DNA from: a virus
Lineage: Duplodnaviria; Caudoviricetes
Virus record (IMG/VR): IMGVR_UViG_2773858002_000001
Location: 27,802 to 91,801 of that record
Length of the DNA: 64,000 nucleotides
Strand: one strand, 5' to 3'
Shown: positions 1 through 64,000 of the stretch, piece by piece
How positions within the stretch are numbered: position 1 is the first letter of the stretch
Layout: the number at the start of each line of letters is the position of its first letter
The notes under the pieces: generated by a model
What the model saw: the letters and a program-made list of their open reading frames with translations, nothing else
Told to the model about the DNA's origin: nothing
Databases searched by the model: none
Program-made: the position numbers and the translations under genes

Positions 1-957
1 AACTGTCTTCGAAGACTGATCTCCGAGGCTCTTCTGCGTGTCCTTGGCGAGGTGCGCCTTGACCGTCTCGATCAGCTGGAGCGTGGTCTGCCCCTGCGCA
101 ATCTCGACCCACTTGTCCACGTTGTCGAGCGTGATGACGCTGGCGATCTCCTTCAGCTTCGTCCAGCCAAGATGCGCAACCTTCGACCACGGCACCTTGC
201 TTTCGGCAAGGCTGTTGTAGATGCCGACCCAATAGGTGGCCTTGCGGTAGTGGAGGCCATGCTCCTTCTCGACAAACTCGCGGAAGGATGCGTAGGGCTC
301 ATACCAACCGTTCGCCTGGATCACCGAAAGCACGCCACCGAGTTTGAAGAAGGTAACCTCGGTCTGCTCCGACAGTTCGGTCACCAGCTCGCGGGCCTGC
401 TTCTCCTTCATCGTCTCGATCTCATGGATCAAGTCAGAGAGCACGTCTTCACCTGGCTTCGTCACCTCACCGGCTTTGGAAGTAGCCTTGGCCACGGCCT
501 TGCCAGCCGGTTTCTTACCCTTCGACGCCGGTTCGGCTTTCTCTTCGGCTTTTTCCTGCGCCTTGGCCGTATCCTTCTTCGCTGCCGTCTTCTTGGCAGC
601 GGTCTTTTTCGTGGTCTTCTTGGCCGCAGGCTTCTCTTCAGGTTCCGGTTCGGGTTCAGGCTCCGTCTTCGCCTCTTCCTCGGAGCCGTCGTCAAACTGC
701 TCCTTCAACCAGGCGCGCTTTTCTTCAGCACCCCAGCCGGACCATTTGGCCGGCGTGTCGATACCGAACTCCTGCACCAGATTGTCGAGCTCACCGCTGT
801 CCATGACATCGACATCGACTGTCGTTTCGTCGCCGTCATCGGTCGCGGCCTCGGTTTCAACCTCGGCGGCTGTCTCCGTGCCGGTTTCGTCTTCCAGCTC
901 TTCCTCCACGGCGGACTTCTTCCCGCCTTTCAGGAGGCTAAGGCTTGCTGCGCTCAT
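1..957 (-). CDS. Putative DNA-binding protein (acidic N-term, histone H1-like AAKK repeats, helical HTH-like domain); runs off window edge, absent from ORF track
   Basis: ATG at 957 with RBS AAGGAG; open to position 1. Reads MSAASLSLLKGGKKSAVEEE...PAAKKTTKKTAAKKTAAKK...FFKLGGVLSVIQANGWYEPYASFREFVEKEHGLHYRKATYWVGIY. Confidence 0.8.
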   Translation of the reverse strand, partial: MSAASLSLLKGGKKSAVEEELEDETGTETAAEVETEAATDDGDETTVDVDVMDSGELDNLVQEFGIDTPAKWSGWGAEEKRAWLKEQFDDGSEEEAKTEPEPEPEPEEKPAAKKTTKKTAAKKTAAKKDTAKAQEKAEEKAEPASKGKKPAGKAVAKATSKAGEVTKPGEDVLSDLIHEIETMKEKQARELVTELSEQTEVTFFKLGGVLSVIQANGWYEPYASFREFVEKEHGLHYRKATYWVGIYNSLAESKVPWSKVAHLGWTKLKEIASVITLDNVDKWVEIAQGQTTLQLIETVKAHLAKDTQKSLGDQSSKTV

Positions 958-1029
958 ACGTCTTACTCCTTGCTTGGGAATGTGACCAACAGAAGCCCTC
1001 CGTGGCAGCGTTGGTAAATGAACCCCACG

Positions 1030-1079
1030 ACACTAACAGTTGTGCAATTAATTGCAATTCAAGAATGCAGTTAATTGCA
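1030..1079 (-). promoter_or_regulatory. Sigma70-like promoter with two palindrome sites
   Basis: ATTGCA(1058-1053)-N17-TAGTGT(1035-1030). One site overlaps the -35/spacer (1043-1056); the other is 7 nt upstream of the -35 (1066-1079). Confidence 0.6.
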
Positions 1080-1607
1080 CTTGATGGCTAATTTTCCGAC
1101 CACCATACGCATGTCTTTCGTGATCCCCGGAAGGCGGTTCGATATAGCCAGCCCCATGGCCGCTAACCCATACGCATCGGCAGTGTTGTTGCTTATCGCG
1201 GTGTGCCCCCACCTCTTCAGGACGTACATCATGACCTGCTCCTTCGGGGAACCGCCTTTGCCGGTGACGAACTTCTTTAGCTCTGAGGCGCTGGGATCGT
1301 ACCATTTAAAGCCATCCAACACGAGCATGAAGCGGAGAAGTCCGCCAAGCTCTACCAACGGTATGGTGCTGTTGGGGTTCTTGCCGAGGGAATACCCCTC
1401 CAGGACCAAACGATCCGGCTTGAACTCGTGGATCGCGGTCATGACCTTCTCGACAATGAACCGGGTGCGTTCAACACCCCTCATATCTCCAGTTTTGATT
1501 TCGAACTCGGCCAACAGGTCAGGTGTCGCTGTACCGTTCTCACGTAGCACCACGATGCCGGTTGCTGTGGCAGACGGATCAATACCTATCGATGTCAGGG
1601 GCATCAT
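1071..1607 (-). CDS. ruvC: RuvC-like Holliday junction resolvase
   Basis: IGIDPS..ATG, LVLEG, LKKFVTGKG..KEQV and ADAYGLA motifs. Confidence 0.88.
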   Translation of the reverse strand: MMPLTSIGIDPSATATGIVVLRENGTATPDLLAEFEIKTGDMRGVERTRFIVEKVMTAIHEFKPDRLVLEGYSLGKNPNSTIPLVELGGLLRFMLVLDGFKWYDPSASELKKFVTGKGGSPKEQVMMYVLKRWGHTAISNNTADAYGLAAMGLAISNRLPGITKDMRMVVGKLAIKCN

Positions 1608-1837
1608 CTCCGCACCCCTCTCTGGGACAACTTCCAGAAATCCGACAAGCCATCGAGTTGCGCGTCAACAATCGCATGTGCTCTGACGCGCTGGCTCTCC
1701 TGCTCCTTGGGATCATCACAGATCACCGCTGCCAAGAACTCGTTCAGTGCAGCTTCGAGCAGGAGCTTGCAAGACGCGAGACGGTTCTGAACCGCCACAG
1801 CCTTCTCTTGATCACTTTCCATTGTTTTTCCAATCAT
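1604..1837 (-). CDS. Hypothetical protein
   Basis: 77-aa ORF packed between neighbours with overlaps; start uncertain. Confidence 0.6.
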   Translation of the reverse strand: MIGKTMESDQEKAVAVQNRLASCKLLLEAALNEFLAAVICDDPKEQESQRVRAHAIVDAQLDGLSDFWKLSQRGVRR

Positions 1838-2729
1838 ACTCGGGCGGGAACTCTCCGCTGAAGCACGCTTTCTTGAACTCGCAACCCGCCGCCCGCTTGG
1901 ACATTGAGGACGAACAGATGCCGCACGGCATACCGACCTTGCCGTCCCGGAAGTCTTTCACAACCTTGGCTCTGAACGCCGGCTCCTTGGTGGCTTTGTC
2001 GTCGCGCTCTACAAAGAACTCCTTGAACGGACTGAAGTTGTCGGAGAGCCCCCACTTCTTGACCTCCGGATCGGCGCACCCGTAACCCCCTTTGGTTGTG
2101 TAGAGTATCGCCGCCTCCGACGTATCGATCTGACTAGCCCACGGACTGTCGCTTTCAGCGATGATCCGCAGATAGAGGTTCGTCCTCCACTTGTGTTCCG
2201 CAAGAGGGGCTTTCAGAGACTTGAACTCGTCCTTGTCCATGGTCTTGATCTCATGGGGCACGAGCTTCGGCCCACCTAGAGCCAGCAGCATATCCACGCC
2301 GCACGACGCGCCTGTCTTCGCGCTCTTGAAGCGTACTTCCTTCGGCTCAAGCGTCCGTGTGCCACACGTCTCGCACTTCTCGGGCCGTAAGCAAAACTGA
2401 TGCACGCTGCCGCAGGCTACGCACTTCCAGTGACACACGGCCCGACCCATCTCCGCGAACCAAAGCACGATGTTCCGTTCCTGGTCACGCCCGATCTGGA
2501 ATGTCATCCGTTCTGATGCGGACAGCCAGCGATCCTTCGGCTTAACGTTCGTGACATCATGCAGAGCGTACGCACGGGGGCACATACCTTCCGGCTTCGT
2601 CAGGTCCGACGCGTGCACGGTCGCCATGGGTCGCGCCTTGTCAAAATTCGACAGGTGCTGATGGAGAAAGAACTTTGCTGTCCTCTTCGGCTGGAAGTCC
2701 TTGGCCTTCTTCAGGAACGTGATCGCCAA
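1812..2729 (-). CDS. Cas4-like PD-(D/E)XK exonuclease
   Basis: HASDL..CPR, GVD, EIKT, and C-terminal Cys cluster (C..C...C...C); TTG start inferred. Confidence 0.72.
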   Translation of the reverse strand: MAITFLKKAKDFQPKRTAKFFLHQHLSNFDKARPMATVHASDLTKPEGMCPRAYALHDVTNVKPKDRWLSASERMTFQIGRDQERNIVLWFAEMGRAVCHWKCVACGSVHQFCLRPEKCETCGTRTLEPKEVRFKSAKTGASCGVDMLLALGGPKLVPHEIKTMDKDEFKSLKAPLAEHKWRTNLYLRIIAESDSPWASQIDTSEAAILYTTKGGYGCADPEVKKWGLSDNFSPFKEFFVERDDKATKEPAFRAKVVKDFRDGKVGMPCGICSSSMSKRAAGCEFKKACFSGEFPPEYDWKNNGK

Positions 2730-2730
2730 C

Positions 2731-3075
2731 TCACCACCCCTTACTCTCAAAGAACCACTCGTTCAGGCTGGCCAGAGTCTGCTTGCCGGTGTCCGGCATG
2801 ATCTGGATCGTCATCGACAGATCAAACTCCAGTCCGTCATAGCTGTAGCTCGCGGACTGGTTGACTTCCTTGATCATGATGCCCTGAGCCGTCAGAGCGT
2901 CGAGTGCCAATTTCACGGGTATGTCCTTCGGTTCCGGCAACGGCACTGCTACGGGCTGCAGTGCAGAAAGGTCGCTGGCGGTCTCCCAATAGAGTTTGGC
3001 TGCCTCCGCACTGACCAGTTCGTACGGAAGCACCTCTTTGACCGGCAGTGCCTTCGCCTTCTCGATCCATTTCAT
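2731..3075 (-). CDS. Hypothetical protein
   Basis: ATG overlaps the upstream stop (ATGA). Confidence 0.6.
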   Translation of the reverse strand: MKWIEKAKALPVKEVLPYELVSAEAAKLYWETASDLSALQPVAVPLPEPKDIPVKLALDALTAQGIMIKEVNQSASYSYDGLEFDLSMTIQIMPDTGKQTLASLNEWFFESKGW

Positions 3076-3425
3076 TTCAGGTGCCCTTCCCAGACATGGC
3101 GAGGCACAGCCACCCAATCCCCGTCGAGGATCGCCCGTCCATCAGGTGTGACAAAGGAGATTGCCAGCGCGGGTGTCTTGCCTTCGGATCGTGCCTCATG
3201 AGCGATCTTCAGGAGCCAGTCTCTCTTGAGGCCGATAGACAGACCCGTGGTGCTCTTTGCCTCCATGAGCACGGAACCGAGGTCGATGTCTCCTTTCGCA
3301 CCCTCCACCGCTCCGGAGGCTGGTCGGTTCCGCCCACCAAGCTGTCGGGCAAGGCGCTGCTCTGAGGCCCTGCCAGACTTGCCGATGGCGTGCTTCTGCT
3401 TCCGCTTCAGGTAGGGGTTATCCAT
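3072..3425 (-). CDS. PD-(D/E)XK nuclease, Hjc-like resolvase
   Basis: G.ASEQRLA, SGA..KGDI and EAKST motifs. Confidence 0.7.
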   Translation of the reverse strand: MDNPYLKRKQKHAIGKSGRASEQRLARQLGGRNRPASGAVEGAKGDIDLGSVLMEAKSTTGLSIGLKRDWLLKIAHEARSEGKTPALAISFVTPDGRAILDGDWVAVPRHVWEGHLK

Positions 3426-4500
3426 CGGACTCCCCTTCCTCCATGAGTTCGCCACCTGACATCATCACCTTGATGACGTGGCTACGAACCTTGTTGGCGT
3501 ATTCAGGCTGGGTGTGGAACCTTTCCTTCCATTCCTTCTGGGTGGCATAGGTCTCACCAAAAATCTCCCATCCCTTCTTCTCGGCGGGAGCCAGCTCTCC
3601 GAAGCTTTCGAGGTAGCCTTTGATGGTATTCACGTCGTCACATTGGCCGATCTCCAGGCCGGCATGCGGCTGTGTGACCATCTCGAACTTTCCGGACGCC
3701 GCTAGGATCGGAACCTTGAACTTCTTGACAACGAAGTTCACCTCCTTCCGTACGGGCATCACCTTCGAAACCTTGTTGTCGATGATGTTGTTGCCGTAGA
3801 CCCGCAACACGACCGCCGACTGGAACCAGGGTTTCTTGCCAGCGGGTGTCGTCTCGGGGTTTCCGAACATCACACCGATCTTGTAGGTGATCTGGTTGAT
3901 GTAGAAGAGCGTGGGGTAGTGCCCGCGCTTCTCCGCTTCCACAAAGGCAGCTATTGTCTTGCGGTAGAGCTTGCCCGCGATACGTCCTGCCGCACCGGGG
4001 TTCTCTCCCTCCGAACTCTTCTCAAGTTCCGCGGTGCCCACGAGGGCGGCGAGGCTGTCGAGCACAACCAGGCCAACGTCGTCGGCCAGTAGCATCGCCT
4101 CGACCATATCGACGGCCTGCTCGGCATAGGCTGGCTTCAAGACGATCAGTTTGTCTGTATCCACGCCGAGGCTCCGCGCCCACGGGGCGTTGTACTCGTT
4201 CTCTAGATCGACAAACACGCAGGTGAGCTCTGGCCAAAGCTTCTGGTGTTGTGCGATGGCCAGCAGCGCGATGTTGGTCTTGTTTGAGCTTTCCGGACCG
4301 AAGATCATAGAGACCTTCCCGCGCGGAAATCCACCGGCCAACGCAAGATCGAGCTCGAACATTCCGGTCGGAATGCGGTCCGTGTTGACCCACTGGTTGC
4401 CATACGAGCCGGCACCGTCGCCCATGTCCTTCTGGAACTGCTTGAGCAGCGATGCGGCGCTTACGGACGCCTTCTGAACCTTTTTGATTGTGACGGCCAT
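3418..4500 (-). CDS. recA: RecA/UvsX-like recombinase
   Basis: IPTG..ELDLAL.GGFPRG, FGPESSNKT, FVDLE, VVLDSLAAL, INQ...KIGVMFGNPETTP. Confidence 0.93.
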   Translation of the reverse strand: MAVTIKKVQKASVSAASLLKQFQKDMGDGAGSYGNQWVNTDRIPTGMFELDLALAGGFPRGKVSMIFGPESSNKTNIALLAIAQHQKLWPELTCVFVDLENEYNAPWARSLGVDTDKLIVLKPAYAEQAVDMVEAMLLADDVGLVVLDSLAALVGTAELEKSSEGENPGAAGRIAGKLYRKTIAAFVEAEKRGHYPTLFYINQITYKIGVMFGNPETTPAGKKPWFQSAVVLRVYGNNIIDNKVSKVMPVRKEVNFVVKKFKVPILAASGKFEMVTQPHAGLEIGQCDDVNTIKGYLESFGELAPAEKKGWEIFGETYATQKEWKERFHTQPEYANKVRSHVIKVMMSGGELMEEGESDG

Positions 4501-4503
4501 CGG

Positions 4504-4755
4504 CTACTCCTGCCTCACCCAAGTGATCGTCTCGGTCTCACCGTCGTAGAGTACGTCGTACTCCGGCAGCAGGTCGCCCTCGGGAACATCATCGAAGTGC
4601 TCGCAAAGCGCCTCGTACTCGATGCTGTTGGATGACAGTCGCGCTTCCGCACGAAGGATGATCGTCTGGCCCATGATCGCGCAGACGACTTCAGGCGCGT
4701 CATTGATGGCTTCGACCGTGATCGTGAATTTCCCGAGACGTCGGTCATTCAGCAT
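4504..4755 (-). CDS. Hypothetical protein
   Basis: ATG at 4755 with AGGAG RBS just downstream of a palindrome copy. Confidence 0.65.
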   Translation of the reverse strand: MLNDRRLGKFTITVEAINDAPEVVCAIMGQTIILRAEARLSSNSIEYEALCEHFDDVPEGDLLPEYDVLYDGETETITWVRQE

Positions 4756-4795
4756 TTCTCGCTCCTGTGCAATTAATTGCAATGCCGACTTGCGG

Positions 4796-5128
4796 TTATT
4801 CGCTTTCGAGTTCTGCGACCATTCCCTGAAGCTTCTGGTCGGTCCATTCCTTGGCGAACTCGAACACGTCGTCCACCTCACCGTGCAGGCATGGAACCTT
4901 GAGGCTCACCTGAAGGCGTGCCGACTGATAATTGCCAAGGTTGTGCGTGTAGGACATCTCAGTCCCGACCTCACACCACGGGCCGACAGAGCCTTCGGTA
5001 GAAGCGGCGACCGAGGCCGGAACCTCAACGATTTCCTCATTGGCGTCTTCGGAGATGATCTCTCCCTTGTTCTTGGTCTGCTCACTGGTCGTGGCAGTTG
5101 CGGTTTTCTTCGTAATCTTCAATGCCAT
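4796..5128 (-). CDS. Hypothetical phage protein (NLGNYQSAR motif)
   Basis: AAGGAGG RBS; T.NLGNY.S motif recalled from conserved phage proteins. Confidence 0.7.
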   Translation of the reverse strand: MALKITKKTATATTSEQTKNKGEIISEDANEEIVEVPASVAASTEGSVGPWCEVGTEMSYTHNLGNYQSARLQVSLKVPCLHGEVDDVFEFAKEWTDQKLQGMVAELESE

Positions 5129-5146
5129 GATCGCCTCCTTGCGCGT

Positions 5147-6577
5147 TTACAGCATGTCTTTCACTTCGGCTCCAATTGAGCCGTACCACTTGGCCCTAGA
5201 TGTACTGTAGGCCAGGAACACAGGGCTGTCGGGATCAATAACGTCCATGACAACCGGCTGCTTCTTGTCGGGGTATTCTCGGCGGATGCGCCCAACAGGC
5301 TGCTCGACCTTGGCGCGGGGCATCGCGAGCAAGCACGTATCGAGCCAGTCGATGCTCGTGCCCTCACCCATCATCGCATAGGTCGTGAATATGATAGGCT
5401 TCACCTTCTCCCTCTCGCGGTGCTCTTTTTCGGCCTTTGTGGTGGCTCCTAGATAGAACCCCATGTCCCTGCCACTAATCTTGAAATCCTTGGAGCACGC
5501 GCGGTGTATCGATCTCAGATGATCGTGCAGCGTCGAGAAAACGACCACCTTGCGACCTTTCTCAAAGGCGCTGTGCGTCAGCTCGGCAAGCAGATAATTC
5601 CGCTCCGGGTCTGCAGCGATGATCTTCTCCATATGCGTCGTCTTGCCCGGTTGGTGGGGTACTCGAACAACGTCTTTCTGCCCCGTCTCGGGATCTTCAA
5701 CGATCTTCCTCGGGCAGTTCCAGTTTGACGTAAACCGCAGCACCTTGGGAACCATAAGCTGGGCTTCGGTTCGCGCCCGGATGGGGCCGATGTGGGCGAA
5801 TACCAACTGCTCCTTGCCGTCTGACCTGTTTACCGTGGCTGAGAGGCCCAGGCGCAACTTCGCAGGGAACATGTCCACGACAGTCTGAAACTGATCCGCA
5901 GGAACCCTGTGGCATTCGTCAAAGATCACCAAACCGAAATCCTCAGTGATCCAATCCGGGTACTTCCCGTCCTTTGAGAGCGAGTGGATCATGGCGACGA
6001 CGAACTTGGTGCCGATGACCTCACATTTGTCACCCCTAATCTCACCGACTTCGTGAGGCTCAAGTCCGAGGAACTTCTGTGCACCGTCAAGCCATTGTTT
6101 GTAGATGTCGTCTTTCGTTGTGATGACGATGGTCTTCCGCTGCACCACGTAAGCGGCATGGTAGCCGAGTACGGTCTTGCCCCAGCCCGTGTAGGCCGAT
6201 ACGACACCACTCTCCCCCGCGAGCAAAAAATCCGCCGTCGCCTTGAACAGATCAACTTGGTGTGGCCTGGGCGTCGGGTCTTTTGGGAACTCGACAAACG
6301 CACCATCAGAGCGATTGTCGTTATCGCTTATCGGACAAAGAGCGCGTGGCAGATGGACGACATTCCCGTCACGCCGGCAGAGCGAGACTTCATCGCCAAA
6401 TCGAGAAGTGAACTTGTAGCGCTCTTCGAAGAACGGCTTGTAGGCGTAGACAGCAGTTGCCCCCGTGGACAGGGGCTTGTCCTTGCGCCTCAACTCCGAA
6501 AGCAACGCCATGACTCTCTCCGATCTGAAAGGGGCGTGAGGGGCAGCCACTTGGGCGGGGGGTTGGGACGCGGCCAC
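5147..6577 (-). CDS. Superfamily II DExH helicase
   Basis: PRPHQ, AYTGWGKT, DECH, LGLSAT, EQPVGRIRR. Confidence 0.92.
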   Translation of the reverse strand: MAASQPPAQVAAPHAPFRSERVMALLSELRRKDKPLSTGATAVYAYKPFFEERYKFTSRFGDEVSLCRRDGNVVHLPRALCPISDNDNRSDGAFVEFPKDPTPRPHQVDLFKATADFLLAGESGVVSAYTGWGKTVLGYHAAYVVQRKTIVITTKDDIYKQWLDGAQKFLGLEPHEVGEIRGDKCEVIGTKFVVAMIHSLSKDGKYPDWITEDFGLVIFDECHRVPADQFQTVVDMFPAKLRLGLSATVNRSDGKEQLVFAHIGPIRARTEAQLMVPKVLRFTSNWNCPRKIVEDPETGQKDVVRVPHQPGKTTHMEKIIAADPERNYLLAELTHSAFEKGRKVVVFSTLHDHLRSIHRACSKDFKISGRDMGFYLGATTKAEKEHREREKVKPIIFTTYAMMGEGTSIDWLDTCLLAMPRAKVEQPVGRIRREYPDKKQPVVMDVIDPDSPVFLAYSTSRAKWYGSIGAEVKDML

Positions 6578-6639
6578 CCCTCACTATTCCTGCAAGCGGG
6601 GGGCTGATTGCAGGAAATGCAATTAATTGCACGAAACGC

Positions 6640-7479
6640 TTACAGTTCGTCCGACAGGTTCGCCTTGGAGCCCTGATTGTTGCCGTTGTAGCCGATACCG
6701 GTCTGAGCCTTGCCAACCCCGAGGTCGATCAGCTCCTGCGGCGAGAGGTATCGAATTTCCTCTTCATAGTTTGCAGGCATCACGTCCTCTTCCTTCTCCA
6801 GGCCGAACTTGTCCATGATCTCCTGCCGGGTCGAGAATTTGTGCTGGAAGTCAAACTGGCTGCCGACGCCCGCCGAGTTTTCCCCGGTCCGATAGACATC
6901 AAAGGTGCAACCCACGAGACCGCCGCGCTTTTTCGCAAGCGTGGTCAGCTGAGTGATCGTCTGCCGCTTGGCGACGAAGAGCTTCCGCGTGTTGCTGATC
7001 GTCTTGCCCTTGTTGGGGCCGTTCTTGATGGTGTGTTCCGTGTGATCAATAATCGTCATCACACCCACGAGGGATGCGCGATCACCCTTCTCACAGATGG
7101 GGCAAGGTTGCGTCTGATCGGACTCCGCCGTGCAGACAAAGGTCTCCCAATTGCCATTAATTCGAATGCGGTGCTCGTAGTACATGAGAATGTCGAGCAT
7201 TCCGTCATCGTCCATCTTCCCGTCGAGGAAAGTGATCTGGCGTTCTTCGCCCTCCGGCATCCAGAAACGCCACAGCTTGCCGGCTTCCTGCTTGCGCATC
7301 TCAGCCTGCGCTTCCTCAGTGGCGAGAGCTTCCTTGGCGGCCTGACCCTTCTTCATCCAGCCCATGCCGGACGATCCAGATGACTTCGAAGTGGTTTTCG
7401 GTTTGGAGGTCTCTGTGTTCTCGTTGTCAGAACTCTGGGTCGATGAGGCGACCACCTTCTTCGCGAATTTCAAAGCCAT
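6640..7479 (-). CDS. Single-stranded DNA-binding protein (gp32-like)
   Basis: RFW..EGE..ITFLD, H...C...CPIC zinc motif; sits in the replication module. Confidence 0.7.
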   Translation of the reverse strand: MALKFAKKVVASSTQSSDNENTETSKPKTTSKSSGSSGMGWMKKGQAAKEALATEEAQAEMRKQEAGKLWRFWMPEGEERQITFLDGKMDDDGMLDILMYYEHRIRINGNWETFVCTAESDQTQPCPICEKGDRASLVGVMTIIDHTEHTIKNGPNKGKTISNTRKLFVAKRQTITQLTTLAKKRGGLVGCTFDVYRTGENSAGVGSQFDFQHKFSTRQEIMDKFGLEKEEDVMPANYEEEIRYLSPQELIDLGVGKAQTGIGYNGNNQGSKANLSDEL

Positions 7480-7536
7480 AGCAGCGGGTTCCTTCGGTTT
7501 CCAAGTTTTCCCATCAGACCTCTCGGGTCTGATTTA

Positions 7537-7586
7537 AGGATAGACGAAAGGCATAGCCGGTCAACAAAAAAGTGCAATTAATTTCA
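7537..7586 (-). promoter_or_regulatory. Sigma70-like promoter with palindrome 7 nt upstream of -35
   Basis: GTTGAC(7565-7560)-N17-TATCCT(7542-7537); site at 7573-7586. Confidence 0.72.
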
Positions 7587-7598
7587 CGTTTTCGAGCT

Positions 7599-8585
7599 TC
7601 ATATTTCTGGGTCCAGGTTCACGTAGGGAGCCAGCAATCCTCGGATTTCATCAACCGAACAAACGCCTGGGTCTTTTCTCCCCTCCGGTGGCTCCAGATG
7701 CCTTACAACGTGGTCCTTGTGGAGTATCTTCTTGATCTTCGCCCGACCAGCATCGCCGCCCTTCCCTCGGTCGAGAAACGTAATCCACTCCAGGGCGTCC
7801 GACATGCGGATAAGCTTCTCAGTAGACGGGTTTGCGAAGAGCGGGCTCGTGACGTTGCGGTAGACCCTGAAGACACTAGCGACATCCATTGGCCCTTCTA
7901 CGACGACGATGGGCTTCTCGAAATCGATCCAACTCTCGCCCAGCCAGACAATTGGGTTGTTCCTCCCCGCCTGCAGGTACATTCGGTATCTCGGATCGAC
8001 ACCATCCTTGATTGCGCGCCCATGAAGTCCCTTCAGGCGTCCTTTGAAATCACGAACAGGAAAGCAGACGCGTTGCTGCTTCGTGTCCGCTCGAACGTCG
8101 AGGATTGTCGCCACCTCTTCTGAAACACCGCGCTGCTGAAGATAGTCCCGCGCAAATGGAACCTGCTGGAACGGGGGAAAGCTCTCCAGCCACCACGCCG
8201 GAAATTCGTGTTGCTGGGTCTTCGACCCAAACAACATTTCTTCCACGTCGGGGCTATCGAGGTTCATGAACTCGTCAGCATCGGCGTCGTCAATGAGCGT
8301 CATAGCGTCCCCCCATTTGACGCTCATCTTGTGCTCGGTCTTGTTGCGTTGTCGCATTTCAAGGACAAGAGCGCTGAGTTTCCCGTGGAAACCGCAGGCG
8401 AAGCAGTTACAGAAGGCGTCACCCGCCTCTTTCTTGACCGCAAAGGCTGGGTTCTTGTCCTCGCCACCATCATGCGTCCACGGTGCGAGCGGGCAGGAAG
8501 CCACGAACCACCCTGCCCGCTGCTGCGCAATCGGCACCTTTGCGTTCAGCATCTTCAGGAGCTTTACAAGACGGTCTGCCTTCAC
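7599..8585 (-). CDS. DNA primase (zinc finger + Toprim)
   Basis: CP..H...D.NP, CNCFACG, VVVEGPMD, FLDRGKGG, KDPG; GTG start overlaps the rnh stop. Confidence 0.88.
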   Translation of the reverse strand: MKADRLVKLLKMLNAKVPIAQQRAGWFVASCPLAPWTHDGGEDKNPAFAVKKEAGDAFCNCFACGFHGKLSALVLEMRQRNKTEHKMSVKWGDAMTLIDDADADEFMNLDSPDVEEMLFGSKTQQHEFPAWWLESFPPFQQVPFARDYLQQRGVSEEVATILDVRADTKQQRVCFPVRDFKGRLKGLHGRAIKDGVDPRYRMYLQAGRNNPIVWLGESWIDFEKPIVVVEGPMDVASVFRVYRNVTSPLFANPSTEKLIRMSDALEWITFLDRGKGGDAGRAKIKKILHKDHVVRHLEPPEGRKDPGVCSVDEIRGLLAPYVNLDPEI

Positions 8586-9208
8586 AGAGGGCCGACCTCT
8601 TCTGGAGATATGGTTGGGGCTTTCAGCAGAACCGCCTTGTGTGCCTCCGCCATGGCTTGCGTGCACAAGGCATCGCACCGTTCGTTGAACTCATTGCCAC
8701 TGTGCCCCTTCACCCACTCAAACTTGACGTCATGCACCTGATATAGCTTGAGCAGTGGCTCCCATAGATCGCGATTGATGACGGTGCCCCCAGACGCGGT
8801 GCGCCAGCCGTTTCGCACCCAATTCCGGCTCCACACCGTGATCCCTTTCACGACGTACTCGCTGTCGCAGAATACCCGGATCGGAACGCCGATCTCAACC
8901 GCCTCCAGTGCCTTGAGGACAGCGGTCATCTCCATCCGGTTGTTCGTCGTGTCGAACGCGTGGCCAACCTGCTCGTCATACTCGCCTGTCGGATGGTGGA
9001 CAGTAAACGCCCAAGCCCCCAGGCCACCCTTGTTCCGATCACAGCCGCCGTCAGTGTGGATCACGATCTCGGACGGGGCCTTCTGAACCGTGCTGGCATG
9101 ATGCACTTCAACCCCGTTCGCCTGAAGCAGTTCGAGGATGGAGTCTCGCACGTGCTCCCCCTCTTCTACCCCGTCAGCTTTGAACTGAAGCAGCAGCTGC
9201 AGGTTCAT
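8582..9208 (-). CDS. rnhA: Ribonuclease HI
   Basis: IHTDGGC, TTNNRMEM.A, DSEYV, NRDLW, WVKGHSG..NERCD. Confidence 0.95.
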   Translation of the reverse strand: MNLQLLLQFKADGVEEGEHVRDSILELLQANGVEVHHASTVQKAPSEIVIHTDGGCDRNKGGLGAWAFTVHHPTGEYDEQVGHAFDTTNNRMEMTAVLKALEAVEIGVPIRVFCDSEYVVKGITVWSRNWVRNGWRTASGGTVINRDLWEPLLKLYQVHDVKFEWVKGHSGNEFNERCDALCTQAMAEAHKAVLLKAPTISPEEVGPL

Positions 9209-9693
9209 TTGTCTGCCCTGCGGATCACCTTGATGGATCGGGAAGACGGCTCGATCTCCAGCACCTCTTCGAGCTGTGGTGGGGTCAGATACTTATCGAG
9301 GTCGCCCAGCTTGAGTTGAGCCAGCTCCATGAAGAGCTTCGCTCCGAGAAACTTCTTGGCCTTCTCTTTGTCCTTGACCGACCGCGAAGTCCCTTTTGCG
9401 CCGGCTTCGAGTCGGAAGACATGCGCAAGCTGCTCGATGGGTGCGTCTTCGTCGGCCTCGATCTCATCCACCTTTGCCTGAAGCTCCTTCAACGCATCCT
9501 TGTAGGGCTTCAGCCGCTCGTTCTCCTTCTTGATGCGCTCAATGACGGGTGCAGCCTCTTCCTGAAGTGTACCCACACGGTCGATCAGTTCGATGATCTC
9601 CGCCATCTCGGGAGAGAACGCTTCGATCTCGCCCAGCTCAGGGGACATTGGCGGCGTATCGACCTTCTTTTTCTTGGTCAGAACAATTGCCAT
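9205..9693 (-). CDS. Hypothetical coiled-coil protein
   Basis: GGAGG RBS; first gene after the promoter at 9728-9777. Confidence 0.7.
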   Translation of the reverse strand: MAIVLTKKKKVDTPPMSPELGEIEAFSPEMAEIIELIDRVGTLQEEAAPVIERIKKENERLKPYKDALKELQAKVDEIEADEDAPIEQLAHVFRLEAGAKGTSRSVKDKEKAKKFLGAKLFMELAQLKLGDLDKYLTPPQLEEVLEIEPSSRSIKVIRRADK

Positions 9694-9727
9694 TTTCAGC
9701 AACCCTCCATGGTTTCCTGTTGATCTA

Positions 9728-9777
9728 ATCCTACCGGTATGGCGTGGCCGGACAAGGATTTTGTGAAATTAATTGCA
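9728..9777 (-). promoter_or_regulatory. Sigma70-like promoter with palindrome 7 nt upstream of -35
   Basis: CTTGTC(9756-9751)-N17-TAGGAT(9733-9728); site at 9764-9777. Confidence 0.72.
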
Positions 9778-9780
9778 CGG

Positions 9781-11055
9781 TCAGAAGAATTGCAGATCAC
9801 CGACGTCCGTTTGCGTCACTTCCGAGAAATCCATTGTCTGGAAGTCCCACGCAGTGATGAACGATCCTGTTTCTCCATTTCGCCCTTTCAACACTTCCAC
9901 CTTACGCTGGTTGAGGGTTTCTACGCTGTCTTCCTGAAAGAGACCGAGCACCAAAGACGACACCTGGGCGATGGCATCGGTGTAGCCAATATCGTCCATG
10001 GTGACTTTCTCGCCCTTCTTCGGGTTCTTCTTGCCTGCCGTTTTCGCGAACTGCCAGCTGCATACCGTCGGGGCGATGGGGGCCAACTCTGACTTGATGA
10101 GCTCGGCGTTCTCGGCAACGCGCCTGTAACGATCCCGCTCCGTGGGGTGCTTCACCAGATAAGCCCCGTCGATGAAGATCGCCGCTGGCTTCAACTGGCG
10201 AGCAAGTGCCCAGATGTCTTCGACGGTCGCCGCCAGATTACCATCCACAACCCAGAACGGAGCTCCATAGTCCTTAATCTCCGCCAGGCCGGCCTTGAGC
10301 ATACTGAGCTTGCCGCTTCCGAGTGCTGACTTCTTCAGGTTTGACGCGGACACGTGTGCTTGCATAGCCGCTAGGCGCTGCTGTATCGGCAACAACCCGA
10401 TCTCCATGCTTACGAACAACCGGGACTGATCAGCTTCGGGGTCGTGGTTCTTGCCAGCTTTTCTCCACCCGTGATGCGCGGCATAGAGCAACTGCCATGT
10501 CTTGCCCGCAGCCGGCCTGCCAACCATGCTTGCAACATCGCCACGAACCAGTCCCCCGGTCAGCTCATCAATGTAGGGCCATCCCATGTGGAGGCCCTTC
10601 TGATCGGTCAGATTGAACTTCGATGCGTATTCCCCGACAACGACCTCATAGGCGTGTCTGAAGTCCACGACCTGCTTCTGCACCCTCTGGCTGGCCAAAT
10701 CCATGACGGCATTCGTCATTACCTCCAAGGCCGACATAACGTCTTTGTTCTCAGGCATGAAAAGATCGCCGGCCTTCTTCATGGCCTTCTTCATCGAAAA
10801 CTCGATGTGCCGGAGCTCCATCAGATCGTGGTAGTAGGCTGAAGGCTCCGAGTGCTGAACCAGCGTGTCGCCCGTGTGAACCTCAATCGTGTCCTCGGTC
10901 GGGAGCGTCTGGTACTCCTTCACAAAATCGCGCACAAATTCGTAGACGCCAATCTCATTGGCTTTGAACAGATGCTCGATCCGCCCGTATTCGAGAAGTG
11001 CTCCCACCGACCCCTCAGCAATGACTGCTGACAGGAACATCTTTCCAATCGACAT
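9781..11055 (-). CDS. dnaB: DnaB-like replicative helicase
   Basis: GRPAAGKT, FVSME, IFIDGAYL, IGYTDAIAQ, LKGRNG. Confidence 0.9.
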   Translation of the reverse strand: MSIGKMFLSAVIAEGSVGALLEYGRIEHLFKANEIGVYEFVRDFVKEYQTLPTEDTIEVHTGDTLVQHSEPSAYYHDLMELRHIEFSMKKAMKKAGDLFMPENKDVMSALEVMTNAVMDLASQRVQKQVVDFRHAYEVVVGEYASKFNLTDQKGLHMGWPYIDELTGGLVRGDVASMVGRPAAGKTWQLLYAAHHGWRKAGKNHDPEADQSRLFVSMEIGLLPIQQRLAAMQAHVSASNLKKSALGSGKLSMLKAGLAEIKDYGAPFWVVDGNLAATVEDIWALARQLKPAAIFIDGAYLVKHPTERDRYRRVAENAELIKSELAPIAPTVCSWQFAKTAGKKNPKKGEKVTMDDIGYTDAIAQVSSLVLGLFQEDSVETLNQRKVEVLKGRNGETGSFITAWDFQTMDFSEVTQTDVGDLQFF

Positions 11056-11064
11056 GAATGCCCC

Positions 11065-11634
11065 CTAGACCTTCGACTGCTTGTAGTGGACCTCGATATG
11101 TCGCTTGAACGCGAGGCCGTATTCCTTCCCGAGCAGTTGAATGTCGGAGGCGTAGATGACTGTCTGCAGTCCGGCGACGTGCCGGTACGTCAGATAGTCG
11201 AACAACGCATTCACCTGCCACGAAGCGACCGTTCCACCCTCGGACGCAGACAGGAAGAAATTCGGTATCAGGAGGCACGTGAGGTCGGGCATCTCCTGCT
11301 TTGGCAGCATGTCCAGGACCGTGCCGAGCGTCATAACCCTGGCACGAATGAAATTGCGCACGAGCGCGCCCGCCATCGCTGACATATGAGCCTCAACAAC
11401 TCCGCCAGTGTTCTTGCCGAACAGAGCAAGGCCGGAGGTGCCGTTGCTGGAATGCTTCCGGAAATGACGCAGATACTCGCGCGTGCTGTGTGGCACGTCA
11501 TCAGGTAGCTGCGACCAAATCCAGTGCGGCTGAATGCCGGCGTCCTGCGCGAAGCTGTCCAGGTCGGCTACGAGCCGTTCGTGGTGTTCTCGCTTCAGCA
11601 CGCCGGAGGCGTATGGATCGACCAAAGTCGTCAT
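11065..11634 (-). CDS. Degenerate DnaC/IstB-like helicase loader
   Basis: Lies between initiator and helicase; GLALFG, LLIPNF, LF..L..R...L.TVI pattern without an intact Walker A. Confidence 0.55.
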   Translation of the reverse strand: MTTLVDPYASGVLKREHHERLVADLDSFAQDAGIQPHWIWSQLPDDVPHSTREYLRHFRKHSSNGTSGLALFGKNTGGVVEAHMSAMAGALVRNFIRARVMTLGTVLDMLPKQEMPDLTCLLIPNFFLSASEGGTVASWQVNALFDYLTYRHVAGLQTVIYASDIQLLGKEYGLAFKRHIEVHYKQSKV

Positions 11635-12587
11635 TTTTCTGAACCGTCTCCCGACCCGAGGATTGCCATCAGTTCCTCAAAGGACTTCGGCTGATCGTCC
11701 TCTTCAGGTTGTGAAATTAATTGCACAATCTTTGCCGCAGGTAAACCGGGAGAAGCCTCCTGCTTTTCCGGCCCCGGCAGTTTCGATGATGTCGCCAATG
11801 CTACAGCGATCCATGCATGTTTCAAGAGGAAATCGATGCTCGGGTGGCTCGGCGTGGATTTGATGCCGGCCTTGGTCTCAACATCCTTCACGAACTCCAC
11901 CCAATTCCTGATCGACCACTCCAGCACCTTGGCAGCAGTGCCCTCGGGACACTTCGCGAGAAAGTGCTTCATCTGGCCGAGTTGCTTTTTGGTAACGTGA
12001 ACCATGCTCTGCTCGTAAACGTCTGCGAACGTCTCCTTCCAGACGAACTCCAGCTGCTTCACCGTGTCGGGTTTATGGAGATGCTTCTTTGCCGCCTGGG
12101 CTGCCAGTGTTTCGGATATTTTCATTATCGTCCCGTCCTCGTGTTCACACCCCTCCGGCTCCGTGGCGGGAGAACTCCCGCTACTCACTTTCTTATCTCC
12201 CTTCTTTACCTCACTAAGAACCGAAGGTTCTTTTATGGGAGTGCCCACAGGGTAACCATGAAGAGTGCCCTCTGGGTCACTACCGGCAGTGCCCTTGAGG
12301 GCATTCAACGCCAGGTCCGTGAGCCGGAAAAATCCGTGCCTTTTGCCCCGGTAGAGATGGTACTCGGCTGTCACCAACCCGGCCTCTTTGAGGCGCTTGA
12401 TCGCGTTGGTGTACTCCTTCAGGGTGCACCCTGTTTCCTCCAACCACTCATCCCGGCTCATAACGACCCAACGGTGCGGGCCTCTTCTGATTTTCGTCTT
12501 CCCCATCCAATAGGACAGGCGCAAAAGCACCGCCGCTGCAGGCCATGTACCGGCGAGAGCTTTCGCTTGCGCGATAGGGTTCTTCAC
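11631..12587 (-). CDS. Putative replication initiator (N-terminal winged HTH)
   Basis: WVVMSRDEWLEETGCT....NAIKRLKEAGLV wHTH pattern; upstream of loader and DnaB. Confidence 0.65.
   Translation of the reverse strand: MKNPIAQAKALAGTWPAAAVLLRLSYWMGKTKIRRGPHRWVVMSRDEWLEETGCTLKEYTNAIKRLKEAGLVTAEYHLYRGKRHGFFRLTDLALNALKGTAGSDPEGTLHGYPVGTPIKEPSVLSEVKKGDKKVSSGSSPATEPEGCEHEDGTIMKISETLAAQAAKKHLHKPDTVKQLEFVWKETFADVYEQSMVHVTKKQLGQMKHFLAKCPEGTAAKVLEWSIRNWVEFVKDVETKAGIKSTPSHPSIDFLLKHAWIAVALATSSKLPGPEKQEASPGLPAAKIVQLISQPEEDDQPKSFEELMAILGSGDGSEK
12240..12304. repeat. Three iteron-like repeats at 24-bp period (candidate origin)
   Basis: AGTGCCCACAGGGTAAC (12240), AGTGCCCTCTGGGTCAC (12264), AGTGCCCTTGAGGGCAT (12288), inside the initiator gene. 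Confidence 0.45.
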
Positions 12588-12623
12588 GTGACGCTCCAGC
12601 GACGTTGCAATTAATTGCAGATG

Positions 12624-13343
12624 CTAGGCCGAGTAGTCATCGTCTCCCGCGTCGTAATCTCCGTCGGCATCATCAAACTCGTCCTCGGGTTTGTCCTGAA
12701 CGATACCCTTAGCCTCGTTCGACGCCTCGTAGACCTTCTTCAGAATGTCCGCCTGAACGCCAACGATGCCCATGGTGTCCTCCATCGCGGTGGCGACCTT
12801 CTTGCGCATCTCGATGTTGGTCTGGATCGTCTCAACAACCTTCTGGTAGTGGCCGTCGAACCATTCCGCGATGTCTGCCTCGGAAAGTGTCAGATACTCC
12901 GCCCCGACAAGCTCCACGATGTAGGAGGCCATTTTCTTGGCAAGAGCCCCATTATCGATCTGTTCGAGAAACGATTTCATCTCGTCCTCGGAGCCGTCGG
13001 GTGACCCCTTCAGTAGAACACCGATGGTGGTCGAGGCACGAGAGTTGCCGTCATTGTCCCACGTGATGTTTGGAAGGGCATCTTTCGGTCGCTCGAACTT
13101 CTGTGCGTCGGCAAGCGACACCACGGGTCCGCTGGAGTCCTCAAACATGTCGCCGCCAGGCGCTACCCGCAGCTTGGAGCCAAACCACGTGTTTCCATCG
13201 CTTCCGAAGGCTTCCCCCTTCATCACGACTGTCGGCTTGATGCCAATGGCCATGTTTCCACGCCGCCCCAGAAGCAGGTAGCTCATACCAGTGGTCGAAC
13301 CCGGCATCATCTTGAACTTGCTGTTCTCTTCCGCAGTCTGCAT
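12624..13343 (-). CDS. Hypothetical protein with acidic C-terminus
   Basis: AAAGGAG RBS before ATG 13343. Confidence 0.75.
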   Translation of the reverse strand: MQTAEENSKFKMMPGSTTGMSYLLLGRRGNMAIGIKPTVVMKGEAFGSDGNTWFGSKLRVAPGGDMFEDSSGPVVSLADAQKFERPKDALPNITWDNDGNSRASTTIGVLLKGSPDGSEDEMKSFLEQIDNGALAKKMASYIVELVGAEYLTLSEADIAEWFDGHYQKVVETIQTNIEMRKKVATAMEDTMGIVGVQADILKKVYEASNEAKGIVQDKPEDEFDDADGDYDAGDDDYSA

Positions 13344-13375
13344 CGTTTCACTCCTTTGATCTGATGCAATTAATT

Positions 13376-14590
13376 TCAATCTTGCGCGCCGGCCTTCTCT
13401 TTGGAAACCGGTTTTTTGAGGGCCTTCACGAATGCGTAGGTCGCCTTCGTCAAAGCTGCTTGGCTGTACTTGACGGGCTGGCTGCCCGCGATCTCGGGAG
13501 TCTTCTTCACAATGTCAGCGATTTGAAGCGCGGATACCCCCTTCGCCTGTTCAAATGTGTTGAGAACAGACTTGACGAACGGCACCGCCTCCGAGCTGTC
13601 GAGGCCACCAAACCACATGCTCTCATCGATACGACCTTCACGGTACAACTCTTTAGGGAGCGCCTTGGCGTTGTTCGTGGTCATAACCACAAAGACCTTT
13701 GTTCTCCGCTCCGCAAGCCACCACAGAAGCTGCGAGAGCATTGTTGAGGTGGTTCCGTCATGGCTCCCGGACTGGAACACTTTCTCGACTTCATCGAGCA
13801 GGGCCACACAAGGTTCTTCGTGATCGAGCCGAGTGAGATTGGTCAGCATATTCGCTTCGGACTGGCCGACGTACTTGTTCTTCGTGCCACCGATGTCCAC
13901 CCGGTATAGCGGGATACCCCATTGCTCGGCCAGATAGCGCGCCCCGGCAGTCTTGCCGGTTCCGGGCGGGCCGTCGAACAACAGCCCTCGCGGCGTCAGC
14001 CTGTGGTCTGTCCCCTCCAGAAAGAACGACTTTTCCTTGGCGGTGAATTCAGCCAGCTTTTCAGGTGGATCATAGAAGTCCTGCCGGAGATCGACCTGAG
14101 CCAAACCACTGGAGCCCTGAAAACTGCTCCGGCGTGTCTCGGTCAGACCCTGCACTGTAAGGCTATTGTCCCTTGCCATGGTCAACCGGGCAAACTCGGC
14201 AGCCTCCTTCAGCGTGCACCCACCCAGGCCACGCGTGAGCACTGTCGCAGTCTTCAGATCGCTGGTGACCTTGTTGACGAATTGCAACAGAAGTTTCTTC
14301 GGCGTCGGGACTTCGCCGGCATCAAACATCGGCTCACACACCTGCGACGGGTTCACGAGTATCAGGGAACTCTCCAGCTTCACCAGTTTCTCGTAGAACT
14401 CGAACAGCGGGAGCTTGGAGCCGTCCCCGCCTGTTTGAAGGTAAACCGTGTCGGGTTCGAGTTTCGTCTGGGGGACGAACTTCACAGGCTTCCTGCCGGT
14501 GATCTCTCGAACGACAGTCGGCAGGTTGAGGGTATCTCTGGTTGTGACTGCAATAATCGGCAGCTGCGCTTGAACCGCGAGCTTTAGCAT
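13376..14590 (-). CDS. AAA+ ATPase (Ycf46-like)
   Basis: PRGLLFDGPPGTGKT, KYVGQSE, LLDEVEK, ELYREGRIDE. Confidence 0.9.
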   Translation of the reverse strand: MLKLAVQAQLPIIAVTTRDTLNLPTVVREITGRKPVKFVPQTKLEPDTVYLQTGGDGSKLPLFEFYEKLVKLESSLILVNPSQVCEPMFDAGEVPTPKKLLLQFVNKVTSDLKTATVLTRGLGGCTLKEAAEFARLTMARDNSLTVQGLTETRRSSFQGSSGLAQVDLRQDFYDPPEKLAEFTAKEKSFFLEGTDHRLTPRGLLFDGPPGTGKTAGARYLAEQWGIPLYRVDIGGTKNKYVGQSEANMLTNLTRLDHEEPCVALLDEVEKVFQSGSHDGTTSTMLSQLLWWLAERRTKVFVVMTTNNAKALPKELYREGRIDESMWFGGLDSSEAVPFVKSVLNTFEQAKGVSALQIADIVKKTPEIAGSQPVKYSQAALTKATYAFVKALKKPVSKEKAGAQD

Positions 14591-14620
14591 AGGTCGGTGC
14601 CCTCCTTGGCTGACCCTCAA

Positions 14621-14663
14621 ACTATGCCAGATAGTCGAGCCGTGACAAGTGCAATTAATTGCA
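14621..14663 (-). promoter_or_regulatory. Sigma70-like promoter with palindrome abutting -35
   Basis: CTTGTC(14649-14644)-N17-CATAGT(14626-14621); site at 14650-14663. Confidence 0.6.
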
Positions 14664-14801
14664 TATCTCGCAGATAACCTGTGGACGGTTAATCGCCTCG
14701 GGTTCTGCCTGGGCCGGCTGCTTACACCCGGACAGCAGGATGAACATGACCCATCCGATCAGTAGGATCAGCGGCCACGGGTCTCGCTGCTGCTCAGTCA
14801 T
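14655..14801 (-). CDS. Small putative lipoprotein
   Basis: Hydrophobic stretch followed by LLSGC lipobox; ATG overlaps the holin stop. Confidence 0.5.
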   Translation of the reverse strand: MTEQQRDPWPLILLIGWVMFILLSGCKQPAQAEPEAINRPQVICEICN

Positions 14802-15103
14802 TTGAGCTTCCACACCTTTAGAAACTCGACGGCTTCCTTTGGATTGTTTGCTGCGAAGATCGACCATTTCATCAACCCTTCTCCGGTCAGACCGGCAAGG
14901 ACCGCGACCGGGATCGTGTAGGTGTCCCCGTCGAGTTCAAGAAAGGCGAGCACAGGTTTTGTGAACACCCATGCAGCGAACAACGCGGCCAACACCGAGA
15001 TGATGCTACGCAGCCACGTCATACGCGGGGACGTAGCCAGCTTGAATACCGCCGCCCCAAGGACGGCAAACCAGAAGGATATGTCGTGTCCGAAAATCTG
15101 CAC
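14798..15103 (-). CDS. Holin
   Basis: 101 aa with about three TM segments and basic C-terminus, in the lysis cassette. Confidence 0.7.
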   Translation of the reverse strand: MQIFGHDISFWFAVLGAAVFKLATSPRMTWLRSIISVLAALFAAWVFTKPVLAFLELDGDTYTIPVAVLAGLTGEGLMKWSIFAANNPKEAVEFLKVWKLK

Positions 15104-15119
15104 CTGACTTATCCTTCAT

Positions 15120-15329
15120 TCACTGAACGCTGACTGCTGCGGATCGTTCCCAGCACCCAGCACGAACCCCACGCTCGAAGTGAGCGTCGATCCGCATATT
15201 GCCTTCACGAGTTGTTGCCTGAACGTCGCCAAGTGGGTCTACGATGACCCCGCAGGGCTTATCCACCGGAAGCGTGCTTGCACACCCCGCCAGCGCGATC
15301 CCAAGTGCCACCATTGCGGTAGCACGCAT
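15120..15329 (-). CDS. o-spanin (Rz1-like lipoprotein)
   Basis: ALAGC lipobox; overlaps the i-spanin gene in another frame. Confidence 0.65.
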   Translation of the reverse strand: MRATAMVALGIALAGCASTLPVDKPCGVIVDPLGDVQATTREGNMRIDAHFERGVRAGCWERSAAVSVQ

Positions 15330-15501
15330 CAACGTCCGACTGCCCTTCGGCAGCTTTTCCTTCGTTCGCGCGGTTTGCTCTCTCGACATCTTGGATGGCC
15401 TCCTGCCTGGCTCCATCAAGGAGCTTGTGGACCGTCCAGCCGACACCGCCGATTATGGCCAGTGCCAACAGACCGTAGATGATTGATTTCGGGGCATTCA
15501 T
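15259..15501 (-). CDS. i-spanin (Rz-like)
   Basis: N-terminal TM helix plus short coiled coil, directly after the endolysin. Confidence 0.6.
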   Translation of the reverse strand: MNAPKSIIYGLLALAIIGGVGWTVHKLLDGARQEAIQDVERANRANEGKAAEGQSDVDACYRNGGTWDRAGGVCKHASGG

Positions 15502-16631
15502 CGGCGTTCCCCATTCTGGAACGCCTGCACCCCCTTTCTCTCGCCGTTCCGACTGATCACAAAGATCGACAGGGCAACGATTGCGACAAGCAGCAACCAG
15601 ACAAAGCTCGGGACTGTCGCAGCATAATCCTTGACCGGATCGATATAGGATTTCGCCTCACCGAGTTGGTCGGCAGTGCCGGTGACGACGGCAGCCGTTC
15701 CGCTGCCGAACGCTGTGATCGCTGAGACGATCTTCGACCACCAGTTCGCCTTAACCTCCGGCACCTTCTTGATGACTTCCTTCGCAGGAGCGTCGGCGCG
15801 GCCTGGATCGACTTGGCGTGACGGTGCTCGCTGCAGTGCGCGGAGAAATTCTGCATCTATGATCGTCGCAAGCGGCAACCCATTGTCGGATCGAAACGCG
15901 AGGATCGCAGTCCGGGTGTACCTGCCAATTTTGCCGTCGGCAGCACCGACCTCTGTATACCCCAGAGCCTTCAGACGCTCCTGCACTGCCTTCACGGTTT
16001 CGGCCTCTGTCACGCCTTGAGCATCGACTTCATCAGGCCAGACGCGCTCCGCATTAGCCAAATGAGCCCGCATGTGGTCGAGGCCGTTCGTGCCGCCATT
16101 GATCGCTCTGCGCACACCCACGATGTCGTACCTGTCTGCAAGTTCGTTGCAACCGCGCTTCGCCCACTCGCGAACGGCGGTCTGGAACGCGACCTTTGGG
16201 TTGCTCTGAAGAGTCTCTGGGTTGTCTTCGAACCCCAGACTGCGGTAGCCGGCTCGACCGGTGGTCTGCATCATCCCGCCACCGCGAAAACGCCATCCGT
16301 CATCGCTCGGATAGGCCGCATTTCCCATGCGACCACCGTAGACCTTGATCGCCAACTTCTTCGCCTGGCGAACATAGGGTCTGGCAGCGGCATCGGATTT
16401 GAAGCGTGACGGCCAAGTCTTTCGAATACGTGAAGCGCTGGTGTACGTGAGGCTTTCCACGATGGCCCGGAGTCCACCTGTTTCTGTGGCAATACTGGAT
16501 AGGAAGAGCCTGATCCGTCTGGGAGTGACGATGCCGACCTGCTCAGCCTGCCGCCACTCACCCACGACGGCATCAACCAGAGCGGTCTTTGCGTTCGGCA
16601 AAAACGCCTTCAGTTCGGCTTTCGTGACCAT
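15498..16631 (-). CDS. Endolysin: GH19 domain + peptidoglycan-binding domain + C-terminal hydrophobic helices
   Basis: ETGGL, DGWRFRGGG..QTTGR..Y, INGG.NG, ADGKIG..T..AI..F. Confidence 0.88.
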   Translation of the reverse strand: MVTKAELKAFLPNAKTALVDAVVGEWRQAEQVGIVTPRRIRLFLSSIATETGGLRAIVESLTYTSASRIRKTWPSRFKSDAAARPYVRQAKKLAIKVYGGRMGNAAYPSDDGWRFRGGGMMQTTGRAGYRSLGFEDNPETLQSNPKVAFQTAVREWAKRGCNELADRYDIVGVRRAINGGTNGLDHMRAHLANAERVWPDEVDAQGVTEAETVKAVQERLKALGYTEVGAADGKIGRYTRTAILAFRSDNGLPLATIIDAEFLRALQRAPSRQVDPGRADAPAKEVIKKVPEVKANWWSKIVSAITAFGSGTAAVVTGTADQLGEAKSYIDPVKDYAATVPSFVWLLLVAIVALSIFVISRNGERKGVQAFQNGERR

Positions 16632-16748
16632 AAGAACCTCCACGCCTTGGCGTGTGCAATTAATTGCATTTCCGCCCTTGTATCAGAGCCGAGGTAGGCT
16701 GTCGTCCACGGGCCAGCGCTTCGGTGCAAACAGCGACCCAGCGCCCAT

Positions 16749-17720
16749 CTATACGTTCTTTAGTTTGACCCCAAGCTCCGCTGAATTGACCTCCGAAACA
16801 CCCCACGGAAGGCCCGTAGCCGGGTTCGTTGGCAGGTACGCTTGAGCCTTGGTGTATAGCTCCCCGAACTCGAAAGAAGGGCCTTCGTAGTCTGCTCCCC
16901 CGGACCGCACCGCCACGATGGTGTCGAGCGCGGACCCGACCTTGCCCCGAGCTCCTAGGACAACAGCGTCAACGGTGTACCCTGTATCGTAGGGTGAAGG
17001 TATCCCTGTGTTGGTGAAGGTGGAGACTTCGTTTGCATTGACACCAACAATTGACGTCGAACCAGACAAGCCGACACCATTCACATCTGTGTAGCCGCCG
17101 CCCCAATCATTGTAAGACCCGTTCCCCGAGAACTCCATTTGCACCAGATGCTTCTGGAGCGTGCTCTCGTCTGCGAGTATGATTGCTGAAAAGTAGGTAT
17201 CGCCGCTGGTGCTCGCCTGCACTGGACGAAACTCGACTTGTGAAACAGGGTTGCCGGAACCGAGAAGCGTGTCCCCGGAGAAGCTGCCATCCTGAACCTT
17301 GTCGATATAGAACTCTACCACACCAGACGTTTCATGCATGGCGATGTGCAAGTCGATGCGGAAAACCACGCCGTAGCTGTATGCGTTGCTTGTCGTCAGG
17401 AGTGTAGTCCAGGCTGAACCGTCGAATGCTTGCACGTCGTATGTTGAGGTCGAATTGTTGGTCGATCTACGAACCCTAAACCTCGGGTTCCCAGCTGCGT
17501 CGTTGAAGATGAGGAATGGCTCATTGCGATACCAGGCGAAGCGGATGTGTGCCGTAAACCAGAAGTCGGTCGTGGCAGGAAAGATATCGGTTCGGGCATA
17601 TTCCTCCCATTCAACCACGAAGTATTCTCGAACCGTATCGGCCTTGTACGCCGACCCCGATCCAGATCGTGCATTGCCTTGTACGTCGGCTTCCGAAGAG
17701 CCCGCGAAAAGGATGGCCAT
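16749..17720 (-). CDS. Putative virion/tail protein (lectin-like)
   Basis: Beta-rich, last gene of the tail operon; resembles 27553..28656. Confidence 0.6.
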   Translation of the reverse strand: MAILFAGSSEADVQGNARSGSGSAYKADTVREYFVVEWEEYARTDIFPATTDFWFTAHIRFAWYRNEPFLIFNDAAGNPRFRVRRSTNNSTSTYDVQAFDGSAWTTLLTTSNAYSYGVVFRIDLHIAMHETSGVVEFYIDKVQDGSFSGDTLLGSGNPVSQVEFRPVQASTSGDTYFSAIILADESTLQKHLVQMEFSGNGSYNDWGGGYTDVNGVGLSGSTSIVGVNANEVSTFTNTGIPSPYDTGYTVDAVVLGARGKVGSALDTIVAVRSGGADYEGPSFEFGELYTKAQAYLPTNPATGLPWGVSEVNSAELGVKLKNV

Positions 17721-17721
17721 A

Positions 17722-19278
17722 TTAGTTCTCCCGTAGAACGGTGTAAGGCTTCAGCGAAGTGACATGTGAGGTGCTGGGTTCAGCTGTTTCGTCAACAACC
17801 GCGTAGACTTTGTATGCCGACACTTTGTTCGGCTGCCGCAGATCGTATTTGTCGAGAAAATAGTCGATCATTTGCTGATACAGAGCGTCCGACAAACCGC
17901 CTGTGTAAAACAACAGCTCGTAAAGATGACCGTCAAAAGCCCCACCACCAGATACTCCTGAGCACCGAAGAAACTCCAAAGACTCCACGGTGGCACTTGG
18001 GTACGTGTTGGAGCCAATGAAGGGTTGTCGCTCTTCGTTCAGGTAGACGTTGGGTGTGTTCCAAGTGGGCAAATTCACGGCGATCAGGAACGGGTATTTC
18101 TGAAAACCACTGAACCTCCAAGCACTGTTGAACACATGGATATGCTCGCCAGTGGTCGGTCTGAAATAGATGGCGATTTTGCCTCCGTTTGATGCGGTTG
18201 ACCCCAATACGCCGTGGAAGATCGTAGTGTCGATCTTGTCCACCACCATGATCACGGTCTTGCCGGAATTTGCAGTCAGTCCCGACGGCTCCTTGTATGC
18301 AAAATCCTCGAAAAACTGCCCAATAGCATTCTTTGCTTCGATATAGGGCATGCCGTTCTGCCCACCGGTCCTGAAGATCGGTCGATTTGCCGGCGTCGTC
18401 TGTTTGGCGTCTGGCATGAACCCCTGGTTCGTCCATAGGGCTACAGGATCGCCGTCAACACAGGGTACTGTCCCAGCGTCATCGGAAAACACGCCCACGG
18501 ACGCATCAAAGTGCAGCATCTTCCGAGATTTCGGGAAAAGACCTACCTCCGGGGGGTCCGACTTGGGAAACGGAACAGTCGGTATGGGGTAGTCGGTGTC
18601 TGCTGAGTATCGAGCCACAGTCGTAACGCGAACGCAATCGATGGCACCACCCTTCCCAGACGCAAACCAACCGTCCAAGTTTGCGGATAGAATGCTGGAG
18701 TGCGTTCCTGGCTTCACTGGGTACTCGAAAGTGCCGCTTGCCACCATAGTGGCGACCCCGGAGCCCAACGAACCCTGGTAGAGCCGAACGGTGTTTCCGG
18801 TTCTCTCTATGCAGACATAGACCCACTCGCCAAGGGGAAATGCGACGGAGCTGGTGACTGCGGTATAGTCATTCCCGTCGGTATCCAAACGCGCGGCGAG
18901 ATACCCACCCGACACGTACCCCCGAAGGCCGTTTGTGTTCAAAAATCTGGGCGGGTTCGCATCATCAACAAGGTTTCGGAAGATGAATGCCTCGTAAGTG
19001 AAATCACTGATACCCAGGTCATCGATATTGTGGGCTACGTTTATATGGCCGCCATTCACCACGGCCTGCCCCTCAACGGCGGGGGTGCCCAAGGTGCAGC
19101 CTATGGAGTCAGGAACATACTTGATGAGACTTCCTGCATAGTTCGCCTCCAAATCTGTGTTGAAGTCGTTCGAATAGAGAACGTCATACCAGTGGGGGTC
19201 AGACAGCTCTACGGGACCGCCTCCTGAGAGCAGCGCAGATGCGGAGACCCCGTTCAGGAGTTGCATCATGGTGAGCAT
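17722..19278 (-). CDS. Tail fibre/receptor-binding protein with LamG/ConA-like domains
   Basis: DFTYEAFI, WVYVCIER.G..RLY, IDCVRVT..ARY, LHFDAS...W. Confidence 0.7.
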   Translation of the reverse strand: MLTMMQLLNGVSASALLSGGGPVELSDPHWYDVLYSNDFNTDLEANYAGSLIKYVPDSIGCTLGTPAVEGQAVVNGGHINVAHNIDDLGISDFTYEAFIFRNLVDDANPPRFLNTNGLRGYVSGGYLAARLDTDGNDYTAVTSSVAFPLGEWVYVCIERTGNTVRLYQGSLGSGVATMVASGTFEYPVKPGTHSSILSANLDGWFASGKGGAIDCVRVTTVARYSADTDYPIPTVPFPKSDPPEVGLFPKSRKMLHFDASVGVFSDDAGTVPCVDGDPVALWTNQGFMPDAKQTTPANRPIFRTGGQNGMPYIEAKNAIGQFFEDFAYKEPSGLTANSGKTVIMVVDKIDTTIFHGVLGSTASNGGKIAIYFRPTTGEHIHVFNSAWRFSGFQKYPFLIAVNLPTWNTPNVYLNEERQPFIGSNTYPSATVESLEFLRCSGVSGGGAFDGHLYELLFYTGGLSDALYQQMIDYFLDKYDLRQPNKVSAYKVYAVVDETAEPSTSHVTSLKPYTVLREN

Positions 19279-21782
19279 TACGGGGTGGCCTCCAGGTCTC
19301 CGATCAAGTCCCACTCATCGGCAGCCACTTTCACGAGCGATGCCGAGCTATGCTGCTTTCTCAATCGGTTGGTCTCGGGCGTATTGAGGACAACCGCCCC
19401 TTCAGGCAGAACCGTGACCTGGCCGCTGCCGGATTGCCTGATCTGAATGACGCTACCCACAGGTATCGCAGCAGACGCATCCAGGGGCACCGTGACGTTC
19501 ACGGGATCGCTGGACGAAATACGAACGTAAGTCCGCTCTGCATCTGCGAGGGTCAACGTGTAGTCACTCGCCTGCCCGTTTAGGCGCAGCGTCCCCTCCC
19601 CTGCTAAGTCTCCAGGCACCCAGCTTTGCTCCTGCGCGTCCCAAACCAAAGCTTGCCCATCGCTCGGCGGTGTCGTTGTCAGATCAACGTCGGTCAGGCC
19701 GTCCAAACCCATTGCCACCACGCCCTGCTGGGTTCGAGGCCCTGCTGGAAAGTCAGGGTCTTCCCAGAACGTCACCAGAGTGCCGGCTGTGCCGTCATGC
19801 GTGGCGTTCGACCTGTTGGTGATGCCCACCCGATCAGGTACGCCCTGGAGTGTGGCTGCGGGATCAATCGGGTCACCAAAATTCTGCCAAAGCAATCCAT
19901 CAGACGACACCCAGGCGCGGATGACATTGCCGTCGAAGCCAAGCCTGAGCCAATTGTAGAGGTTCGGTTCGTTCTTGAGGATCGTCTCCGTCCCGGAGGG
20001 GCTTACCCAGCCGAGGCGGAGTTGCGCCTGCGTATCCGAGTTCGAATTTCCGAGTGCAAGGAACACGAAGGCATTATTGAACGCGCGCTGGACGACCACG
20101 CCGCCCATGTGCCCGGAGACCTCGAAAGAAGACGGAACCAGGCGCGTCGTAACGATCCACGGCTCGACCCGGTTGGTCAGATCACGGTAGACGACGGCAT
20201 GCTTCACACCACTCGACTGTGGTCCGCCCTGAACGATCAGACCCCGAGCTTCCATCTCCACAAAGTCAGCCGATGGCGCGTTATGTCGTCCTGGGAACAT
20301 GTTCGCTTTCGGCGGAGCAAATGGACCGAACTCGTATGTCGCCGGCACGTATTCGCTTTCACCTATGGGTGATCCACCTCCACCGCCTTCGCCGGGCACC
20401 CATATTTGGTTGGCGGCATCATAGGTCAGAACGTTGCCATCGACCGGGGCATTCGTCTCCAGATCGACATCCTCCAACTCCCCTAACGCGGCGATGAGCT
20501 CCTGGTCTCCGATGTCCAAAGTCAACGTACCGCTGATGTTCGTTACGTTGACACCCGATCCAGTGAAATTAATTGCACTTATCGGGTCGCCTTCGACGGG
20601 CGTCCCGTCGCCAAGAAATTCCAGGGCGTTCTGCGCAGTCAAAATGAGATGCCCGTTCTCAGGCATCTGCACATCGAACCCGTTGAATGACATGCTGACG
20701 ATCTGGTCTGTCAGCGGAGTAGAACCGTCGGTCGCCGCAATCGAATAATCCGATTGAGGTGCGTACTCGTAGCTGTAATCAGCGCCGGTCTTCTTGAGGC
20801 GCAGGAACATGCCCACGCTTGGATCATTCGGCGTGGCCACGTCAGTCAGGTCTTGCAGCCGGAAATCTTCGAGATCGGCTATGAGGTCTTGAAGCGAGCG
20901 GAACACGAGCTCGCTTTCTGTGGGATCAACCACGAGGAAATGGTTGCCGAACCCTTCCATCGTCTGCGGGCCATCAACCATCCCCAGAAACGAATAGGTG
21001 ATTACAGCAGGGCTCGGCCCCCAAGCGGCACCGTTCCACGCCAGAACGTCGTTCGGTTCCGCACCGTCCGTAACAACATCGGTAAGGTGCCCAAGCTCGG
21101 CGGCCGGAAACGCATAGGCCGTGAAGGTTGCCTTTCCATTTTGCCACGTCATGAGCTGGCCGTCCTGTGGCGACCCGAGCTCCACGTCAGTCAGTTCGTC
21201 CAGACTTGTCGCCCCTCCCCCACTCGGGGGTTCAACGTTCACCCATTGATTGCCGCTCTCGCTCCATGCAAGCATCTGACCGTCGGCCACGGTCGTGAGA
21301 GTGACATTGGCCAAGTCTCCCAAGTTGGGGATGCCTAAAGGAGCTTTTGCTTCCCAGCGGTTTTCTGCCTCGTCAAACGTCAGAACGTCACCGTCATTCG
21401 GGCTCACTATGCCGACGTTCGTGAGGTCGTCGAGCGTCGAAGGCGTCCCGGCTGGGTCTTCAGTCCACCCAGAACCCGAATAAGTCCAGAACGATGCGCT
21501 GGCCTCGTTGAAGAACTTCATCTTCTGCAGGGGAGCGTAGAACCGCCAGCCGTTGAAGTAGAGTGCGACCCGGTTCTCAAAGCCGCTCCACGCACCCGTA
21601 GGTGTCACACCCACAATGTAGGTGTCTCCCTGGGCCGGGGAGCTCGGTGGGTTGTTCTGAATGCCCTTGGCAGAGCGCGCCACCATGGCATCGAAAACCA
21701 CGGCAGCCTCGTTGAAGACGACTTCTTTCTGGACATCGTTCGATGCCATCAAGCGCACGCCGAGCTTTGGGGTCTGTGCCAT
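19278..21782 (-). CDS. DUF2793-type tail fibre protein
   Basis: TPKLG....QKEV..NEA, PP.SP..GD.YIV...TGAW.G; seven LxDLTDV-like repeats. Confidence 0.8.
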   Translation of the reverse strand: MAQTPKLGVRLMASNDVQKEVVFNEAAVVFDAMVARSAKGIQNNPPSSPAQGDTYIVGVTPTGAWSGFENRVALYFNGWRFYAPLQKMKFFNEASASFWTYSGSGWTEDPAGTPSTLDDLTNVGIVSPNDGDVLTFDEAENRWEAKAPLGIPNLGDLANVTLTTVADGQMLAWSESGNQWVNVEPPSGGGATSLDELTDVELGSPQDGQLMTWQNGKATFTAYAFPAAELGHLTDVVTDGAEPNDVLAWNGAAWGPSPAVITYSFLGMVDGPQTMEGFGNHFLVVDPTESELVFRSLQDLIADLEDFRLQDLTDVATPNDPSVGMFLRLKKTGADYSYEYAPQSDYSIAATDGSTPLTDQIVSMSFNGFDVQMPENGHLILTAQNALEFLGDGTPVEGDPISAINFTGSGVNVTNISGTLTLDIGDQELIAALGELEDVDLETNAPVDGNVLTYDAANQIWVPGEGGGGGSPIGESEYVPATYEFGPFAPPKANMFPGRHNAPSADFVEMEARGLIVQGGPQSSGVKHAVVYRDLTNRVEPWIVTTRLVPSSFEVSGHMGGVVVQRAFNNAFVFLALGNSNSDTQAQLRLGWVSPSGTETILKNEPNLYNWLRLGFDGNVIRAWVSSDGLLWQNFGDPIDPAATLQGVPDRVGITNRSNATHDGTAGTLVTFWEDPDFPAGPRTQQGVVAMGLDGLTDVDLTTTPPSDGQALVWDAQEQSWVPGDLAGEGTLRLNGQASDYTLTLADAERTYVRISSSDPVNVTVPLDASAAIPVGSVIQIRQSGSGQVTVLPEGAVVLNTPETNRLRKQHSSASLVKVAADEWDLIGDLEATP

Positions 21783-21785
21783 GAC

Positions 21786-24398
21786 CTACGCCTCCAGTTC
21801 CTGAGCGAAGCCCCGCCCAATTGTCTGACCAATCTGATACAGCCTAAGCTCCACGTTGTCCCTGATCTCACCGAAGTCAGCAGCCTGCATGGTCGCACTG
21901 TAGGTCCACTCGCGTTCTGTGACCTCTACGGTACGAAGCACGTCCTCGCCGTCCATCACATCGATCTCATAGCGTTCAAACGGCTGATCTATGTCGAGGG
22001 TTTGGCCGTTTATTAAGCCCCCGTTCTGTCGTCTACGCGGGCTCCATCGGATGTAGATGTCATCGTTCGAGCGGCGCACCAATTCATGGATGGCCGGTGT
22101 GAAGGGTCGAAGGCTGTTTCCCGTATTGATGAATTGGAAACTCGCGGCGCTGTCGGGATCGTCCCCAAAGGTCACCGCACGGTAGATCGCCGGCTTCTCA
22201 ATACCGCTGACATCGTGGGTGATCCTGCTGATCGCGGACTGCTTGAGGCGGACAAACCGCTCCCCAGAGGTGTGTCGCCCAATCTCGTGTTCGGTGCCCC
22301 GCAAACCCCGGAGGAACTTCGACAACTCCCATATGCCGTTGCCAAGGTCTCGAACATGGCAGAACTGAACAATCTCATTGCCGATCACAGCCATATTCAA
22401 AGGCTGGGACAGAACATCGTTGGGGTCGGCAGACGCCAGATCGATGTCCTTGTTCATCATGTAAACCCTGATCGCTGTCGTCTCGTCCCACAGCCCCGGA
22501 ACAGCATCGGGCAGCGTCGTGAGCACGTATCCGTGAGCTACAGTGACCATGCTTTGTGCCACGGCGTACCATTTTGATCCGGCAGCCTCGTTCGGTTCCT
22601 CGACGCCAAACACTTCCGTCACACCACCGGACGAAATATCCAAGAGCAACGCGCCTCCCGACCACGTGTTCCTATTGCCAGCAAGCACCGAGTAGAAGCC
22701 GATGTTGTCCGTCTCTGCGTCCGACAGAAGTGGGGTGTCCAGCATATACGGGATTGTCGGTGAACCGCGAGGCATGGTCTCTGGCTCATTGTCGTCAATG
22801 TCGAGATCGTCCTCGGTAATAGCCGTGGAATGGCCGTATTGATTGTGATCCACGAACATGTGTTCGAGCACGCCGTTTGCGCCAATGTCCACACCTACAC
22901 ATCTCCACGACACGTACCGATTGCCCGAAGGGTCGGTCGGGTCGGACACAAGAACAGGGTCTCCCGGCTCGATTACCACGTATTTCCGGGGCAGCATGAC
23001 CTTGTGGCTCTTCCGAGCAGTGAACTTCAGGGCAAGCATTTCCTCGACCTGGGTCTTAGCCATGGACCGGGTGAGAGCAATCGTGGCGTCTATCTCATCA
23101 ACGCTGTCACTCTCGGTCACGCTCCGCGTGGCGTAGACCATATTCGGTGAATAGGCGCGTGCCGGCTCCTGGAACTTCAGCTGGACACGCCGAGGCAAAT
23201 CAGCGTCTTGCGCACGTGTAGTCTCGATGCTCGGCGGAGGGTCGCTGCCGTCAGTGTATGCCCCGAAATCCTCGCGTCGGATGATCGCCACCGGTCTTTG
23301 GTTGATCCAACTGAACACGATCTTGTAGGAGCTCTCGGCTGCATCAAACGGGTATACCGACTGCAGCATGTTGAGGACGCCGCGCCCGGACATCGACTGC
23401 GTAACCGCAAAGCCGGGAATTTTCCTGTCCGTCGGCAGGTAGCCGATGCCATCGAACTCACTGTCCTCAAGACCGCTCTCCCGGCATACGTCAGTGACAA
23501 TCTCGTGGAGATAGACCTCACCGTCATCACGCTGCACCTCGACAGTGAACTGTGGAACGCCGTTGCCGAAATCCTCAAGCTGCAAATTGTGCAGAACAAA
23601 GTATGCGAGCCCCCGGTAGGCGGGTACGTTTCCGACCCCAAGATACTCTTCCATCTTGGCGTTTGGGATTTGCGTCTCACTGCCCAAATAGATGTTCATC
23701 GCGTCGAACCTGATCTTGTTCTTCGCGTAGACCTGATCTTTGCCGAGACCATCGAGCATGCGGCTCATGAGGTCATCAACTTCGGAGCGAGAAGGTGCCG
23801 GGATCGGCGGTGTCAAAGTCGTGCCTGGATGCGACATGATGTAATCCACGGCCTCTCCTTGCGTGCCGTAGGTGTACTCGTCCGGACGGTAATTGTTGAA
23901 AGCGAAGATGAAGGCTCCGCAGTATGCCTCAGCGAGCCTCGTCACGCCCTCCTGGTTCACCAGGCGGTCGAGTTCCGCATAGTAGGCGGCATCGAAGTCC
24001 TCGCTGGCCTGCTTCTGGATTTCAGAATGCATCCACAACAGCTTCTGGTTCGCCCAAATCCGGTTGATGCGGTGTATCGGACCCTGACAGGCGGCAATCG
24101 CGCAGTCCACGGAGTATGAGTAGGTGTAGACCTTCTGACTGTGTTTGCCACCGCCACCCTTCTTGCCGCCTCCGACCTCTTCGACGTGCTCAGTCTCTAT
24201 CAGCTTGGAAGTCCAGATGATCTGACCGGGAACCTTCATGGTTCCCCAATGTCTGATAATCGGATTTCCTGGGCTAACCGATGCGACATTGATGTCCGAC
24301 AACCGGGGTCCGTACTGGTCCTTCGGTTTGGGTGCCAAAGCCGCCGACAAGAGTGCACCGCCGACGCCAATCGCGAGAGATAATGCGATCTTACCCAT
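21786..24398 (-). CDS. Tail tip/host-specificity protein (GTA gp15-like)
   Basis: GPRLSD, G.IIW, PAYRGLAY.V...L.DFGN..P, LRGLRGTE, W..R.R. Confidence 0.85.
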   Translation of the reverse strand: MGKIALSLAIGVGGALLSAALAPKPKDQYGPRLSDINVASVSPGNPIIRHWGTMKVPGQIIWTSKLIETEHVEEVGGGKKGGGGKHSQKVYTYSYSVDCAIAACQGPIHRINRIWANQKLLWMHSEIQKQASEDFDAAYYAELDRLVNQEGVTRLAEAYCGAFIFAFNNYRPDEYTYGTQGEAVDYIMSHPGTTLTPPIPAPSRSEVDDLMSRMLDGLGKDQVYAKNKIRFDAMNIYLGSETQIPNAKMEEYLGVGNVPAYRGLAYFVLHNLQLEDFGNGVPQFTVEVQRDDGEVYLHEIVTDVCRESGLEDSEFDGIGYLPTDRKIPGFAVTQSMSGRGVLNMLQSVYPFDAAESSYKIVFSWINQRPVAIIRREDFGAYTDGSDPPPSIETTRAQDADLPRRVQLKFQEPARAYSPNMVYATRSVTESDSVDEIDATIALTRSMAKTQVEEMLALKFTARKSHKVMLPRKYVVIEPGDPVLVSDPTDPSGNRYVSWRCVGVDIGANGVLEHMFVDHNQYGHSTAITEDDLDIDDNEPETMPRGSPTIPYMLDTPLLSDAETDNIGFYSVLAGNRNTWSGGALLLDISSGGVTEVFGVEEPNEAAGSKWYAVAQSMVTVAHGYVLTTLPDAVPGLWDETTAIRVYMMNKDIDLASADPNDVLSQPLNMAVIGNEIVQFCHVRDLGNGIWELSKFLRGLRGTEHEIGRHTSGERFVRLKQSAISRITHDVSGIEKPAIYRAVTFGDDPDSAASFQFINTGNSLRPFTPAIHELVRRSNDDIYIRWSPRRRQNGGLINGQTLDIDQPFERYEIDVMDGEDVLRTVEVTEREWTYSATMQAADFGEIRDNVELRLYQIGQTIGRGFAQELEA

Positions 24399-24843
24399 GG
24401 CGCGCGACCTCCAGGGGTTCCGTGCCGGGGAACTCGTAAACCCGAACCAGGCGCTTCATCCAGAAGCTGTCCCAGCTGTGCTCAAGAACCCTCCCCGCCT
24501 TGCTGAAAGAATGGATCATGGTCTTCCGGCCAGCGTGCTCACCAACGATTGCCAAGTGTTGCGCCTCATTGCGGTCGAAACCCCACAGGATCGCCACGCG
24601 CCCAAGCGCCAACTCCTTGTTCTCAATACGAACGAGCTGCTGGTCGGCATACCGGAGAACAAGGTTCGAGCTCGGGCTTTCCGCATAGTATTTCGGTGCA
24701 ATTAATTGCAAATCGAGCTCAGCACCGACCCCAAGGATGAGCCCAACACAATCTACGCCCTTCTCTTTGGATCGGCCCTGGTGTCGGTAGCGCGTGCCGA
24801 CCCAGCTTCGTGCCTGCTCTACGATCTTGCTGCGACCAAGCAT
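24391..24843 (-). CDS. NlpC/P60 tail peptidase (GTA gp14-like)
   Basis: ARSWVGTRYRHQGR...GVDCVGL, HLAI, MIHS. Confidence 0.88.
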   Translation of the reverse strand: MLGRSKIVEQARSWVGTRYRHQGRSKEKGVDCVGLILGVGAELDLQLIAPKYYAESPSSNLVLRYADQQLVRIENKELALGRVAILWGFDRNEAQHLAIVGEHAGRKTMIHSFSKAGRVLEHSWDSFWMKRLVRVYEFPGTEPLEVARHG

Positions 24844-26342
24844 CAGCTGCCTCCGCTGTCCTGTTTCTTCTGACCACCCTTCGACGTGATGTTCGCCGTC
24901 GCAAGTGCCTTCTCTTCGGTAGGCATATCGGGGAACCCACGGTAGTTGTGGATGTTGTCGAACTGCTTGCAAGCAGTCCGTGTCTTTGCGCAGCCGGCAA
25001 CGACTTCGTATTCATCGCCAGGCTTAATCTCCCCCGGCATCTGCTCCAGAAGTGCGAAGGCTCCGCCGTTGGTCTGGCCAAAGTCCCGGACCTCGACCTT
25101 GATGCCCTTATTGGCCCCCGACAACCATTCAACGGTGCCGTACCGCCAGTAATCCATCGGCTCGATACGATCCCGGTCGGTGAAGTGTGCTCGGCTGAAG
25201 ACTGCGGACACCACACCGCGAAGCCTACGGGCGCGTATACAGCGCCACACAAGCTGGTTGTCTGTGATCTCCGCGCCCAATTGCTGGGGCCAGTTGGGCT
25301 CCGTCGTCCCGGACCATCCTATGGCATACCTGATGGCAGTCGATCCGTTCGTAACGGTCAGGGGCTGCACTCCCGGTGGTGCGGAGAGTGGAACCTTGCC
25401 CTCCTTCGTCGGCGTCAGGAACGCCTTCGAATTGACCAACTGCCCCTGCTGTGTGACGTCTTCCTGGTAGAAGCTCTCGCCGAATGGTCGGATGCCTTCC
25501 GTTGTGACCGCACCACCGTGTGTCATCGCAGTCGCCATTGCTTTCAGGGCTGGATCACTACCCTCATCAACCACGGTCTCGCCGTTCTTGATCTTGAACA
25601 TCTCGATCAGCATCTTGAACATGCCAGCAGGACCGCTGGCGTTGAGGAACGATTGGATCACGTCTGATTTAGCGAGCTCGCTTGTGGCAATGGCCGCCTC
25701 GGGGATCGAGTTTACTGCAGCCTGCTCCCCCTGTGCGGCCACGCACTGATACCAATAACCCGTCTGCGTCGTCGGCTTGACGTACGATCCGATGCCCGCG
25801 TCGGCCCCGGCCTTCGAGATGTATCGTTCCTCTGGACGCCATTCCTCAGCATCCAACCAGACCAGGCAACGATGATCCCCGAGTGTGGCAGAGCATTCGA
25901 GCGTGAAAAACTGCCCGAAAGGTTGCTGAAGCTTCTGAAATGGGGACCGGAGCTCGCATTCGAACTCACCATTCCTGATTTTCACCTCGCCCAGGCGGCC
26001 ACCGCGGATCGGCACGACACCCTGCGGATCGAGCGGATTGATCCAAAACATGCGCACAAAAGCATTGTCCCACAGGCCGGCCTGCAAATCCCAATCCGTG
26101 ATCTTGTCAGAGATCAACGCGGTGGCGCTCGTATTATCTACAGACAGGTTCGTTTTGGACGACACCGCCATACCGCTGAATGCGTTGGAGGGCTCGTACC
26201 GGAGGCCGTCTATCTCGAACGGAACATCGCCGGAGGTGAACCCCAGCTTCAATCCGTCCGTACGCTCCAGATACCACCCCAACACCATGTGGGTAGACCG
26301 CTCTTTGAGCTGGTTGAATAGCTTTGAGTTGATCCGTTTCAT
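24843..26342 (-). CDS. DUF2163 baseplate hub (GTA gp13-like) with internal insertion
   Basis: RTDG..LGFT, C.A.LGD.RC, GC.KT...C..F.N..N.RGFP. Confidence 0.85.
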   Translation of the reverse strand: MKRINSKLFNQLKERSTHMVLGWYLERTDGLKLGFTSGDVPFEIDGLRYEPSNAFSGMAVSSKTNLSVDNTSATALISDKITDWDLQAGLWDNAFVRMFWINPLDPQGVVPIRGGRLGEVKIRNGEFECELRSPFQKLQQPFGQFFTLECSATLGDHRCLVWLDAEEWRPEERYISKAGADAGIGSYVKPTTQTGYWYQCVAAQGEQAAVNSIPEAAIATSELAKSDVIQSFLNASGPAGMFKMLIEMFKIKNGETVVDEGSDPALKAMATAMTHGGAVTTEGIRPFGESFYQEDVTQQGQLVNSKAFLTPTKEGKVPLSAPPGVQPLTVTNGSTAIRYAIGWSGTTEPNWPQQLGAEITDNQLVWRCIRARRLRGVVSAVFSRAHFTDRDRIEPMDYWRYGTVEWLSGANKGIKVEVRDFGQTNGGAFALLEQMPGEIKPGDEYEVVAGCAKTRTACKQFDNIHNYRGFPDMPTEEKALATANITSKGGQKKQDSGGS

Positions 26343-27553
26343 GCGTCGAACATCTCCGCTGGCCGCACCTCTATCAGCTTGACGTCAGCCGCGCCGCCAA
26401 CCCCATACTCTTCGAGGGAAACGGGAAGACGATCTGTGTCAAAGCGAACAGGGACGAAGAACTCATAGCCTGCGGTCAGGAGCATGTTGGCCTCTGGCGC
26501 AGGATGACGGACCACGCTCACCCCGTCACGGTTGGTTTCGAGCTCGCCGTAATTGTCCGGTGCCGTGAAAGTGACGCTTTTGCCATCTCCCGACACGTTC
26601 GTCAGAATGAGAGACATCGCTTCGTTGCTGTTGTTGTCGGGGTTCAACCATCCACGAGTGATGATCTTGTCGCCCGTAGCTAGGCCAACAAAAGTTCCCG
26701 CCTCCCCGATGATTGTCCACCGTCCCGTCGGCTGATCATTGCTGTCCAACTGAGGCTCGATGCGCATGGCAGTGAGGTCGTATTTCGACCAGTTCGGAAC
26801 GAACGTGATTACCCCACGCTCATAATCGATCTCAAAATTGTCCACCTCCAGGCCGCCGACCCCTACCCGAACGGTGCCTGGTTTTGGGCGGTAGATCGGC
26901 CTGGTCTGTATCGTCCTGCCACTCGGTGTCGGATAATGCTTCACAAGCTGGAACTTGAAGCGGATGTGATCGCCAACCCCGAACTCCTGGTCGAGGTATG
27001 AGATGTCAGGTGCCCGCCGTGCCTCTTCTTCCGTCGCCAGTGTCGAGGTGTAGTCCACGTGGTCGTGGTAAAGGAACGCGTTCTTGCGCCCGCCCATTGC
27101 ACGGAAGAATGAGATCAGGCCCTGCAGATGCTCCATCGTCCGCACTCCGTACGCGATGTCGTACTCCATCAGGGGCTGCGTCCACCGGCTACTACGCTGG
27201 TCATGGCCGCTATCGACCCGCACCACGTCCGTTTGGAAGCGGGTGGCTCCAATGCTGTTGTAGCTGATGTCAAACGGGAAGATTTCATCGATAACCATGT
27301 CGATCCACTCGAAATTCGGTGTGAACGGGATCATCACGTTGGCGTAAACCTGGGTGAACCGGTTTGCGCCGGCTGCTTCGGGTTCGCCCGTGTTGAGGGG
27401 ATACTCACCCATCACGTTGGCATAGACCTGCGTCACCCTGCGCCTGTGGTCATTCGAGACCCCGAGGTTCTGGGCGTAAACGCTTGTGATGATGCGTTCG
27501 CTCTCACCGCTGCACAGCGATGCGGTCCACACCTGGGTGAGCCGTCCAGACAT
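26339..27553 (-). CDS. DUF2460 distal tail protein (GTA gp12-like)
   Basis: FP.DISY...G..RF.T......SG..QR..RW, FQLVK.Y, TAGYEF.VPVRFDTD. Confidence 0.85.
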   Translation of the reverse strand: MSGRLTQVWTASLCSGESERIITSVYAQNLGVSNDHRRRVTQVYANVMGEYPLNTGEPEAAGANRFTQVYANVMIPFTPNFEWIDMVIDEIFPFDISYNSIGATRFQTDVVRVDSGHDQRSSRWTQPLMEYDIAYGVRTMEHLQGLISFFRAMGGRKNAFLYHDHVDYTSTLATEEEARRAPDISYLDQEFGVGDHIRFKFQLVKHYPTPSGRTIQTRPIYRPKPGTVRVGVGGLEVDNFEIDYERGVITFVPNWSKYDLTAMRIEPQLDSNDQPTGRWTIIGEAGTFVGLATGDKIITRGWLNPDNNSNEAMSLILTNVSGDGKSVTFTAPDNYGELETNRDGVSVVRHPAPEANMLLTAGYEFFVPVRFDTDRLPVSLEEYGVGGAADVKLIEVRPAEMFDA

Positions 27554-28656
27554 CAGGCGATCTCCACACCGATGTGCATGGCGTTCGCCTTGATCTTGTT
27601 CCAGCCCCCACCATCAGGTGCAGTCTGAAAGATGTGATGCTTGGCTGTGAAACGCGTTGTAAGTGTCATTGGATCACTATCGGCGGTTTGGCCGTCGTAC
27701 CGACACTTCACCTTGATGTTCGAAGTCCCTGCGGCATCCTTACGGGTTCTGGCGTGTACGCTGACCGCCAACACGTCGATAATGTTCGCAGGAAGCTCAT
27801 CAAGATCGAACATGTCCACATGGCCGAGGGTGTTCGAGTACAGGTATGACAGATCGTCGTCGGGCGGTACGTCGTCCACTGCGGTGTAATTCGATAGGCC
27901 GGCACCGTAGGCGGCCATGTCATTCGGGCCTGCGTCCTGAAGCGGCATCAACGCATGAACAACGACGTCACCGCAGAAATCGTTGAACTGCGTTCCACTG
28001 CTGTCGCAGATGTACACGTCATCGAAATAGGAGAAAGCATTACCGTACCCGGTATTCCAATCTGCACTCGAACAGAACAGCTGGCAAAGGTTCACCGATT
28101 TCGGATTTGCGGGGTTTGTCCATCCTTCTGTCGTCAGGACAACCGCTCCATCAAGGCGCACTATGCAGTGTGAGCCTGGCTTATATTTCACCTCAACATA
28201 CTGCCAGACGTCGGCAAACATGATGTTCGGTGCAGAGGCGGCCACAAGGTGGGTCGATACCTGACCGAGTTCGTTTGTCGTGTAGCCAATGACCGAAATG
28301 CCACTTTGCGCGTTTCTGCAAATAGAAACCTGAGAATTTACGGTCCCCAGGCGGTTATCGTAGAGAAGCGAGAAGAACCGGTCGAAGTCCGAAGCGCTCA
28401 ACCGAACCGCTGCGCCCATGATCACTTCATCGACAGTCTCTATTGCTCGACGGACCTGCCCAAACTGGCTGCCAGCCGCGCCCCGGTTCAACCTGATGCA
28501 ATAACCCCTACCAGTCCGCGTATCGTGGTTCATCGCCACATTGCGAACGCTTGAATATCCCGACGAAGCTACGACGTCCGCATCTTGCTGGACGCCGCCA
28601 AGTTCCGTCCTGTGCGGTCCGTAGGTGTCGAACCCATCCATCCAAATCAGGCTCAT
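27553..28656 (-). CDS. Putative tail protein
   Basis: MSLIWMDGFD start, WQYVEVK, YFDDVYICD; follows the tape measure gene. Confidence 0.7.
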   Translation of the reverse strand: MSLIWMDGFDTYGPHRTELGGVQQDADVVASSGYSSVRNVAMNHDTRTGRGYCIRLNRGAAGSQFGQVRRAIETVDEVIMGAAVRLSASDFDRFFSLLYDNRLGTVNSQVSICRNAQSGISVIGYTTNELGQVSTHLVAASAPNIMFADVWQYVEVKYKPGSHCIVRLDGAVVLTTEGWTNPANPKSVNLCQLFCSSADWNTGYGNAFSYFDDVYICDSSGTQFNDFCGDVVVHALMPLQDAGPNDMAAYGAGLSNYTAVDDVPPDDDLSYLYSNTLGHVDMFDLDELPANIIDVLAVSVHARTRKDAAGTSNIKVKCRYDGQTADSDPMTLTTRFTAKHHIFQTAPDGGGWNKIKANAMHIGVEIA

Positions 28657-28681
28657 TCTTGGCTCCTGTGCAATTAATTGC

Positions 28682-31600
28682 TCAACTGTTTCGCGATCCA
28701 AGCCTGCGAAGTTGGACGGAGCTGTCAGCCATGATCTGGCCTTCGCTCCGCCTGAAGCTGTTCGCGTCCTCGGCATAGACATTGATCGTCTGCTGGTAGT
28801 TCGATCCGTTCCCGTACCGAGATCGATCGTTCTGTGACCGTTGCCTCTGCTGGGCCTCCAGCCGCGCAGTCAGCCCCTCTATCAGGTTCATGTTTCTCTT
28901 GTTGTCGTTGGCTGTCAGAACCTTTTCGCCGCGCTTGAGTATCGCCGGGTACTCGGAGCTTTTCAGGCCCTTGTGATGCTTGACCGCGCCAGCCCAAGTG
29001 TTGGCAGGCATGAGGCGTAGACCCGAGGCCGGTACGCTGCCGTCAACGTCGCCGCCTTTGTGGAACAAGCCGCCAAGGAGACCGAAGATGCCGCCGAACC
29101 CACCACCCATGCCGCCCGACATCTGCTGCAGCAACTGCATGATGGCCGAGCCGAACTGTCCAGTGGCAGCCGGAGCCTGCATCAGCGGCCCCATCAGCCC
29201 GGTCAGCGACTGCCCAAATCCGCCCAACTGAGGAACTATGGATTGCGCCTGCTGCGCGATGTTCTGGAACTGCGGGGCAACCTGCTGCAGAGCATTGCCT
29301 CCCTGGGTGAACACCTGTCCGAACTGCTGACCAACATTCTGCATCGGAGCCTGAAACGCCTGGGGCATCTGCTGGGCGATGTTTGCGTTCGCAGTAGCCA
29401 TCTGCTGCTGCCACTGATTGGTCAGCTGCTGCACTTCGGGAACTGAAGCGGTTGACATCGCGTCGAGGGGTTTATTCCCCATTTCAGACGTCGCACGGCG
29501 CACGGCTACCTGGTCCGCCAACTTCCACGACTTCTGAACGCGATCCTTCTCGTTGCCGGAAAGCATCTCCAACAGAAGACCCTTCTCCGACATCTTCGTG
29601 TTGCCCGTTGCGAAGCCGACGTGGCCCCCCGTGTTTCCGTATCCCTTATTGCGGTGCTGGACGAGAACATCGCCTTTGAGAACGTCCTTCGGGTTCACAC
29701 CCTCGCCCCATTTCAGGAACGAGTTGGCGACCAGGGAACCGGTGCCATCGACACCGACTGACTCCAGGTTCGAGTTGACGAAGGCGGCGCACCAAGCGGT
29801 CTTGGCCGCGTCGATGTCCACGCCCTGCGACTTCATGAACGAGTTAAGCTGGCTGGCGTTCGTGTGCTCGCTCATGCCAAGGAACTTCGTCGCGTTGTCC
29901 ACGGCAGAGGATGCCGACTGCGCGACAGCGCTGTTGATCTGTGAGCCAATGCTGGCAAGGTTTGTATTCCCCGCGCCACCAGCCCCAATAATCTTGTCGA
30001 ACACCGAACCCGAACCACCGGACGATCCGCTAAAAGGGATTGAGCCGGTCGTGGGTCCGCCTACGCCGGGAACCCCCACGGGAGACCCGTTGATCATCAC
30101 CGTCGCGGCAGTAACATTCATGGTGGCAGCGTTCATTGCCTGAAGCGCATCCTGCACACCGCTTGCCGCATCCTTGGTTGGAGCAGAGCCCTGCCCACCA
30201 CGACCAAACAAGCGGGAGAAGAAGCCGCCGATACCGCCGCCCCCACCCATCCCGGAGGCACCCGACTGAAACCCCTGCATCATGTTTTTCATCAGCTGGT
30301 TCACACCCAGGCGAACCATGCTGGTAGCAATACTGCGCAGGAAGTTCGTGATCGCGCCCTTCTGCCCCGTAAATACGCCAACGAGTGCATCCGACAGGCC
30401 GGAGGCGAAGTCCTGCGTCAGATCGAGCAGGTTGTCCTTCAGCGAACCAACGCTGTTCATCCAGCCCTGAAGGCCACTGTTCTGCGCCTTCTCCATGTCC
30501 TGGAGCTCGCGGTTCGCAGCGGACAGCGCGGACACCTGATCCTTTGTCAAGCGTACGCCTTGCTCAGTCAGCTGGTTGATGGTGCGCTGAGTGTTTCGGT
30601 CGGCATCCTTGTAGTCGCCTGTGATGCGTAGCAGGTCCATTTGCTGCTGCAGTGACTTCATCTGCCCAGCGAACGGATCACGCGCGGTCATCGTGCTGCG
30701 GTTGAGCTGATCGACCATCTGCTTGTACTTTTCGGCAGACAGGCGACCGCTCTCGTACTCTGCTCTTAGGGTTGCCAGGTCGTCCTGATAGGCTCGGATG
30801 GCCTCGCCCTGCGGGTCCAGGTTGGACCTGAGACTGCTGAACTGATCTGCCTGCTGAGTTGCTTGTATAAGCCGCTCCAGTTCCTGCCGCTGACCCGCCT
30901 TCAGCTGACCGTTCTCACGCTCGAAAGCATTGATCTCATGTAGCACAGCAAGCCTATTCTTTTCGGCTCGCGTGATCGCCTGAGCCTCGCGGAACTGCTC
31001 GGTCAGGTCTTGTGTCATTTCCTTGAGAGCAGCGTTCTTGCGTGCATCCTGTAGTGCCCGCACGCGCGCCTCGATAGAGGACTTCTGCTGCTCCGTCAGG
31101 CGACCAATCTCTTCTTCAAGGGCACGGATTTCCGAGAGCACTTCGAGGCGATTGCGCTCTTCCGCCGTGATCGCGGCAGCGTCGGCAATCTCAATATCCA
31201 TGAGACGCAGCCGCTCATTGACCGGATCAAGCTGCCGCCTGCGCAACTCAAGCTGGGCTTCCAAGCGCCGAATTTCTGCTTCGCTTCGTGCGTCGTTGGA
31301 CTCTGGGTACAAGTCCGAGATTTCGCGCAGAGATTTGAGTGCCTTCTCAATCTCCGCGATTTCCTCTTTCGCCTTCCGCAGATCGTCCAGTCCGGCGAGC
31401 GCTTCCCGGTTGCTGTCCGACAGGCCACGTAAACCGGCCACTCCGTCGGTATTGATCTTGGGGGTGACATCGACGGTCGTTTCCATACCGTCCAACATCT
31501 TCTGGAACGTGTTGCCGGCCTCGGCAGCGTTGGCTTCGAACGCCCTTTGAGAGATCGACTGCCCCGTGGCCCAATTCCAGAAGTCCTCCCAAATGCCACG

Positions 31601-33253
31601 GGCCTTGGCCATGGCGTTCGTAAAGGCCCCGGTGATCATATCGACAAGCTGTGTGCCGATTTCGCTCCACGACTGGCTGAAGAATGCCTTCACAGCATCC
31701 CAATTCTTGTACAGCGCTATGCCGATACCTGCGATTGCGGCCACAGCAGCCCCGATCAGGACCGGGACGACACCAAAGCCCGCGACCAACGCACCGATGA
31801 AGCCCTGTGCAAAGGCGGTCACCGCGATGATGGCGAGACGCAACATCTTGAACGGGTTGATGAGGTAGAGCACCAACCCGCCTATGCCCGACAGAGACTT
31901 GGTGAATGCCGCAATCCGCGTGAGGCCAAAAGCCGTAGCGACTGCCGGTCCGACAAGCCGCAGGGCGATGACAAGTCCCTTGATGGCAGGTGCTCCAAGT
32001 GCAATGGCCGCAACCCACGGCTTCACCGCATCCGGTAGAACGTTGAAAGCGGCGGCAATCCCGTCCACGGCGGTTTTGGCAGCGCTGATCATGCTCTTGA
32101 GCGCCGGCCCGAGAGCCAAGCCCAAATCCTTCGCCAACAGCTTGATCGAGTTGCGTAGGCCCTCCCACTGTGCTGTGAGGCCCTTGGCGAAGTTCTCGTA
32201 CTCCTTGTCCAGAGCGACAGGGTTCGCAGCCTCCTTGCGCGCCTGCTCTACTTTTTCTCGGAACAAATCGACGTTGATACCCGCCGTACCCAGGACGCGG
32301 ATACTTTCCTCCCCTTGAAGCTGGAACTCACGCAAGAAACCTGTGATCGACTGACCGTCGGCATTGAGAGCCTGCAGGACGCCAAGGAACGTCACGAATG
32401 CTTCCGTGGGATTGTCAGCAATCATCGCCTGGAACTGCTGCCGCGTGAGGCCCGTCGCCTGCGTAAGCATGTCCATGCCTTTTGTGCCGTCCTGCGCAGC
32501 TTCCGTGAGGCGGTTGAGTGTGCGACCGACCGCCGTACCGAAGAGTTCCGGTCGCATATCGAGCTGCGCGGCGGCAGCACCCAGACCCGCGAGTGCAGTT
32601 GAACCGATCTTGAACTGAGCCGTTGACTGCGCCAGCGTTGCAGTCATGCGAAGGATTTCACTCTCGGTCGCAGCCGTGTTGTTGCCGAGACCAACAAGCA
32701 CAGACGCGAACGTCTTGACCTGGCCGATCCCGTCCCCGGTGATCGTGAGCAGCCTGGCGATGGATTTCGATCCCTCGTCTCCAACGACGTCAGAGGCTGT
32801 CTGAAGCTTCCCCATCGTTTCGGTGAAGGCTTGGATGTTCTGCACCCCGGTCACGCCGAGCTGACCGGCTGCACCTGCAATGCCGAGAAGAGACTCGATC
32901 GACACACCATCCATATCGCGTGCGAGCGCGTCGAACCTGTTGCTGAAATCGTCCATCGCCTGTGCGGACAGGTTCGTGGTTTTCTGGACGTTGAGCATCC
33001 CCTGCTCGTACGTGGCGAATGTGCGTATGGTGGCCTGCCCGAGACGCATTGAGGCCCACATACCAGCAACGGCTTTTGTCGCCTCCTTCGCCTTGCGAGA
33101 AAGCTCCGTCAGACTATCCGATGCCTTCTTGTTCTCCTGGGTGAACCCCTTGGAACCCTTACCGGCTTTGTCGAAGCCACCGCCAACCTTGTTTAGGATG
33201 GCAGTGGCCTCATCTCTCATCCGCAGGATGAATTCGAGTTCTTCGCCGTTCAT
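28682..33253 (-). CDS. Tape measure protein with C-terminal CHAP/NlpC-like (TIGR02594-type) domain
   Basis: 1523 aa helical protein with TP901-type N-term; AWCAAFVN...GHVGF...GN near the C-terminus. Confidence 0.92.
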   Translation of the reverse strand: MNGEELEFILRMRDEATAILNKVGGGFDKAGKGSKGFTQENKKASDSLTELSRKAKEATKAVAGMWASMRLGQATIRTFATYEQGMLNVQKTTNLSAQAMDDFSNRFDALARDMDGVSIESLLGIAGAAGQLGVTGVQNIQAFTETMGKLQTASDVVGDEGSKSIARLLTITGDGIGQVKTFASVLVGLGNNTAATESEILRMTATLAQSTAQFKIGSTALAGLGAAAAQLDMRPELFGTAVGRTLNRLTEAAQDGTKGMDMLTQATGLTRQQFQAMIADNPTEAFVTFLGVLQALNADGQSITGFLREFQLQGEESIRVLGTAGINVDLFREKVEQARKEAANPVALDKEYENFAKGLTAQWEGLRNSIKLLAKDLGLALGPALKSMISAAKTAVDGIAAAFNVLPDAVKPWVAAIALGAPAIKGLVIALRLVGPAVATAFGLTRIAAFTKSLSGIGGLVLYLINPFKMLRLAIIAVTAFAQGFIGALVAGFGVVPVLIGAAVAAIAGIGIALYKNWDAVKAFFSQSWSEIGTQLVDMITGAFTNAMAKARGIWEDFWNWATGQSISQRAFEANAAEAGNTFQKMLDGMETTVDVTPKINTDGVAGLRGLSDSNREALAGLDDLRKAKEEIAEIEKALKSLREISDLYPESNDARSEAEIRRLEAQLELRRRQLDPVNERLRLMDIEIADAAAITAEERNRLEVLSEIRALEEEIGRLTEQQKSSIEARVRALQDARKNAALKEMTQDLTEQFREAQAITRAEKNRLAVLHEINAFERENGQLKAGQRQELERLIQATQQADQFSSLRSNLDPQGEAIRAYQDDLATLRAEYESGRLSAEKYKQMVDQLNRSTMTARDPFAGQMKSLQQQMDLLRITGDYKDADRNTQRTINQLTEQGVRLTKDQVSALSAANRELQDMEKAQNSGLQGWMNSVGSLKDNLLDLTQDFASGLSDALVGVFTGQKGAITNFLRSIATSMVRLGVNQLMKNMMQGFQSGASGMGGGGGIGGFFSRLFGRGGQGSAPTKDAASGVQDALQAMNAATMNVTAATVMINGSPVGVPGVGGPTTGSIPFSGSSGGSGSVFDKIIGAGGAGNTNLASIGSQINSAVAQSASSAVDNATKFLGMSEHTNASQLNSFMKSQGVDIDAAKTAWCAAFVNSNLESVGVDGTGSLVANSFLKWGEGVNPKDVLKGDVLVQHRNKGYGNTGGHVGFATGNTKMSEKGLLLEMLSGNEKDRVQKSWKLADQVAVRRATSEMGNKPLDAMSTASVPEVQQLTNQWQQQMATANANIAQQMPQAFQAPMQNVGQQFGQVFTQGGNALQQVAPQFQNIAQQAQSIVPQLGGFGQSLTGLMGPLMQAPAATGQFGSAIMQLLQQMSGGMGGGFGGIFGLLGGLFHKGGDVDGSVPASGLRLMPANTWAGAVKHHKGLKSSEYPAILKRGEKVLTANDNKRNMNLIEGLTARLEAQQRQRSQNDRSRYGNGSNYQQTINVYAEDANSFRRSEGQIMADSSVQLRRLGSRNS

Positions 33254-33282
33254 CGGGCCTCACCTTGTGCAATTAATTTCAC

Positions 33283-33717
33283 TCAACGCGGACGGCCCGG
33301 TGTTCCTGGTGGCCTCTTGTTGTTGCGGGCTTTTTCCTTCTCGGCTTCGGCGCGGTCACACTGGTCGTTCGCGTCATCGAGAACGCGGAACACCTCAATC
33401 GCCTTGTTGGACTGGTCGAGAACGCCTCCAGCCCCAGGCATGAAGCCTTTCTTGTAGAGGCCGTAGAATTTCAGCAACCAGCTCCAGTAGCCGGGGTTCT
33501 CCCGAATATGCTGCCTCGGGCAGGAGTAGAGCGTTTCCCCCTGAATGGTGACCGGAGCTTTGGCCGGTCGGACCCAATTCGAAGGCTGGTCCGGCTCGTG
33601 CGGTGGATGATCTCTCCACCTTTTGGCGGTGCATCCCCACAACTCCCGCTTGGTACAGGCAGCGCAATCACGCTCGGGCATCAACCGAACTGCGGTGACG
33701 CCCAGCCTTAGTTTTTT
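33283..33717 (-). CDS. Tail assembly chaperone extension (gpT-like), reached by -1 frameshift
   Basis: Slippery A AAA AAC at 33717-33711; the -1 frame is open into ORF 33283..33684. Confidence 0.75.
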   Translation of the reverse strand, partial: KKLRLGVTAVRLMPERDCAACTKRELWGCTAKRWRDHPPHEPDQPSNWVRPAKAPVTIQGETLYSCPRQHIRENPGYWSWLLKFYGLYKKGFMPGAGGVLDQSNKAIEVFRVLDDANDQCDRAEAEKEKARNNKRPPGTPGRPR

Positions 33718-34199
33718 TCCTCTTCCGCCGAGACCTCGCTGATCTCCTTGATGCGGGTCGCCAGTTCCTGGATCAGGCGAATGCCGAGCTTGCGCATCGT
33801 CTCATCGTCAGCCACCTCATAATCACGTCCGTTGACGACGATCTTGGTCGTGCTGAACTTGATGTGGTTGCCCTTGGCATCGAGGAAGTTCTGGAAGCCG
33901 GCGAGGCCGTGGCGAACGGCGTCGATATTCGTCTGGTTGACGCGCGTTTTGATGCCGATCTCGTCACTGCCCTCCTTACCCGAAAGCGAGGAAGCATTGT
34001 CGTAGATGTAGCCCATCAGGAAGACATCGAGCGGCTTCAGAAAGAACTTGGTTGCGCCTTTGCCAATGTTCACCTCATCCCGCGTACCTTTCGCGGGATC
34101 GTTCTCGTCAATGAGAACCTTCGTGACCGTGCGGGCCGGGTCTTTTTCAGAAACGTGTTCGACCGTATCCGAGACGGTCATAGCGATCAGTGCCATCAA
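33708..34199 (-). CDS. Tail assembly chaperone (gpG-like)
   Basis: Between tail tube and tape measure; ends EEEKN over the slippery site. Confidence 0.8.
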   Translation of the reverse strand: MMALIAMTVSDTVEHVSEKDPARTVTKVLIDENDPAKGTRDEVNIGKGATKFFLKPLDVFLMGYIYDNASSLSGKEGSDEIGIKTRVNQTNIDAVRHGLAGFQNFLDAKGNHIKFSTTKIVVNGRDYEVADDETMRKLGIRLIQELATRIKEISEVSAEEEKN

Positions 34200-34268
34200 T
34201 CTGCCTCCTGGCTGCGTGGCGGTGGCTGTTCACACGAACAGTGCCGGAATGATTGGCGCACTGTGCAA

Positions 34269-34481
34269 TTAATTGCAATCGGGGCGGAATGCCGGATGGT
34301 CCGGGTTGTTCGGTGTCGGGCTCTTGTCCGCGATGAAGGGCGTTACTCTTGCGGGTGCAAAATCCTTGGCGATCTGGTGGGCATCTTTGAACGTCAACTT
34401 GGCGGCTATCACGGGACCGGTCAGGTTACCGTCCCGATCAGCCTGCTGAACGACGTAAACTTTTGTTGTGTATCCGGCCAT
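34269..34481 (-). CDS. Small hypothetical protein
   Basis: GGGAG RBS, 70 aa, bracketed by palindromes at 34264 and 34540. Confidence 0.55.
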   Translation of the reverse strand: MAGYTTKVYVVQQADRDGNLTGPVIAAKLTFKDAHQIAKDFAPARVTPFIADKSPTPNNPDHPAFRPDCN

Positions 34482-34492
34482 CACGGGCTCCC

Positions 34493-34526
34493 AAAAAGCA
34501 AAGGGGAAGGCGTTGCCACCTTCCCC
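34493..34526 (-). terminator. Rho-independent terminator after tail tube gene
   Basis: GGGGAAGGTG-GCAA-CGCCTTCCCC followed by TTTGCTTTTT on the minus strand. Confidence 0.8.
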
Positions 34527-34557
34527 CGGTCCCACCGCTTGCAATTAATTGCATCGT

Positions 34558-35805
34558 TCAGATCAGAACGATGCAGAGTTCGTCGTTTCCGAGAACACGC
34601 GAGAACCGAAGCTGCGCATCGTAAGTGCGAATGCCGTTTCGATCCTGGTACGTCAGGCCGGTGTACTGAACACTTGGCGCGAGGAACCACACCGTGTTTC
34701 CGGCCTCAGTGCCCACGCGCATCTGAAATGTCATGCGTTCGGCTGCGCCCATCTTGCCCCAGAAGTCGTGGTTCGAGACCAGTTCAGCTTCAGGGTCAAT
34801 ACCTCCTTCAGGAGCACGGGAAACGATGCGTGTCCCGACGTAGCCTTCCTTGGAGCTGACGTCTGGCCTGATCTGAATGTCGTTGCCCTGCGTGTAATTG
34901 AACGCATTGACGATGGTATAGTCGCGGTCGATCCGAAGACGGGCAAGCTCCACCTGGGAAGGCAGGGACTTCTCGTAATTGCAGATCGGCATCGGAACAT
35001 CGATTGGATCGAGGAATGTCCCCTGGAACTCCCACTCGATGCGCGCATAGTCGCCGGCCTCGGCGGTAACCGAGAATGTTCCGAGCGAACCCAGCATCTT
35101 GTGTTGCACACCGTCCATATTCAGAACGAGCGTCAGGCTCTCGAAATTGTCGGAGATAGGGTCCAGACGCAGACCGACCGGCATCGCCCAGATCGTCCAC
35201 CGCTTCCCGACTTGTAGCTCGCCTACCCATGTCGGCGTCAACGTGATCCCGGACGTTCCGAGGGTGATCGGTTGTCCGTCAGTCACAATGGCGGCGGCAG
35301 ACCCTTCCCCATCCGTGTCAGAGATGATTGTGATCTCAGCAACGCCGGATGCGCCGCCCGTGGTCACTTCGAGCGTATAGTTGATCAGGTCAGTGTGCGC
35401 GGCAGCAGCCACGTCAATCGCCCAATCGACTTCCACGTTGTGAAGACCGAGCGGGTACACCACGGTGCTATCTGGCGCGGCGTTGGCCGTGAGAGAGTAT
35501 CCGCAGGCGCGGAACAGACGAGAAATCAGCGGAGCATCGCCAATGTTGCCGCTGTTCTGGAAGCCGGAACCTTTGAGTTCCGTTGTGAACGTCATGGATG
35601 CCATACGGCGACCGACAATGTTCGGAAGCGGAGAAAGGTCGTCCCGCGCGAAATTTCGTTCGAGCAGGTTCACATCCACCGCGTAGTCGGGCTCTTCAAC
35701 GTAGAGGGCATCGTTGACCCCCACGGCGGCTTCCTCACGGTAGTTCGCCTCTATCGCCGCCTGCAGAACTGCGCGCCGGGTCAATAGCGGAGCTGTAACG
35801 GTCAT
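34558..35805 (-). CDS. Major tail tube protein
   Basis: 415 aa beta-rich protein upstream of the chaperones; F..ELKGSG..G.AP, DRNGI..YD. Confidence 0.8.
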   Translation of the reverse strand: MTVTAPLLTRRAVLQAAIEANYREEAAVGVNDALYVEEPDYAVDVNLLERNFARDDLSPLPNIVGRRMASMTFTTELKGSGFQNSGNIGDAPLISRLFRACGYSLTANAAPDSTVVYPLGLHNVEVDWAIDVAAAAHTDLINYTLEVTTGGASGVAEITIISDTDGEGSAAAIVTDGQPITLGTSGITLTPTWVGELQVGKRWTIWAMPVGLRLDPISDNFESLTLVLNMDGVQHKMLGSLGTFSVTAEAGDYARIEWEFQGTFLDPIDVPMPICNYEKSLPSQVELARLRIDRDYTIVNAFNYTQGNDIQIRPDVSSKEGYVGTRIVSRAPEGGIDPEAELVSNHDFWGKMGAAERMTFQMRVGTEAGNTVWFLAPSVQYTGLTYQDRNGIRTYDAQLRFSRVLGNDELCIVLI

Positions 35806-35846
35806 AGCTTGTTTCCTTCTGTTGGAGATCGCTTGTCCGTCACCGC

Positions 35847-36230
35847 TTAGGCTTTGAGCGCCGCGACGATTGCGTTGATGGCGGCCTTGTTCGCGTTGGC
35901 GAGCGTTGCTGCCGTAGCCCCGTCGGTGGCATCAGCTTCCGACACCGGTGCAAGGGCGGCGACCTCAGCTTTATTGGCCATGGCGGAAACCGCGTCTGCC
36001 GACGTCAGGTCGGACGTACCCGCGCCGATTGCTGTGCGCGCCTCGGCCTGGTCGGCACCAGCGGCAATAACAGCAGGCTTGTCGGTCACGTCGCCCCACG
36101 CGACGGAGCCGCCTCCACCGCCACCAGCGTTCACAGCCGCGATGATTTCATTCAGCTTCTTTTCGAGAAAGCCGTTGAAGATGTTGGACGTGCCGGAGAA
36201 CGTCTTCTTCTTGAGCTGGTCGATAGGCAT
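35847..36230 (-). CDS. Putative head fibre/decoration protein
   Basis: VAWGDVTDKP and ARTAIGAGTS motifs, Ala-rich C-terminal helix. Confidence 0.55.
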   Translation of the reverse strand: MPIDQLKKKTFSGTSNIFNGFLEKKLNEIIAAVNAGGGGGGSVAWGDVTDKPAVIAAGADQAEARTAIGAGTSDLTSADAVSAMANKAEVAALAPVSEADATDGATAATLANANKAAINAIVAALKA

Positions 36231-36265
36231 GGGGCACCTTTCCCTTTCTAGTGCGGAGGCTGGGC

Positions 36266-36487
36266 TCAGATACGGACCCGTTTGCCTCCCCCAATCGAGC
36301 GGTAAACACCGCCCTTGCCATAGTCTTCGGGCGTGGGCGTCTCTGTGGCGGCAACCTCAGTAGGAGCATTGACGGGCTCGTCATTCGTCGCAGTGGCTTC
36401 CTCCACGACAGACTCCGCCTGGACCTGATCCTCAGACGTGTCATCCGCCTGCGTCTGGGTCTTGCTGATCTTGAGTTTGCTGCTCAC
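36266..36487 (-). CDS. Hypothetical protein
   Basis: 73-aa acidic ORF with GAGG RBS. Confidence 0.55.
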   Translation of the reverse strand: MSSKLKISKTQTQADDTSEDQVQAESVVEEATATNDEPVNAPTEVAATETPTPEDYGKGGVYRSIGGGKRVRI

Positions 36488-36570
36488 GACACGAACCTCG
36501 CCTTTGTTGCGCGTGCAATTAATTGCACATACGGAAAAAGGGTCAATGCGTGCGCGTTGATGCGGTATGC

Positions 36571-37071
36571 CTACACGTCCGGTTGTGGGTCTCGGGGATC
36601 AAAATGCGAGTGTCGGAACATGACCTCTATGAACAGAACGCCGACCACTGATTTGTCCCCGTAGGTGGTCATATCAATCTCTGTGCCCTTGCGTTTCGTA
36701 TCAATCGCCAATCCGCCCCAGGTTCTATCCAGGTCCACGACGCGCTTGATTACCGTTAGAGCTCGCTCCCCCATGATCGCAGGCTTCGGGTCGTTCTTAT
36801 TCACGGTTACGCGAAACTCGATCCCAACGGTCCAATTGCACTCGATATACGGGTACGTGAAACGCTCTTTCTCGGGGCCTGGTACGATGCCAACCGCATA
36901 GCGTTTGCGGTGGTCTTCATCAGCCAGCGGGCCGATCTCAACTGTCGAGAATGCAAACGGCCAATCACTGTCGCTGGGGGTGTGGTTGATGTCATCTGGG
37001 TCCGGTGGCTGCACACCTCTGAACGCATCTTCGATTTTCTGGAGAATTTGCAGCCGCACACTGTCTGTCAT
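36571..37071 (-). CDS. Putative tail terminator/completion protein
   Basis: MTDSVR.QIL, D.TWGGLA.DT; position in the head-tail cluster. Confidence 0.65.
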   Translation of the reverse strand: MTDSVRLQILQKIEDAFRGVQPPDPDDINHTPSDSDWPFAFSTVEIGPLADEDHRKRYAVGIVPGPEKERFTYPYIECNWTVGIEFRVTVNKNDPKPAIMGERALTVIKRVVDLDRTWGGLAIDTKRKGTEIDMTTYGDKSVVGVLFIEVMFRHSHFDPRDPQPDV

Positions 37072-37078
37072 TTGAACC

Positions 37079-37726
37079 TCACTTCGCCGCAGTAACGGCA
37101 CGAACAATGGCGTCCATGGACCGGTCAACGAAGTACGGCAGACCCGCTGTAAGCGTTTTCTGCATGCCGAGTCTCGGGGGGATGGTGACGCTGGTTTTCA
37201 GGACGTACAGAGGAACGATCTTCGTTCCCTGCCGCTGGAAGATGATCAGATTTCCCGCCTTGCTCTTGGCCACGAAAGTGTGCTGCCATTCTCGGGCAGA
37301 CTTCTTCTTCGGTGTGCCGTCACTGTTCAATGCAGCGGGCAGCGGGATAGTCAGGTACTTGGCCTTCTTCGGAGTGATCGTTGCCCCGAACTCGTGAACT
37401 GCAGCGATGGCAGAGCCGCCAATCACGCCTTCAATGGTGGTGAATTTCTTTCCTCGAACGTCTACGCTGTTGACGATGGTCTGCAGCATCTTTCCTGATC
37501 GACGCGAAAGCGTGTCACTCGTTGTCCCTCCCGGCCATGCGCCCGAATGCCGCTCAGTCAGTGCCTGGGCAACATTCTCCAGAAAGTCGCGCAACTCACG
37601 GCTTAGGACTTTGGCCGACCCGTCCCAATCCTTCTTGAGCGTCTGATGAAAGGCGCGAAGACCGCGCTCGGCGTCCTTAAAGCGCCTGTTGCGAAACTCA
37701 AATTCAAGGGTGAGCTCGTTCGCCAT
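37079..37726 (-). CDS. Virion morphogenesis/neck protein
   Basis: RSG.M..TI, A.VHEFGATITPKKAKYLTIP, IPPR. Confidence 0.7.
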   Translation of the reverse strand: MANELTLEFEFRNRRFKDAERGLRAFHQTLKKDWDGSAKVLSRELRDFLENVAQALTERHSGAWPGGTTSDTLSRRSGKMLQTIVNSVDVRGKKFTTIEGVIGGSAIAAVHEFGATITPKKAKYLTIPLPAALNSDGTPKKKSAREWQHTFVAKSKAGNLIIFQRQGTKIVPLYVLKTSVTIPPRLGMQKTLTAGLPYFVDRSMDAIVRAVTAAK

Positions 37727-37733
37727 GGGCACC

Positions 37734-38315
37734 TCAGAGAGGGTACAGTGCCATCGGTGCGTACCGAATGTGGTCCGTCATGAGGGACGCGAGCTGGGCT
37801 TTGTAGGTTTCAACCTCGATCTTGATACCAGCCTCAGTTATCGGGGCGGCATTTGAGAGGTGGACGAGTGCTTGCAATCGAGCTGCTTCCTGAAGCCAGG
37901 ATGGCACCTGATCAAGCTTGTACTGGCCGGACACATCCGTATCGGCTTCGAACCCGGACTGATAGGTGAACGCAACGTGGGCGCGAACGTAGTACGTGTT
38001 CCAATCACGGGCCACCCCCTTTTCACGGTCGTAGACGATTGCGTCGTCTGCAACATCAAATCCGGTCACCGTCGGTGTCCCTATGATGAAGCCACGCGAC
38101 AACCAGAACTCAGTTCTGCGGTGGGGGCCATCGATCACTGTTGGCTCAGGAACCCAAAACGTGTCGGTGACTTCTGCTCTGGCAAACGACGTGTTCAGAG
38201 CCGACGCGAGCTGCGGTTCGGCGGCGTTCAAAGCCATCGAGATCGCATCGTTGATGTCGGTCATATCATCGAAGCCGAGGTCTTCCCGTATGCCAGAGAC
38301 AGAAGTCAGGAACAT
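37734..38315 (-). CDS. Head-tail adaptor
   Basis: TY.SGF...VP.WL.EA pattern; position after capsid. Confidence 0.6.
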   Translation of the reverse strand: MFLTSVSGIREDLGFDDMTDINDAISMALNAAEPQLASALNTSFARAEVTDTFWVPEPTVIDGPHRRTEFWLSRGFIIGTPTVTGFDVADDAIVYDREKGVARDWNTYYVRAHVAFTYQSGFEADTDVSGQYKLDQVPSWLQEAARLQALVHLSNAAPITEAGIKIEVETYKAQLASLMTDHIRYAPMALYPL

Positions 38316-38319
38316 CGGT

Positions 38320-38886
38320 TTAAACCTCCATCGCACCTTCTGTGCTCGGGTCTTTGCCGCCCGAACTGTCACCTTCAGCCTCGATCTTCGGCTCGGGCTG
38401 TTTGGTCTTGGCGGCGGCAGCTACGGCCTTTTCAGCCTGCTCGCGGGGAACCCGCTTGATGCTCACCTTCGACCGAGCCTTCCGTTTTTCCGCTCCTTCG
38501 TCGGAGAGATCGCCTTCAGTCTCAGCCGGCTTCACCTTCGCCTTCAGGGCCGCCGAGACGTCAGCTGCGGTAACCGAGTAGCCAAGAACTGACGAAACAG
38601 CGAAGTGGTTTGGCTCACCGGACGCCGTGAAGTTCGCATCATCGTCCACGTCGAGTTCATCGACAGCGGCTCGGATGGCTATGGCCAGGTCAGCCTTCGC
38701 CTTCGGTCGCAGAGAACGAGCATCATCTTCGTCGTTAGATGCCCCGGCATACCCACGCACCTTGAAGCGCGGATTGTCGTCAAGGATTGCAGCGGTCTCG
38801 TTGTCGATAGGTTCCTCTACGCCCTTCTCCCAGATGCGCCCGAGGAAATTGAGCCGTACCGGCTCCAGCAGTTTTGCAGTTGGCAT
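38320..38886 (-). CDS. Hypothetical virion-associated protein
   Basis: AAGGAG RBS; directly after the capsid gene. Confidence 0.65.
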   Translation of the reverse strand: MPTAKLLEPVRLNFLGRIWEKGVEEPIDNETAAILDDNPRFKVRGYAGASNDEDDARSLRPKAKADLAIAIRAAVDELDVDDDANFTASGEPNHFAVSSVLGYSVTAADVSAALKAKVKPAETEGDLSDEGAEKRKARSKVSIKRVPREQAEKAVAAAAKTKQPEPKIEAEGDSSGGKDPSTEGAMEV

Positions 38887-38969
38887 TTCGCTCTCCTTAG
38901 CAGCCACAAAAACAAGCGGGGCCAGCCTACGATAGACCAGCCCCACGTGCAATTAATTTCACAACACCG

Positions 38970-39950
38970 TTAGTCTTCGGTGCCGATGGTCTCGTACACC
39001 ACCGAGGCTTCGGCTTCCTCGATCTGGAAGTCCACACGCATCGTCAGGACGATGATGTAAACGCGGGCCGTGATGTCCTTGTCGAACTCAAGGCTGACCT
39101 GGCGCTGAATACCGAAGATAAGGTTCAGCGGGTCCGTGTAGATGCCCTTGTCCTCTGGCATGAGTGCAACCGGAGTCACCGGGGAACCGAAGGCATACAC
39201 AGGTGCCGTACCCTGCACCATGTTGTCGCCCAGACCGGTGCCGCGATCCGCCAGGGTATCTCGGTACTCGGTCTCCTGGTTGACAGACACGAAGTGATTG
39301 ATCGACGGTTTGTTGCGCTGGTACTGGACCGGCATCGTCTTGAGGCCGTTCTTGAACAGGCGCTTGGAAACCGTCTGGTTGTTCGCGTCGTAGACGTTGC
39401 CTTCGGTCGAACCGATCTTGAGCCAGCCGTCGCCCTGCGAGAGGAAATCCTCGTCGTCCTGGTCGCCTGGGTTCGTGTACGCCGTATCGGAGAGCAACCC
39501 CAGCTCTTCCGTGTCGAGGGCCGACCGCTCAGCGATCAGGTCGATGATCGTCTGGCGGAGACCACCGGGGCCGGTGTTCGAGCCTTCGTTGTTCGCCGCA
39601 GACGCCCGTTCGATGTTGTCTTCGAGAACGTCATAGGGCAGACGGACCTCAGCGATCTGCTCCTTGGTGCTGAGCTCGATCTGTTCAGTCGTCGGCTTGG
39701 ACCGCTGCGCCTGGGTAAGCGCAACACCGGAGGTTGCCTTCCGTAGGATGCGCTTGCCGAAGCCGATCTTGTTGATCTTGCGCTTCGACGCCGACATCTC
39801 CACCACCCGGCAGCGCCGGATCAGCGTGGGCTGCTTGATCATCTTGCGGATGAACGATGCGCCCTGTTCGGGGTTGAGTTCGCCGCCGTCGGCGCGAAGG
39901 TCTTCAATCGCGAGGTCGGCCTTGCGAAGGAGGGAGCTGTTGCTGGACAT
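38970..39950 (-). CDS. Major capsid protein (XkdG/P2-like, HK97 fold)
   Basis: GG.LNPEQ..FI, LEDNIE, DGWLK, T.P.NLIFG. Confidence 0.88.
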   Translation of the reverse strand: MSSNSSLLRKADLAIEDLRADGGELNPEQGASFIRKMIKQPTLIRRCRVVEMSASKRKINKIGFGKRILRKATSGVALTQAQRSKPTTEQIELSTKEQIAEVRLPYDVLEDNIERASAANNEGSNTGPGGLRQTIIDLIAERSALDTEELGLLSDTAYTNPGDQDDEDFLSQGDGWLKIGSTEGNVYDANNQTVSKRLFKNGLKTMPVQYQRNKPSINHFVSVNQETEYRDTLADRGTGLGDNMVQGTAPVYAFGSPVTPVALMPEDKGIYTDPLNLIFGIQRQVSLEFDKDITARVYIIVLTMRVDFQIEEAEASVVYETIGTED

Positions 39951-39991
39951 TTCTGTTTCCTCGTAAGGGTTTCAGTTGGCTTTGCGCGCGA

Positions 39992-41122
39992 TCATGCGAC
40001 TTCGCGGCGGTCGTAGGCGGTGTCGAGAAGTGGCGGTGCTCCCCGAGAGCCTTCCTGCTTTTCAAGCTGGTTCGGCTTTTCACCATCAGGCTCCGCGAAC
40101 ACGGTGCCATTCAGAGCCGCGTCAGTCTTTTTGGCCTGCTGGGCCACTTTCTCGACGCGGGAGTTGATGTCCGCCATGTCCTTTTTGACCTCATCCTTGA
40201 GGCCGGATACGGCACTGGTCACCGACTTCTGCAGTTCCTTCAGAACACCCATGAGATCGTCCTGGGACTTCTTCAGGGCAGCAATTTCGGCATTCGGCGC
40301 GTCGGCCTTGGGCTCGTCCGCCTTCTCGGCGCTCTCAGGCTTTTTCGGCTCGTCGTCGGGGCCGTCTTCCTTCTTCGCCTCTTCGGTCTTCGCCTTGTCG
40401 GCTTCTTCCTTCGCCTTGTCGGCCTCGGACGGCTCTTCCTTCTTCGCCTCTGCCGGCGTCTCTTCACCCGCCTTGGCGATGTCCGAGTAGTAGCGATCAA
40501 CGTAGAACGCCGACGCCGGTAGAGACGCTGCCAATCCGCTGACGTAAGACTTGAAATCATCGACGGTCTTGGCAACACGTTCGGCTGCTTCTGTGGGCGA
40601 ATTAGACTTGTGCAGTGCCACGCTGACGCAGCTGCCAAGGACGTCCTGCGCCGTGCAGAAGGAGGGATAAAAACCCTGAGCCTTCACGGCCTCCGAGAAG
40701 TCGGAACCAGATGCGTTGTAACTGTCGAACGCCTTCTTCAACCCGGAGATGACAAGGCCCACCTTGTCGCCGGTCTTGATGATCACGGTGTCCTCGGCCT
40801 TGTCGGCGTCGGCTTTGGCAAGCGTCACGACGCCATCAACCTCGGTCTTGAGGAAGACTTTCGGGTCGAGTCCGGCTCCCTGGAACACCTCGGCCATCTT
40901 GTCCATGTCCGCACCAGCGGGAACAACGGCAGCGACGACCTCCGGGCCGGTGGTCTCGTTCTTCTGGAAGAGCTTCCGACCGATCTTGTTCAGGTCAAGC
41001 ATTGTTTCATCCTCTTGTTTGACAATCCGGAACGGGATGCGGTTCGCTCCCCGCTTTACGAGCGAGACAAAATCGACACTTGTGTCCACGAGCTCGGTGG
41101 CCTTAACTCGCAATTCGGGCAT
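39992..41122 (-). CDS. Capsid scaffolding-like protein
   Basis: VSLVKRGAN..F.IVK N-term and charged coiled coil; between protease and capsid. Confidence 0.65.
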   Translation of the reverse strand: MPELRVKATELVDTSVDFVSLVKRGANRIPFRIVKQEDETMLDLNKIGRKLFQKNETTGPEVVAAVVPAGADMDKMAEVFQGAGLDPKVFLKTEVDGVVTLAKADADKAEDTVIIKTGDKVGLVISGLKKAFDSYNASGSDFSEAVKAQGFYPSFCTAQDVLGSCVSVALHKSNSPTEAAERVAKTVDDFKSYVSGLAASLPASAFYVDRYYSDIAKAGEETPAEAKKEEPSEADKAKEEADKAKTEEAKKEDGPDDEPKKPESAEKADEPKADAPNAEIAALKKSQDDLMGVLKELQKSVTSAVSGLKDEVKKDMADINSRVEKVAQQAKKTDAALNGTVFAEPDGEKPNQLEKQEGSRGAPPLLDTAYDRREVA

Positions 41123-41783
41123 CGAGCACTCCTTCAACAAACGAGAACCGGTGAGCGTGTCCGTTGGCTGTCTCAGTCAGAGTTCCGCGCAGGATTTCGT
41201 GTCTGAAGCCGTCTGGACCTTCGTCGGTCCATCCGCCCAGGAACTTGCCGTCGCTGTCGTACTTGACGAAGAACTTGTGCCTGTGACCGCCGCTCTCTTC
41301 GGTCTCCCCGGTGATTGTGTCGGGGACATTGATCTCCAAAACGGTATCCACCCGGACCCCCATGCCATCGAGTGAGAAGCCGTTCAGCTCACCACTCTTG
41401 ACAAGGCTCCAAACGAGTGGATCGGGGACTTTGACGCCGAGCACCCAACTTCCTGGGATAAACACGTTGTCATCGTCCCTGGCGATGAAACTCTCGACCA
41501 CGTAACAGCCGCTCTCTTCGCGTGTATGCTGGACATCGATCTTTGTGACCAAACCCTTCCGCATGAACTCGTGAGCCATCCTCTGGATTTCGTCACGAGA
41601 CATGAAATCGCCCTGGCTATCCGGGACGGTCGGCGCATACACCTCGCCGTAAACGAGCTGCTGTTCCTCGTCGCACTTCTTAATCTGGACAGCTGGGTGG
41701 TCGCCCGATTTCGCAACAGCAGATGAGGTGGTCGCGGCTGACCCGTCGTTACCCCATGCGCTGTTGCGAGTTTCCTGGAACAC
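41103..41783 (-). CDS. XkdF-like prohead serine protease
   Basis: DEEQQLVYGEVYAP..DSQGD, H......VVES, GSW, VKSGELNGFS. Confidence 0.85.
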   Translation of the reverse strand: MFQETRNSAWGNDGSAATTSSAVAKSGDHPAVQIKKCDEEQQLVYGEVYAPTVPDSQGDFMSRDEIQRMAHEFMRKGLVTKIDVQHTREESGCYVVESFIARDDDNVFIPGSWVLGVKVPDPLVWSLVKSGELNGFSLDGMGVRVDTVLEINVPDTITGETEESGGHRHKFFVKYDSDGKFLGGWTDEGPDGFRHEILRGTLTETANGHAHRFSFVEGVLDARIAS

Positions 41784-41875
41784 GTTCTTTGCCCAAATGA
41801 TGTTTCATCGACTTGGGTCGGACCATAATTTCGTACGTGTTCTTGTGCAATTAATTGCACATACACCGGATCAAA

Positions 41876-43498
41876 TCATGATCCGGTCGTCAACTTGGAA
41901 AGAAGTCTGCGGGCCTCTTTGGCACCACCCGCGACATAGGCGGCTAGGACTTTTTGGCGGTCTGTCTCGTTCGCCATGGCCTCAATCAGTTTTCGCAATG
42001 CGGTCTCGGAAACCAGGCTCACCTCAAGGAACGCCGTTGCAATTGCGTCCGCAGTGTCTGGCGCGCTCTGCGCGACCGTTGATCCGGCCTCGATCAATGG
42101 CTTGGTCTTCGCCTTCATCTGAACCTGGTCGGTCACTGATCCAACCCGGTCAAGAAATCCTCGGCATCTTGGGTGGTATGGTGGCGATCCATACCCCGCA
42201 AGCTGCATTTCCTCAGCGCTCATGCCTTCCAACTGTTCGAGTCCAGCCTTTGTGTTCTTAGGCCAAGGCGCGATGTTCCGCAGTTCCTGGGGGTCTGTGG
42301 TGGAGAGTGCCGTGGTGATCTTGCTGTACTCCGACACGACGTCGAACATCTTGCCGTGCATCAACCGACAAACTGGACACGTGACTTCATCCAGAACTTC
42401 ATTGACCTGGTATGTCGTAACGTCTTTCTCGACCGCCTCTGACAAGAAGCCCAACGAGATGAGACGCGAGGTCGTCAAATTGGCATTGACGTCTATCAGC
42501 GCCTTCCCCTCCAAAACCGCAGCATTTAGGCGCTGGGCAAGAGTCATCGTCTCAGCTTTGGTCAGCGTCTGCTCGGAAATTGAAGCAGACCAGTCTTCCT
42601 TCAGGGGAGCGTACACCTCCGGACCGAAGATCAGTTCGTCGTCGTACGGTTCGATCTGGGTGATGTCGAAATCAGCTCCCTCGTAAGTGATGGTTACGTG
42701 TGGTCGGTAATCTGGAAAGTCGTGCGAAGCCCCTGCTTCAATGAACTGATCGTGACGATCTGCAATCTCGGCACTCTCGAAGGTCAGCACTACGGCTTTC
42801 CCGAAACGCTCAACCTTTCTCACGCCACCTAATGCTACAACTTCCGAGGCTTCTGGAGGGATACTACTCCAGTCCAAACGGTCGCGGCTAAAGCAGACTG
42901 TGACGTGAAAATCATCTGGCTGAAGTGTGCTAGGAAATCCCTGCTCTTTCGCCCATGCAATTAATTGCGCAGAGTTAAGCAAAGGGCGATGCACATACAG
43001 CGACTGCTTACCCAACCCCATGTCAGGGTTTGCGAGGCCGGCGACTACCAGATCATCGTGGGACAGGTCATCCTTGTGAAGCAGTGCGTATTTCTGTTGG
43101 TCTTCAAGCTCGGAAACAACGCGATGGAGCTCCCACCGCATCTCTTCCGCGATATTGTATTTGAGCGATGTGTCCAGCTGGTCGAGAGCCTGCTGTAGGC
43201 CGTGGGGGAGAGCTTTCCCACTGGACATGTAGGAGGTTGCCCCAAGCGATCCAGCCGCGCGTGAGGCCCCAAAAAGAAGGGCGGAAACGGACAGTTCCTC
43301 GACCTGTTCACGCGACTGTTCAACCACGTAGTCGAGGTCGAGCGTGTCGATCAGGGCGTGTGCGGCGTACCACCGCCTCTGTGCCAGAAGATCGTACAGC
43401 TCAGAGACAAGTCCCGATAGACTGCGCGCCCACTCGCTCGTGAGGGCAGAGCCTATCGCTTCTTCGATTGCGATGAAGGCTTCGTCCTTAATGGCCAT
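41876..43498 (-). CDS. MuF-like head morphogenesis protein with embedded Acb1-like 2H phosphodiesterase
   Basis: MuF motifs D..TCPVC..MHGK and PPYHPRCR; internal LYVHR..WAKEQGF...FHVTV...HDFPDYRPHVTI (two HxT motifs). Confidence 0.85.
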   Translation of the reverse strand: MAIKDEAFIAIEEAIGSALTSEWARSLSGLVSELYDLLAQRRWYAAHALIDTLDLDYVVEQSREQVEELSVSALLFGASRAAGSLGATSYMSSGKALPHGLQQALDQLDTSLKYNIAEEMRWELHRVVSELEDQQKYALLHKDDLSHDDLVVAGLANPDMGLGKQSLYVHRPLLNSAQLIAWAKEQGFPSTLQPDDFHVTVCFSRDRLDWSSIPPEASEVVALGGVRKVERFGKAVVLTFESAEIADRHDQFIEAGASHDFPDYRPHVTITYEGADFDITQIEPYDDELIFGPEVYAPLKEDWSASISEQTLTKAETMTLAQRLNAAVLEGKALIDVNANLTTSRLISLGFLSEAVEKDVTTYQVNEVLDEVTCPVCRLMHGKMFDVVSEYSKITTALSTTDPQELRNIAPWPKNTKAGLEQLEGMSAEEMQLAGYGSPPYHPRCRGFLDRVGSVTDQVQMKAKTKPLIEAGSTVAQSAPDTADAIATAFLEVSLVSETALRKLIEAMANETDRQKVLAAYVAGGAKEARRLLSKLTTGS

Positions 43499-45371
43499 GG
43501 GAGCACCCGCAACCACCGTTCTTGGCAATCACGCTCACCGTTGCGGCGGACAGCTCGCCCAGCCCATCCAAATCGTAATCTGCGGCCCCAGCGAAACGCG
43601 CCATCGCAAGGGCGTGCTCAAAGCCTTCGACTTCGCTGCCGTCCAAGCCGTTTGCCACTTTTGCAAAGGCAAGCACCCCATCAACATCACGCTTTCGCAA
43701 TGACGTCATCAACCGCAACGCCAGGCCGGCCTCCTTGGAGATTGCTCCGGTGTAGCCCTTTCCGTTGGGTTCACTGGTCGGCTTGTCGGTGGATACTGCC
43801 TTGGTCTTCGTTTTTAGCTGAACAACGTTGCCCTCGTCATCCACCTCACCAGCGCCGGCAGCATCCGGCTGCGGGGGCACAAACCCTGGGATCGGGTTAC
43901 CGTTCTCATCAAAGCCAGGCCGGGGTTTCTCCGGCTCCTTATATCGAATATCAGTGCCGGACGCCTCGTTGATCTCGTACAGTACGTCTTCCTTCTCGAC
44001 GGCGTTCGTGGAGATCGCCATCTGGATGCCTTGCAGCTTGATGGTCGCGTCCTCAATCACAAGGGGCTTGGATACCATCCTATAGCCTTTGTAGCCCATG
44101 GCATCGAGAAGCTTGACGTTGATGATCTCATCGAACTCATCCCGCTCGGGCTTGAAAACTTGCGCTTCAGCGACCGCGTAGGAAGCAGTTGCAGAAGCGA
44201 ACGAGTAGTCCTCTGCGGCACCTACGAAAATCGGAGGAAGACGGAACGCTCGACGGACGCGCGTCTCGCATCGTTCGTCGTAATTCTCGAACATGCTATC
44301 GTCTTGCCGCTCAGCCCCAAACCGCTCGACAGTCACACGCGCCTGATTTGGAGAGTTGAACGTACCTCCAGACGGCATTACCTCCAGCACCTGAACGCGG
44401 TTCTTCGCGGACGCGGTGCCTTTCCCCATCTTCAGGTCGAGTGCGCCCTTCGTCTCCGGTTGGAGCGTGCCACCCTGCAACAGGATCAGAACAGGCGGTA
44501 TGCCACCGTTATCGAAGAACTCCAGATTGTATTCCTCGGCCTTTCTGGAGCCGAGAACCGAGGGCAGCTGACTGATCCAGCGAGGTACGCCGTAAGGTGT
44601 GTGGGCGTCTGGCAGAACAGTGAAATGGATAACTTCGGTCGCCCGCTGCTCAGCCGGAAGTCGCTGGCCCTTGGCAGCCCATGTGGCGAGTCTTTTGTGC
44701 AGGTCACGGGTGCTGCCGAACTCTCGGAAATAGACGAGCGAGACCCCATTCAGCAACTGCACGTACTTTCTCTCGCGCTGCATCACGGAAATTTTTACGT
44801 CCCGGCCCTTGCGCCGCACGGTGCGGTCAACCGGAACCGCTTTGTCCAGAGTGACCAACCGCATCATCTTACTGTCGATGTGGCGAAGGAAAACGACCTC
44901 ATCCTGAGCGTTCCGCAACACCTCAAGGTAGGCGTTGCCCGTCCTCTCCAGATCACGCCGGAGAAGCTTGCGTATTTTTTTGAACGACATTCCGGGCCAA
45001 GGTTCGTTGAAGAAGTCGCGAAGCTCTTCAATCTTCTTGTCGTCTTCAGCGTTCTCGCTGTCCTCCCCTTCCCGCTCGAAATCGTAACCAGTACCATCGA
45101 CATTCGTCACCATGGCTTCGACACAGGGAGACAGGGCATTGTTTTCCTGGGACAGTCTGTCGAGCTGGCGCAGATTGTAAGGGGGTGCAAGGACGCCGGC
45201 ATCGTTTTCTCCGCCGACATACCACTGCTTGTACTCGTCTTCCGGGTCGAGGGCGTTGGAGTGGACAGTGCTGTTGCTGCCATCCGCCTCGGCTTTTGCA
45301 AACCTGTTCTGAACAGAAACCAGTCTCAGCGTGGGCCGTTCGTTGCCCTCGGCCTTCGTGTCGTCGCTCAT
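43488..45371 (-). CDS. Portal protein (PBSX-like)
   Basis: PPY....L, D.E.TGNAYLEV.R, YGVPRW, N..FF.NGGIP, F.LPP..VG. Confidence 0.9.
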   Translation of the reverse strand: MSDDTKAEGNERPTLRLVSVQNRFAKAEADGSNSTVHSNALDPEDEYKQWYVGGENDAGVLAPPYNLRQLDRLSQENNALSPCVEAMVTNVDGTGYDFEREGEDSENAEDDKKIEELRDFFNEPWPGMSFKKIRKLLRRDLERTGNAYLEVLRNAQDEVVFLRHIDSKMMRLVTLDKAVPVDRTVRRKGRDVKISVMQRERKYVQLLNGVSLVYFREFGSTRDLHKRLATWAAKGQRLPAEQRATEVIHFTVLPDAHTPYGVPRWISQLPSVLGSRKAEEYNLEFFDNGGIPPVLILLQGGTLQPETKGALDLKMGKGTASAKNRVQVLEVMPSGGTFNSPNQARVTVERFGAERQDDSMFENYDERCETRVRRAFRLPPIFVGAAEDYSFASATASYAVAEAQVFKPERDEFDEIINVKLLDAMGYKGYRMVSKPLVIEDATIKLQGIQMAISTNAVEKEDVLYEINEASGTDIRYKEPEKPRPGFDENGNPIPGFVPPQPDAAGAGEVDDEGNVVQLKTKTKAVSTDKPTSEPNGKGYTGAISKEAGLALRLMTSLRKRDVDGVLAFAKVANGLDGSEVEGFEHALAMARFAGAADYDLDGLGELSAATVSVIAKNGGCGCSHGH

Positions 45372-45433
45372 GATCGTCCTCTCGCGCAACCTCAACTCAG
45401 TGCTTCTATCGTGCAATTAATTGCACACTCAAG

Positions 45434-47833
45434 TTACACAGCGAGCTTCAGTTTCTTGATTTCTGCGAGGTTCGGCCCCGCCTCGGCATCTGCGGTAAAC
45501 TTCAGCTGCGGCTTCCAGCCAACCTCGTGGAATGGGAGGTTAGACATGATCTCGATACACCGTCCAGCCCACAGGTCTGCGTCTTGTTCCGGGATATACG
45601 CGATCAATGCGTCGTGGATCATTCCGACCACCTCGATCTCGCCGTTCGGGTACGCCTGATCGATCAGCGCAATAGCCCAGAGCATCATGTCAGAAAGGCA
45701 CGACTGGATCGGGGAGTTGATTGCCTGTCTCTCCGCCTTGGATCGAATTTCACGGTCCCATGCATTGATCATCGGCAAGTGGCGGATGCGGCCCAGCGGG
45801 CTCCGCACCATCTGGGTGAACTTGACGATCTCCTTCTGCTTGTCGTGGTAATCGATAAGGCCGGGGTAAAGCTCGAAGAACGCATTCCGCATCGCCTCGG
45901 CTTCCTCGTAGGTGAGGCGGATGCCGTAATTGGCCCAGGCGTAGGCGCGGAAGCCTTCAACCTGCATTCCGTAGAGCAAACCAAAATTGGCTGGCTTCGC
46001 GTTGCCGCGATGCTTGTCGAAGAGCTCCGCGAGTTCCTTCTCGTGATTGTCCTTCCACGTCAGGAACTCCTGCAGTTCCACCTGGGCAAGCTTCGCCCCG
46101 GTGACCGCGTGCAAGTCCAGTCCCTGCTCGTAGGCACTCAGCATGGTGGGTTCGGGAGCCACGCACGCCACCACTTTCAATTCGCCCTGCGAAAAATCGA
46201 CGCTGAGAACCAACTTGCCTTTGGGTGCCGGGAAACACTCACGAATGCGTTTCGCCCACTTGGTTTTCTTCGGAGTCACCTGGAATGGCGGGTCTTTGGC
46301 CGAGAGACGCCCCGTGACCGTGCCGCTTTCGTCATTATCGTGACCCTCGAACTCCGCCCTGCCGAGGAAGTACGTCGTGTGGAAGCGACCATCTGGACGC
46401 AGATGCTTCAGAAAGCCATCGACAAAGGTCGATAGCGTCTTCATGGCGCTGTCGGCCTCGGTCAATGCTGTCACCATGTCAGCCGCTTCGGGGACATTCG
46501 CAAACTGACGGAGATGAGACTTGGCCATAGACGGCTCTTTCGTCTTGGCAGTCACTTCCTTCGGTTTCAGGTTGAGGCCGCTTGGGCTAAAGAAAAACTC
46601 CTTCAGAATGGACGGAAGCATCGGGCTCTTGCCTTGTGCCAACTGATCTTCAATGCGGTCGCGGTATTTGATGCGCATCTTGTTAGGCAGCAAGCCGAGC
46701 GTAACCTTGTGCGCCTCGTCAATCGTCTTCCGAAGGTCTTGCCTGAGAACTTCGTACTTCTCCTGGTCAACGAGAACGCCGCGCCGCTCGATCTTCTCAA
46801 AGGCACGCGCAGCAGGGTGTAGGATGCGGATGTAGAAGTTCGCCAATTGCTCGTCATCAACCAACTCTTGCCGCAGGCAGTCGGCCACTCTATGGGCGGC
46901 GTCGGTATCGCCGCCAGCATAGATCAGGAAGTCATCATTCGCCGGGATGGCCTCCATGTGCCCCTTGTCGTACTTGTCGTTGAATGGGTCGTCATAACCC
47001 CCGATAGGCGTCATGATCTTCGCGTGCTGGTTCAACGAGTTGGACCTGTTCTCGTTCAGCAGTGACCCGACCAGCATATTGTCGAATTTGAAGTTCGTGC
47101 ACTCTATGCCCCACTTCTCCGCGATCCAGATGAGATCGTATTTGCCGTTGGAGAAGCGCAGCTTCACCTTCGGGGAGGTTAGTAGCCATTTTATCTGATC
47201 GAACAGTGGGACATCTTTGGAGAGCTCTATCGGGTGCTTTTGCGGCCCCAAATACAGAACCTCGGCGGTCTCTGGCTTCGCGGTGAAGCTGATCGACACG
47301 ATGTCTTTGTCCTCGTACCACGGATAAAAGCCCATCGTCTCCGTGTCACATGTGACATCGACAGACTTGCCGCCCCGAGCCTTGTAGCGCTGTTCTATCC
47401 AGTCGATCATCGGCTGGTAGTCATTGACCCATGTATACTTGCCGAGCTTGGGCATCAGCGATCCGGTCCGCATGAGGCGAACGGCCAGACGAATGTCCCA
47501 ATCTATGATCGCCTGCTTGTCCGGCTCCGAGTTCACTACATTGGGATCAAAGGTAACCAGATAGTGCCCACCGCCCCACTGTATGGGACGCTCACGCATG
47601 GAGTTCACGGTGCGGTTCTTCGGCGCAATCTTCAGCCTTTGAAGTGTATCGAGGGGTTTCTTGCCGCATACTACGACGATACCCCCGGCCTCTGGCACGG
47701 GGGGTTCTTCGTTTGGGTCTCGCCACTCTTGGAACGCGTGGTCTGGTACGTCAGGCCGAAATGACCGCAACACTCCCGAGAATGTCTTGGTTACGATGTC
47801 GCTGTCCGCCGCCGTCCATATCGTCAGTTTCAT
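45434..47833 (-). CDS. polA: Family A DNA polymerase with 3'-5' exonuclease
   Basis: DTET exo I, TGRLS, DFSQGEL (A), KPANFGLLYG (B), IHDAL (C). Confidence 0.95.
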   Translation of the reverse strand: MKLTIWTAADSDIVTKTFSGVLRSFRPDVPDHAFQEWRDPNEEPPVPEAGGIVVVCGKKPLDTLQRLKIAPKNRTVNSMRERPIQWGGGHYLVTFDPNVVNSEPDKQAIIDWDIRLAVRLMRTGSLMPKLGKYTWVNDYQPMIDWIEQRYKARGGKSVDVTCDTETMGFYPWYEDKDIVSISFTAKPETAEVLYLGPQKHPIELSKDVPLFDQIKWLLTSPKVKLRFSNGKYDLIWIAEKWGIECTNFKFDNMLVGSLLNENRSNSLNQHAKIMTPIGGYDDPFNDKYDKGHMEAIPANDDFLIYAGGDTDAAHRVADCLRQELVDDEQLANFYIRILHPAARAFEKIERRGVLVDQEKYEVLRQDLRKTIDEAHKVTLGLLPNKMRIKYRDRIEDQLAQGKSPMLPSILKEFFFSPSGLNLKPKEVTAKTKEPSMAKSHLRQFANVPEAADMVTALTEADSAMKTLSTFVDGFLKHLRPDGRFHTTYFLGRAEFEGHDNDESGTVTGRLSAKDPPFQVTPKKTKWAKRIRECFPAPKGKLVLSVDFSQGELKVVACVAPEPTMLSAYEQGLDLHAVTGAKLAQVELQEFLTWKDNHEKELAELFDKHRGNAKPANFGLLYGMQVEGFRAYAWANYGIRLTYEEAEAMRNAFFELYPGLIDYHDKQKEIVKFTQMVRSPLGRIRHLPMINAWDREIRSKAERQAINSPIQSCLSDMMLWAIALIDQAYPNGEIEVVGMIHDALIAYIPEQDADLWAGRCIEIMSNLPFHEVGWKPQLKFTADAEAGPNLAEIKKLKLAV

Positions 47834-47848
47834 TCCTGTCCTGCCCTG

Positions 47849-48259
47849 TCATAGCTCCTGCCATTCCGTTTTCGAGACCTTCAGGAAGCTCTTCACAATC
47901 GCTTTGCCGAGCTGATTGATGCAGTCTTCGGCACTCTTTGGTCGGGCGGCTTCGAGCCACCCCTCGATCTTGTCCATCTGGGCTAGGTTCAGGAGATGCA
48001 CGGTCGTGACGTCATGCACCCCGTCAGACTCCACCTGCAAGAGCAGAGACAGATTGCCCTTCACCCGGACCATCAGAAGAACGAGACCGTCCAAAACTGA
48101 ACTGCTCACGATCCTGCTGTGGAAATTCACCGGCAGTTTGCTGAAGTGAACAGTATGCGTCCCCTCACCACGAACACGGTTGGTCGCCGTGTCATGCTCG
48201 AACCGCAATCCGAGAGTATCGGTGGCCTCATAGAGAAGCGCCCGCGTCATAGATGCCAT
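47849..48259 (-). CDS. Hypothetical protein
   Basis: AAGGAGG RBS before ATG 48259. Confidence 0.65.
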   Translation of the reverse strand: MASMTRALLYEATDTLGLRFEHDTATNRVRGEGTHTVHFSKLPVNFHSRIVSSSVLDGLVLLMVRVKGNLSLLLQVESDGVHDVTTVHLLNLAQMDKIEGWLEAARPKSAEDCINQLGKAIVKSFLKVSKTEWQEL

Positions 48260-48459
48260 TTCAGTTCCCCTCCTTGGGACACGACACACGCCCAGCGACC
48301 CAGCGTTATCCCGCAGTAGGTCACCACGAACTCGCGGCGACCCTGCTTGACCTCGGCGGTCTGGAGGACAACCGGCTCGCTCGTCAGCGTCGGAAAGATC
48401 GGGAAGGTCTCGACGTGATCGCCAACCTCAAGACTGTCGAACTCTTCTCGCGTCAGCAC
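48247..48459 (-). CDS. Hypothetical protein
   Basis: 70-aa ORF filling the operon gap. Confidence 0.55.
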   Translation of the reverse strand: MLTREEFDSLEVGDHVETFPIFPTLTSEPVVLQTAEVKQGRREFVVTYCGITLGRWACVVSQGGELKWHL

Positions 48460-48460
48460 G

Positions 48461-49252
48461 TCACGCTCCCTTGATGATGTTCAAGTTCGGGAAGCTCGTG
48501 TCGAGCTGAACCCCCAAACCCATAAGGATCGCGCCGAGCGTCTTGGACGCCAGTTGGTCATCCTCGACCTGCAAATGCACGGAGGCGTAATCCTTCGAAG
48601 ACTTGATTTCGAGACCGCCTGCCGTGAGCGCCTTTGAATGCTCAATCATTTTCGGGCCTTCCACCCGCACAGACAGCGTGGTGCCTTGGTAGCGCGCGGC
48701 TATCCGAAGGTCGTCGTTGCCCGCAACGAGGTAGTATCGGCTACCCGCCGACGTGCCGTGCACCGGCTGATACATGCGCTCCGCGTCTCGAAGTTTCACG
48801 AGCGGGGCGGATTTCATCTTCGAAAGATCGAACGCCTCCCACTTGGTACTGAGAGACGACGACTGCTTGTTCGTCGGCTTCTCCTTCTTTTGGATCGGTG
48901 GAAGCGCGCCGAGCGTCCCACTTGGCGCACCGCCCTCAGCAACCGCAGCCGGGGGTAGCTGGTCTCCGTAGGTATCCTTCAGCATATGGATCGCAGCTGC
49001 GAGGGACTTGCCGAGTTTGATCTTCTCAATGGCGGGGAGTGTTCCCCCGTTGAGTTTCTGCAGCTGATCCAACGTGACGTCCACGTTGTGCTCCTGCGTT
49101 CCGCCCCCCACTGGAACGTAGAACTTGAACATCTTGGAAGTCAGCTTCACTTCGATGACGCTGGCGCTCAGCCAGTCGAACAATGGCTGCGGAATGCCGA
49201 TCTTCTTGATCGCTCCCAGCGCGTTCATCGAATGTTTGAGTTTAACAGGCAC
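48461..49252 (-). CDS. Hypothetical protein
   Basis: AAGGAGG RBS; first gene after the promoter at 49289. Confidence 0.75.
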   Translation of the reverse strand: MPVKLKHSMNALGAIKKIGIPQPLFDWLSASVIEVKLTSKMFKFYVPVGGGTQEHNVDVTLDQLQKLNGGTLPAIEKIKLGKSLAAAIHMLKDTYGDQLPPAAVAEGGAPSGTLGALPPIQKKEKPTNKQSSSLSTKWEAFDLSKMKSAPLVKLRDAERMYQPVHGTSAGSRYYLVAGNDDLRIAARYQGTTLSVRVEGPKMIEHSKALTAGGLEIKSSKDYASVHLQVEDDQLASKTLGAILMGLGVQLDTSFPNLNIIKGA

Positions 49253-49288
49253 TACAACCTCCTTGTTGACCCCTGTTTCCTTACCAAC

Positions 49289-49338
49289 ATTCTACCTTTG
49301 GACCGTCGCCTAGCAAGGAAAAAGTGCAATTAATTTCA
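49289..49338 (-). promoter_or_regulatory. Sigma70-like promoter with palindrome 7 nt upstream of -35
   Basis: CTTGCT(49317-49312)-N17-TAGAAT(49294-49289); site at 49325-49338. Confidence 0.75.
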
Positions 49339-50043
49339 CGACTGATCCCAGATGCAACCGTTACCGGAGATCGGCGTATACTGATCAACCTTCCTCTTCG
49401 ATTTGCTCTTGGTCGGGGCCGTCATCAGGTCGTAATTGTGTGAGCTTCCTGACTTCGACCCTTTGGCATTTTTCACCCCAAAGTGCTTCATCAGAAACTT
49501 GATCTGCTCGTGGCTCTCCACCGCCTTCTTGCAATAGTTGGTGCGCACATACTGAATTGCATCCTGCTCCCCGAACTCAGCGACAAGCGCAGCAAGGAAT
49601 GTTCCCGTACGGCCATGCCCTCCGATACATCCGCAATGGACCTTCATCCCGTCTTCCAGCTGCTCTTTGGTCCATCTGACAAGCTTGACGAAATTGCCGA
49701 CATCTTTCGGGACACCCATGTCCGGTATGCGGAACAGCAATTCATGCCCTTTGGTCCAAGGGAACTGCTTGCCGGTGAACGTCATCCCACCGTCGAAGCC
49801 GATGTATATGTCCGCATCCTCGACAGCCGGCGACAAGCAGCTGCCTCCATAGATCACAAGCTCGCTGCCGGGGAGCTTCAAGGGCGGGTGGGACTTGTAG
49901 CACCGCTCCCCCGTCCAACCGCTGGATTTGCTACCGTATCCGAGGCTTCCCTTGCTGCCCCCAAAATCATAGATCGACGCACTCTTCCGCACGTTCGAAC
50001 GATCACCATAGATGAGGTCGTCTATATTCTTGCGCTTTCCCAC
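49336..50043 (-). CDS. CX5R (PTP/dual-specificity-like) phosphatase
   Basis: IPDMGVP acid loop, VHCGCIGGHGRTG, AVES.EQ. Confidence 0.85.
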   Translation of the reverse strand: MGKRKNIDDLIYGDRSNVRKSASIYDFGGSKGSLGYGSKSSGWTGERCYKSHPPLKLPGSELVIYGGSCLSPAVEDADIYIGFDGGMTFTGKQFPWTKGHELLFRIPDMGVPKDVGNFVKLVRWTKEQLEDGMKVHCGCIGGHGRTGTFLAALVAEFGEQDAIQYVRTNYCKKAVESHEQIKFLMKHFGVKNAKGSKSGSSHNYDLMTAPTKSKSKRKVDQYTPISGNGCIWDQS

Positions 50044-50058
50044 TTGGCCCTCCTTGGC

Positions 50059-51138
50059 TCACGCTGCGCGTTGTATTTTCTGCACATGTAGCCCCGGCAT
50101 GACCGTGAACCACTTCTTTTCCCACTCGGCCTTAGCCATTGCCGCCTTCTCGGCTTCAATCTTGGCCTTCTGAAGAGCTTCGGCCTGAGCCTGTTTCGCG
50201 GCCTCTGACATGCCGTATTTCTTCACCTGCGCTGCCTTCTCAGACGGGTATTTGCCTACAGAGCCAAGCGCCTCTACACGCTCCCAATCGACGTAATCGC
50301 CAAGTTCGGTAAAGCGCTCCTTCAACTCGTGCACGATCACCTTCAGCGCCGGGTCAGCGTAAGAGGCGACAACCTTGTCGTATAGAACCGCCTCGGGCAC
50401 CTGCCCTGACCGTTGAACGTCGAGGATGCGCATTAGAGACGTCATATCGTAGTGCGCGTAGCAAAGCCCCTTATTGAACACGGGGCCGTTATTGTGGCTC
50501 AAGGTCCACACGGTATCGAGCATCATCTCAGCAGTGAACTCTCCGCTGACGAAGCGCGCCAGGCAATCCGTCACCTGTCCCCACGCCTTGCCGCCATACC
50601 CGCCATTCCACTTGCTATTGTAGAATTGCCAACGCAGACATTCGACATAATTGCCGATGGTGGTTTTCGGCGGAGAGCTAAGAAGCGCCTTGTGGATGCC
50701 GCTCTCCCCGCCGTTCACTGACTTCAAGAAATCTGCGACTTCAGGTCCGAACTTCTGCTTGATCATGCCCATGTCGGACATCAGCGACTGATTGTGCCGG
50801 CTTTCACGCGTACAGATCAGCAGTAGGTAGTAGAATGCCCGAACAGCCTTTGGCCCCATAAAACTGTGATACTTCTCAACGAAATCGAGCTCCCACTCAT
50901 CGAGAGGTTCTAGGGCCGCTCGTCTCGATTGAATGAGAGCCATGCCGTGGTTCATCCCGTAAAACCACAGGGCCTCTCTCTCGGGGACGGTTTTCGGTTG
51001 GTCGTCACTCTTGAGAAACGCCTCGACCATGGCAGTCACTTTCGCCACCGGAACATCGCCCATGTCTCTATGCGACGTGAGTACGCGGCTTTGGTGGAAA
51101 GCAAGTGTCGTTTTTGGGTCGGTCAGGGCCACGGTCAC
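50059..51138 (-). CDS. Conserved-looking hypothetical protein (E.RH / GYGGKAW / HNNG..FNK)
   Basis: 359 aa, AAGGAGG RBS, enzyme-like polar motifs; family not recognised. Confidence 0.75.
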   Translation of the reverse strand: MTVALTDPKTTLAFHQSRVLTSHRDMGDVPVAKVTAMVEAFLKSDDQPKTVPEREALWFYGMNHGMALIQSRRAALEPLDEWELDFVEKYHSFMGPKAVRAFYYLLLICTRESRHNQSLMSDMGMIKQKFGPEVADFLKSVNGGESGIHKALLSSPPKTTIGNYVECLRWQFYNSKWNGGYGGKAWGQVTDCLARFVSGEFTAEMMLDTVWTLSHNNGPVFNKGLCYAHYDMTSLMRILDVQRSGQVPEAVLYDKVVASYADPALKVIVHELKERFTELGDYVDWERVEALGSVGKYPSEKAAQVKKYGMSEAAKQAQAEALQKAKIEAEKAAMAKAEWEKKWFTVMPGLHVQKIQRAA

Positions 51139-51168
51139 CCTCCTTGGTGCATGTTGGCTACTCCCACA

Positions 51169-51218
51169 AGTCTATCTTTTTGACATGTGAGAGCAACCAA
51201 AAAATGCAATTAATTGCA
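51169..51218 (-). promoter_or_regulatory. Sigma70-like promoter with palindrome 7 nt upstream of -35
   Basis: GTTGCT(51197-51192)-N17-TAGACT(51174-51169); site at 51205-51218. Confidence 0.72.
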
Positions 51219-51228
51219 CATGTTTTCT

Positions 51229-51729
51229 CTAGGAAAAGAGGCGGTAGAAGCGAGCCTTCCACGCCATGGCAGGAAGAGACCTTCTGATCGGTTCGACGTC
51301 GAACGCCTCAACGTACATTCGCTGCTCAGGTGTCTCCACAGCACGCTTGGAATAGTGCTCGCGCACGTACCCAACGGGGTCCGGTACACCCGCAACTTTG
51401 GCCACCAGAGCCAGGAACAATCCTGTCCTCCCCCAACCGCCCATGCACCCCACGTACACACGCCGGCCACGCAACGCCGCCTCCAAAGTGCGCCGCAGAG
51501 CATTCTGGACCTGCAACGCGTCCTTCGGAACTGAGAAGTCTTCGATGGGCAGGTGAACATCCGCGCTCTTGAGTACGCGTTCGGCGCGGACACAGACGCC
51601 AAACGTGTCTTCCGCCCAGAACATGGGGTATGCGTCGAACGGGCCACCCGTGATGTCCAACTTCAGTCTTGCATAGCGCCATCCAAGTTGGATCGGCAAC
51701 ACCCCGTTTGGCTTCAATCGTTCAATCAT
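51229..51729 (-). CDS. CX5R (PTP/dual-specificity-like) phosphatase
   Basis: PIEDFSVP, VYVGCMGGWGRTG, AVETPEQ. Confidence 0.85.
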   Translation of the reverse strand: MIERLKPNGVLPIQLGWRYARLKLDITGGPFDAYPMFWAEDTFGVCVRAERVLKSADVHLPIEDFSVPKDALQVQNALRRTLEAALRGRRVYVGCMGGWGRTGLFLALVAKVAGVPDPVGYVREHYSKRAVETPEQRMYVEAFDVEPIRRSLPAMAWKARFYRLFS

Positions 51730-51771
51730 TCCGGCCTCCTTGCCTTCTTGCATTCTTGCATTCTGTTGAGA

Positions 51772-51984
51772 TTACTCACCGTTGAACAGTCGAGTTACGC
51801 TTTGGATCGTTCCATCCTTGACCAGCATGATCCATTCGTTGAAGCGGCGGTTTCCATGCTTCGAGGTAACCGGTGCCGCTCTTCTTGCCATTCGTCTGAG
51901 GCGCTTTGCTGTATCGCCCCATAGGCCGAAATCCCGGCCCCGTTGGATCGCGTTCTCACTGACCGTATAGTCACGGATACTCAT
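51772..51984 (-). CDS. Small basic hypothetical protein
   Basis: 70 aa with GAGG RBS. Confidence 0.6.
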   Translation of the reverse strand: MSIRDYTVSENAIQRGRDFGLWGDTAKRLRRMARRAAPVTSKHGNRRFNEWIMLVKDGTIQSVTRLFNGE

Positions 51985-51997
51985 CGCCTCTGTTCCT

Positions 51998-52273
51998 CTA
52001 GGTGCCCTCGTGACGGAACTTGTCGCCCCGCAGGATCAGCATGTCCCGAGGGGCATCAATCACCGCTCGCACGATGCCTCTCTGGAAGAGATCGCCTGCG
52101 GACACGAACACTTCGGGCATCACTTCCTCAGCCTTGGACTCAGTGATCTCAAACTCGCCGCCTTCCGAATTGACGAGCGTGAAGCTGGTCTCGTCATAAA
52201 TGCGCGAGACACGGAACTGTTGGTCCGAAACGTAGAAATCGTCGCCTTGGCGAACACTCAAGACAAGGGGCAT
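51998..52273 (-). CDS. CsrA-like protein with internal insertion
   Basis: N-term LVLSVRQGDDFYV and C-term VRAVIDAPRDMLILR match the CsrA ends. Confidence 0.55.
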   Translation of the reverse strand: MPLVLSVRQGDDFYVSDQQFRVSRIYDETSFTLVNSEGGEFEITESKAEEVMPEVFVSAGDLFQRGIVRAVIDAPRDMLILRGDKFRHEGT

Positions 52274-52305
52274 CGCAATTCTCCATAGTGTCCAGCGAGT
52301 CTACC

Positions 52306-54315
52306 TTATCGACCCAATACCGAGAAGGCGGCAAACTCTGCCGGGACCGCCATTGGCACGTGCTGCATACCTTCTCCGGCTGGTTTGTAGCCTGCCTCAT
52401 GCAGGACCGGGAACATCGCCCACGGCGTGATCGACAAACCATGCAGTTCGTCGGCCCGATCATGCAGAACTTTGGCGATCTCCACACGGAACGGTGTGTC
52501 GTCGTGCTGGTCTCCGAAGCACCTCCCGAGGGCAGCATCCGCATCAGGTATGAACTCGCTAGGCGCTCGCAAGTCCAAGGTCACGTGCTGTCTGCTTGGT
52601 AGATCGGCCACACCGTCGAGGATCGCATTCAGTACGTCCAGATTTCCCCACCAATGCGCGGCCATGATTGTGTGAGGTTTGTCAGCCCCCAGATCGATGG
52701 CGGACGCCTCGCAACACCCAAGCACGTCCATACACCACCCCATCACTGCCGCAATTTCGGGCGCGTCCGAGCTATCGATAACTGGAACTTCCGTGTCTAC
52801 CCAGACCCGTCCCGTGGAACCGTCTATCGTGACCCGCTTCAAATCACTGTACTTGGCATTGTGTTGCAGCCCGGTGATGTCGAGATCAGTGCACCCCACC
52901 ACGCAAGCCTTGTCCATGGCCCGAGCAACCACTGCAGCGTGGCTGGTGGCTCCCCCGGTCTGCGTCAAAATACCAACAGCAGCATTCATGCCGGCAATGT
53001 CATCCGGGGTCGTCTCATGCGTAATCAAGATGCAAGGCTCTTTGCAATTAATTGCATCCTGTGCAGAGAATACGGGGACACCAAAGACAACGCCAGGACA
53101 CGCTGGCAGACCTTCATAATGCGCTGGACCACTGAATGTCGGATCGATGGCGGGCCTGCGTACAATCTTGAACTGGTCGCTCGTCAGGCGCGACCGCGCG
53201 GTCCCTTTGTCGATCACACCTTCCTTCACGAGATCGACCGCAATCTTGAAGGCAGCTCGTGCCGAACGCTTGCCAACACGGCTCTGCAGCAACCACAGCT
53301 TGCCCTGCTGAACGGTGAACTCCAAATCCACCATGTCGTCGTACATCGCTTCCAGATCGGAGCAGAGCGTACAGAACTCCGTGGCCCAAGGCGGGCTCTT
53401 CGTCTCAAAGAGTTCGTCCAGCGAGTATGGTGTTCGAATACCCGCCACCACGTCCTCCCCCTGCGCGTTGTGCAGGTACTCGCCCATCGTGTGGTTCTCG
53501 CCCGTCGAGGGGTCGCGGGTGAACGCCACGCCTGATCCACTGTCGTCGCCCATGTTGCCGAACACCATTGCCTGAATGTTGACGGCTGTGCCCATAGCCT
53601 CATCGATCTTGTTGATCTTGCGATACTCGATAGCACGCTCGTTCATCCAGCTGTCGAAGACGGCCTTCGTGGCAGCCCGTAGCTGTTCCTCTCGGGTCTG
53701 CGGAAACTCGTGTTGCGTGACCGCCTGAAACACCATCTTGTAGCGTTTGATCAGCTCTCGCAGATGGTCTGGGGTCAGATCACCGTCTTCCGACACGCCG
53801 GTGGCGTCTTTGATGTCTTCAAGGTGCTCGTCAAACAGCACCATGGCAACGCCATAAGCTGTGGCTCCGAGCATCTGTATCAGGCGTCGGTAGCTATCGA
53901 GAGCCGCCCGTTCACCGATACGTTCCTCCCACGCCGGCAGCGTCTTGTCCGTCAGGCCGACGTTCAGGATCGTGTCCATCATGCCTGGCATCGAGATCGG
54001 GGCACCCGACCGAACTGATACGAGTGGCGTAAAGCCCATCTCGCCTCTCAGCCATTTGTCGTGTTCCACAATCTCTTCCATCAGCAGATCGATGAAGACA
54101 TCCTTGCTGTTCGCCATCTCGGTCGTATCGTCCGGAGCAGCCATATACTGGTTGCAGACGGCTGTGGTCACCGTGAAGCCGGGGGGCACGGGCATCTCGG
54201 CCTGACACATCTTCACCAAGCCGGCACCCTTGCCACCAAGCAACTTCTTGGCGTCAGACGCGCTGCCGGTCCAGTCGCAGTGGCTCTGGGAGAACCTGAA
54301 AATTCGCTGATCCAC
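52306..54315 (-). CDS. PPDK-like protein (ATP-grasp + phospho-His domains; pyruvate/PEP barrel missing)
   Basis: LLGGKGAGL, VPPGFT, LVSVRSGA..SMPGMMDTILN, AQGEDVVAG, GGATSHAAVVAR; 669 aa with a non-PPDK C-terminus. Confidence 0.9.
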   Translation of the reverse strand: MDQRIFRFSQSHCDWTGSASDAKKLLGGKGAGLVKMCQAEMPVPPGFTVTTAVCNQYMAAPDDTTEMANSKDVFIDLLMEEIVEHDKWLRGEMGFTPLVSVRSGAPISMPGMMDTILNVGLTDKTLPAWEERIGERAALDSYRRLIQMLGATAYGVAMVLFDEHLEDIKDATGVSEDGDLTPDHLRELIKRYKMVFQAVTQHEFPQTREEQLRAATKAVFDSWMNERAIEYRKINKIDEAMGTAVNIQAMVFGNMGDDSGSGVAFTRDPSTGENHTMGEYLHNAQGEDVVAGIRTPYSLDELFETKSPPWATEFCTLCSDLEAMYDDMVDLEFTVQQGKLWLLQSRVGKRSARAAFKIAVDLVKEGVIDKGTARSRLTSDQFKIVRRPAIDPTFSGPAHYEGLPACPGVVFGVPVFSAQDAINCKEPCILITHETTPDDIAGMNAAVGILTQTGGATSHAAVVARAMDKACVVGCTDLDITGLQHNAKYSDLKRVTIDGSTGRVWVDTEVPVIDSSDAPEIAAVMGWCMDVLGCCEASAIDLGADKPHTIMAAHWWGNLDVLNAILDGVADLPSRQHVTLDLRAPSEFIPDADAALGRCFGDQHDDTPFRVEIAKVLHDRADELHGLSITPWAMFPVLHEAGYKPAGEGMQHVPMAVPAEFAAFSVLGR

Positions 54316-54347
54316 GTAACCCTCCTTGGTTCATTGTGGCTTCAATC

Positions 54348-54397
54348 ATCCTAACAGTATGCCGCCCCCAAGCAAGAAAAATGTGCAATTAATTGCA
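54348..54397 (-). promoter_or_regulatory. Sigma70-like promoter with palindrome 7 nt upstream of -35
   Basis: CTTGCT(54376-54371)-N17-TAGGAT(54353-54348); site at 54384-54397. Confidence 0.75.
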
Positions 54398-54399
54398 CG

Positions 54400-54906
54400 T
54401 TAATGTCGTCGTTTATTGTACAGCCCCTGCAAGGCTGCGCGCACATGCAGAGAGCCCGCTTCCTTCTTCCAGCGTGCCTGTTCGATCCTCCAGATTGCCC
54501 CCTCCCCATCAACGTCCTTGTTCTCGTCTTCGATGTCAGACATCAGCAATAGAGACACGAGCACGGCCTGATTTGTTCGGTCGTCAAGGAACCCCTCGTC
54601 CACCAGGGACAAGCAGAACATCGCACAGACGTAGAGGCCGTGCCTGGGGTCGTCTGGCGACAGATCGTGCAGGAGGTTCTTTGCCGCGTCATCTATCCGC
54701 TTCGCCAATCGTGCGACAGAGAACTGATCGAGTTTCGCGAGAGGGCTCGCCGCTGCAACATTCAGCTTGTGCATCACGTCAGCGCGCAGCTCGACACCGA
54801 TCTTCTGGCATTCCTCCATCATCAAAAACATCATGTGCGCGGGCAATGCGTTCTCCACCACGAGCTGGTCACGCTCACGAATGTCAAACAATCCTTCGGC
54901 GTTCAT
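54400..54906 (-). CDS. Hypothetical helical protein
   Basis: ORF downstream of the terminase; start inferred at MNAEG. Confidence 0.65.
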   Translation of the reverse strand: MNAEGLFDIRERDQLVVENALPAHMMFLMMEECQKIGVELRADVMHKLNVAAASPLAKLDQFSVARLAKRIDDAAKNLLHDLSPDDPRHGLYVCAMFCLSLVDEGFLDDRTNQAVLVSLLLMSDIEDENKDVDGEGAIWRIEQARWKKEAGSLHVRAALQGLYNKRRH

Positions 54907-55069
54907 CTTTCTCAACCTTTCTTGTAAGCCCCCACTCCGCAGCGAGGGCGTCAACTTCGATCTCGGTATCGACGCTGTAACGTTTCGTCACGTATCGGAT
55001 GCCACGTTCGTCCAGCGCGTCCTCAAAACCCCGCAGCGCCGTGTCGCTCCACGAGCGGTATCTAGCCAT
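54884..55069 (-). CDS. Small hypothetical protein
   Basis: ATG overlaps the TerL end. Confidence 0.5.
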   Translation of the reverse strand: MARYRSWSDTALRGFEDALDERGIRYVTKRYSVDTEIEVDALAAEWGLTRKVEKDERRRIV

Positions 55070-56942
55070 CGACCATTTCCTCGAAATCCATGCCGGCCCC
55101 CTTCTTGATCTTGGTGGCCTGCTCCGGTTCCTTTCGATGCTGCACAGCCAACGGCACCTGGTGCATTGGGACGCCATAGCGGAGCCATATCTCGCGAAGG
55201 ATCGTCAGGCCGTAGACCACGCCAGCCATGCTGTCCGACACGTCCTTTGAGCCGTGCGGCGGGTGATCGATGATCCCCTTCTTTGTATCAATCTCCAGGG
55301 ACACCATCTCACCTTGCGCCTTGGGATGCTCAGGTGCTTGCACTCGGGCGTCATAGAACGCTTGCTTCGTAAAATCGTAGGCGTCCGTGTCCTTGTCCAT
55401 CGACTGGTAATGGACGATGAAGCCCTTCTGGTAGAGGATTTGCATACTGTCGCGGCTCTGAAAGCCGTCGAAACTCACCCATTTGATCGGCAAGCCCATC
55501 TTGTCCCGGAGCACGTAGAGCAGCTTACGCACGTTCGAAAGCTCTATCTCGCCTCCGACAGGCACCTTGACCTCCAGCACGAGGTCAAACCGTATGATCG
55601 GGAGCATTTCCGTGTGATCGCCGCGATTGCACTTTTTGAACCCCACCACGTGGCCGATACTGACCCCCGCACTATCCTTCGAGTAGGCCAAGTCGATATG
55701 AGCCAGGCGCGGCTCCATGGGATTGACGATGCGTTTCGGGTAGAGCTTCAGCTTCGTGGTGACGAAATCCACATCATCGCGTGATGCGATAGACGGCACG
55801 ACGCCAAAGCAGGCCGCGACAGCTTCGGTGTTCAGCATGAACGGGTGCAGTGCAAGTGTCGCTACGCCGGCAATATCCCGAAGGGCAGCAAGCATGTCCG
55901 TTTCGAACTGCTTCTTGTACTCCAACGGAACGCGCATCACGAGATGGGCATCCTGCTCGGGCACAACTGCCTCGTCATCCAGGATATAAGGTTTCCGGGT
56001 CTGGTCTCCGACGAATATGCGGAACCGGTCCTGCGTAAACTTTTCAGGCCGAACTTCCCAAACCCTTTTGTCGTAAATGAAGATGCGCGGGTTCGTTCGA
56101 GCCTCTTCCTCCTTCTTGTCGGTGAATTGCCCCGGATAGTTGCGCGACGACACCAGGCACAGCATCCCAGGCAGAGACCCAAGTTGCATGAAGCGGCTCT
56201 CACGACGGCGGGCGATAGAGTTGTAGTTCTTGACCGCCTGATCGTAGATTTCGCCGTCTTTCGACTGCTTCGAGTTTTCGACAACCGCCATGAAGTTGAT
56301 TTCGTCAATCAACCCCCCGATCACGTTCTGGCCGATTGCACCCGTATCCTGTCCGCTGATCGGCTTTACAATGATCCGCTTGGGGAAGCGCATCTCACTG
56401 GTGATGTCTGTGTCGAAAGCGAAATGCGCCTTAAAGTACGGCGCACTCTCGATCATCGCGCGAAACCGCGTGTAATCGACGCCGGCAGCAAGGTTCTTGT
56501 TCAGCGACTGGAACACGATGACGATTTCTGACGTCGGGTCCAGGTCAAATTCGGCGTGCGGGTCGCGCATGCAAGAGAGCAGGTAGAGCTGGTACGCCTG
56601 AGTGTAGAGCGCGAGGTGCGTCTTACCGACGCCGATGCCGCCCGTCAGCACGCTTTCAACGTACTTTCCGCTGTTAAGTTCTTCGAACTCCCGCATGACA
56701 AGCGGCCACATTGCCGTGGGCTTGTTCATGTAGGCTTCGCCCTCGATAAACTCGCGAGGGCTGACCGGTTCGTGTTTGAAACGTATCAGCCTTTTGAGCG
56801 CGTCGGGATTGGCTGCCGCCTCCTTTAGAAACGACATCACCACGTCCAGGTCTTCGGGGTAGTCGTTGGCGACTTCCGTCCAAAGCTCTTGTGCCACCTC
56901 ATCAAGTACCGATTGAGGAACCTTACGTGCCTTCCCCACCAT
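55062..56942 (-). CDS. terL: Terminase large subunit
   Basis: GGIGVGKT Walker A, GLIDEINF Walker B, nuclease HIDLA / SFDGFQS / KDVSDS. Confidence 0.9.
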   Translation of the reverse strand: MVGKARKVPQSVLDEVAQELWTEVANDYPEDLDVVMSFLKEAAANPDALKRLIRFKHEPVSPREFIEGEAYMNKPTAMWPLVMREFEELNSGKYVESVLTGGIGVGKTHLALYTQAYQLYLLSCMRDPHAEFDLDPTSEIVIVFQSLNKNLAAGVDYTRFRAMIESAPYFKAHFAFDTDITSEMRFPKRIIVKPISGQDTGAIGQNVIGGLIDEINFMAVVENSKQSKDGEIYDQAVKNYNSIARRRESRFMQLGSLPGMLCLVSSRNYPGQFTDKKEEEARTNPRIFIYDKRVWEVRPEKFTQDRFRIFVGDQTRKPYILDDEAVVPEQDAHLVMRVPLEYKKQFETDMLAALRDIAGVATLALHPFMLNTEAVAACFGVVPSIASRDDVDFVTTKLKLYPKRIVNPMEPRLAHIDLAYSKDSAGVSIGHVVGFKKCNRGDHTEMLPIIRFDLVLEVKVPVGGEIELSNVRKLLYVLRDKMGLPIKWVSFDGFQSRDSMQILYQKGFIVHYQSMDKDTDAYDFTKQAFYDARVQAPEHPKAQGEMVSLEIDTKKGIIDHPPHGSKDVSDSMAGVVYGLTILREIWLRYGVPMHQVPLAVQHRKEPEQATKIKKGAGMDFEEMVDG

Positions 56943-57558
56943 GATCGATAACCTTCATGCGCTGATCGATCAGTTCGGACATGCGCTGTGCGAGAGCCAT
57001 GAGGCGGTCTTGCTGGGCCACCTTCCGCGTGAACTCTGCGCCCCCATCGTCTGTGGTGCCGATGTGCGCGATCACCTTCGGAGTCAGGCCAAGCAGCTCC
57101 GAACGGTGCTCATGTACTTTCAAGATCGAGTTTAGATAACCAAGTGGAGCCTGTGGGCTCGTCTTCTCATCCAGGTTGGTCAGGCGGGACCAGAGTTCGC
57201 TTTCAATGAGGTCCAGGCGGGCAAGCCCTTCGCCGCGATGCCGAGCGAAATCCTGCGTCGTTCCGAAGACCTCCCATCGTGCATGTACCCGCCTGATATA
57301 GCGATCCATTGCACGCCCGTCGTTGATGTCCAGAAGGGCCATAAGCTGCCGCTTGTTGCGTACGCCCTTCATCATCATGAGTTCGACACGAGCCACCTGC
57401 TGCTCGTCGTACTCCTGAGCCTCGCCGTTGGTGCGGTCGTACTGTGGACTCTCAGGAACTTCCACGCGGTTAGGTAGGGTGGCGCGTTCCTCCAAGGGAA
57501 GGCGCTCCCTAACCTTCTTCAGATCGACCCTCTTCCGCCTGATCTTGACCTTGGACAT
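56923..57558 (-). CDS. Putative terminase small subunit
   Basis: HTH-like helical protein overlapping the TerL start. Confidence 0.6.
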   Translation of the reverse strand: MSKVKIRRKRVDLKKVRERLPLEERATLPNRVEVPESPQYDRTNGEAQEYDEQQVARVELMMMKGVRNKRQLMALLDINDGRAMDRYIRRVHARWEVFGTTQDFARHRGEGLARLDLIESELWSRLTNLDEKTSPQAPLGYLNSILKVHEHRSELLGLTPKVIAHIGTTDDGGAEFTRKVAQQDRLMALAQRMSELIDQRMKVIDHGGEGT

Positions 57559-58460
57559 CAGCTCTTCTTCGCCGCCGCCTGTTTCTTCGCCTCCTTCGCC
57601 TCAGCGTCGTTGGCGAGCTTGTCGTAGATTTTCGCGTGGGCAGCCTTAGCGATCTCGGCCTGCTTGTCCTTGGGCAATGCGTTGAAAGTCTCGCAGATCA
57701 CCGCAAGCGCGACGTTGCGCAGCTTTGCCCCGGCAATGCCCATGGCAGCTTTCATGGCATTGTCGTAGCTGGCGACCTCATGACCGATCAACGCGGTAAC
57801 GTCATCACCTGCGATCTTCATGGCCTTCTTCATGGCCGTCGTATATGCGGAGTGCTCATCCGGCAGCAGAAGCAGGTTCACAGAGATCGGACGCTCGACG
57901 TCCTGGGCTGTCATCTTGATGCCGTCTGACGGGTTGAAATCCGGCACCTGCAGAAGCTTCAGGACCGATGTTTGTTCATCCTCACCGATACCGGTCATCG
58001 CCCGGATTTCCTGGGAGCTGTAATCGTTGTGTAGATCAACAAGCAGCCGCGCCAATTTGATGGGAATATTCTGTCCGCGCAGATTGTTCATCGAAAGCGT
58101 GCGAACCTTCGCCCGCTTGTCGTCAAACGGAACGACGATGATCGGGATCACCTTCTTACCGGCGACCTTCGAAGCTCGCCAACGGTGCTCGCCGTCAACG
58201 ATCAGGAACTTGCCCTCCTGTTCGGGATTGAGGCGGCAGAGGATGGGCTGGTTCATGCCCTCTTCCTTCACCTGTTGGACAATAGCCTCGAAGAACTCGG
58301 CCTCCATGTCGTTCGGGTTGTACTCGTTCGGCTCGACGTCATCGATTGGAACGACACGAAAGTCGATGCTCTCGTCCATGGCCTCCGGGCTAGCGTCGGC
58401 CTGTGCAATTAATTGCGCATTCGTCTCAGATTTCTTCGGCTTCTTCAGGTTCAGTGCCAT
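57558..58460 (-). CDS. ParB/Srx-like N-terminal domain protein
   Basis: PNEYNPN, G..QPI, IVDGEHRWRA, MNNLRG. Confidence 0.88.
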   Translation of the reverse strand: MALNLKKPKKSETNAQLIAQADASPEAMDESIDFRVVPIDDVEPNEYNPNDMEAEFFEAIVQQVKEEGMNQPILCRLNPEQEGKFLIVDGEHRWRASKVAGKKVIPIIVVPFDDKRAKVRTLSMNNLRGQNIPIKLARLLVDLHNDYSSQEIRAMTGIGEDEQTSVLKLLQVPDFNPSDGIKMTAQDVERPISVNLLLLPDEHSAYTTAMKKAMKIAGDDVTALIGHEVASYDNAMKAAMGIAGAKLRNVALAVICETFNALPKDKQAEIAKAAHAKIYDKLANDAEAKEAKKQAAAKKS

Positions 58461-59313
58461 CATCGCCCTCCGTGGTGCGTAGCATTTCAGGTGTCATGCG
58501 CTTGGCGTCGAGCTGGTCGGACAGCCGGTAGCGCGAGGGATCAATCTGTATCGTAGAGCCGACAGAAAGCGACGACATGCGAGCTTTAAGCCAACGTTCA
58601 CGCCAGTAGTCGATTTGATCGGCCAGGGTGAACGTGGCGGTCTTGCCGTAAGCGTCGGTCTCGCCCCGAAGGAACGGGACCGCTTTCTTCCGCAGTTCCA
58701 TACCATAAAAGCCGTGATCGGTTTCATCAACATCAATCAGCTGTACGCCGCGCTGATGAAGTCGGTTGTACTGACTGCCTTTGCCGTGGAGTGTGCGGAT
58801 GCCGAAGAACAGGTACTGATAGCTGTAACGCAGCTCCAAAAGGCGAATGACGTCTCGGCTCGTAGCGGCCAGAGCAAGGAGCTTTCCGCCCGTCATCTGA
58901 CCGAACTCGAACACGGGAAGGCACCGCCGCATCATCACGACCCTGTGCTGGTTCGCTAGGCGCAGGTGCTCGTGCTCTTTGTGCCACCCCAAATGGTCTA
59001 TCAGCTGCGTCCAGTGGTTCGGTGGGTCCGACAGACCCACGACACCTAAGAAGCCGCCAGACACACGGTCTCGCACGAGCAAGGCAAGTGACCGGCCTGC
59101 CCCGGCAAAGTGCGGTGACTGCGGCTCCGACGAGAGCACCACACGCCAGTAATCAAAGAGGTCACGAGCCAGCCCTTTGTCCACTACGACGACCTCCGGA
59201 TCGAACGTCGCAAGGTCTACTGGAACGCACATGCGAAGAGCCTGGTGTTCGACGTCACAAAGCCTTCGCAACCACTTGTTCTGTGTCTTGATCTTGTCGA
59301 TTGGTGCCGGCAT
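58426..59313 (-). CDS. DUF4338/DruA-like GNAT-fold protein
   Basis: GR.L..LVRD...G.FLG...L, LGW, GGKLLAL...S, HGKGSQYNRL; TGATG coupling. Confidence 0.7.
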   Translation of the reverse strand: MPAPIDKIKTQNKWLRRLCDVEHQALRMCVPVDLATFDPEVVVVDKGLARDLFDYWRVVLSSEPQSPHFAGAGRSLALLVRDRVSGGFLGVVGLSDPPNHWTQLIDHLGWHKEHEHLRLANQHRVVMMRRCLPVFEFGQMTGGKLLALAATSRDVIRLLELRYSYQYLFFGIRTLHGKGSQYNRLHQRGVQLIDVDETDHGFYGMELRKKAVPFLRGETDAYGKTATFTLADQIDYWRERWLKARMSSLSVGSTIQIDPSRYRLSDQLDAKRMTPEMLRTTEGDDGTEPEEAEEI

Positions 59314-60365
59314 CAGTCCCTCCGAAGCAGGATGAGGCCCGCCCTTCGCGTGTCCGATCCGTGCCACGGGAACGACCACTCCTTGATCGTCGGACCGACC
59401 TTGGCGAACACCTCTTCTTTCCCTTCCTCCCAACTCACAGCGCCATCACCAACAAAGCTGAAAACGTAATGCCCGCTCGGGATATGGGCCACCGTGTCGA
59501 GGATCAACGAGCGCCACAGGTCTCCTGGCATGTCGCCTTCATCGAGTGCTTGCTGCTCATTGAAGAGTAGGGTGTCGAGCACACGGTTCGACTGCATGAA
59601 AGTCGCGTTGCCGGCAGTCGGCGGGTTCAGGCCGACGAAGCTCGGGCGGTCGAAGTCGATCTGCTTGATGTTCTCCCGGCAGTCTCCGACCATCACCTTG
59701 GGGACGCGCTCCATCTTGGCGGATTGGAGAGCGTGGATCAGGTGATCGACATCCTGCGCCACCTTGAGCAGCGCCGGCAGCGGCTCCAGGAGTATCTTCG
59801 CCACGTTCTCCCACTGTTTGCCCTGCAGGGACAGCTGCTGAAGGTCTTGGGTGGGAAGCTTCAGGAAGTACATGTAGTTCTTGTTCAGAAGCACCCAGCG
59901 CACGGCCATGAAGCGGTAAAACGCCGCCTGCCCCGGCACCAGATCACCGCGTTCCGAGGCGTAGTACAACGCGTCAAAGATAGCCGCCGCTATCGGGTGT
60001 AGGTGGTCGGGGATCAGCTCACCAGCCGGGGTCTTGCCTTCGGGGACCAGCTCTTCTGGGGTCTTCTCCTGCGCGAGCCGAAGCAGTCCTTCGATCACCC
60101 AGCGCCGCGACCGCACTTCGCCAAAGATCGCCTGCGCCGACACGTAGGACCGGAGCGCCAGGTCGTTGGCCGAGACGGACATGCCGTAGAAGCCGAACGC
60201 CGCCGACCCGGCACAGCTTCCGCAGGTCATGTCGTGGTAGCTCCACTTGTGCCACTCCGACATCGGAACGACGGACTGAGCCGCATCAAACAGAAAAGGG
60301 ATGAAGCGCCTCATCCCTCCGAGAAAGGGCAGAAGCCCCTTCGAAATAACATCGAAGCTGTTCAT
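59313..60365 (-). CDS. Divergent D12/Dam-class methyltransferase-like protein
   Basis: PFLGGMRR, HDMTCGS, ANDL, GDC, and NPPT in place of DPPY; ATGA coupling. Confidence 0.6.
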   Translation of the reverse strand: MNSFDVISKGLLPFLGGMRRFIPFLFDAAQSVVPMSEWHKWSYHDMTCGSCAGSAAFGFYGMSVSANDLALRSYVSAQAIFGEVRSRRWVIEGLLRLAQEKTPEELVPEGKTPAGELIPDHLHPIAAAIFDALYYASERGDLVPGQAAFYRFMAVRWVLLNKNYMYFLKLPTQDLQQLSLQGKQWENVAKILLEPLPALLKVAQDVDHLIHALQSAKMERVPKVMVGDCRENIKQIDFDRPSFVGLNPPTAGNATFMQSNRVLDTLLFNEQQALDEGDMPGDLWRSLILDTVAHIPSGHYVFSFVGDGAVSWEEGKEEVFAKVGPTIKEWSFPWHGSDTRRAGLILLRRD

Positions 60366-61300
60366 CTCTTCACCGTGTAGAAAGCAATCTTTTGGGCAAC
60401 GAGACGATCCTTCCACTCCCGGATCGTCTTGGTGTCAGCAGTGCCGTCGTTCTCCAGAGCAAGCCTCCCGAAAAGGTGAGCCATCTCCTGGTAGCCAAGC
60501 ATGTTGGCGTGCTTGACAGGAGCGTTCCGGTCAAATCTCTGCGTGTACGCGGTCCAGTGCATGTCCGTCAGCTGACACGCCATGTTGAGTGAAATTAATT
60601 GCGCATCGTGTCGAACACCGATGCAGCCGAGGTCGGGCACCGCATGCTGCAACGCAGTCCAGTTCTCCAACAACCAGTCGATACTGGTCTTGTCATATGT
60701 CCTAAACTTCAGGTCTGTGTTCTGGCGATACCAAGTCTTCACCAGCGCCTTGTATTCATCGGCTTGAGCCTGATGGTAGACCTCGATCTCGCACAGGCGT
60801 TTCGCCTTGTTCACGTTCCCTCGCATCTGCCGGTTTCTCTTCCCTGGAAACGTCTGAACGTCCTCGGTCCGCATCACGTACTCTTCGTGCTGCTTCGAAA
60901 CCGAATAACCGCCCTTCTTGATGTGCAAGGCTATAGGTTCGGGGACGAGGGCGAGTTCACGCCCCTTTTCAAGACGGTGAACAACGGTCTGGTAGTAGTC
61001 TGTTGCAGACCCTGTGGGGATCACCCGGTCAACGTTGTCGTCTGCGAGAATGACGCCACCGCTCCCCTCGACCACCTGAAGCTTACCCAACGCGATCTTC
61101 GGCAGAGCGTTCAGAGGGGAAAACGCGAAAGCAGGTGCCCCGCAGGACACCATGGCTTCACGCATTGCTGGTAGCGCTTCTATGTAAATTTGGAGCGGGC
61201 GGCTCTCTTCGATGAGGCTACCTCTCCGGGAAGGAGAGGACCGGACCTTACCGGCACCCGCGTTGTTCTTTCGTTCTGCCACAGCTCGACCCTTCGTCAA
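60362..61300 (-). CDS. DUF2156/MprF-C-like aminoacyl-tRNA-dependent GNAT transferase
   Basis: EYVMRTEDVQTFPGKRNRQMRGNVNK and C-terminal N.G.AD...IREWK pattern; no TM domain. Confidence 0.6.
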   Translation of the reverse strand: MTKGRAVAERKNNAGAGKVRSSPSRRGSLIEESRPLQIYIEALPAMREAMVSCGAPAFAFSPLNALPKIALGKLQVVEGSGGVILADDNVDRVIPTGSATDYYQTVVHRLEKGRELALVPEPIALHIKKGGYSVSKQHEEYVMRTEDVQTFPGKRNRQMRGNVNKAKRLCEIEVYHQAQADEYKALVKTWYRQNTDLKFRTYDKTSIDWLLENWTALQHAVPDLGCIGVRHDAQLISLNMACQLTDMHWTAYTQRFDRNAPVKHANMLGYQEMAHLFGRLALENDGTADTKTIREWKDRLVAQKIAFYTVKR

Positions 61301-61797
61301 ACCCCGAGATCGCCTTGCGACTTCATGGTGGACGCAAACTCAGGCCAGACGACTTCCGCGATGACCTTTGGTTCGTACTCACGAGCATCGACCAGGCTGC
61401 CATCCCGCATGATGTGTGTGGTCTTGACGTCCGGTCTCTCCCGGTGGAGCCACGCGGTCAGCTTGCCGGCACGGTGACACTCACAAGGCTTTCCTTCAGA
61501 GCACATCATCGCAACCCGGTGCCCTTCCTCGGTAAATTGGAGGATCGTATCCATCTTGCTGACAAAGAGTCTGGACGTGACCTGCACGTTTCCCAAGCCG
61601 CCAAGCACGTTGCCTCCGAACCGATAATCAACTCCGTTCTGCCTCACGGCTCGGATCAGATTGTCTCTTTGAAAATGCGCGAAGCGCGAATGGGGCCTCG
61701 AACGAACATCTACAAGCATCGAAATCTCGTGCTGCTTCAGCAGTCCGAGAAAGGTCTCAAAGGAATGGTTCGAGTGACCGATTGTCCAGACTTCCAC
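61297..61797 (-). CDS. DUF488 family protein
   Basis: TIGHSNHS, LVDVRSRP.S, LGG, MCSE..P..CHR. Confidence 0.9.
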   Translation of the reverse strand: MEVWTIGHSNHSFETFLGLLKQHEISMLVDVRSRPHSRFAHFQRDNLIRAVRQNGVDYRFGGNVLGGLGNVQVTSRLFVSKMDTILQFTEEGHRVAMMCSEGKPCECHRAGKLTAWLHRERPDVKTTHIMRDGSLVDAREYEPKVIAEVVWPEFASTMKSQGDLGV

Positions 61798-61867
61798 TGC
61801 ATTCTCCTTATTTCGGTGGTCCGCCCTAGTCTAACGAAGAAGCGTGGCCTAACACACAGAAATCGTT

Positions 61868-62317
61868 CTATTTTTCGAGGATAGCAGGTTGCGGCCCTCG
61901 GGCTTGATCCTGATACTTTCCGCCGTACACAGCCTCGGCTGGTCGGTCGAGAACATGGAAGATGATCTGGGCGATGGCTGTCCCATCTTCGACCACGATC
62001 CTCTCTTTGCCGTGATTTGTAAGCTCCAGGGTCAGATACCCCCTCCAGCCCGGTTCGATTACCGTGTTCTGGGCTGCCAGTCCGAGCCGTGCCCACGTGC
62101 TCTTATCGTGCACAATCCCCAGCAGGTCGTGCGGCATTGAGAAATGCTCAAGCGTGGAGGCGAGAGCGAACGCTCCGGGTTCCAGAACGACTTTTTGATC
62201 CACCCGCACATCGTAGCCAGCAGGACCGAGGCCGTAGGTCAGGCCGTTGTATTTGGTCCGCTCCGAAAAGGGGTAGAAGATGCCACGCTCACGAATGCTG
62301 ACGCCGCTGAGGATCAT
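61868..62317 (-). CDS. dcd: dCTP deaminase
   Basis: YGL..AGYDVR, DKSTWARLGL, TVIEPGWRGYLTLE, Y.GKYQ.Q. Confidence 0.9.
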   Translation of the reverse strand: MILSGVSIRERGIFYPFSERTKYNGLTYGLGPAGYDVRVDQKVVLEPGAFALASTLEHFSMPHDLLGIVHDKSTWARLGLAAQNTVIEPGWRGYLTLELTNHGKERIVVEDGTAIAQIIFHVLDRPAEAVYGGKYQDQARGPQPAILEK

Positions 62318-62661
62318 GTGTAGCTCCTGACGTCGAGTTCCCGGTGCTGGATTTCTACGACATGCCCCAGCCGGCGCAGCTTCACAGCAAGCATCTCGGC
62401 CATAGCCACGGACCTATGCCGTCCGCCGAAGCATCCGAAGGCAACCGAACCGCCCTCCACAGCACCAGCAAGCGCAAAGTCCTGCAGCCTGTCGAATGAG
62501 AAGTCTGTTTTCACATACCGCTGCACCTTCCCGTCGAGACCCGTCAGTCTCTTGAGCTCGGGAACGTTGTGTGGGTTTTTCATCGAGCGACAATCAACGA
62601 TCAGCGCTGCGTCGTGTGGCTGACCGTACTTGAAGCCGAAAGAAATTAATTTCACAGTCAT
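62314..62661 (-). CDS. Stand-alone RapZ C-terminal domain protein
   Basis: SFGFKYG.P, D.R...NP, LTGLD..V, GC.GGRHRSV..AE, HREL. Confidence 0.85.
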   Translation of the reverse strand: MTVKLISFGFKYGQPHDAALIVDCRSMKNPHNVPELKRLTGLDGKVQRYVKTDFSFDRLQDFALAGAVEGGSVAFGCFGGRHRSVAMAEMLAVKLRRLGHVVEIQHRELDVRSYT

Positions 62662-62665
62662 GCGA

Positions 62666-63190
62666 TTACCATTCCCAATGTGGCAGTTCTTCGATCACAG
62701 GGGCGTCCCGGTCGAACATGATCCAGTCACAACCGAAGCTGACGGCTAGCTTGATAGCCTCTTCCAGCTCAGTAGGAACCTCGTTCGGATGGAGAGGATC
62801 GTCCATTGTCGTCGTGTGGACCCACCAGCCGTATTTGCCCTTTTCAAACACCGTGACACCGTAGATTGTGTCCTCGCTGAGCCTCTTGGCGGTCTCTGAG
62901 GTGACATGCGAAGTGCTGATGGCCAACATCTTCTCGGTCTGCGAATGAAAGACCTGTGTCGTCGCATCGAAGCCGTGCTTCTGAAGAACCTGAATTGCCA
63001 TCTTCACTTCTGAAGTCGGATCAAGATGCTTCAGAGCCTCCAGCCAAGCCGTGGCCTTCTGAACCACGTCCTGTTCCCATTCGGTCGGGGGCTCATCAAT
63101 CAACGTGTTCTCGTCTGCCGTCTCAATGAACGTTTGCGCCATACCAACGACATGCCTCAGCTCATTGAATGTCGGTTCGGTGACGATCAC
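62666..63190 (-). CDS. DUF5983-like protein
   Basis: ISTSHV, YGWWV, GCDWIMFDRDA....LP.W.W; GTG start with AAGGAGG RBS. Confidence 0.65.
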   Translation of the reverse strand: MIVTEPTFNELRHVVGMAQTFIETADENTLIDEPPTEWEQDVVQKATAWLEALKHLDPTSEVKMAIQVLQKHGFDATTQVFHSQTEKMLAISTSHVTSETAKRLSEDTIYGVTVFEKGKYGWWVHTTTMDDPLHPNEVPTELEEAIKLAVSFGCDWIMFDRDAPVIEELPHWEW

Positions 63191-63207
63191 GGTGCCCTCC
63201 TTGGCAA

Positions 63208-63253
63208 TGCAATTAATTTCACTCACTCTAACAGATGATCGCCGGCTAGCAAG
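63208..63253 (-). promoter_or_regulatory. Sigma70-like promoter with palindrome over the start site
   Basis: CTTGCT(63253-63248)-N17-TAGAGT(63230-63225); site at 63208-63221, 3 nt downstream of the -10. Confidence 0.72.
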
Positions 63254-63254
63254 G

Positions 63255-63557
63255 TCATGCAAGTGTGATTGTGAGAATACGAGCTGCCGCAAGTTTTGAT
63301 CGACGCTCGGCAGAAAATGCATCTCGGTTCTCGACCCGTAGGCTTCCTGGGATCAACCCTTTCTGTATGGCCTCCAACTCGTAGCCAAGGAACCCGAGCA
63401 AGGTTTCCATGACACCGATGTCTCCCGAAGTCTCGCCGCTTTCGATCTTCCTGAGAGTGGACCGGTTCACGCCGGTTTGGGATGAAAGCGTCCGCTGCGA
63501 GATGTTCTGTTCCTCGCGCAAAGCCTTAATTAGCTCCCCCCAGAAATTGCCGTCCAT
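63255..63557 (-). CDS. XRE-family HTH transcriptional regulator
   Basis: IKALREEQNISQRTLS..TGVNRSTLRKIESG. Confidence 0.9.
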   Translation of the reverse strand: MDGNFWGELIKALREEQNISQRTLSSQTGVNRSTLRKIESGETSGDIGVMETLLGFLGYELEAIQKGLIPGSLRVENRDAFSAERRSKLAAARILTITLA

Positions 63558-63574
63558 GTACCGCCTCGCACTGG

Positions 63575-64000
63575 TTAGGCGACAGCATGTTCATACACCA
63601 CGGAAACGACGTTGGCCCTGAGCTTCCTCAATACATCACGGGCCACCTTATTGTCTGGGTGGACCGGCACATACACTGTAGAGACGCCCGTAGTCCGTGC
63701 CCTGTCGTGCAGGGTTTTGAACATTTCCGTGAACGCATGCTGCTGTCTGCTTGATGGTTCGACGTAACCGAGGGTGACTTCAAAAGCGTCCTTGTCGGCG
63801 TGATGCTCCCAGGTCAGTACGCCCACGACATCGCCATCCACACTGACCGCGTAGATGACCTCCGAGTTCGCACTGACGGGGCATGTGCCGACGAGATCAG
63901 GGGTGTACCCTTCCTGAACGAGCTCGTTCCAGCCTTCTGCAATGAGTGCAAAGGCTTTGGTGCTCGCCGCTCGGCGGCTGTATCCGATCTGAACGCCCAT
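63575..64000 (-). CDS. GNAT acetyltransferase (start at window edge)
   Basis: DGDVVGVL, YVEPSSRQQH, VHPDNKVA..L.KL. Confidence 0.8.
   Translation of the reverse strand: MGVQIGYSRRAASTKAFALIAEGWNELVQEGYTPDLVGTCPVSANSEVIYAVSVDGDVVGVLTWEHHADKDAFEVTLGYVEPSSRQQHAFTEMFKTLHDRARTTGVSTVYVPVHPDNKVARDVLRKLRANVVSVVYEHAVA

Follow-up and report, generated by a model that had tools for sequence, protein, structure and literature searches.

A phage protein with a predicted ParB/KorB-like DNA-binding domain is the likely binder of a palindrome repeated throughout its genome

We describe an unnamed protein of a temperate phage that carries a predicted ParB/KorB-like DNA-binding domain and that most likely binds a 14-letter palindrome, TGCAATTAATTGCA, written about 50 times through the phage genome, including in the putative promoter of its own gene. 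Binding is inferred from comparative evidence, which supports a sequence-specific regulator and does not support a histone-like protein. The gene and the palindrome occur together across relatives, and in two complete relatives the palindrome arms and the start of the predicted recognition helix have changed together.

The window analyzed here is the right-hand 64 kb of a 91,801-bp IMG/VR 'provirus' record, in which nearly all genes lie on the minus strand. A perfect copy of TGCAATTAATTGCA lies at window positions 1043–1056 (site O1), and a copy with one mismatch (TGCAGTTAATTGCA as read on the plus strand) lies at 1066–1079 (site O2). Allowing up to 2 mismatches, the window holds 29 copies of the motif against 0.12 expected, with 0 of 100 shuffles reaching that number, and the whole record holds 52. 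O1 and O2 are the only pair of sites less than 100 nt apart within the window, but outside it the genome has a second close pair, at genome positions 18996 and 19040. These sites precede a minus-strand open-reading frame (window 1–957) with its ATG at 955–957 and an AAGGAG ribosome-binding site at 966–971, and with a GC3 of 0.76. The frame is open to the window edge, with 319 codons inside the window, and the remaining 84 codons, which hold most of the C-terminal tail, lie at genome 27547–27801, yielding a protein of 403 aa in the full record (L001:1246-2457:-). No minus-strand terminator was found directly after the gene. The translation contains the acidic N-terminus, the PEPE and AAKKT repeats and the YASFREFVEKEHGLHYRKATYW stretch reported in the preliminary description, and the observation made there of a doubled site ahead of an overlooked gene is therefore confirmed.

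As read from the sequence alone, the putative sigma-70-type promoter of the gene (window 1030–1057, minus strand) comprises a −35 element TTGCAA at 1052–1057, a 16-nt spacer and a −10 element TAGTGT at 1030–1035. The perfect site O1 covers the −35 box and the spacer, whereas O2 ends 8 nt upstream of the −35 box, which corresponds to 7 nt in the NTTGNN register used in the preliminary description. O2 also encodes the last two codons and the stop (C-N-stop) of the gene directly upstream, a RuvC-like resolvase (window 1071–1607, minus strand; Pfam RuvC, 6.4e-15). Five other sites in this genome, at window 54384–54397 and at 7573, 9764, 49325 and 51205, lie at exactly the same 8-nt offset from TTGNNN-16 nt-TANNNT promoters, making six such units in total. 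About 16 further sites are wedged between a stop codon and the next ribosome-binding site, and only 8 of the 52 copies lie wholly inside called ORFs (P about 4e-23).

The protein has no Pfam or NCBIfam family, and sequence searches of the PDB returned no hit. It matches phrog_17202 (E 5.3e-47, residues 113–303), a PHROGs family of unknown function that names the protein without explaining it. We found 291 homologues, and a wider search returned 3001 cluster representatives at E<=0.001 among 1.84 billion. An alignment of 34 homologues and an AlphaFold2 model outline five parts. The first is a conserved N-terminal peptide (residues 1–14, ...SLSLLKGGKK; window 916–957, minus strand), in which S5, L8 and L9 are invariant in the 34 homologues and for which similar x-L-L-K motifs stand at the N-termini of distant homologues. 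It is followed by a small two-helix domain (residues 46–90; window 688–822, minus strand) modeled at a pLDDT of about 90, which we describe as HeH/SAP-like on the basis of weak structural matches to the SAP domain and similar (Z 4.3–4.9) and of a weak HeH Pfam hit in one family member. The third part, a linker predicted to be disordered (residues 92–168; window 454–684, minus strand; pLDDT below 50), contains the PEPE and AAKKT repeats and is not conserved, varying in length and composition across the family and being often acidic or absent.

The fourth part, a helical domain modeled with confidence (residues 170–313; window 19–450, minus strand; pLDDT 86–97), is the one conserved in all relatives. 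Structural alignment (VIA-align) matched it to several ParB-family DNA-binding domains, namely ParB-parS 6s6h (Z 8.7, rmsd 4.1, 117 aligned), Spo0J 1vz0 (Z 7.8), the KorB DNA-binding domain in complex with its operator, 1r71 (Z 6.8), SopB (Z 4.6) and P1 ParB (Z 4.4), but also to the Rubisco assembly factor Raf1 (Z 9.4), and these scores, although they agree across the ParB family, lie in a range that helical domains can reach by chance. The model places a predicted helix-turn-helix (HTH) at window 199–285 (minus strand), formed by helix 225–233, a G-containing turn and helix 237–253, with residues Y237-R238-K239-A240 encoded at 238–249. No PF02195 (ParB_N, CTPase/Srx-like) match was detected in this protein or in any of 34 homologues at E up to 1. 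The tail (residues 316–403), modeled alone at a pLDDT of 89.6, has an extended segment followed by helices 13–30 and 35–48, and its best matches are mostly ribbon-helix-helix (RHH) proteins such as MazE9, NikR, SvtR, AmrZ and Arc, at low Z (3.4–4.8). Foldseek searches of the PDB returned nothing significant for either model.

The preliminary description had read this gene as encoding an abundant, histone-like or nucleoid-like protein that compacts or shields phage DNA, a reading in which the lysine-rich linker would act like a histone H1 tail. The linker is indeed K/A-rich in this protein and its nearest relative, with a Pfam HC2 hit (5.7e-6) in one relative only (P0002), some sites lie inside long tail genes, and the sites are spaced more evenly than chance (CV 0.69 against 0.97; largest gap 4.6 kb against 7.9 kb expected; P about 0.003), although even spacing may simply follow gene boundaries. 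However, no HU/IHF or H1 family hit or globular fold was found in the protein, HC2 is not hit by the protein itself, the K/A-rich stretch is not conserved, and there is no ParB_N CTPase domain to allow spreading or sliding. Compaction or shielding by an abundant protein has no direct support, and we consider this reading unlikely, whereas the label 'HTH' in the preliminary description is reasonable.

The gene occurs in 46 phage records and follows RecA, a Cas4-like gene and RuvC, in this conserved order, in Rhodobacter phage RcZahn, Vibrio phage PG28 and Stenotrophomonas phage DLP5, where the homologues are gp66, QWS69833.1 and gp067, respectively. The same palindrome fills these genomes, with 21 sites against 0 for the control in RcZahn, 36 against 4 in PG28 and 13 perfect-arm sites in 40 kb of DLP5. 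Across 70 distinct homologue-bearing loci of at least 10 kb, drawn from viral, metagenome and genome collections, 51 carry at least 3 sites, totaling 425 sites against 27 for a reversed-pattern control. The remaining 19 loci have fewer than 3 sites, and include a phage contig (L157) that keeps RKA but shows no array in 20.8 kb. Conversely, among contigs identified by the motif alone, we counted sites in four large ones that had not turned up in the homologue search. Only one, a complete genome of 102 kb (G003), was rich in sites (29), and it also has the homologue, with a site just upstream. The co-occurrence of homologue and motif across related phages, proposed beforehand as a test of the assignment, was therefore borne out.

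The arms of the palindrome differ between lineages, while its center (TTAA, TCAA, TCAG, CGGG) is looser. The phage studied here has 26 perfect TGCAA-N4-TTGCA sites, and its protein reads YRKA at residues 237–240, the start of the second helix of the predicted HTH. The complete genome G005 has 54 perfect GGCAA-N4-TTGCC sites and no perfect TGCAA ones, and its homologue reads DRTI, whereas the complete genome G006 has 13 perfect TCCAA-N4-TTGGA sites and none of the TGCAA type, and its homologue reads RSKA. Three further contigs with S or T at residue 238 also have TCCAA arms, and another (L183) has TCCAC arms. Among the 35 lineages with a confidently inferred arm, all with R or H at 238 have G at arm position 2. 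The RHH-like strand is unchanged in G006, so it is the HTH that tracks the arms, although contact of residues 237–240 with bases is inferred from helix position and not from a residue-level superposition. On the tree, the S/T-238 change counts as one event and the RTI change as a second, so the covariation rests on two events, and the sign test, with only 1 informative pair, has no power and supports no formal claim of significance. Any other phage protein that co-evolves with these lineages could show a similar pattern, and three other proteins shared by all five array-bearing genomes (window 4796–5128, 48461–49252 and 50059–51132) have no known function.

The canonical ParB-family protein encoded next to the terminase (window 57558–58463, minus strand) is an alternative candidate that would use the palindromes as parS-like or KorB-operator-like loading sites. 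It has a ParB_N domain (5e-16; TIGR00180, 1.2e-19), and ParB-family proteins bind 13–16-bp palindromes. Yet G005 and G006 have arrays (81 and 17 sites, respectively) but no ParB_N match at all, the protein itself was not found in G003, G005 or G006, and its identity between this phage and PG28 is only 37% over 125 aa, although the motif is identical. We therefore reject it as the general binder and regard this explanation as very unlikely.

A second alternative is a short paralogue (171 aa; genome 20040–20555, minus strand, outside the window), which could be the real site binder, for instance as the prophage repressor, leaving the 403-aa protein with another role or merely competing with it. 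The paralogue shares the DNA-binding domain (29% identity, E 2e-12), keeps R-K-A at the start of the recognition helix and also hits phrog_17202, and a degenerate site lies about 65 nt upstream of its start. However, RcZahn, PG28, G005 and G006 have dense arrays but each holds only one gene of this family, the long type, so the short form cannot be the general binder. While we consider it unlikely that the paralogue alone binds the sites, binding of the same sites by both proteins in this phage remains quite possible and is compatible with our main explanation.

It is also conceivable that the motif is not read by a phage protein but is a host-factor site, an AT-rich UP-like promoter element or an RNA hairpin in the long transcripts. 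Six sites lie where an UP element would lie, followed by a T-rich stretch, most sites are intergenic, and the palindrome can form a 5-bp hairpin. Nevertheless, the identical 14-mer is used by phages of Alpha- and Gammaproteobacteria, while close lineages switch all their sites to GGCAA or TCCAA arms, a pattern that fits a phage-encoded reader. The hairpin is weak (−2.5 kcal/mol), and the commonest variant (C to A) abolishes it and occurs equally in both orientations (8 against 9), which led us to reject the RNA-hairpin reading. In addition, many sites abut ribosome-binding sites with no promoter nearby. We hence regard this group of explanations as very unlikely.

The position of sites ahead of the gene itself recurs in relatives. 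Thirteen close relatives have a site over the core promoter, and three of them also carry a second, upstream site as here, whereas RcZahn, PG28, DLP5 and G003 have a site 8 nt upstream of the −35 box of the homologue's promoter, which in RcZahn and PG28 is the only promoter in the genome with that offset. Chromosomal homologues in Reyranella carry a lone TGCAATCGATTGCA upstream of the gene, and the CCCAT-N4-ATGGG 'arms' found there are host REP-like hairpins and not operators. In G005 and G006, by contrast, the nearest site lies 300–470 nt upstream of the homologue, inside the RuvC-like gene and not in a core promoter. Overall, this layout fits autoregulation, and the activation plus feedback repression put forward in the preliminary description is a fair reading of the two site positions, albeit one inferred from those positions alone.

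Taken together, we propose with reasonable confidence that the 403-aa protein is the phage's own sequence-specific binder of the TGCAATTAATTGCA sites. In this view, two copies of the protein would pair through the RHH-like tail, and each HTH domain would read one TGCAA arm, the two arms lying 10 bp, or one helical turn, apart. Since O1 covers the −35 box and spacer of the gene's own putative promoter, the protein should limit its own synthesis. The other 50 or so sites, which lie 8 nt upstream of the −35 box of six sigma-70-type promoters, between the stop codon of one gene and the ribosome-binding site of the next, or, in 8 of 52 cases, inside genes, would most likely serve to set transcription across the whole one-directional genome, in the manner of a KorB or stoperator network, be it through repression, activation or roadblock. 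Our analysis shows the sites, a fold similarity at moderate scores, the co-occurrence and the joint changes of site and protein, whereas binding, dimerization, autoregulation and regulatory output are inferences drawn from them. The interpretation in the preliminary description is thus partly supported, in that the gene is the best candidate for the motif-binding protein and its promoter carries sites in a layout compatible with autoregulation, but not in its histone-like or nucleoid-like character.

The left end of the record encodes a truncated large serine recombinase, so this phage is temperate. DLP3 and DLP5 are also temperate, and DLP5 was recovered as a phagemid (PMC7326821), while the lifestyle of RcZahn was not determined. 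A prophage-silencing role is therefore possible, but if the Vibrio relatives are strictly lytic the family must also have a role in lytic growth. A broader reading, which we regard as possible but tentative, is that a large, unnamed family of phage proteins, with a ParB-type HTH plus an RHH-like tail and no CTPase domain, runs a genome-wide operator lattice in a widespread group of 80–100-kb siphophages of Alpha-, Beta- and Gammaproteobacteria that includes the SIO-2-like Vibrio phages, Delepquintavirus, RcZahn and several Rhizobium phages. Lineages would re-code the operator arms and the recognition helix together, creating separate 'immunity' or control groups, and the lattice would serve as a self-marking control layer, through roadblocks, promoter tuning or genome organization, used by both temperate and lytic members and differing from the KorB clamp mechanism and from oriented stoperators.

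Many cultured phages carry this gene and this palindrome, including therapy candidates against Vibrio and Stenotrophomonas, and their genome papers list the gene as hypothetical or mislabel it 'ribonuclease E/G' because of the repetitive linker. The RcZahn and DLP3 papers do not mention the palindrome, and no paper in the library searched contains the motif or five variants of it. If the assignment holds, it gives a function to a family with about 3000 cluster representatives, explains a conserved genome-wide site array and supplies a natural pair of specificity switches (R238 to S with G to C; K239/A240 to T/I with T to G) that makes the protein-DNA code directly testable. It also bears on how large one-directional phage genomes time or silence transcription without a ParB clamp.

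Among known systems, the nearest mechanistic parallel is KorB and its 12 OB operators on the IncP-1 plasmid RK2 (PMC11790492). The KorB DNA-binding domain is of the ParB HTH type, to which the domain studied here shows the structural similarity noted above, and in both cases a 13–14-bp palindrome is repeated at many places on one replicon, with some copies next to promoters and others far from them, and an autoregulated gene is likely, reading of the palindrome being inferred for the phage protein. However, this protein lacks the CTPase domain that makes KorB a sliding clamp, so that mechanism cannot apply as such, its tail looks RHH-like, its N-terminal half is a different module (an HeH-like domain plus a disordered linker), no KorA-like partner was identified, and its roughly 50 sites lie on a phage rather than a plasmid. 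The dispersed SopB centromere sites of the linear plasmid-prophage N15 combine a ParB-family HTH protein, to which the domain studied here shows a fold similarity at moderate scores, with palindromic sites that, as here, are scattered through a phage genome, some of them in promoter regions, and the relative DLP5 is reported to persist as a phagemid (PMC7326821), but N15 has four sites and a SopA partner, whereas here there are about 50 sites, no ParA/SopA gene was identified and the phage integrates. Finally, the stoperators of cluster A mycobacteriophages (L5 gp71, Bxb1 gp69) resemble the present sites in that dozens of copies of one short site lie in short intergenic gaps of a temperate phage, each set is thought to be read by one phage protein, and site and protein specificity change together between lineages. 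Stoperators are nonetheless asymmetric 13-mers oriented with transcription, whereas the sites described here are palindromes whose asymmetric variants show no orientation bias (8 against 9), the protein family is unrelated, and the relatives of this phage include phages reported as lytic.

The RuvC-like gene ends K-C-N-stop (TGC AAT TAA) at window 1071-1079, inside site O2, the imperfect copy of the palindrome upstream of the gene under study, and several other sites abut the upstream stop codon with 0 nt between them (genome 1875, 11774, 13766, 16064 and 16851). A second close pair of sites, 44 nt apart at genome 18996 and 19040, outside the window, lies directly before a GTG-start gene on the minus strand, which our gene call may have wrongly replaced with a plus-strand ORF at 17586-18605.

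Analysis of two complete relatives, G005 (L287-L292) and G006 (L293-L297), reveals that both use re-coded palindromes genome-wide, with 81 sites of the form GGCAATYRATTGCC in the former and 17 of the form TCCAATYRATTGGA in the latter. In G005, sites again lie 8-9 nt upstream of TTGACA promoters or directly before ribosome-binding sites. In the whole genome of the phage RcZahn, the asymmetric-centre variant TGCAATCAATTGCA occurs 5 times in one orientation along transcription and never in the other, whereas variants show no such bias in the phage analyzed here or in PG28. The homologue in contig L157 (IMGVR_UViG_3300023313_000004) keeps R-K-A, but no array of putative operators is visible in 20.8 kb, where only repeated TTGACAAGT promoter-like boxes are seen. 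Short chromosomal homologues in Reyranella (loci L277, L278 and L280) each have one TGCAATCGATTGCA upstream, and the same loci hold REP-like hairpins of the form cctcCCCATTTGAATGGGgagg.

Outside the window, a short paralogue (171 aa) of the predicted DNA-binding domain, encoded on the minus strand at genome 20040-20555 (L285:1041-1556:-), keeps R-K-A in the predicted helix, with a degenerate site about 65 nt upstream of its start. This paralogue is absent from RcZahn, PG28, G005 and G006. A short N-terminal motif, x-L-x-L-L-K-(G/K), encoded here at window 916-957 (residues 1-14), recurs at the start of many homologues, including those in loci L135-L178 and L284, and resembles lysine-rich N-terminal tags seen on the RecA, SSB and Cas4-like proteins of this genome.

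The left edge of the provirus record encodes a truncated large serine recombinase (genome 1-1479, minus strand; L298:1-1479:-) with Recombinase, Zn_ribbon_recom and partial Resolvase domains, which is probably the integrase. The gene next to the canonical ParB (window 58426-59313, minus strand) hits Pfam DruA, the Druantia protein (3e-11).

Follow-up and report, generated by a model that had tools for sequence, protein, structure and literature searches.

Dispersed arrays of short DNA sites are already known in other phages. The stoperators of the Cluster A phages, bound by gp71 in L5 and gp69 in Bxb1, are dozens of short repressor sites lying in short intergenic regions of a temperate genome; site and repressor co-evolve between lineages, and silencing by a block to transcription has been proposed for them. 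In phiC31, also temperate and equipped with a serine integrase, repressor c recognises a conserved inverted repeat (CIR) of about 17 bp at many loci, often at promoters, and several repressor forms share one DNA-binding part. In the Cluster O mycobacteriophages (Corndog and relatives) a 17-bp dyad repeat, TGTTCGG-N3-CCGAACA, is present in more than 30 copies per genome of roughly 70 kb, many of them between genes and about one third inside genes, with neither orientation favoured; its function is described as unknown, and the repeats are contrasted with the stoperators (PMC4351075).

The array described here resembles that of Cluster O in being a dyad-symmetric repeat dispersed through a phage genome, but it shares neither sequence nor host phylum nor phage lineage with it, the Cluster O phages are not obviously temperate, and the present sites show a fixed promoter geometry, a tight association with stop codons and Shine-Dalgarno sequences (SD) and a candidate binder. 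Stoperators are asymmetric and oriented with transcription, whereas the present sites are palindromic and orientation-free. The CIRs are actinobacterial, of another sequence, fewer and mainly confined to the early region, although the phiC31 repressor forms may be comparable to the paralogs L and s described below. A further likeness is to the KorB-OB sites of RK2 and to ParB-parS and Noc-NBS, 13-16 bp palindromes scattered over a replicon, some just upstream of a -35 box and others promoter-distant or intragenic; however, L and s lack a CTPase domain and the site density here is far higher. No description of the motif or of this phage group was found in the searchable literature, so the earlier note's view of the motif as undescribed holds for both, but not for the kind of array, of which the Cluster O 17-bp repeats are a published example. 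The likely binder is undescribed as well.

The palindromes are probably operators, predicted from sequence, of a phage-encoded, sequence-specific dimeric DNA-binding protein. The full reading, a genome-wide operator network whose likeliest binder is the L/s pair, is given a probability of roughly 0.5; protein binding, the identity of the binder and the direction of regulation are what we infer from the patterns that follow.

In the 64-kb stretch of DNA analysed (the window) the exact 14-bp palindrome TGMAATTAATTKCA occurs 24 times, against 0.00 expected from dinucleotide shuffles, and the core AATTAATT 29 times, against 0.15, every core being embedded in a motif-like context. Five near-variants with one or two altered outer bases (at 28669, 42956, 58404, 60590 and 62641) and TGCAATTAACTGCA at 1066 bring the total to 30. 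The earlier note had thus been right on the number of copies, on the first (1043) and last (63221) coordinates, on the embedding of every core and on a chance expectation for the core below one. The sites, in window coordinates, are:

1043..1056, minus strand: site TGCAATTAATTGCA, in the gene L core promoter
1066..1079, minus: variant TGCAATTAACTGCA, tandem partner of the site at 1043 and separated by 8 nt from the downstream -35 box of P_L
4768..4781, minus: site in the order stop, 14 nt, site, 12 nt, ATG, the next gene's SD included
6618..6631, minus: intergenic, 8 nt past the stop of a gp32-like SSB gene, 106 nt before a helicase gene
7537..7586, minus: site TGAAATTAATTGCA, 8 nt (cttttttg), promoter TTGACC-16-TATCCT of the SSB-like gene
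9728..9777, minus: site, 8 nt, promoter TTGTCC-16-TAGGAT (pattern match)
11712..11725, minus: intragenic, 318-aa gene (HTH protein like that of RcZahn gene 51), towards its 3' end
12606..12619, minus: gene boundary, 4 nt after a stop, start 18 nt on
13365..13378, minus: gene boundary, first TGA is the upstream gene's stop, SD and ATG within 21 nt
14650..14663, minus: gene boundary, internal TAA is the upstream gene's stop
16655..16668, minus: intergenic, start codon 11 nt on
20564..20577, minus: intragenic, middle of an 834-aa tail gene
24697..24710, minus: intragenic, 150-aa gene
28669..28682, minus: variant AGCAATTAATTGCA at the tape-measure gene stop, SD and ATG 12 nt on
33268..33281, minus: gene boundary, 14 nt before the tape-measure ATG
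34264..34277, minus: site overlapping the stop (internal TAA) of an 88-aa gene
34540..34553, minus: gene boundary, 4 nt after a stop, start 4 nt on
36514..36527, minus: intergenic
38948..38961, minus: intergenic, 8 nt past the major capsid stop
41846..41859, minus: intergenic, preceding the capsid protease gene
42956..42969, minus: variant CGCAATTAATTGCA within a 546-aa gene
45412..45425, minus: intergenic, DNA polymerase/portal gap
49289..49338, minus: site (its TGA the upstream stop), 8 nt (ctttttcc), promoter TTGCTA-16-TAGAAT
51169..51218, minus: site, 8 nt (ttttttgg), promoter TTGCTC-16-TAGACT
53043..53056, minus: intragenic, middle of a 669-aa gene whose RcZahn match is annotated pyruvate phosphate dikinase
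54348..54397, minus: site, 8 nt (catttttc), promoter TTGCTT-16-TAGGAT of the 669-aa gene
58404..58417, minus: variant CGCAATTAATTGCA within the ParB gene, at the 5' end, 46 nt from the gene start
60590..60603, minus: variant CGCAATTAATTTCA within a 306-aa gene
62641..62654, minus: weak variant, three mismatches, core intact, just past the start codon of a RapZ_C-like gene
63208..63221, minus: site 33 nt past the XRE stop; SD and GTG of the next gene follow after about 17 nt

The array continues beyond the window, with 43 exact copies in the full 91.8-kb provirus record and 52 sites when up to two mismatches are allowed, a density of about one per 1.8 kb. The outer TGCA bases are invariant and both half-site variants are present in both orientations; of the 52 sites, 36 are preceded by G and 31 followed by C. 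The palindrome reported earlier is therefore real, but the site is 16 bp long, GTGCAATTAATTGCAC, rather than 14. Spacing between sites is more regular than chance (CV 0.69, p about 0.001), with a largest site-free gap of 4.6 kb, and this evenness is the one hint of a genome-wide role of the array, where the earlier note had suggested a structural or protective one.

The sites had been said to be both intergenic and intragenic; both occur, though far from equally, as gene boundaries overwhelmingly prevail. The genome is 94% coding, yet 41 of 52 sites are not wholly within coding sequence and 34 of the 56 intergenic gaps contain one; about 25 sites separate a stop codon from the ribosome-binding site that follows, and about 11 lie within long genes. 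Intragenic copies number 7, against 0.03 in synonymous-codon shuffles; the equal frequency in codon-preserving shuffles that the earlier note had named as counting against its claim is not found. At six sites a fixed geometry is found by pattern match, the site being followed after 8 nt by TTGNNN-16-TANNNT (0.03 expected), in the gene direction in all six and never in reverse. The centre of promoter-associated sites lies at about -50. Only 6-10 of the 52 sites adjoin predicted sigma70-like promoters, most promoters considered here being consensus predictions; matches in generic scans were not above those in shuffles.

The phage is a siphophage related to Rhodobacter phage RcZahn, and its large serine recombinase and provirus status indicate that it is temperate. 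Arrays of the form TGCA-N6-TGCA are present in the cultured RcZahn and in many prophages, the centre being, according to lineage, AATTAATT, CCYRGG, ATCGAT or the degenerate AATYAAYT (RcZahn, 28 sites), while what stays conserved is the outer (G)TGCA...TGCA(C), together with the gene-boundary contexts. The earlier note had also asked whether host chromosomes carry the motif equally often; two hosts of related prophages are essentially without copies outside the prophage. In a Hyphomicrobium MAG (4.5 Mb) 29 of 29 copies are on the prophage-carrying contig, and of the 20 variant sites in Roseococcus pinisoli, GC-rich in this case (TGCACCCGGGTGCA), 19 are within a 95-kb prophage. That one dimeric phage protein binds genome-wide, as first proposed, is thus supported indirectly, through the symmetry, the phage specificity, the lineage-varying centre and the fixed promoter position.

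The best candidate for this protein is encoded at the left edge of the window:

1..957, minus strand: gene L, encoding 403 aa and truncated by the window edge (complete at 27547-28758 of the full record, G000)
1030..1057, minus: predicted core promoter P_L, TTGCAA-16 nt-TAGTGT (pattern match)

In P_L the -35 box TTGCAA is made up of the left half of TGCAATTAATTGCA and the T before it, and the -10 box TAGTGT lies 7 nt past the site. An operator within the core promoter before L is found in nine contigs (this phage and eight others), the tandem pair of sites upstream of L also in G007, G003 and G011, and the predicted promoter P_s of s, a short paralog of L, has a similarly placed site. L was found in every relative tested and has more than 326 homologs, all unnamed. 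RcZahn has no s, and none was found in G014. From the N-terminus on, L has an acidic region, two helices that may form a SAP-like pair, a stretch rich in lysine and alanine, a helix-turn-helix domain and, at the C-terminus, a helical domain. No Pfam match, no PDB sequence match and no significant Foldseek match was obtained for L, and neither L nor s has a Pfam ParB N-terminal CTPase domain. In fold comparison the core of L weakly resembles the DNA-binding domains of ParB-parS, Spo0J and KorB-operator structures, with middling Z scores (5.5-7.2) that a RuBisCO-chaperone domain equals. The residue just before the putative recognition helix may be H, L, K or A with the motif unchanged and hence does not set specificity; the argument from covariation of L with the motif draws on two distant lineages only. 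L and/or s are the likeliest binder, at about even odds; among the three proteins proposed earlier, L is the best supported, the XRE protein possible and ParB disfavoured.

L thus joins an acidic N-terminus and a lysine/alanine-rich stretch to a helix-turn-helix weakly like those of ParB and KorB, without the CTPase domain. Where the site lies 8 nt upstream of the -35 box, a bound dimer could contact RNA polymerase or compete with it, and the site inside the L and s core promoters suggests autorepression. Sites at stop/ribosome-binding-site junctions and within genes would keep the entire genome covered and may help to silence or compact the prophage or act as roadblocks.

The alternative that survives best, though unlikely, assigns the sites to a second candidate:

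63255..63557, minus strand: XRE-family HTH_3 protein, 100 aa (Pfam HTH_3, E 4e-11)

It would be an immunity repressor with many operators, as with the L5 stoperators but symmetric, and L and s would be its targets. The protein clearly belongs to HTH_3, and 14-bp operators of 4+6+4 design are typical of 434-type Cro/CI proteins. Orthologs are found in G007, G011, G012, G002, RcZahn, G013 and G014. The gene keeps its place close to the prophage end, and its conservation equals that of L where contigs cover the region; it was not found in G001, G003 and G006, incomplete fragments all, which makes this weak evidence. Its recognition helix starts with N/G-R-S in same-motif phages and with D-R-A in both variant-motif prophages, but G013 and G014 share D-R-A and yet differ in motif. 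Moreover, the 17-nt gap before the gene is without a site, which in G000 and G013 lies downstream instead. The gene directly follows that of a GNAT acetyltransferase and the best PDB matches are the HigA/HipB antitoxins, so the protein may be a toxin-antitoxin-type regulator.

It is improbable that a host factor or RNA polymerase itself mediates the action of the motif, whether as an UP-element-like AT-rich promoter enhancer or as a binding site of a host nucleoid protein. UP elements do lie where these sites lie (a T-run and positions -57 to -44); phages from hosts of different orders, with L proteins sharing only about 55% identity, have exactly the same motif; and in a Reyranella MAG the variant motif is found at 29 places on the host chromosome as well, copies for which a purely phage-encoded system does not account. 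However, the Hyphomicrobium and Roseococcus chromosomes are without the motif, AT-richness is not decisive given the GC-rich Roseococcus variant, most sites are away from promoters, and the invariant outer TGCA argues for base-specific reading.

More improbable is a role as parS/OB/NBS-like loading sites for the phage's own ParB:

57558..58463, minus strand: ParB-family protein, 301 aa, with GEHRWRA and a ParB-type HTH, adjoining the terminase genes

Like KorB on plasmid RK2 and Noc on the Bacillus chromosome, this protein would spread along the DNA or clamp it, in the service of partition, packaging or long-range silencing. It is a genuine ParB/Noc/KorB relative, with GEHRWRA and an HTH region that aligns to Caulobacter ParB residues 14-177, the 16-bp palindrome has the parS format, and the gene itself carries a variant site in its 5' end. 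Nevertheless, this one true ParB is disfavoured because the motif-bearing prophages of G011, G013 and G014 have no ParB_N gene, although the same query did find the host ParB genes. The RcZahn counterpart is only 24% identical, and the placement beside the terminase genes would suggest a packaging or nuclease role.

There is very little probability that the sites are shared gene-boundary linkers through which recombination would help related phages to swap modules. Their location at gene boundaries and their identity across diverged, mosaic relatives would suit such a role, as would the RecA-like, RuvC-like and Cas4-like proteins that the phage encodes; but 14-16 bp is short for homologous recombination, and the fixed -35 distance, the operator in P_L, the palindromic symmetry and the even spacing would be left unexplained. 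Least probable of all is an RNA hairpin at cistron boundaries, serving as weak terminator, processing site or 5' stabiliser, for while the motif is transcribed between cistrons, could form a 6-bp stem with a UUAA loop and is followed by a T-run at six sites (one of them, at 54348..54397, also terminator-like in the generic scan), the stem would be short and rich in A and U against a genomic GC content of 57%, the half-sites of RcZahn vary independently and are often unpairable past 4 bp (TGCAATCAACTGCA), so that half-site sequence and not complementarity is conserved, and the G/C flanks and the location in promoter DNA upstream of transcription starts fit recognition of DNA.

The array that extends over this phage genome is built from a perfect palindrome of 16 bp, GTGCAATTAATTGCAC, which represents the true size of the site; its outer TGCA is invariant across the sites, and among 52 copies a G precedes in 36 and a C follows in 31. 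Pattern counts in the window gave 24 occurrences of TGMAATTAATTKCA and 29 of the core AATTAATT, for which dinucleotide-preserving shuffles predict 0.00 and 0.15, respectively, and the 30 copies counted in the earlier note are reached once near-variants are added to the exact ones. The whole 91.8-kb IMG/VR provirus record, of which the window covers bases 27802-91801 and whose GC content is 57%, contains 43 exact copies, and 52 when up to two mismatches are allowed. The motif string was not found in the literature searched.

According to a gene call based on codon-position GC and codon usage, 130 of the 133 genes lie on the minus strand and the coding share is 94%, and 41 of the 52 sites are not wholly within coding sequence. 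Of the 56 intergenic gaps that measure 25 nt or more, 34 contain a site, and in several further cases the site overlaps the upstream stop codon, the TGA of the site or its internal TAA being the stop. About 25 sites are placed right after a stop codon, 10-22 nt ahead of the next start and immediately before the ribosome-binding site. About 11 sites are intragenic, chiefly in long genes. The intragenic copies are also under selection: seven exact copies and 11 cores were found where synonymous-codon shuffles predict 0.03 and 0.29, so that the equal frequency in codon-preserving shuffles contemplated in the earlier note does not occur. Moreover, the sites are spaced more evenly than chance would have it (coefficient of variation 0.69 versus about 1.0, p about 0.001), and the largest gap between them is 4.6 kb versus about 8.7 kb expected (p about 0.001); both p values hold when the simulated sites are restricted to gene boundaries. 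The ribosome-binding region itself is strikingly uniform, with CCAAGGAGGG ahead of many genes (e.g. window 54310-54330 and 51070-51090), and especially frequent at genes downstream of site-bearing promoters.

The genes referred to below are the following (window positions unless otherwise stated):
1-957, minus strand, cut by the window edge: L, a protein of 403 aa with a shorter paralog, s, of 185 aa
52306-54315, minus strand: 669-aa protein
57558-58463, minus strand: ParB, 301 aa
63255-63557, minus strand: XRE, an HTH_3 protein of 100 aa
63575-64000, minus strand: GNAT acetyltransferase
G000:C1:1-1659 of the record, minus strand, outside the window: large serine recombinase

At six sites the same exact geometry is found in the direction of the genes, namely the site, 8 nt that are usually a T-run, TTGNNN, 16 nt and TANNNT. 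No copy was found in the reverse direction, the chance expectation being 0.03, and three to four further promoter-linked sites, located outside the window, are followed by a -35 box of variant sequence. A generic promoter scan recovered only two of these six promoters, and its output was not above that of shuffles. The position of the site at these six promoters would fit an UP element, that is, AT-rich DNA at -40 to -60. However, UP elements act through composition and shape rather than exact sequence, whereas the sites here keep an invariant outer TGCA, and in the Roseococcus relative sites in equivalent contexts have a centre rich in GC. The 669-aa protein has 57% identity to an RcZahn product with the annotation pyruvate phosphate dikinase; its gene has a promoter of its own that is linked to a site, and one site lies inside the gene.

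A different arrangement is found at gene L, where the site lies within the predicted core promoter: its left half and the preceding T form the -35 box TTGCAA, the -10 box follows 7 nt past the site, and a second site is located 8 nt farther upstream. The core-promoter arrangement is repeated before L in five relatives (G007, G003, G011, G001 and G012) and in three other contigs, while in the cultured Rhodobacter phage RcZahn the L promoter has instead the geometry of site, 8 nt, -35 box, 16 nt and -10 box. In the predicted promoter of s a degenerate site spans the -35 box in the present phage, in G007 and in the Hyphomicrobium prophage G011. An operator within the core promoter is the classical layout of autorepression. 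Here it occurs at the promoters of L and s only, and this is the strongest point, a circumstantial one, in favour of L and s as the proteins that bind the array. At three early-region sites of RcZahn (MW677529, 82723, 83894 and 84623), each followed by GGAGGTG and a T-run, the -35-like box lies 16-18 nt downstream of the site versus 8 nt in the window's phage. The shift of about 10 bp is about one helical turn, and hints at a dependence on the face of the helix.

Seven other IMG/VR records contain the identical motif at similar density (e.g. 39 copies in 96 kb and 21 in 50 kb). RcZahn is the sole named relative, shares its gene order with this phage across the structural and replication modules, and carries 28 TGCA-N6-TGCA sites with the consensus TGCAATYAAYTGCA in the same contexts, the control pattern being found 0 times; the words 'palindrom' and 'motif' do not occur in the 2021 RcZahn paper. 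A Roseococcus pinisoli prophage uses the variant TGCACCYRGGTGCA, with 19 of 20 copies inside 95 kb of one contig at stop/Shine-Dalgarno junctions, and a Reyranella prophage the variant TGCAATCGATTGCA. In RcZahn the half-sites vary independently of each other; hence what is conserved is the sequence of the half-site and not a pairing potential, which favours recognition by a protein dimer over an RNA hairpin. Nor do the sites have the make-up of intrinsic terminators: these need a GC-rich stem of about 7 bp or more and a U-run, whereas the stem of the site is AU-rich and of 6 bp, and only six of the 52 sites have at least five T in the next 8 nt, all six before -35 boxes.

The phage is temperate. 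The record has provirus status, its final gene encodes a large serine recombinase with Resolvase, Recombinase and Zn_ribbon_recom domains, presumably the integrase, and L is found in contigs of up to 648 kb, with homologs in megabase contigs of Nitratireductor and Sinorhizobium. The host comparison covered the genomes of hosts that carry related prophages. All 29 copies in a 4.5-Mb Hyphomicrobium MAG lie on the prophage contig, 24 in one 55-kb stretch and five in a second, and all nine copies in a Burkholderiaceae MAG lie on its 96-kb phage contig. A motif belonging to a host regulon, or one equally frequent in host chromosomes as the earlier note had considered, is thus not what these genomes present: copies outside the phage contigs number 0 in the two MAGs, and an isolate genome has a single near-copy beyond its prophage. 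The five-site cluster of Hyphomicrobium (G011:C4 229437-262947) is located about 60 kb beyond the main one, has a second s-like gene nearby (G011:C4 244435-244899), and together with it may be a second related prophage or its remnant.

Among the candidate binders, L and s have in common a domain (BLASTP E 2e-12) and gave no match in a Pfam search. All the relatives tested have L, among them RcZahn (gene 66) and the Roseococcus and Reyranella prophages, and its gene always comes after the RecA ... RuvC genes. Its HTH-like stretch is near-invariant among phages with the same motif and different in both variant-motif prophages. A specificity residue just before the conserved Y-R-K-A of L was discarded, as H, L, K and A all accompany AATTAATT. 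No sequence match in the PDB, significant Foldseek match or ParB_N match was obtained for L. Residues 170-310 are modelled with confidence by AlphaFold (pLDDT about 87), and with VIA-align residues 171-315 superimposed on the ParB-parS domain 6s6h (Z 7.2, 125 aligned, rmsd 5.7), Spo0J 1vz0 (Z 6.6) and the KorB-operator domain 1r71 (Z 5.5), a Raf1 domain scoring equally. The likeness of the modelled fold to the ParB/KorB DNA-binding domains may be taken as a lead only. Weak leads also came from a protein atlas ('DUF1016/ParB HTH' and DUF3102 clusters, score 0.83), and one close homolog of L has a Pfam match to the histone H1-like HC2.

XRE is a possible binder as well. It is kept in every relative whose data cover its region, and no site is present in the 17-nt gap that separates its gene from the preceding GNAT acetyltransferase gene. 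RcZahn has the same pair (genes 134 and 135), and the PDB entries closest to XRE are the HigA and HipB antitoxins; from these similarities the pair may be toxin-antitoxin-like. ParB, likewise proposed as a binder in the earlier note, is a true relative of ParB, Noc and KorB: it contains the motif GEHRWRA, and its HTH can be aligned with those of Caulobacter ParB, Noc, Spo0J and KorB. Its gene lies immediately upstream of those for the small and large terminase in this phage and, as gene 1, in RcZahn. It is nevertheless disfavoured, because the motif-bearing prophages of Hyphomicrobium, Roseococcus and Reyranella have no ParB_N gene; ParB genes of the host were found there. An Ogr/Delta-like zinc-finger protein of RcZahn, considered as a candidate activator, has no match among the proteins of this phage (tblastn, E 1e-4).

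Operator arrays that span a whole genome have been described for a few actinobacteriophages; to our knowledge their logic has been worked out for the L5-type stoperators only, and the Cluster O array awaits an explanation. As in Cluster A, where a site of 13-17 bp recurs dozens of times, many copies are distributed over a temperate genome in short intergenic positions (52 sites in 92 kb, 41 not fully coding). Stoperators, however, which are bound by the immunity repressor, are asymmetric and keep one orientation relative to transcription, whereas the site described here is a palindrome whose one-sided variants on the coding strand, TGAAA... (eight times) and ...TTTCA (nine times), are about equal, so that an orientation bias is absent. 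By analogy, the array would work most like the L5 stoperators, minus their defining asymmetry. Among published systems the nearest counterpart is the 17-bp dyad repeat, itself unexplained, of the Cluster O mycobacteriophages (PMC4351075). The conserved inverted repeat (CIR) of phiC31, a temperate phage with a serine integrase, likewise recurs at many loci. The ParB-parS, KorB-OB and Noc-NBS sites are also palindromes, of 13-16 bp, but their binder has a CTPase domain, and three motif-bearing prophages are devoid of ParB_N; the array resembles the KorB-OB network with the CTPase domain missing in L. The array described here is symmetric and belongs to temperate phages of Alpha- and other Proteobacteria that form a large and widespread group, with lineage-specific site variants, a conserved promoter geometry and an autoregulation-like promoter before a conserved, unnamed DNA-binding candidate.

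In the mechanism that we propose, all the sites would be bound by a phage-encoded dimer, most likely of L and/or s. At promoters with a site around -50 the bound dimer would contact RNA polymerase or compete with it; at the promoters of L and s it would repress its own synthesis; and the evenly spaced boundary and intragenic sites could serve genome-wide silencing, roadblocking or compaction. A more far-reaching reading, to which we give a probability of about 0.3, would make L and s an uncharacterised family of DNA-organising regulators, widespread in temperate phages of Proteobacteria. With a Lys/Ala-rich tail and a ParB/KorB-like HTH, and lacking a CTPase switch, they would use evenly spaced 16-bp palindromes to coat and silence a whole prophage of 90-100 kb and to set promoter activity, a ParB/KorB-like function devoid of nucleotide control, and sites of this kind might also be in use on the chromosome of at least one host, Reyranella. 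Should L or s prove to be the binder, a function could be assigned to more than 300 phage proteins now called 'hypothetical', and a handle on the immunity and gene control of this phage group would be gained. As RcZahn is cultured on Rhodobacter capsulatus, the predictions are directly testable.

In the 6.5-Mb Reyranella MAG (G014) 29 exact copies of the 14-mer TGCAATCGATTGCA are scattered among many contigs of the chromosome (e.g. loci L162-L181). The flanks of these copies are unrelated, the copies often lie in open frames and are usually followed by CG, and exact copies exceed those with one mismatch (29 versus 15). They may reflect a use of the same kind of site on the host side.

Follow-up and report, generated by a model that had tools for sequence, protein, structure and literature searches.

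It was established only in 2026 that Mom, a phage GNAT, draws on a charged tRNA to modify DNA and that phage ParBs activate DNA-modifying enzymes. Mom of phage Mu moves glycine from Gly-tRNA to adenine N6 of double-stranded DNA (PMC13219725). There are phage thymine dioxygenases that depend on ParB, as in the pair 5mYOX176/ParB176; the ParB is specific for its cognate enzyme and is often found near terminase and decorating enzymes (PMC13229309). The DruA domain, a component of type I Druantia, has been interpreted as a GNAT by Aravind and colleagues (PMC10853773). DUF488 has been reported close to prophages and defence islands (bioRxiv 10.1101/2024.05.24.595836), and ParB-DUF488-HTH fusions bind CTP (bioRxiv 10.1101/2025.10.10.680097). 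The cassette described here unites both themes, the GNAT and the ParB, in one enzyme set, and no published description of this enzyme combination was found in the literature searched, where DUF4338 is rarely mentioned. We give about an even chance to the reading that the genes from DUF488 to ParB are a candidate ParB-assisted, post-replicative DNA base-modification (hypermodification) cassette that is expressed with the late packaging genes.

The window, a stretch of 64,000 nucleotides, comes from a 92-kb phage genome that IMG/VR classes as a provirus. Calling of open reading frames places the cassette directly ahead of the DNA-packaging genes, all on the minus strand (Table 1). The letters at the junctions show start/stop overlaps, i.e., TTGA at 61297-61300, ATGA at 60362-60365 and TGATG at 59313 and 57558; in addition, the ParB and DruA-like genes have 38 nt in common, and TerL and the 211-aa open reading frame have 20 nt. 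Thus, the chain of overlapping genes from DUF488 to TerL in the preliminary description is borne out, as is the dcd gene just upstream, which is separated from the DUF488 gene by a 70-bp gap containing an AAGGAG ribosome-binding site. A promoter-like site specific to the cassette genes was not found between 54900 and 63700. With the overlaps with ParB, TerS and TerL and the lack of such a site, the arrangement looks more like late lytic expression than like a moron. The link to packaging that had been claimed is one of position only, in a late operon.

Table 1. Genes of the cassette and its neighbors, listed in the order of transcription with the upstream neighbor first.
Product	Coordinates	Strand	Length and start	Remarks
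dcd-like, dCTP-deaminase/dUTPase-fold protein	61868..62317	-	149 aa	Upstream neighbor, facultative companion
DUF488 protein	61297..61797	-	166 aa, GTG start behind AAGGAG	First cassette gene, invariant core
DUF2156 / LPG_synthase_C-type protein	60362..61300	-	312 aa from TTG	Accessory
MTase-fold protein	59313..60365	-	350 aa, ATG at 60365	Predicted D12-class (Dam-like) derivative; accessory
DruA/DUF4338-type GNAT	58426..59313	-	295 aa, ATG at 59313	Central enzyme of invariant core
Orphan ParB-family protein	57558..58463	-	301 aa	Cognate partner of the cassette
Putative TerS	56923..57558	-	211 aa	Basic protein, named by position only
TerL, large terminase subunit	55062..56942	-	626 aa	Homology to annotated terminases

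The same gene order was found again in independent contigs, viral or from MAGs, which number more than 10 and have GC contents of 36-71%, so the co-occurrence on which the earlier proposal depended is upheld by a neighborhood conservation search. The full order DUF488-DUF2156-D12like-DruA-ParB-TerS-TerL is kept in L006-L009, L018 and L030/L031 with protein identities of 37-96%, which means that the arrangement is not due to chance. Every complete locus has DUF488, the DruA-type GNAT and a cognate ParB. L022 consists of these three only, and the trio is also present in the prophage loci L010-L012, which have a Mu-type portal and lie in a 338-kb bacterial contig. The MTase-fold gene is dispensable (L022, L020, L013), and the DUF2156 gene occurs in the majority of loci, with two copies in L020 and none in L022 and L010. 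Therefore, the core is not the SAM-dependent step plus aminoacyl transfer that had been suggested; the invariant core is instead DUF488, the DruA-type GNAT and ParB. The place of the cassette ahead of the terminase is constant across phages with differing head modules.

Several loci have additional genes. For example, L013 contains an Amidoligase_2 and a Methyltransf_23 insert, two Spermine_synth-like (spermine-synthase-like) genes are inserted in the locus of a relative, and a ThyX-like gene (L015), the second DUF2156 gene (L020) and a metallopeptidase (L010) occur elsewhere. These accessory genes match kinds that are known from hypermodification pathways. The dcd-like protein (PF22769 (DCD), 9.3e-25; TIGR02274, 111.5 bits against a cut-off of 92.8; phrog_1663, 6.7e-49) accompanies the cassette in L006, L008/L019, L020 and L022 and is absent from L009/L021, L013 and L015, so it is a companion and not an integral part. 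Fusions are also informative: in P0048, a D12-like protein (DPPTY) is joined to DruA; an Atlas cluster of 235 proteins, mostly from phages, joins DruA to ParB_N; and a 695-aa siphovirus protein with the annotation "amidoligase enzyme" has one region that matches the DruA-like model. Fusions elsewhere join all four families (D12-like, DruA, ParB and DUF488). A tblastn search with the DruA-like and D12-like proteins gave no match among 50,697 GenBank phage records.

The DruA-like protein matches Pfam PF14236 (3.9e-11, 43.1 bits against a cut-off of 27) over residues 72-210 of the long open reading frame and carries a motif-A-like FGQMTGGK. Its AlphaFold (AF2) model has a pLDDT of 90.8, and every Foldseek top match is a GNAT. 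The top VIA row is Mu Mom (8bv8_A; Z 10.4, rmsd 3.6 Å, 158 aligned residues), a rank that Mom shares within 1 Z with other GNATs (Z 9.6-9.8); the neighbors within 1.5 Z include the protein N-acetyltransferases Naa60 and RimI, the spermidine acetyltransferase SpeG, FeeM and AHL synthases. An hhalign comparison of the DruA-like family alignment with the Mu Mom sequence was not significant (probability 0.1, E 0.54), and equivalents of the Mom catalytic residues R111 and S124 could not be placed in the DruA-like protein. Both proteins are phage GNATs with late expression, Mom acting post-replication on double-stranded DNA, and the cassette too has a member of a predicted tRNA-dependent transferase family (DUF2156). 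However, they have no significant sequence similarity, and Mom acts alone whereas the cassette GNAT always occurs with ParB and DUF488 and usually with more enzymes. The DruA of type I Druantia belongs to the same Pfam family above the cut-off, but the cassette is in a phage late operon and has neither DruB-E nor the MZB/DUF1998 helicase. The DruE-type MZB/DUF1998 domain (PF09369) has no match in the 91.8-kb record, the PADLOC DruA models match the cassette protein weakly (5.5e-6), and the PADLOC Druantia models have no match among the other cassette proteins. More distant phage homologs of DruA are in replication and recombination modules.

The MTase-fold protein has no hit in Pfam, including PF02086. 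Its AF2 model (pLDDT 87) has a class-I methyltransferase fold, with Mcbe1, DpnM and Dam as the Foldseek top matches; VIA gives Z 12-13.4, and the longest alignments are with DpnM and Dam (221-229 residues, Z 11.9-12.5). The motifs are LPFxGG (X), HD-x-T-C-G-S instead of FxGxG (I), ANDL (II) and NPPT instead of DPPY (IV), and both NPPT and HD-x-T-C-G-S are invariant in its close family. Because the nearest Pfam-positive relatives, which are distant, match PF02086 and retain DPPY, the protein is, to go by its sequence, a member of a clade derived from the D12 DNA-adenine methyltransferases in which DPPY changed to NPPT. Like Dam and DpnM, it has this fold and domain layout, and it retains motif X, an acidic motif II and the glycine-rich portion of motif I, but the whole clade has NPPT for DPPY and TxGS for FxGxG. 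With both motifs changed, the protein could be catalytically dead.

The DUF2156-like protein matches PF09924 (6.2e-9, 35.8 bits against a cut-off of 27.5) in part, i.e., with residues 119-199 and profile positions 80-167 of 298. Its conserved domain begins at about residue 35, the profile match to PDB 2hqy is weak (E 0.013), and its Atlas neighbors are clusters from phages, with PF09924 in only 10-30% of the members. We predict that it belongs to the aminoacyl-tRNA-dependent transferase family with a GNAT fold. The family match above cut-off and the weak 2hqy match are what it has in common with the MprF C-terminal domain and FemX-type transferases; however, only its central part matches, and with 312 aa there is no room for the large membrane domain of MprF. 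The DUF488 protein matches PF04343 (1.5e-12, 48.6 bits against a cut-off of 22.2) and the PADLOC candidate defence-system model PDC-M45B (3e-30), and its invariant residues in the alignment are GH(S), D-x-R, P-x-S, C99, E101, C107-H108-R109 and H128.

The ParB is the sole ParB in the genome and matches PF02195 (ParB_N, 5e-16) and TIGR00180 (1.2e-19, profile positions 6-124 of 186 only). Box II is GEHRWRA, the GxxRxxA arginine motif, with G91, H93 and R94 invariant. A ParA-type AAA_31 protein has no match in the genome, and so, this is not a canonical ParABS system. The situation resembles 5mYOX176/ParB176 in that an orphan phage ParB adjoins a putative DNA-modifying enzyme, but the cassette lacks a TET/JBP dioxygenase and it is the GNAT that adjoins ParB. 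TerL has no Pfam hit and is 50-60% identical over 87-98% of its length to the annotated terminases of RcZahn, Summit, DLP_3/5 and TM16 (tblastn). Pfam, NCBIfam and PADLOC gave no family match for the 211-aa protein, and PHROG gave a single marginal hit; a homolog lies between ParB and TerL in L006-L009, L013, L018, L020, L022 and L024. Hence, most of the domain calls in the preliminary description stand (DUF488, DUF2156, DruA, ParB and DCD by Pfam, TerL by homology and the MTase by predicted fold), and TerS is positional only.

How might such a cassette work? By analogy with the ParB-dependent thymine dioxygenases, the orphan ParB would be a DNA-bound clamp or activator and would let the DruA-type GNAT reach double-stranded phage DNA. 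This enzyme would then move an acyl or aminoacyl group onto an exocyclic base amine. Adenine N6 would be the likeliest target because of the D12-derived partner (fused to the GNAT in one relative) and the Mom-like fold of the GNAT. DUF488 would be the obligatory third component of the core. Accessory enzymes would elaborate the adduct, the DUF2156 enzyme presumably adding an amino acid taken from an aminoacyl-tRNA. The D12-derived protein, with the loss of the stacking aromatic in motif IV (DPPY to NPPT) and of the motif I Phe, may flip a bulkier base and then methylate it or transfer another SAM-derived group. The function in DNA modification that was originally suggested is supported by the conservation of the module, the fusions, the D12-derived MTase fold, the Mom-like GNAT fold and the published ParB-dependent enzymes, and the chemistry is our proposal. 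In its most specific form, which we advance tentatively and consider rather doubtful, DUF488, the GNAT and ParB would be a new ParB-guided DNA-base acylating machine, with the tRNA-dependent transferase and the repurposed Dam-like enzyme extending the product to an undescribed aminoacyl/peptidyl (possibly methylated) adenine.

The hexamer composition of the phage bears on the extent of any such mark. Fifteen of the 49 palindromic hexamers have an observed/expected ratio below 0.2, and eight do not occur at all against an expectation of 13-42 copies; depletion to this degree affects only 10 of 3288 non-palindromic hexamers. With restriction sites so strongly avoided, the phage DNA seems to be still exposed to type II restriction, and this avoidance speaks against a hypermodification with global protective effect. 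We picture the product as a sequence-specific mark, not a global one, that would aid evasion of some host nucleases or self-labeling of the DNA. No ThyA, ThyX or TET/JBP homologs were found in the genome, so a pyrimidine-C5 route is not apparent.

Should the cassette modify DNA, the known base chemistries would be extended by a new one, and three families that are now orphans (DruA/DUF4338, DUF488 and, among Dam-like proteins, the NPPT clade) would receive functions. If the base-acylation reading is true, DUF488 and the DruA domain of Druantia would each gain a first biochemical activity. The three-gene minimum of L022 and the accessory-rich loci form a naturally occurring series that could be reconstituted.

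Proteins and small molecules are just as typical targets of GNATs, amidoligases and spermine-synthase-like enzymes. The cassette could place an acyl or peptide tag on ParB, TerS or a host DNA-binding protein, or make a modified polyamine for packaging along with the DNA, which would leave the MTase-fold protein as a separate DNA methyltransferase or adaptor. The structural neighbors of the GNAT model, from Naa60 to the AHL synthases, the two Spermine_synth-like genes and the Amidoligase_2 gene of the relatives would all suit this explanation, and a packaging cofactor would fit the position next to the terminase. We consider it unlikely, however, since the D12-like::DruA and DruA::ParB fusions link the GNAT to DNA-handling domains, the D12-class relatives are DNA-adenine methyltransferases and the distant phage DruA homologs are in replication and recombination modules.

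It is less probable still that these genes are a conflict module that leaves no covalent mark on phage DNA, acting either as a decoy or inhibitor of Druantia-like systems or in prophage exclusion with ParB and DUF488 as sensors and the GNAT as effector. The family membership of DruA and its weak PADLOC match, the PDC-M45B match of DUF488, the reported proximity of DUF488 to prophages and defence islands and the provirus class of the record point in this direction. However, the genome has no DruE-type domain, the genes overlap with ParB, TerS and TerL, a promoter-like site for them alone was not found between 54900 and 63700, their position before the terminase is constant despite different head modules, and relatives swap in a sugar/glycosyltransferase cassette at the same site. 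Very improbable, in our opinion, is an ordinary set composed of one anti-restriction DNA methyltransferase and a packaging-associated ParB, with DUF488, DUF2156 and the DruA-like protein as unrelated passengers. Phages commonly encode a ParB paired with or fused to a methyltransferase, and P0040, a member of the NPPT clade, is directly before a ParB with no DruA gene; but order and co-occurrence persist in contigs of 36% to 71% GC, fusions join all four families, and it is the MTase-fold gene that is dispensable.

The preferred reading, a ParB-assisted DNA-modification cassette, can be compared with what RcZahn, TM16 (RHph_TM16) and Summit have in the same slot directly upstream of ParB-hypothetical-TerL. 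These phages, whose terminases are related as given above, encode a deacetylase-dehydratase-aminotransferase-MTase-glycosyltransferase cassette, located between a RapZ-like gene and ParB in RcZahn and TM16 and directly upstream of ParB in Summit. A PPDK-like gene that is 49-57% identical is shared with RcZahn and TM16. However, the enzyme set differs, DUF488 and DruA are missing and the ParB is of another subfamily: ParB identity is 48-89% among the cassette loci (32% in L010) and only 18-24% to the ParBs of these three phages. With a shared backbone, swapped enzymes and ParBs this divergent, ParB switches together with the enzyme set, and a ParB-guided modification would explain why ParB subfamilies change with the enzyme cassettes ahead of phage terminases.

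All of the genes and junctions named in the preliminary description, which proposed a hypermodification operon coupled to ParB and terminase genes, are present as minus-strand open reading frames. The junctions could be read directly (ATGA at 60362-60365, TGATG at 59313 and 57558, and TTGA at 61297-61300); furthermore, the ParB and DruA-like genes overlap by 38 nt, the TerL gene and the 211-aa ORF overlap by 20 nt, and the 70-bp spacer between the dcd-like and DUF488 genes contains an AAGGAG site. The small terminase (TerS) call stands only in part: the ORF is in place, but no library searched gave family support for it, and so the call is a positional one. A promoter and terminator scan of 54900-63700 returned nothing exceeding chance, and the absence of a sigma-70-like promoter in this region fits a single late transcription unit.

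Genes of the cassette and its flanks, with the basis for each assignment
Gene	Position	Strand	Basis or content
PPDK-like (669 aa)	52306-54315	-	PPDK_N and PEP-utiliser mobile domain, without PEP/pyruvate-binding domain
TerL (626 aa)	55062-56942	-	homology to annotated terminases
211-aa ORF ("TerS")	56923-57558	-	position only
ParB	57558-58463	-	ParB_N, Pfam 5e-16
DruA-like	58426-59313	-	DruA/DUF4338, Pfam 3.9e-11
MTase-fold	59313-60365	-	AlphaFold model
DUF2156-like	60362-61300	-	LPG_synthase_C/DUF2156, Pfam 6.2e-9, partial match
DUF488	61297-61797	-	Pfam 1.5e-12
dcd-like	61868-62317	-	DCD, Pfam 9.3e-25
RapZ C-terminal domain, stand-alone (115 aa)	62314-62661	-	PF22740 5e-30; upstream of dcd
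DUF5983	62666-63322	-	upstream of dcd

The window spans positions 27802-91801 of the 91.8-kb record, which is classed as a provirus by IMG/VR, with an estimated completeness of 93%. Nearly all of its long ORFs are on the minus strand, and no tRNA genes were found. The TerL protein had no match in a Pfam search. Its counterparts in Rhodobacter phage RcZahn, in the Stenotrophomonas phages Summit, DLP_3 and DLP_5 and in Rhizobium phage RHph_TM16, all annotated as large terminases, share 50-60% identity with it across 87-98% of its length. On the strength of this identity, the element is considered to be a relative of these 95-101-kb siphoviruses.

The genes of the cassette also recur together in other contigs, as the preliminary description would predict. 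Loci were gathered from IMG/VR, MAGs and metagenomes with the MTase-fold (D12-like) and DruA-like proteins as probes, and were scored with local HMMs. The order DUF488, DUF2156, D12-like, DruA, ParB, TerS and TerL is the same as in the window in L006/L017, L008/L019 and L009/L021, and also in L018, where the contig begins inside DUF2156. Other loci depart from it. For example, L015 has a ThyX-like gene inserted between DruA and ParB, a 15-kb Logan contig has two Spermine_synth-like genes at the same place, and in L013 an Amidoligase_2 gene and one for a Methyltransf_23 protein replace the D12-like gene. The D12-like gene is absent from L020, which has two DUF2156 paralogues, and L022 has only DUF488, DruA and ParB. 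Finally, L010-L012, a prophage with a Mu-type portal within a 338-kb bacterial contig, has DUF488, a D12-like::DruA fusion, a metallopeptidase and ParB, followed by presumed terminase genes. Terminase genes follow ParB in all of the loci with sufficient flank except L015, and the GC content of the cassette loci ranges from 36% to 71%. Based on this gene content, the invariant core is DUF488, the DruA-GNAT and ParB; the DUF2156 and MTase-fold proteins are accessory decorators.

Several of these domains also occur joined in one protein. The D12-like::DruA fusion of L010-L012 (P0048) is clean, and a DruA::ParB_N fusion forms an Atlas cluster of 235 members, mostly from phages. A ParB::DUF488-HTH fusion has been published as a CTP binder (bioRxiv 10.1101/2025.10.10.680097). 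In addition, the DruA-like model matches one region of a siphovirus protein that bears the annotation amidoligase enzyme. A search for longer homologues of the DruA-like protein returned only P0030, a 634-aa metagenomic protein. This apparent D12-like::DruA fusion was rejected as a frameshift artefact: past ...SLNP the D12-like frame shifts to Arg-rich nonsense that continues into the DruA gene.

The cultured relatives Summit, TM16 and RcZahn (L002-L005) differ from the window in that an uncharacterised sugar-type cassette occupies the equivalent slot before ParB. In RcZahn and TM16, genes for a deacetylase, a dehydratase, an aminotransferase, a methyltransferase and a glycosyltransferase lie between a RapZ-like gene and ParB-hypothetical-TerL, and Summit has the identical cassette type immediately upstream of ParB. 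The RapZ-like gene, kept in RcZahn and TM16, bounds the variable slot on its upstream side, and the PPDK-like gene downstream of TerL is conserved in RcZahn, TM16 and the cassette loci regardless of cassette type. Between the window and RcZahn, identity is 60% for TerL, 57% for the PPDK-like protein and 41% for RapZ_C, and only 24% for ParB. The window ParB is 48-89% identical to the ParBs of cassette-bearing loci (32% to that of L010). This pattern of identities indicates that ParB switches along with the enzyme set, as a cognate partner would. The genome has a single, orphan ParB that retains the Box II arginine motif (GEHRWRA), and no ParA-type ATPase was found in it.

A 14-bp palindrome, TGCAATTAATTGCA, occurs 50 times in the 91.8-kb genome when one-base variants are included (positions 1046-63211 in the window), and two copies are in the cassette, at 60593 within the DUF2156 gene and at 58407, where the DruA and ParB genes meet. 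It is also abundant in L006 and L009 and was noted in L023, and single variants with shared arms, TGCAAATATTTGCA and TGCAACTAGTTGCA, are present in L018 and L022. As a parS-like site for the window ParB, the palindrome was rejected; it is absent from L013, L015, L020, L022 and L031, all with the same ParB subfamily, and because it does not track the subfamily a link to ParB is unsupported.

The DruA-like AlphaFold model (pLDDT 90.8) is a GNAT with helical extensions at both termini, and its top Foldseek rows are GNATs in every case. Aravind and colleagues independently interpreted DUF4338 as a GNAT (PMC10853773). When the model was looked at a second time with VIA, the first row was phage Mu Mom (8bv8_A; Z 10.4, rmsd 3.6 A over 158 residues), followed by Kre33/NAT10, FeeM and Naa60 at Z 9.6-9.8. 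Because these rows (Z 9.6-10.4) are tied, the modeled likeness to Mom is a lead and not a proof; a profile comparison of the DruA-like family with the Mom sequence was not significant. The family is common in viruses in the ESM Atlas, with giant-virus architectures among its members, and the best structural matches in BFVD are giant-virus proteins. The Atlas also records IS4 transposases with a DruA domain. A preprint treats E. coli YeaO, a DUF488 protein, alongside CRISPR spacers derived from insG, an IS4 transposase gene, and suggests that InsG is possibly regulated by YeaO. The link between DUF488 and DruA may extend beyond phages.

The MTase-fold protein had no match in Pfam, NCBIfam or PHROG and only 24 close relatives among 5.8 billion proteins. 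Its AlphaFold model (pLDDT 87) is a class-I methyltransferase, with Mcbe1, DpnM and E. coli Dam as the top Foldseek matches; VIA-align placed amino-methyltransferases at Z 12-13.4, the longest alignments being to DpnM and Dam (221-229 residues). Searched exhaustively by profile, 1.84 billion representatives yielded 86 relatives, the more distant of which have PF02086, the D12-class DNA adenine methyltransferase family. In a joint alignment the PF02086 members retain DPPY and D-x-F-x-G-x-G, whereas NPPT and D-x-T-x-G-S take their place in the whole clade to which the window protein belongs. The PF02086 relatives and these motifs indicate that the protein is a derived branch of the DNA-adenine methyltransferases. 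The NPPT clade, one member of which (P0040) directly precedes a ParB, has lost both the motif I Phe and the aromatic residue for stacking against the flipped base; the window protein could be inactive, accept a bulkier base or use SAM differently. Searched against the PDB by sequence and by profile, the D12-like, DruA-like and DUF488 proteins returned no rows above chance level, and nothing useful was found in the literature on Mcbe1 and PDC-M45.

Mom moves glycine from Gly-tRNA onto adenine N6 in double-stranded DNA and defines GNATs that modify DNA via a charged tRNA (PMC13219725), and a subclass of phage thymine dioxygenases requires its cognate ParB for activity on double-stranded DNA (PMC13229309). 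By analogy with these two systems, we infer every step of a possible mechanism. ParB would give the DruA-GNAT access to double-stranded phage DNA late in infection, and the GNAT would acylate or aminoacylate an exocyclic amine, with adenine N6 as the likeliest site. The DUF2156 protein might next add an amino acid from a charged tRNA, and the NPPT protein would flip the enlarged base and methylate it or attach another SAM-derived group. DUF488 would be needed as a core component; it has invariant Cys, His, Glu and Arg residues, which point to an enzyme or to a metal site. A pathway based on 5hmU or 5hmC was also considered for this slot. However, searches of the genome found no ThyA, ThyX or TET/JBP homologue, which leaves no apparent pyrimidine-C5 route, and no TET/JBP homologue was found in RcZahn, TM16 or Summit either; the idea was therefore dropped.

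DNA modification is proposed here from genes, folds and context. GNATs, amidoligases and aminopropyl-transferase-like enzymes are equally common in protein and small-molecule chemistry. A role in defense would be another possibility: DruA is a component of Druantia, and the DUF488 protein matches the candidate defense model PDC-M45B at 3e-30. No DruE-type domain was found in the genome. The proposed modification also has to be considered together with a very strong and selective avoidance of palindromic hexamers in the whole genome (the window and the preceding 27.8 kb), where observed/expected is <0.2 for 15 of 49 palindromic versus 10 of 3288 non-palindromic hexamers. No copy of GTCGAC, CTCGAG, AGATCT, GGATCC, AGGCCT, CCCGGG, GGCGCC or GGGCCC is present, against 13-42 expected for each, and CGGCCG, CGATCG, CCGCGG, GGTACC, GATATC and AGTACT have only 1-3 copies each. 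AGATCC/GGATCT (RGATCY), GAGGAG/CTCCTC and ACTGGG/CCCAGT are depleted too, and GACGTC, CTGCAG, GAGCTC and others are at expectation; CCATGG is likewise not avoided. Such avoidance implies that the phage DNA is still exposed to many type II enzymes; therefore, any modification is probably sequence-specific or serves another purpose.

Post-replicative phage DNA-modification operons with a ParB partner and a GNAT are known; what was not previously known, on searches of phage records, PHROGs and the DUF4338 literature, is the enzyme set itself. Neither tblastn of the DruA-like and D12-like proteins against 50,697 GenBank phage records nor megablast/tblastn of the cassette against GenBank phages gave a match. 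In PHROGs the DruA-like protein had no more than one marginal match (phrog_19197, unknown function, E 1.9e-4), and the D12-like, DUF2156 and DUF488 proteins had none. The module is not described in the four papers found to mention DUF4338. A DruA-like scan of species-representative genomes gave only two positives, both 96-kb MAG contigs.

Two minor features of the ParB-terminase region were also noted. The N-termini of ParB (MMALNLKKPKK) and of the 211-aa ORF (MSKVKIRRKRV) are short, basic and M-x-[ILV]-x-[ILV]-K/R-rich, and they recur in the homologues from L006, L008 and L009. In L009 (9011-9993), and likewise in L021 and L023, about 1 kb unmatched to the window TerL interrupts the TerL gene within a single long open frame, possibly an intein or a homing element.
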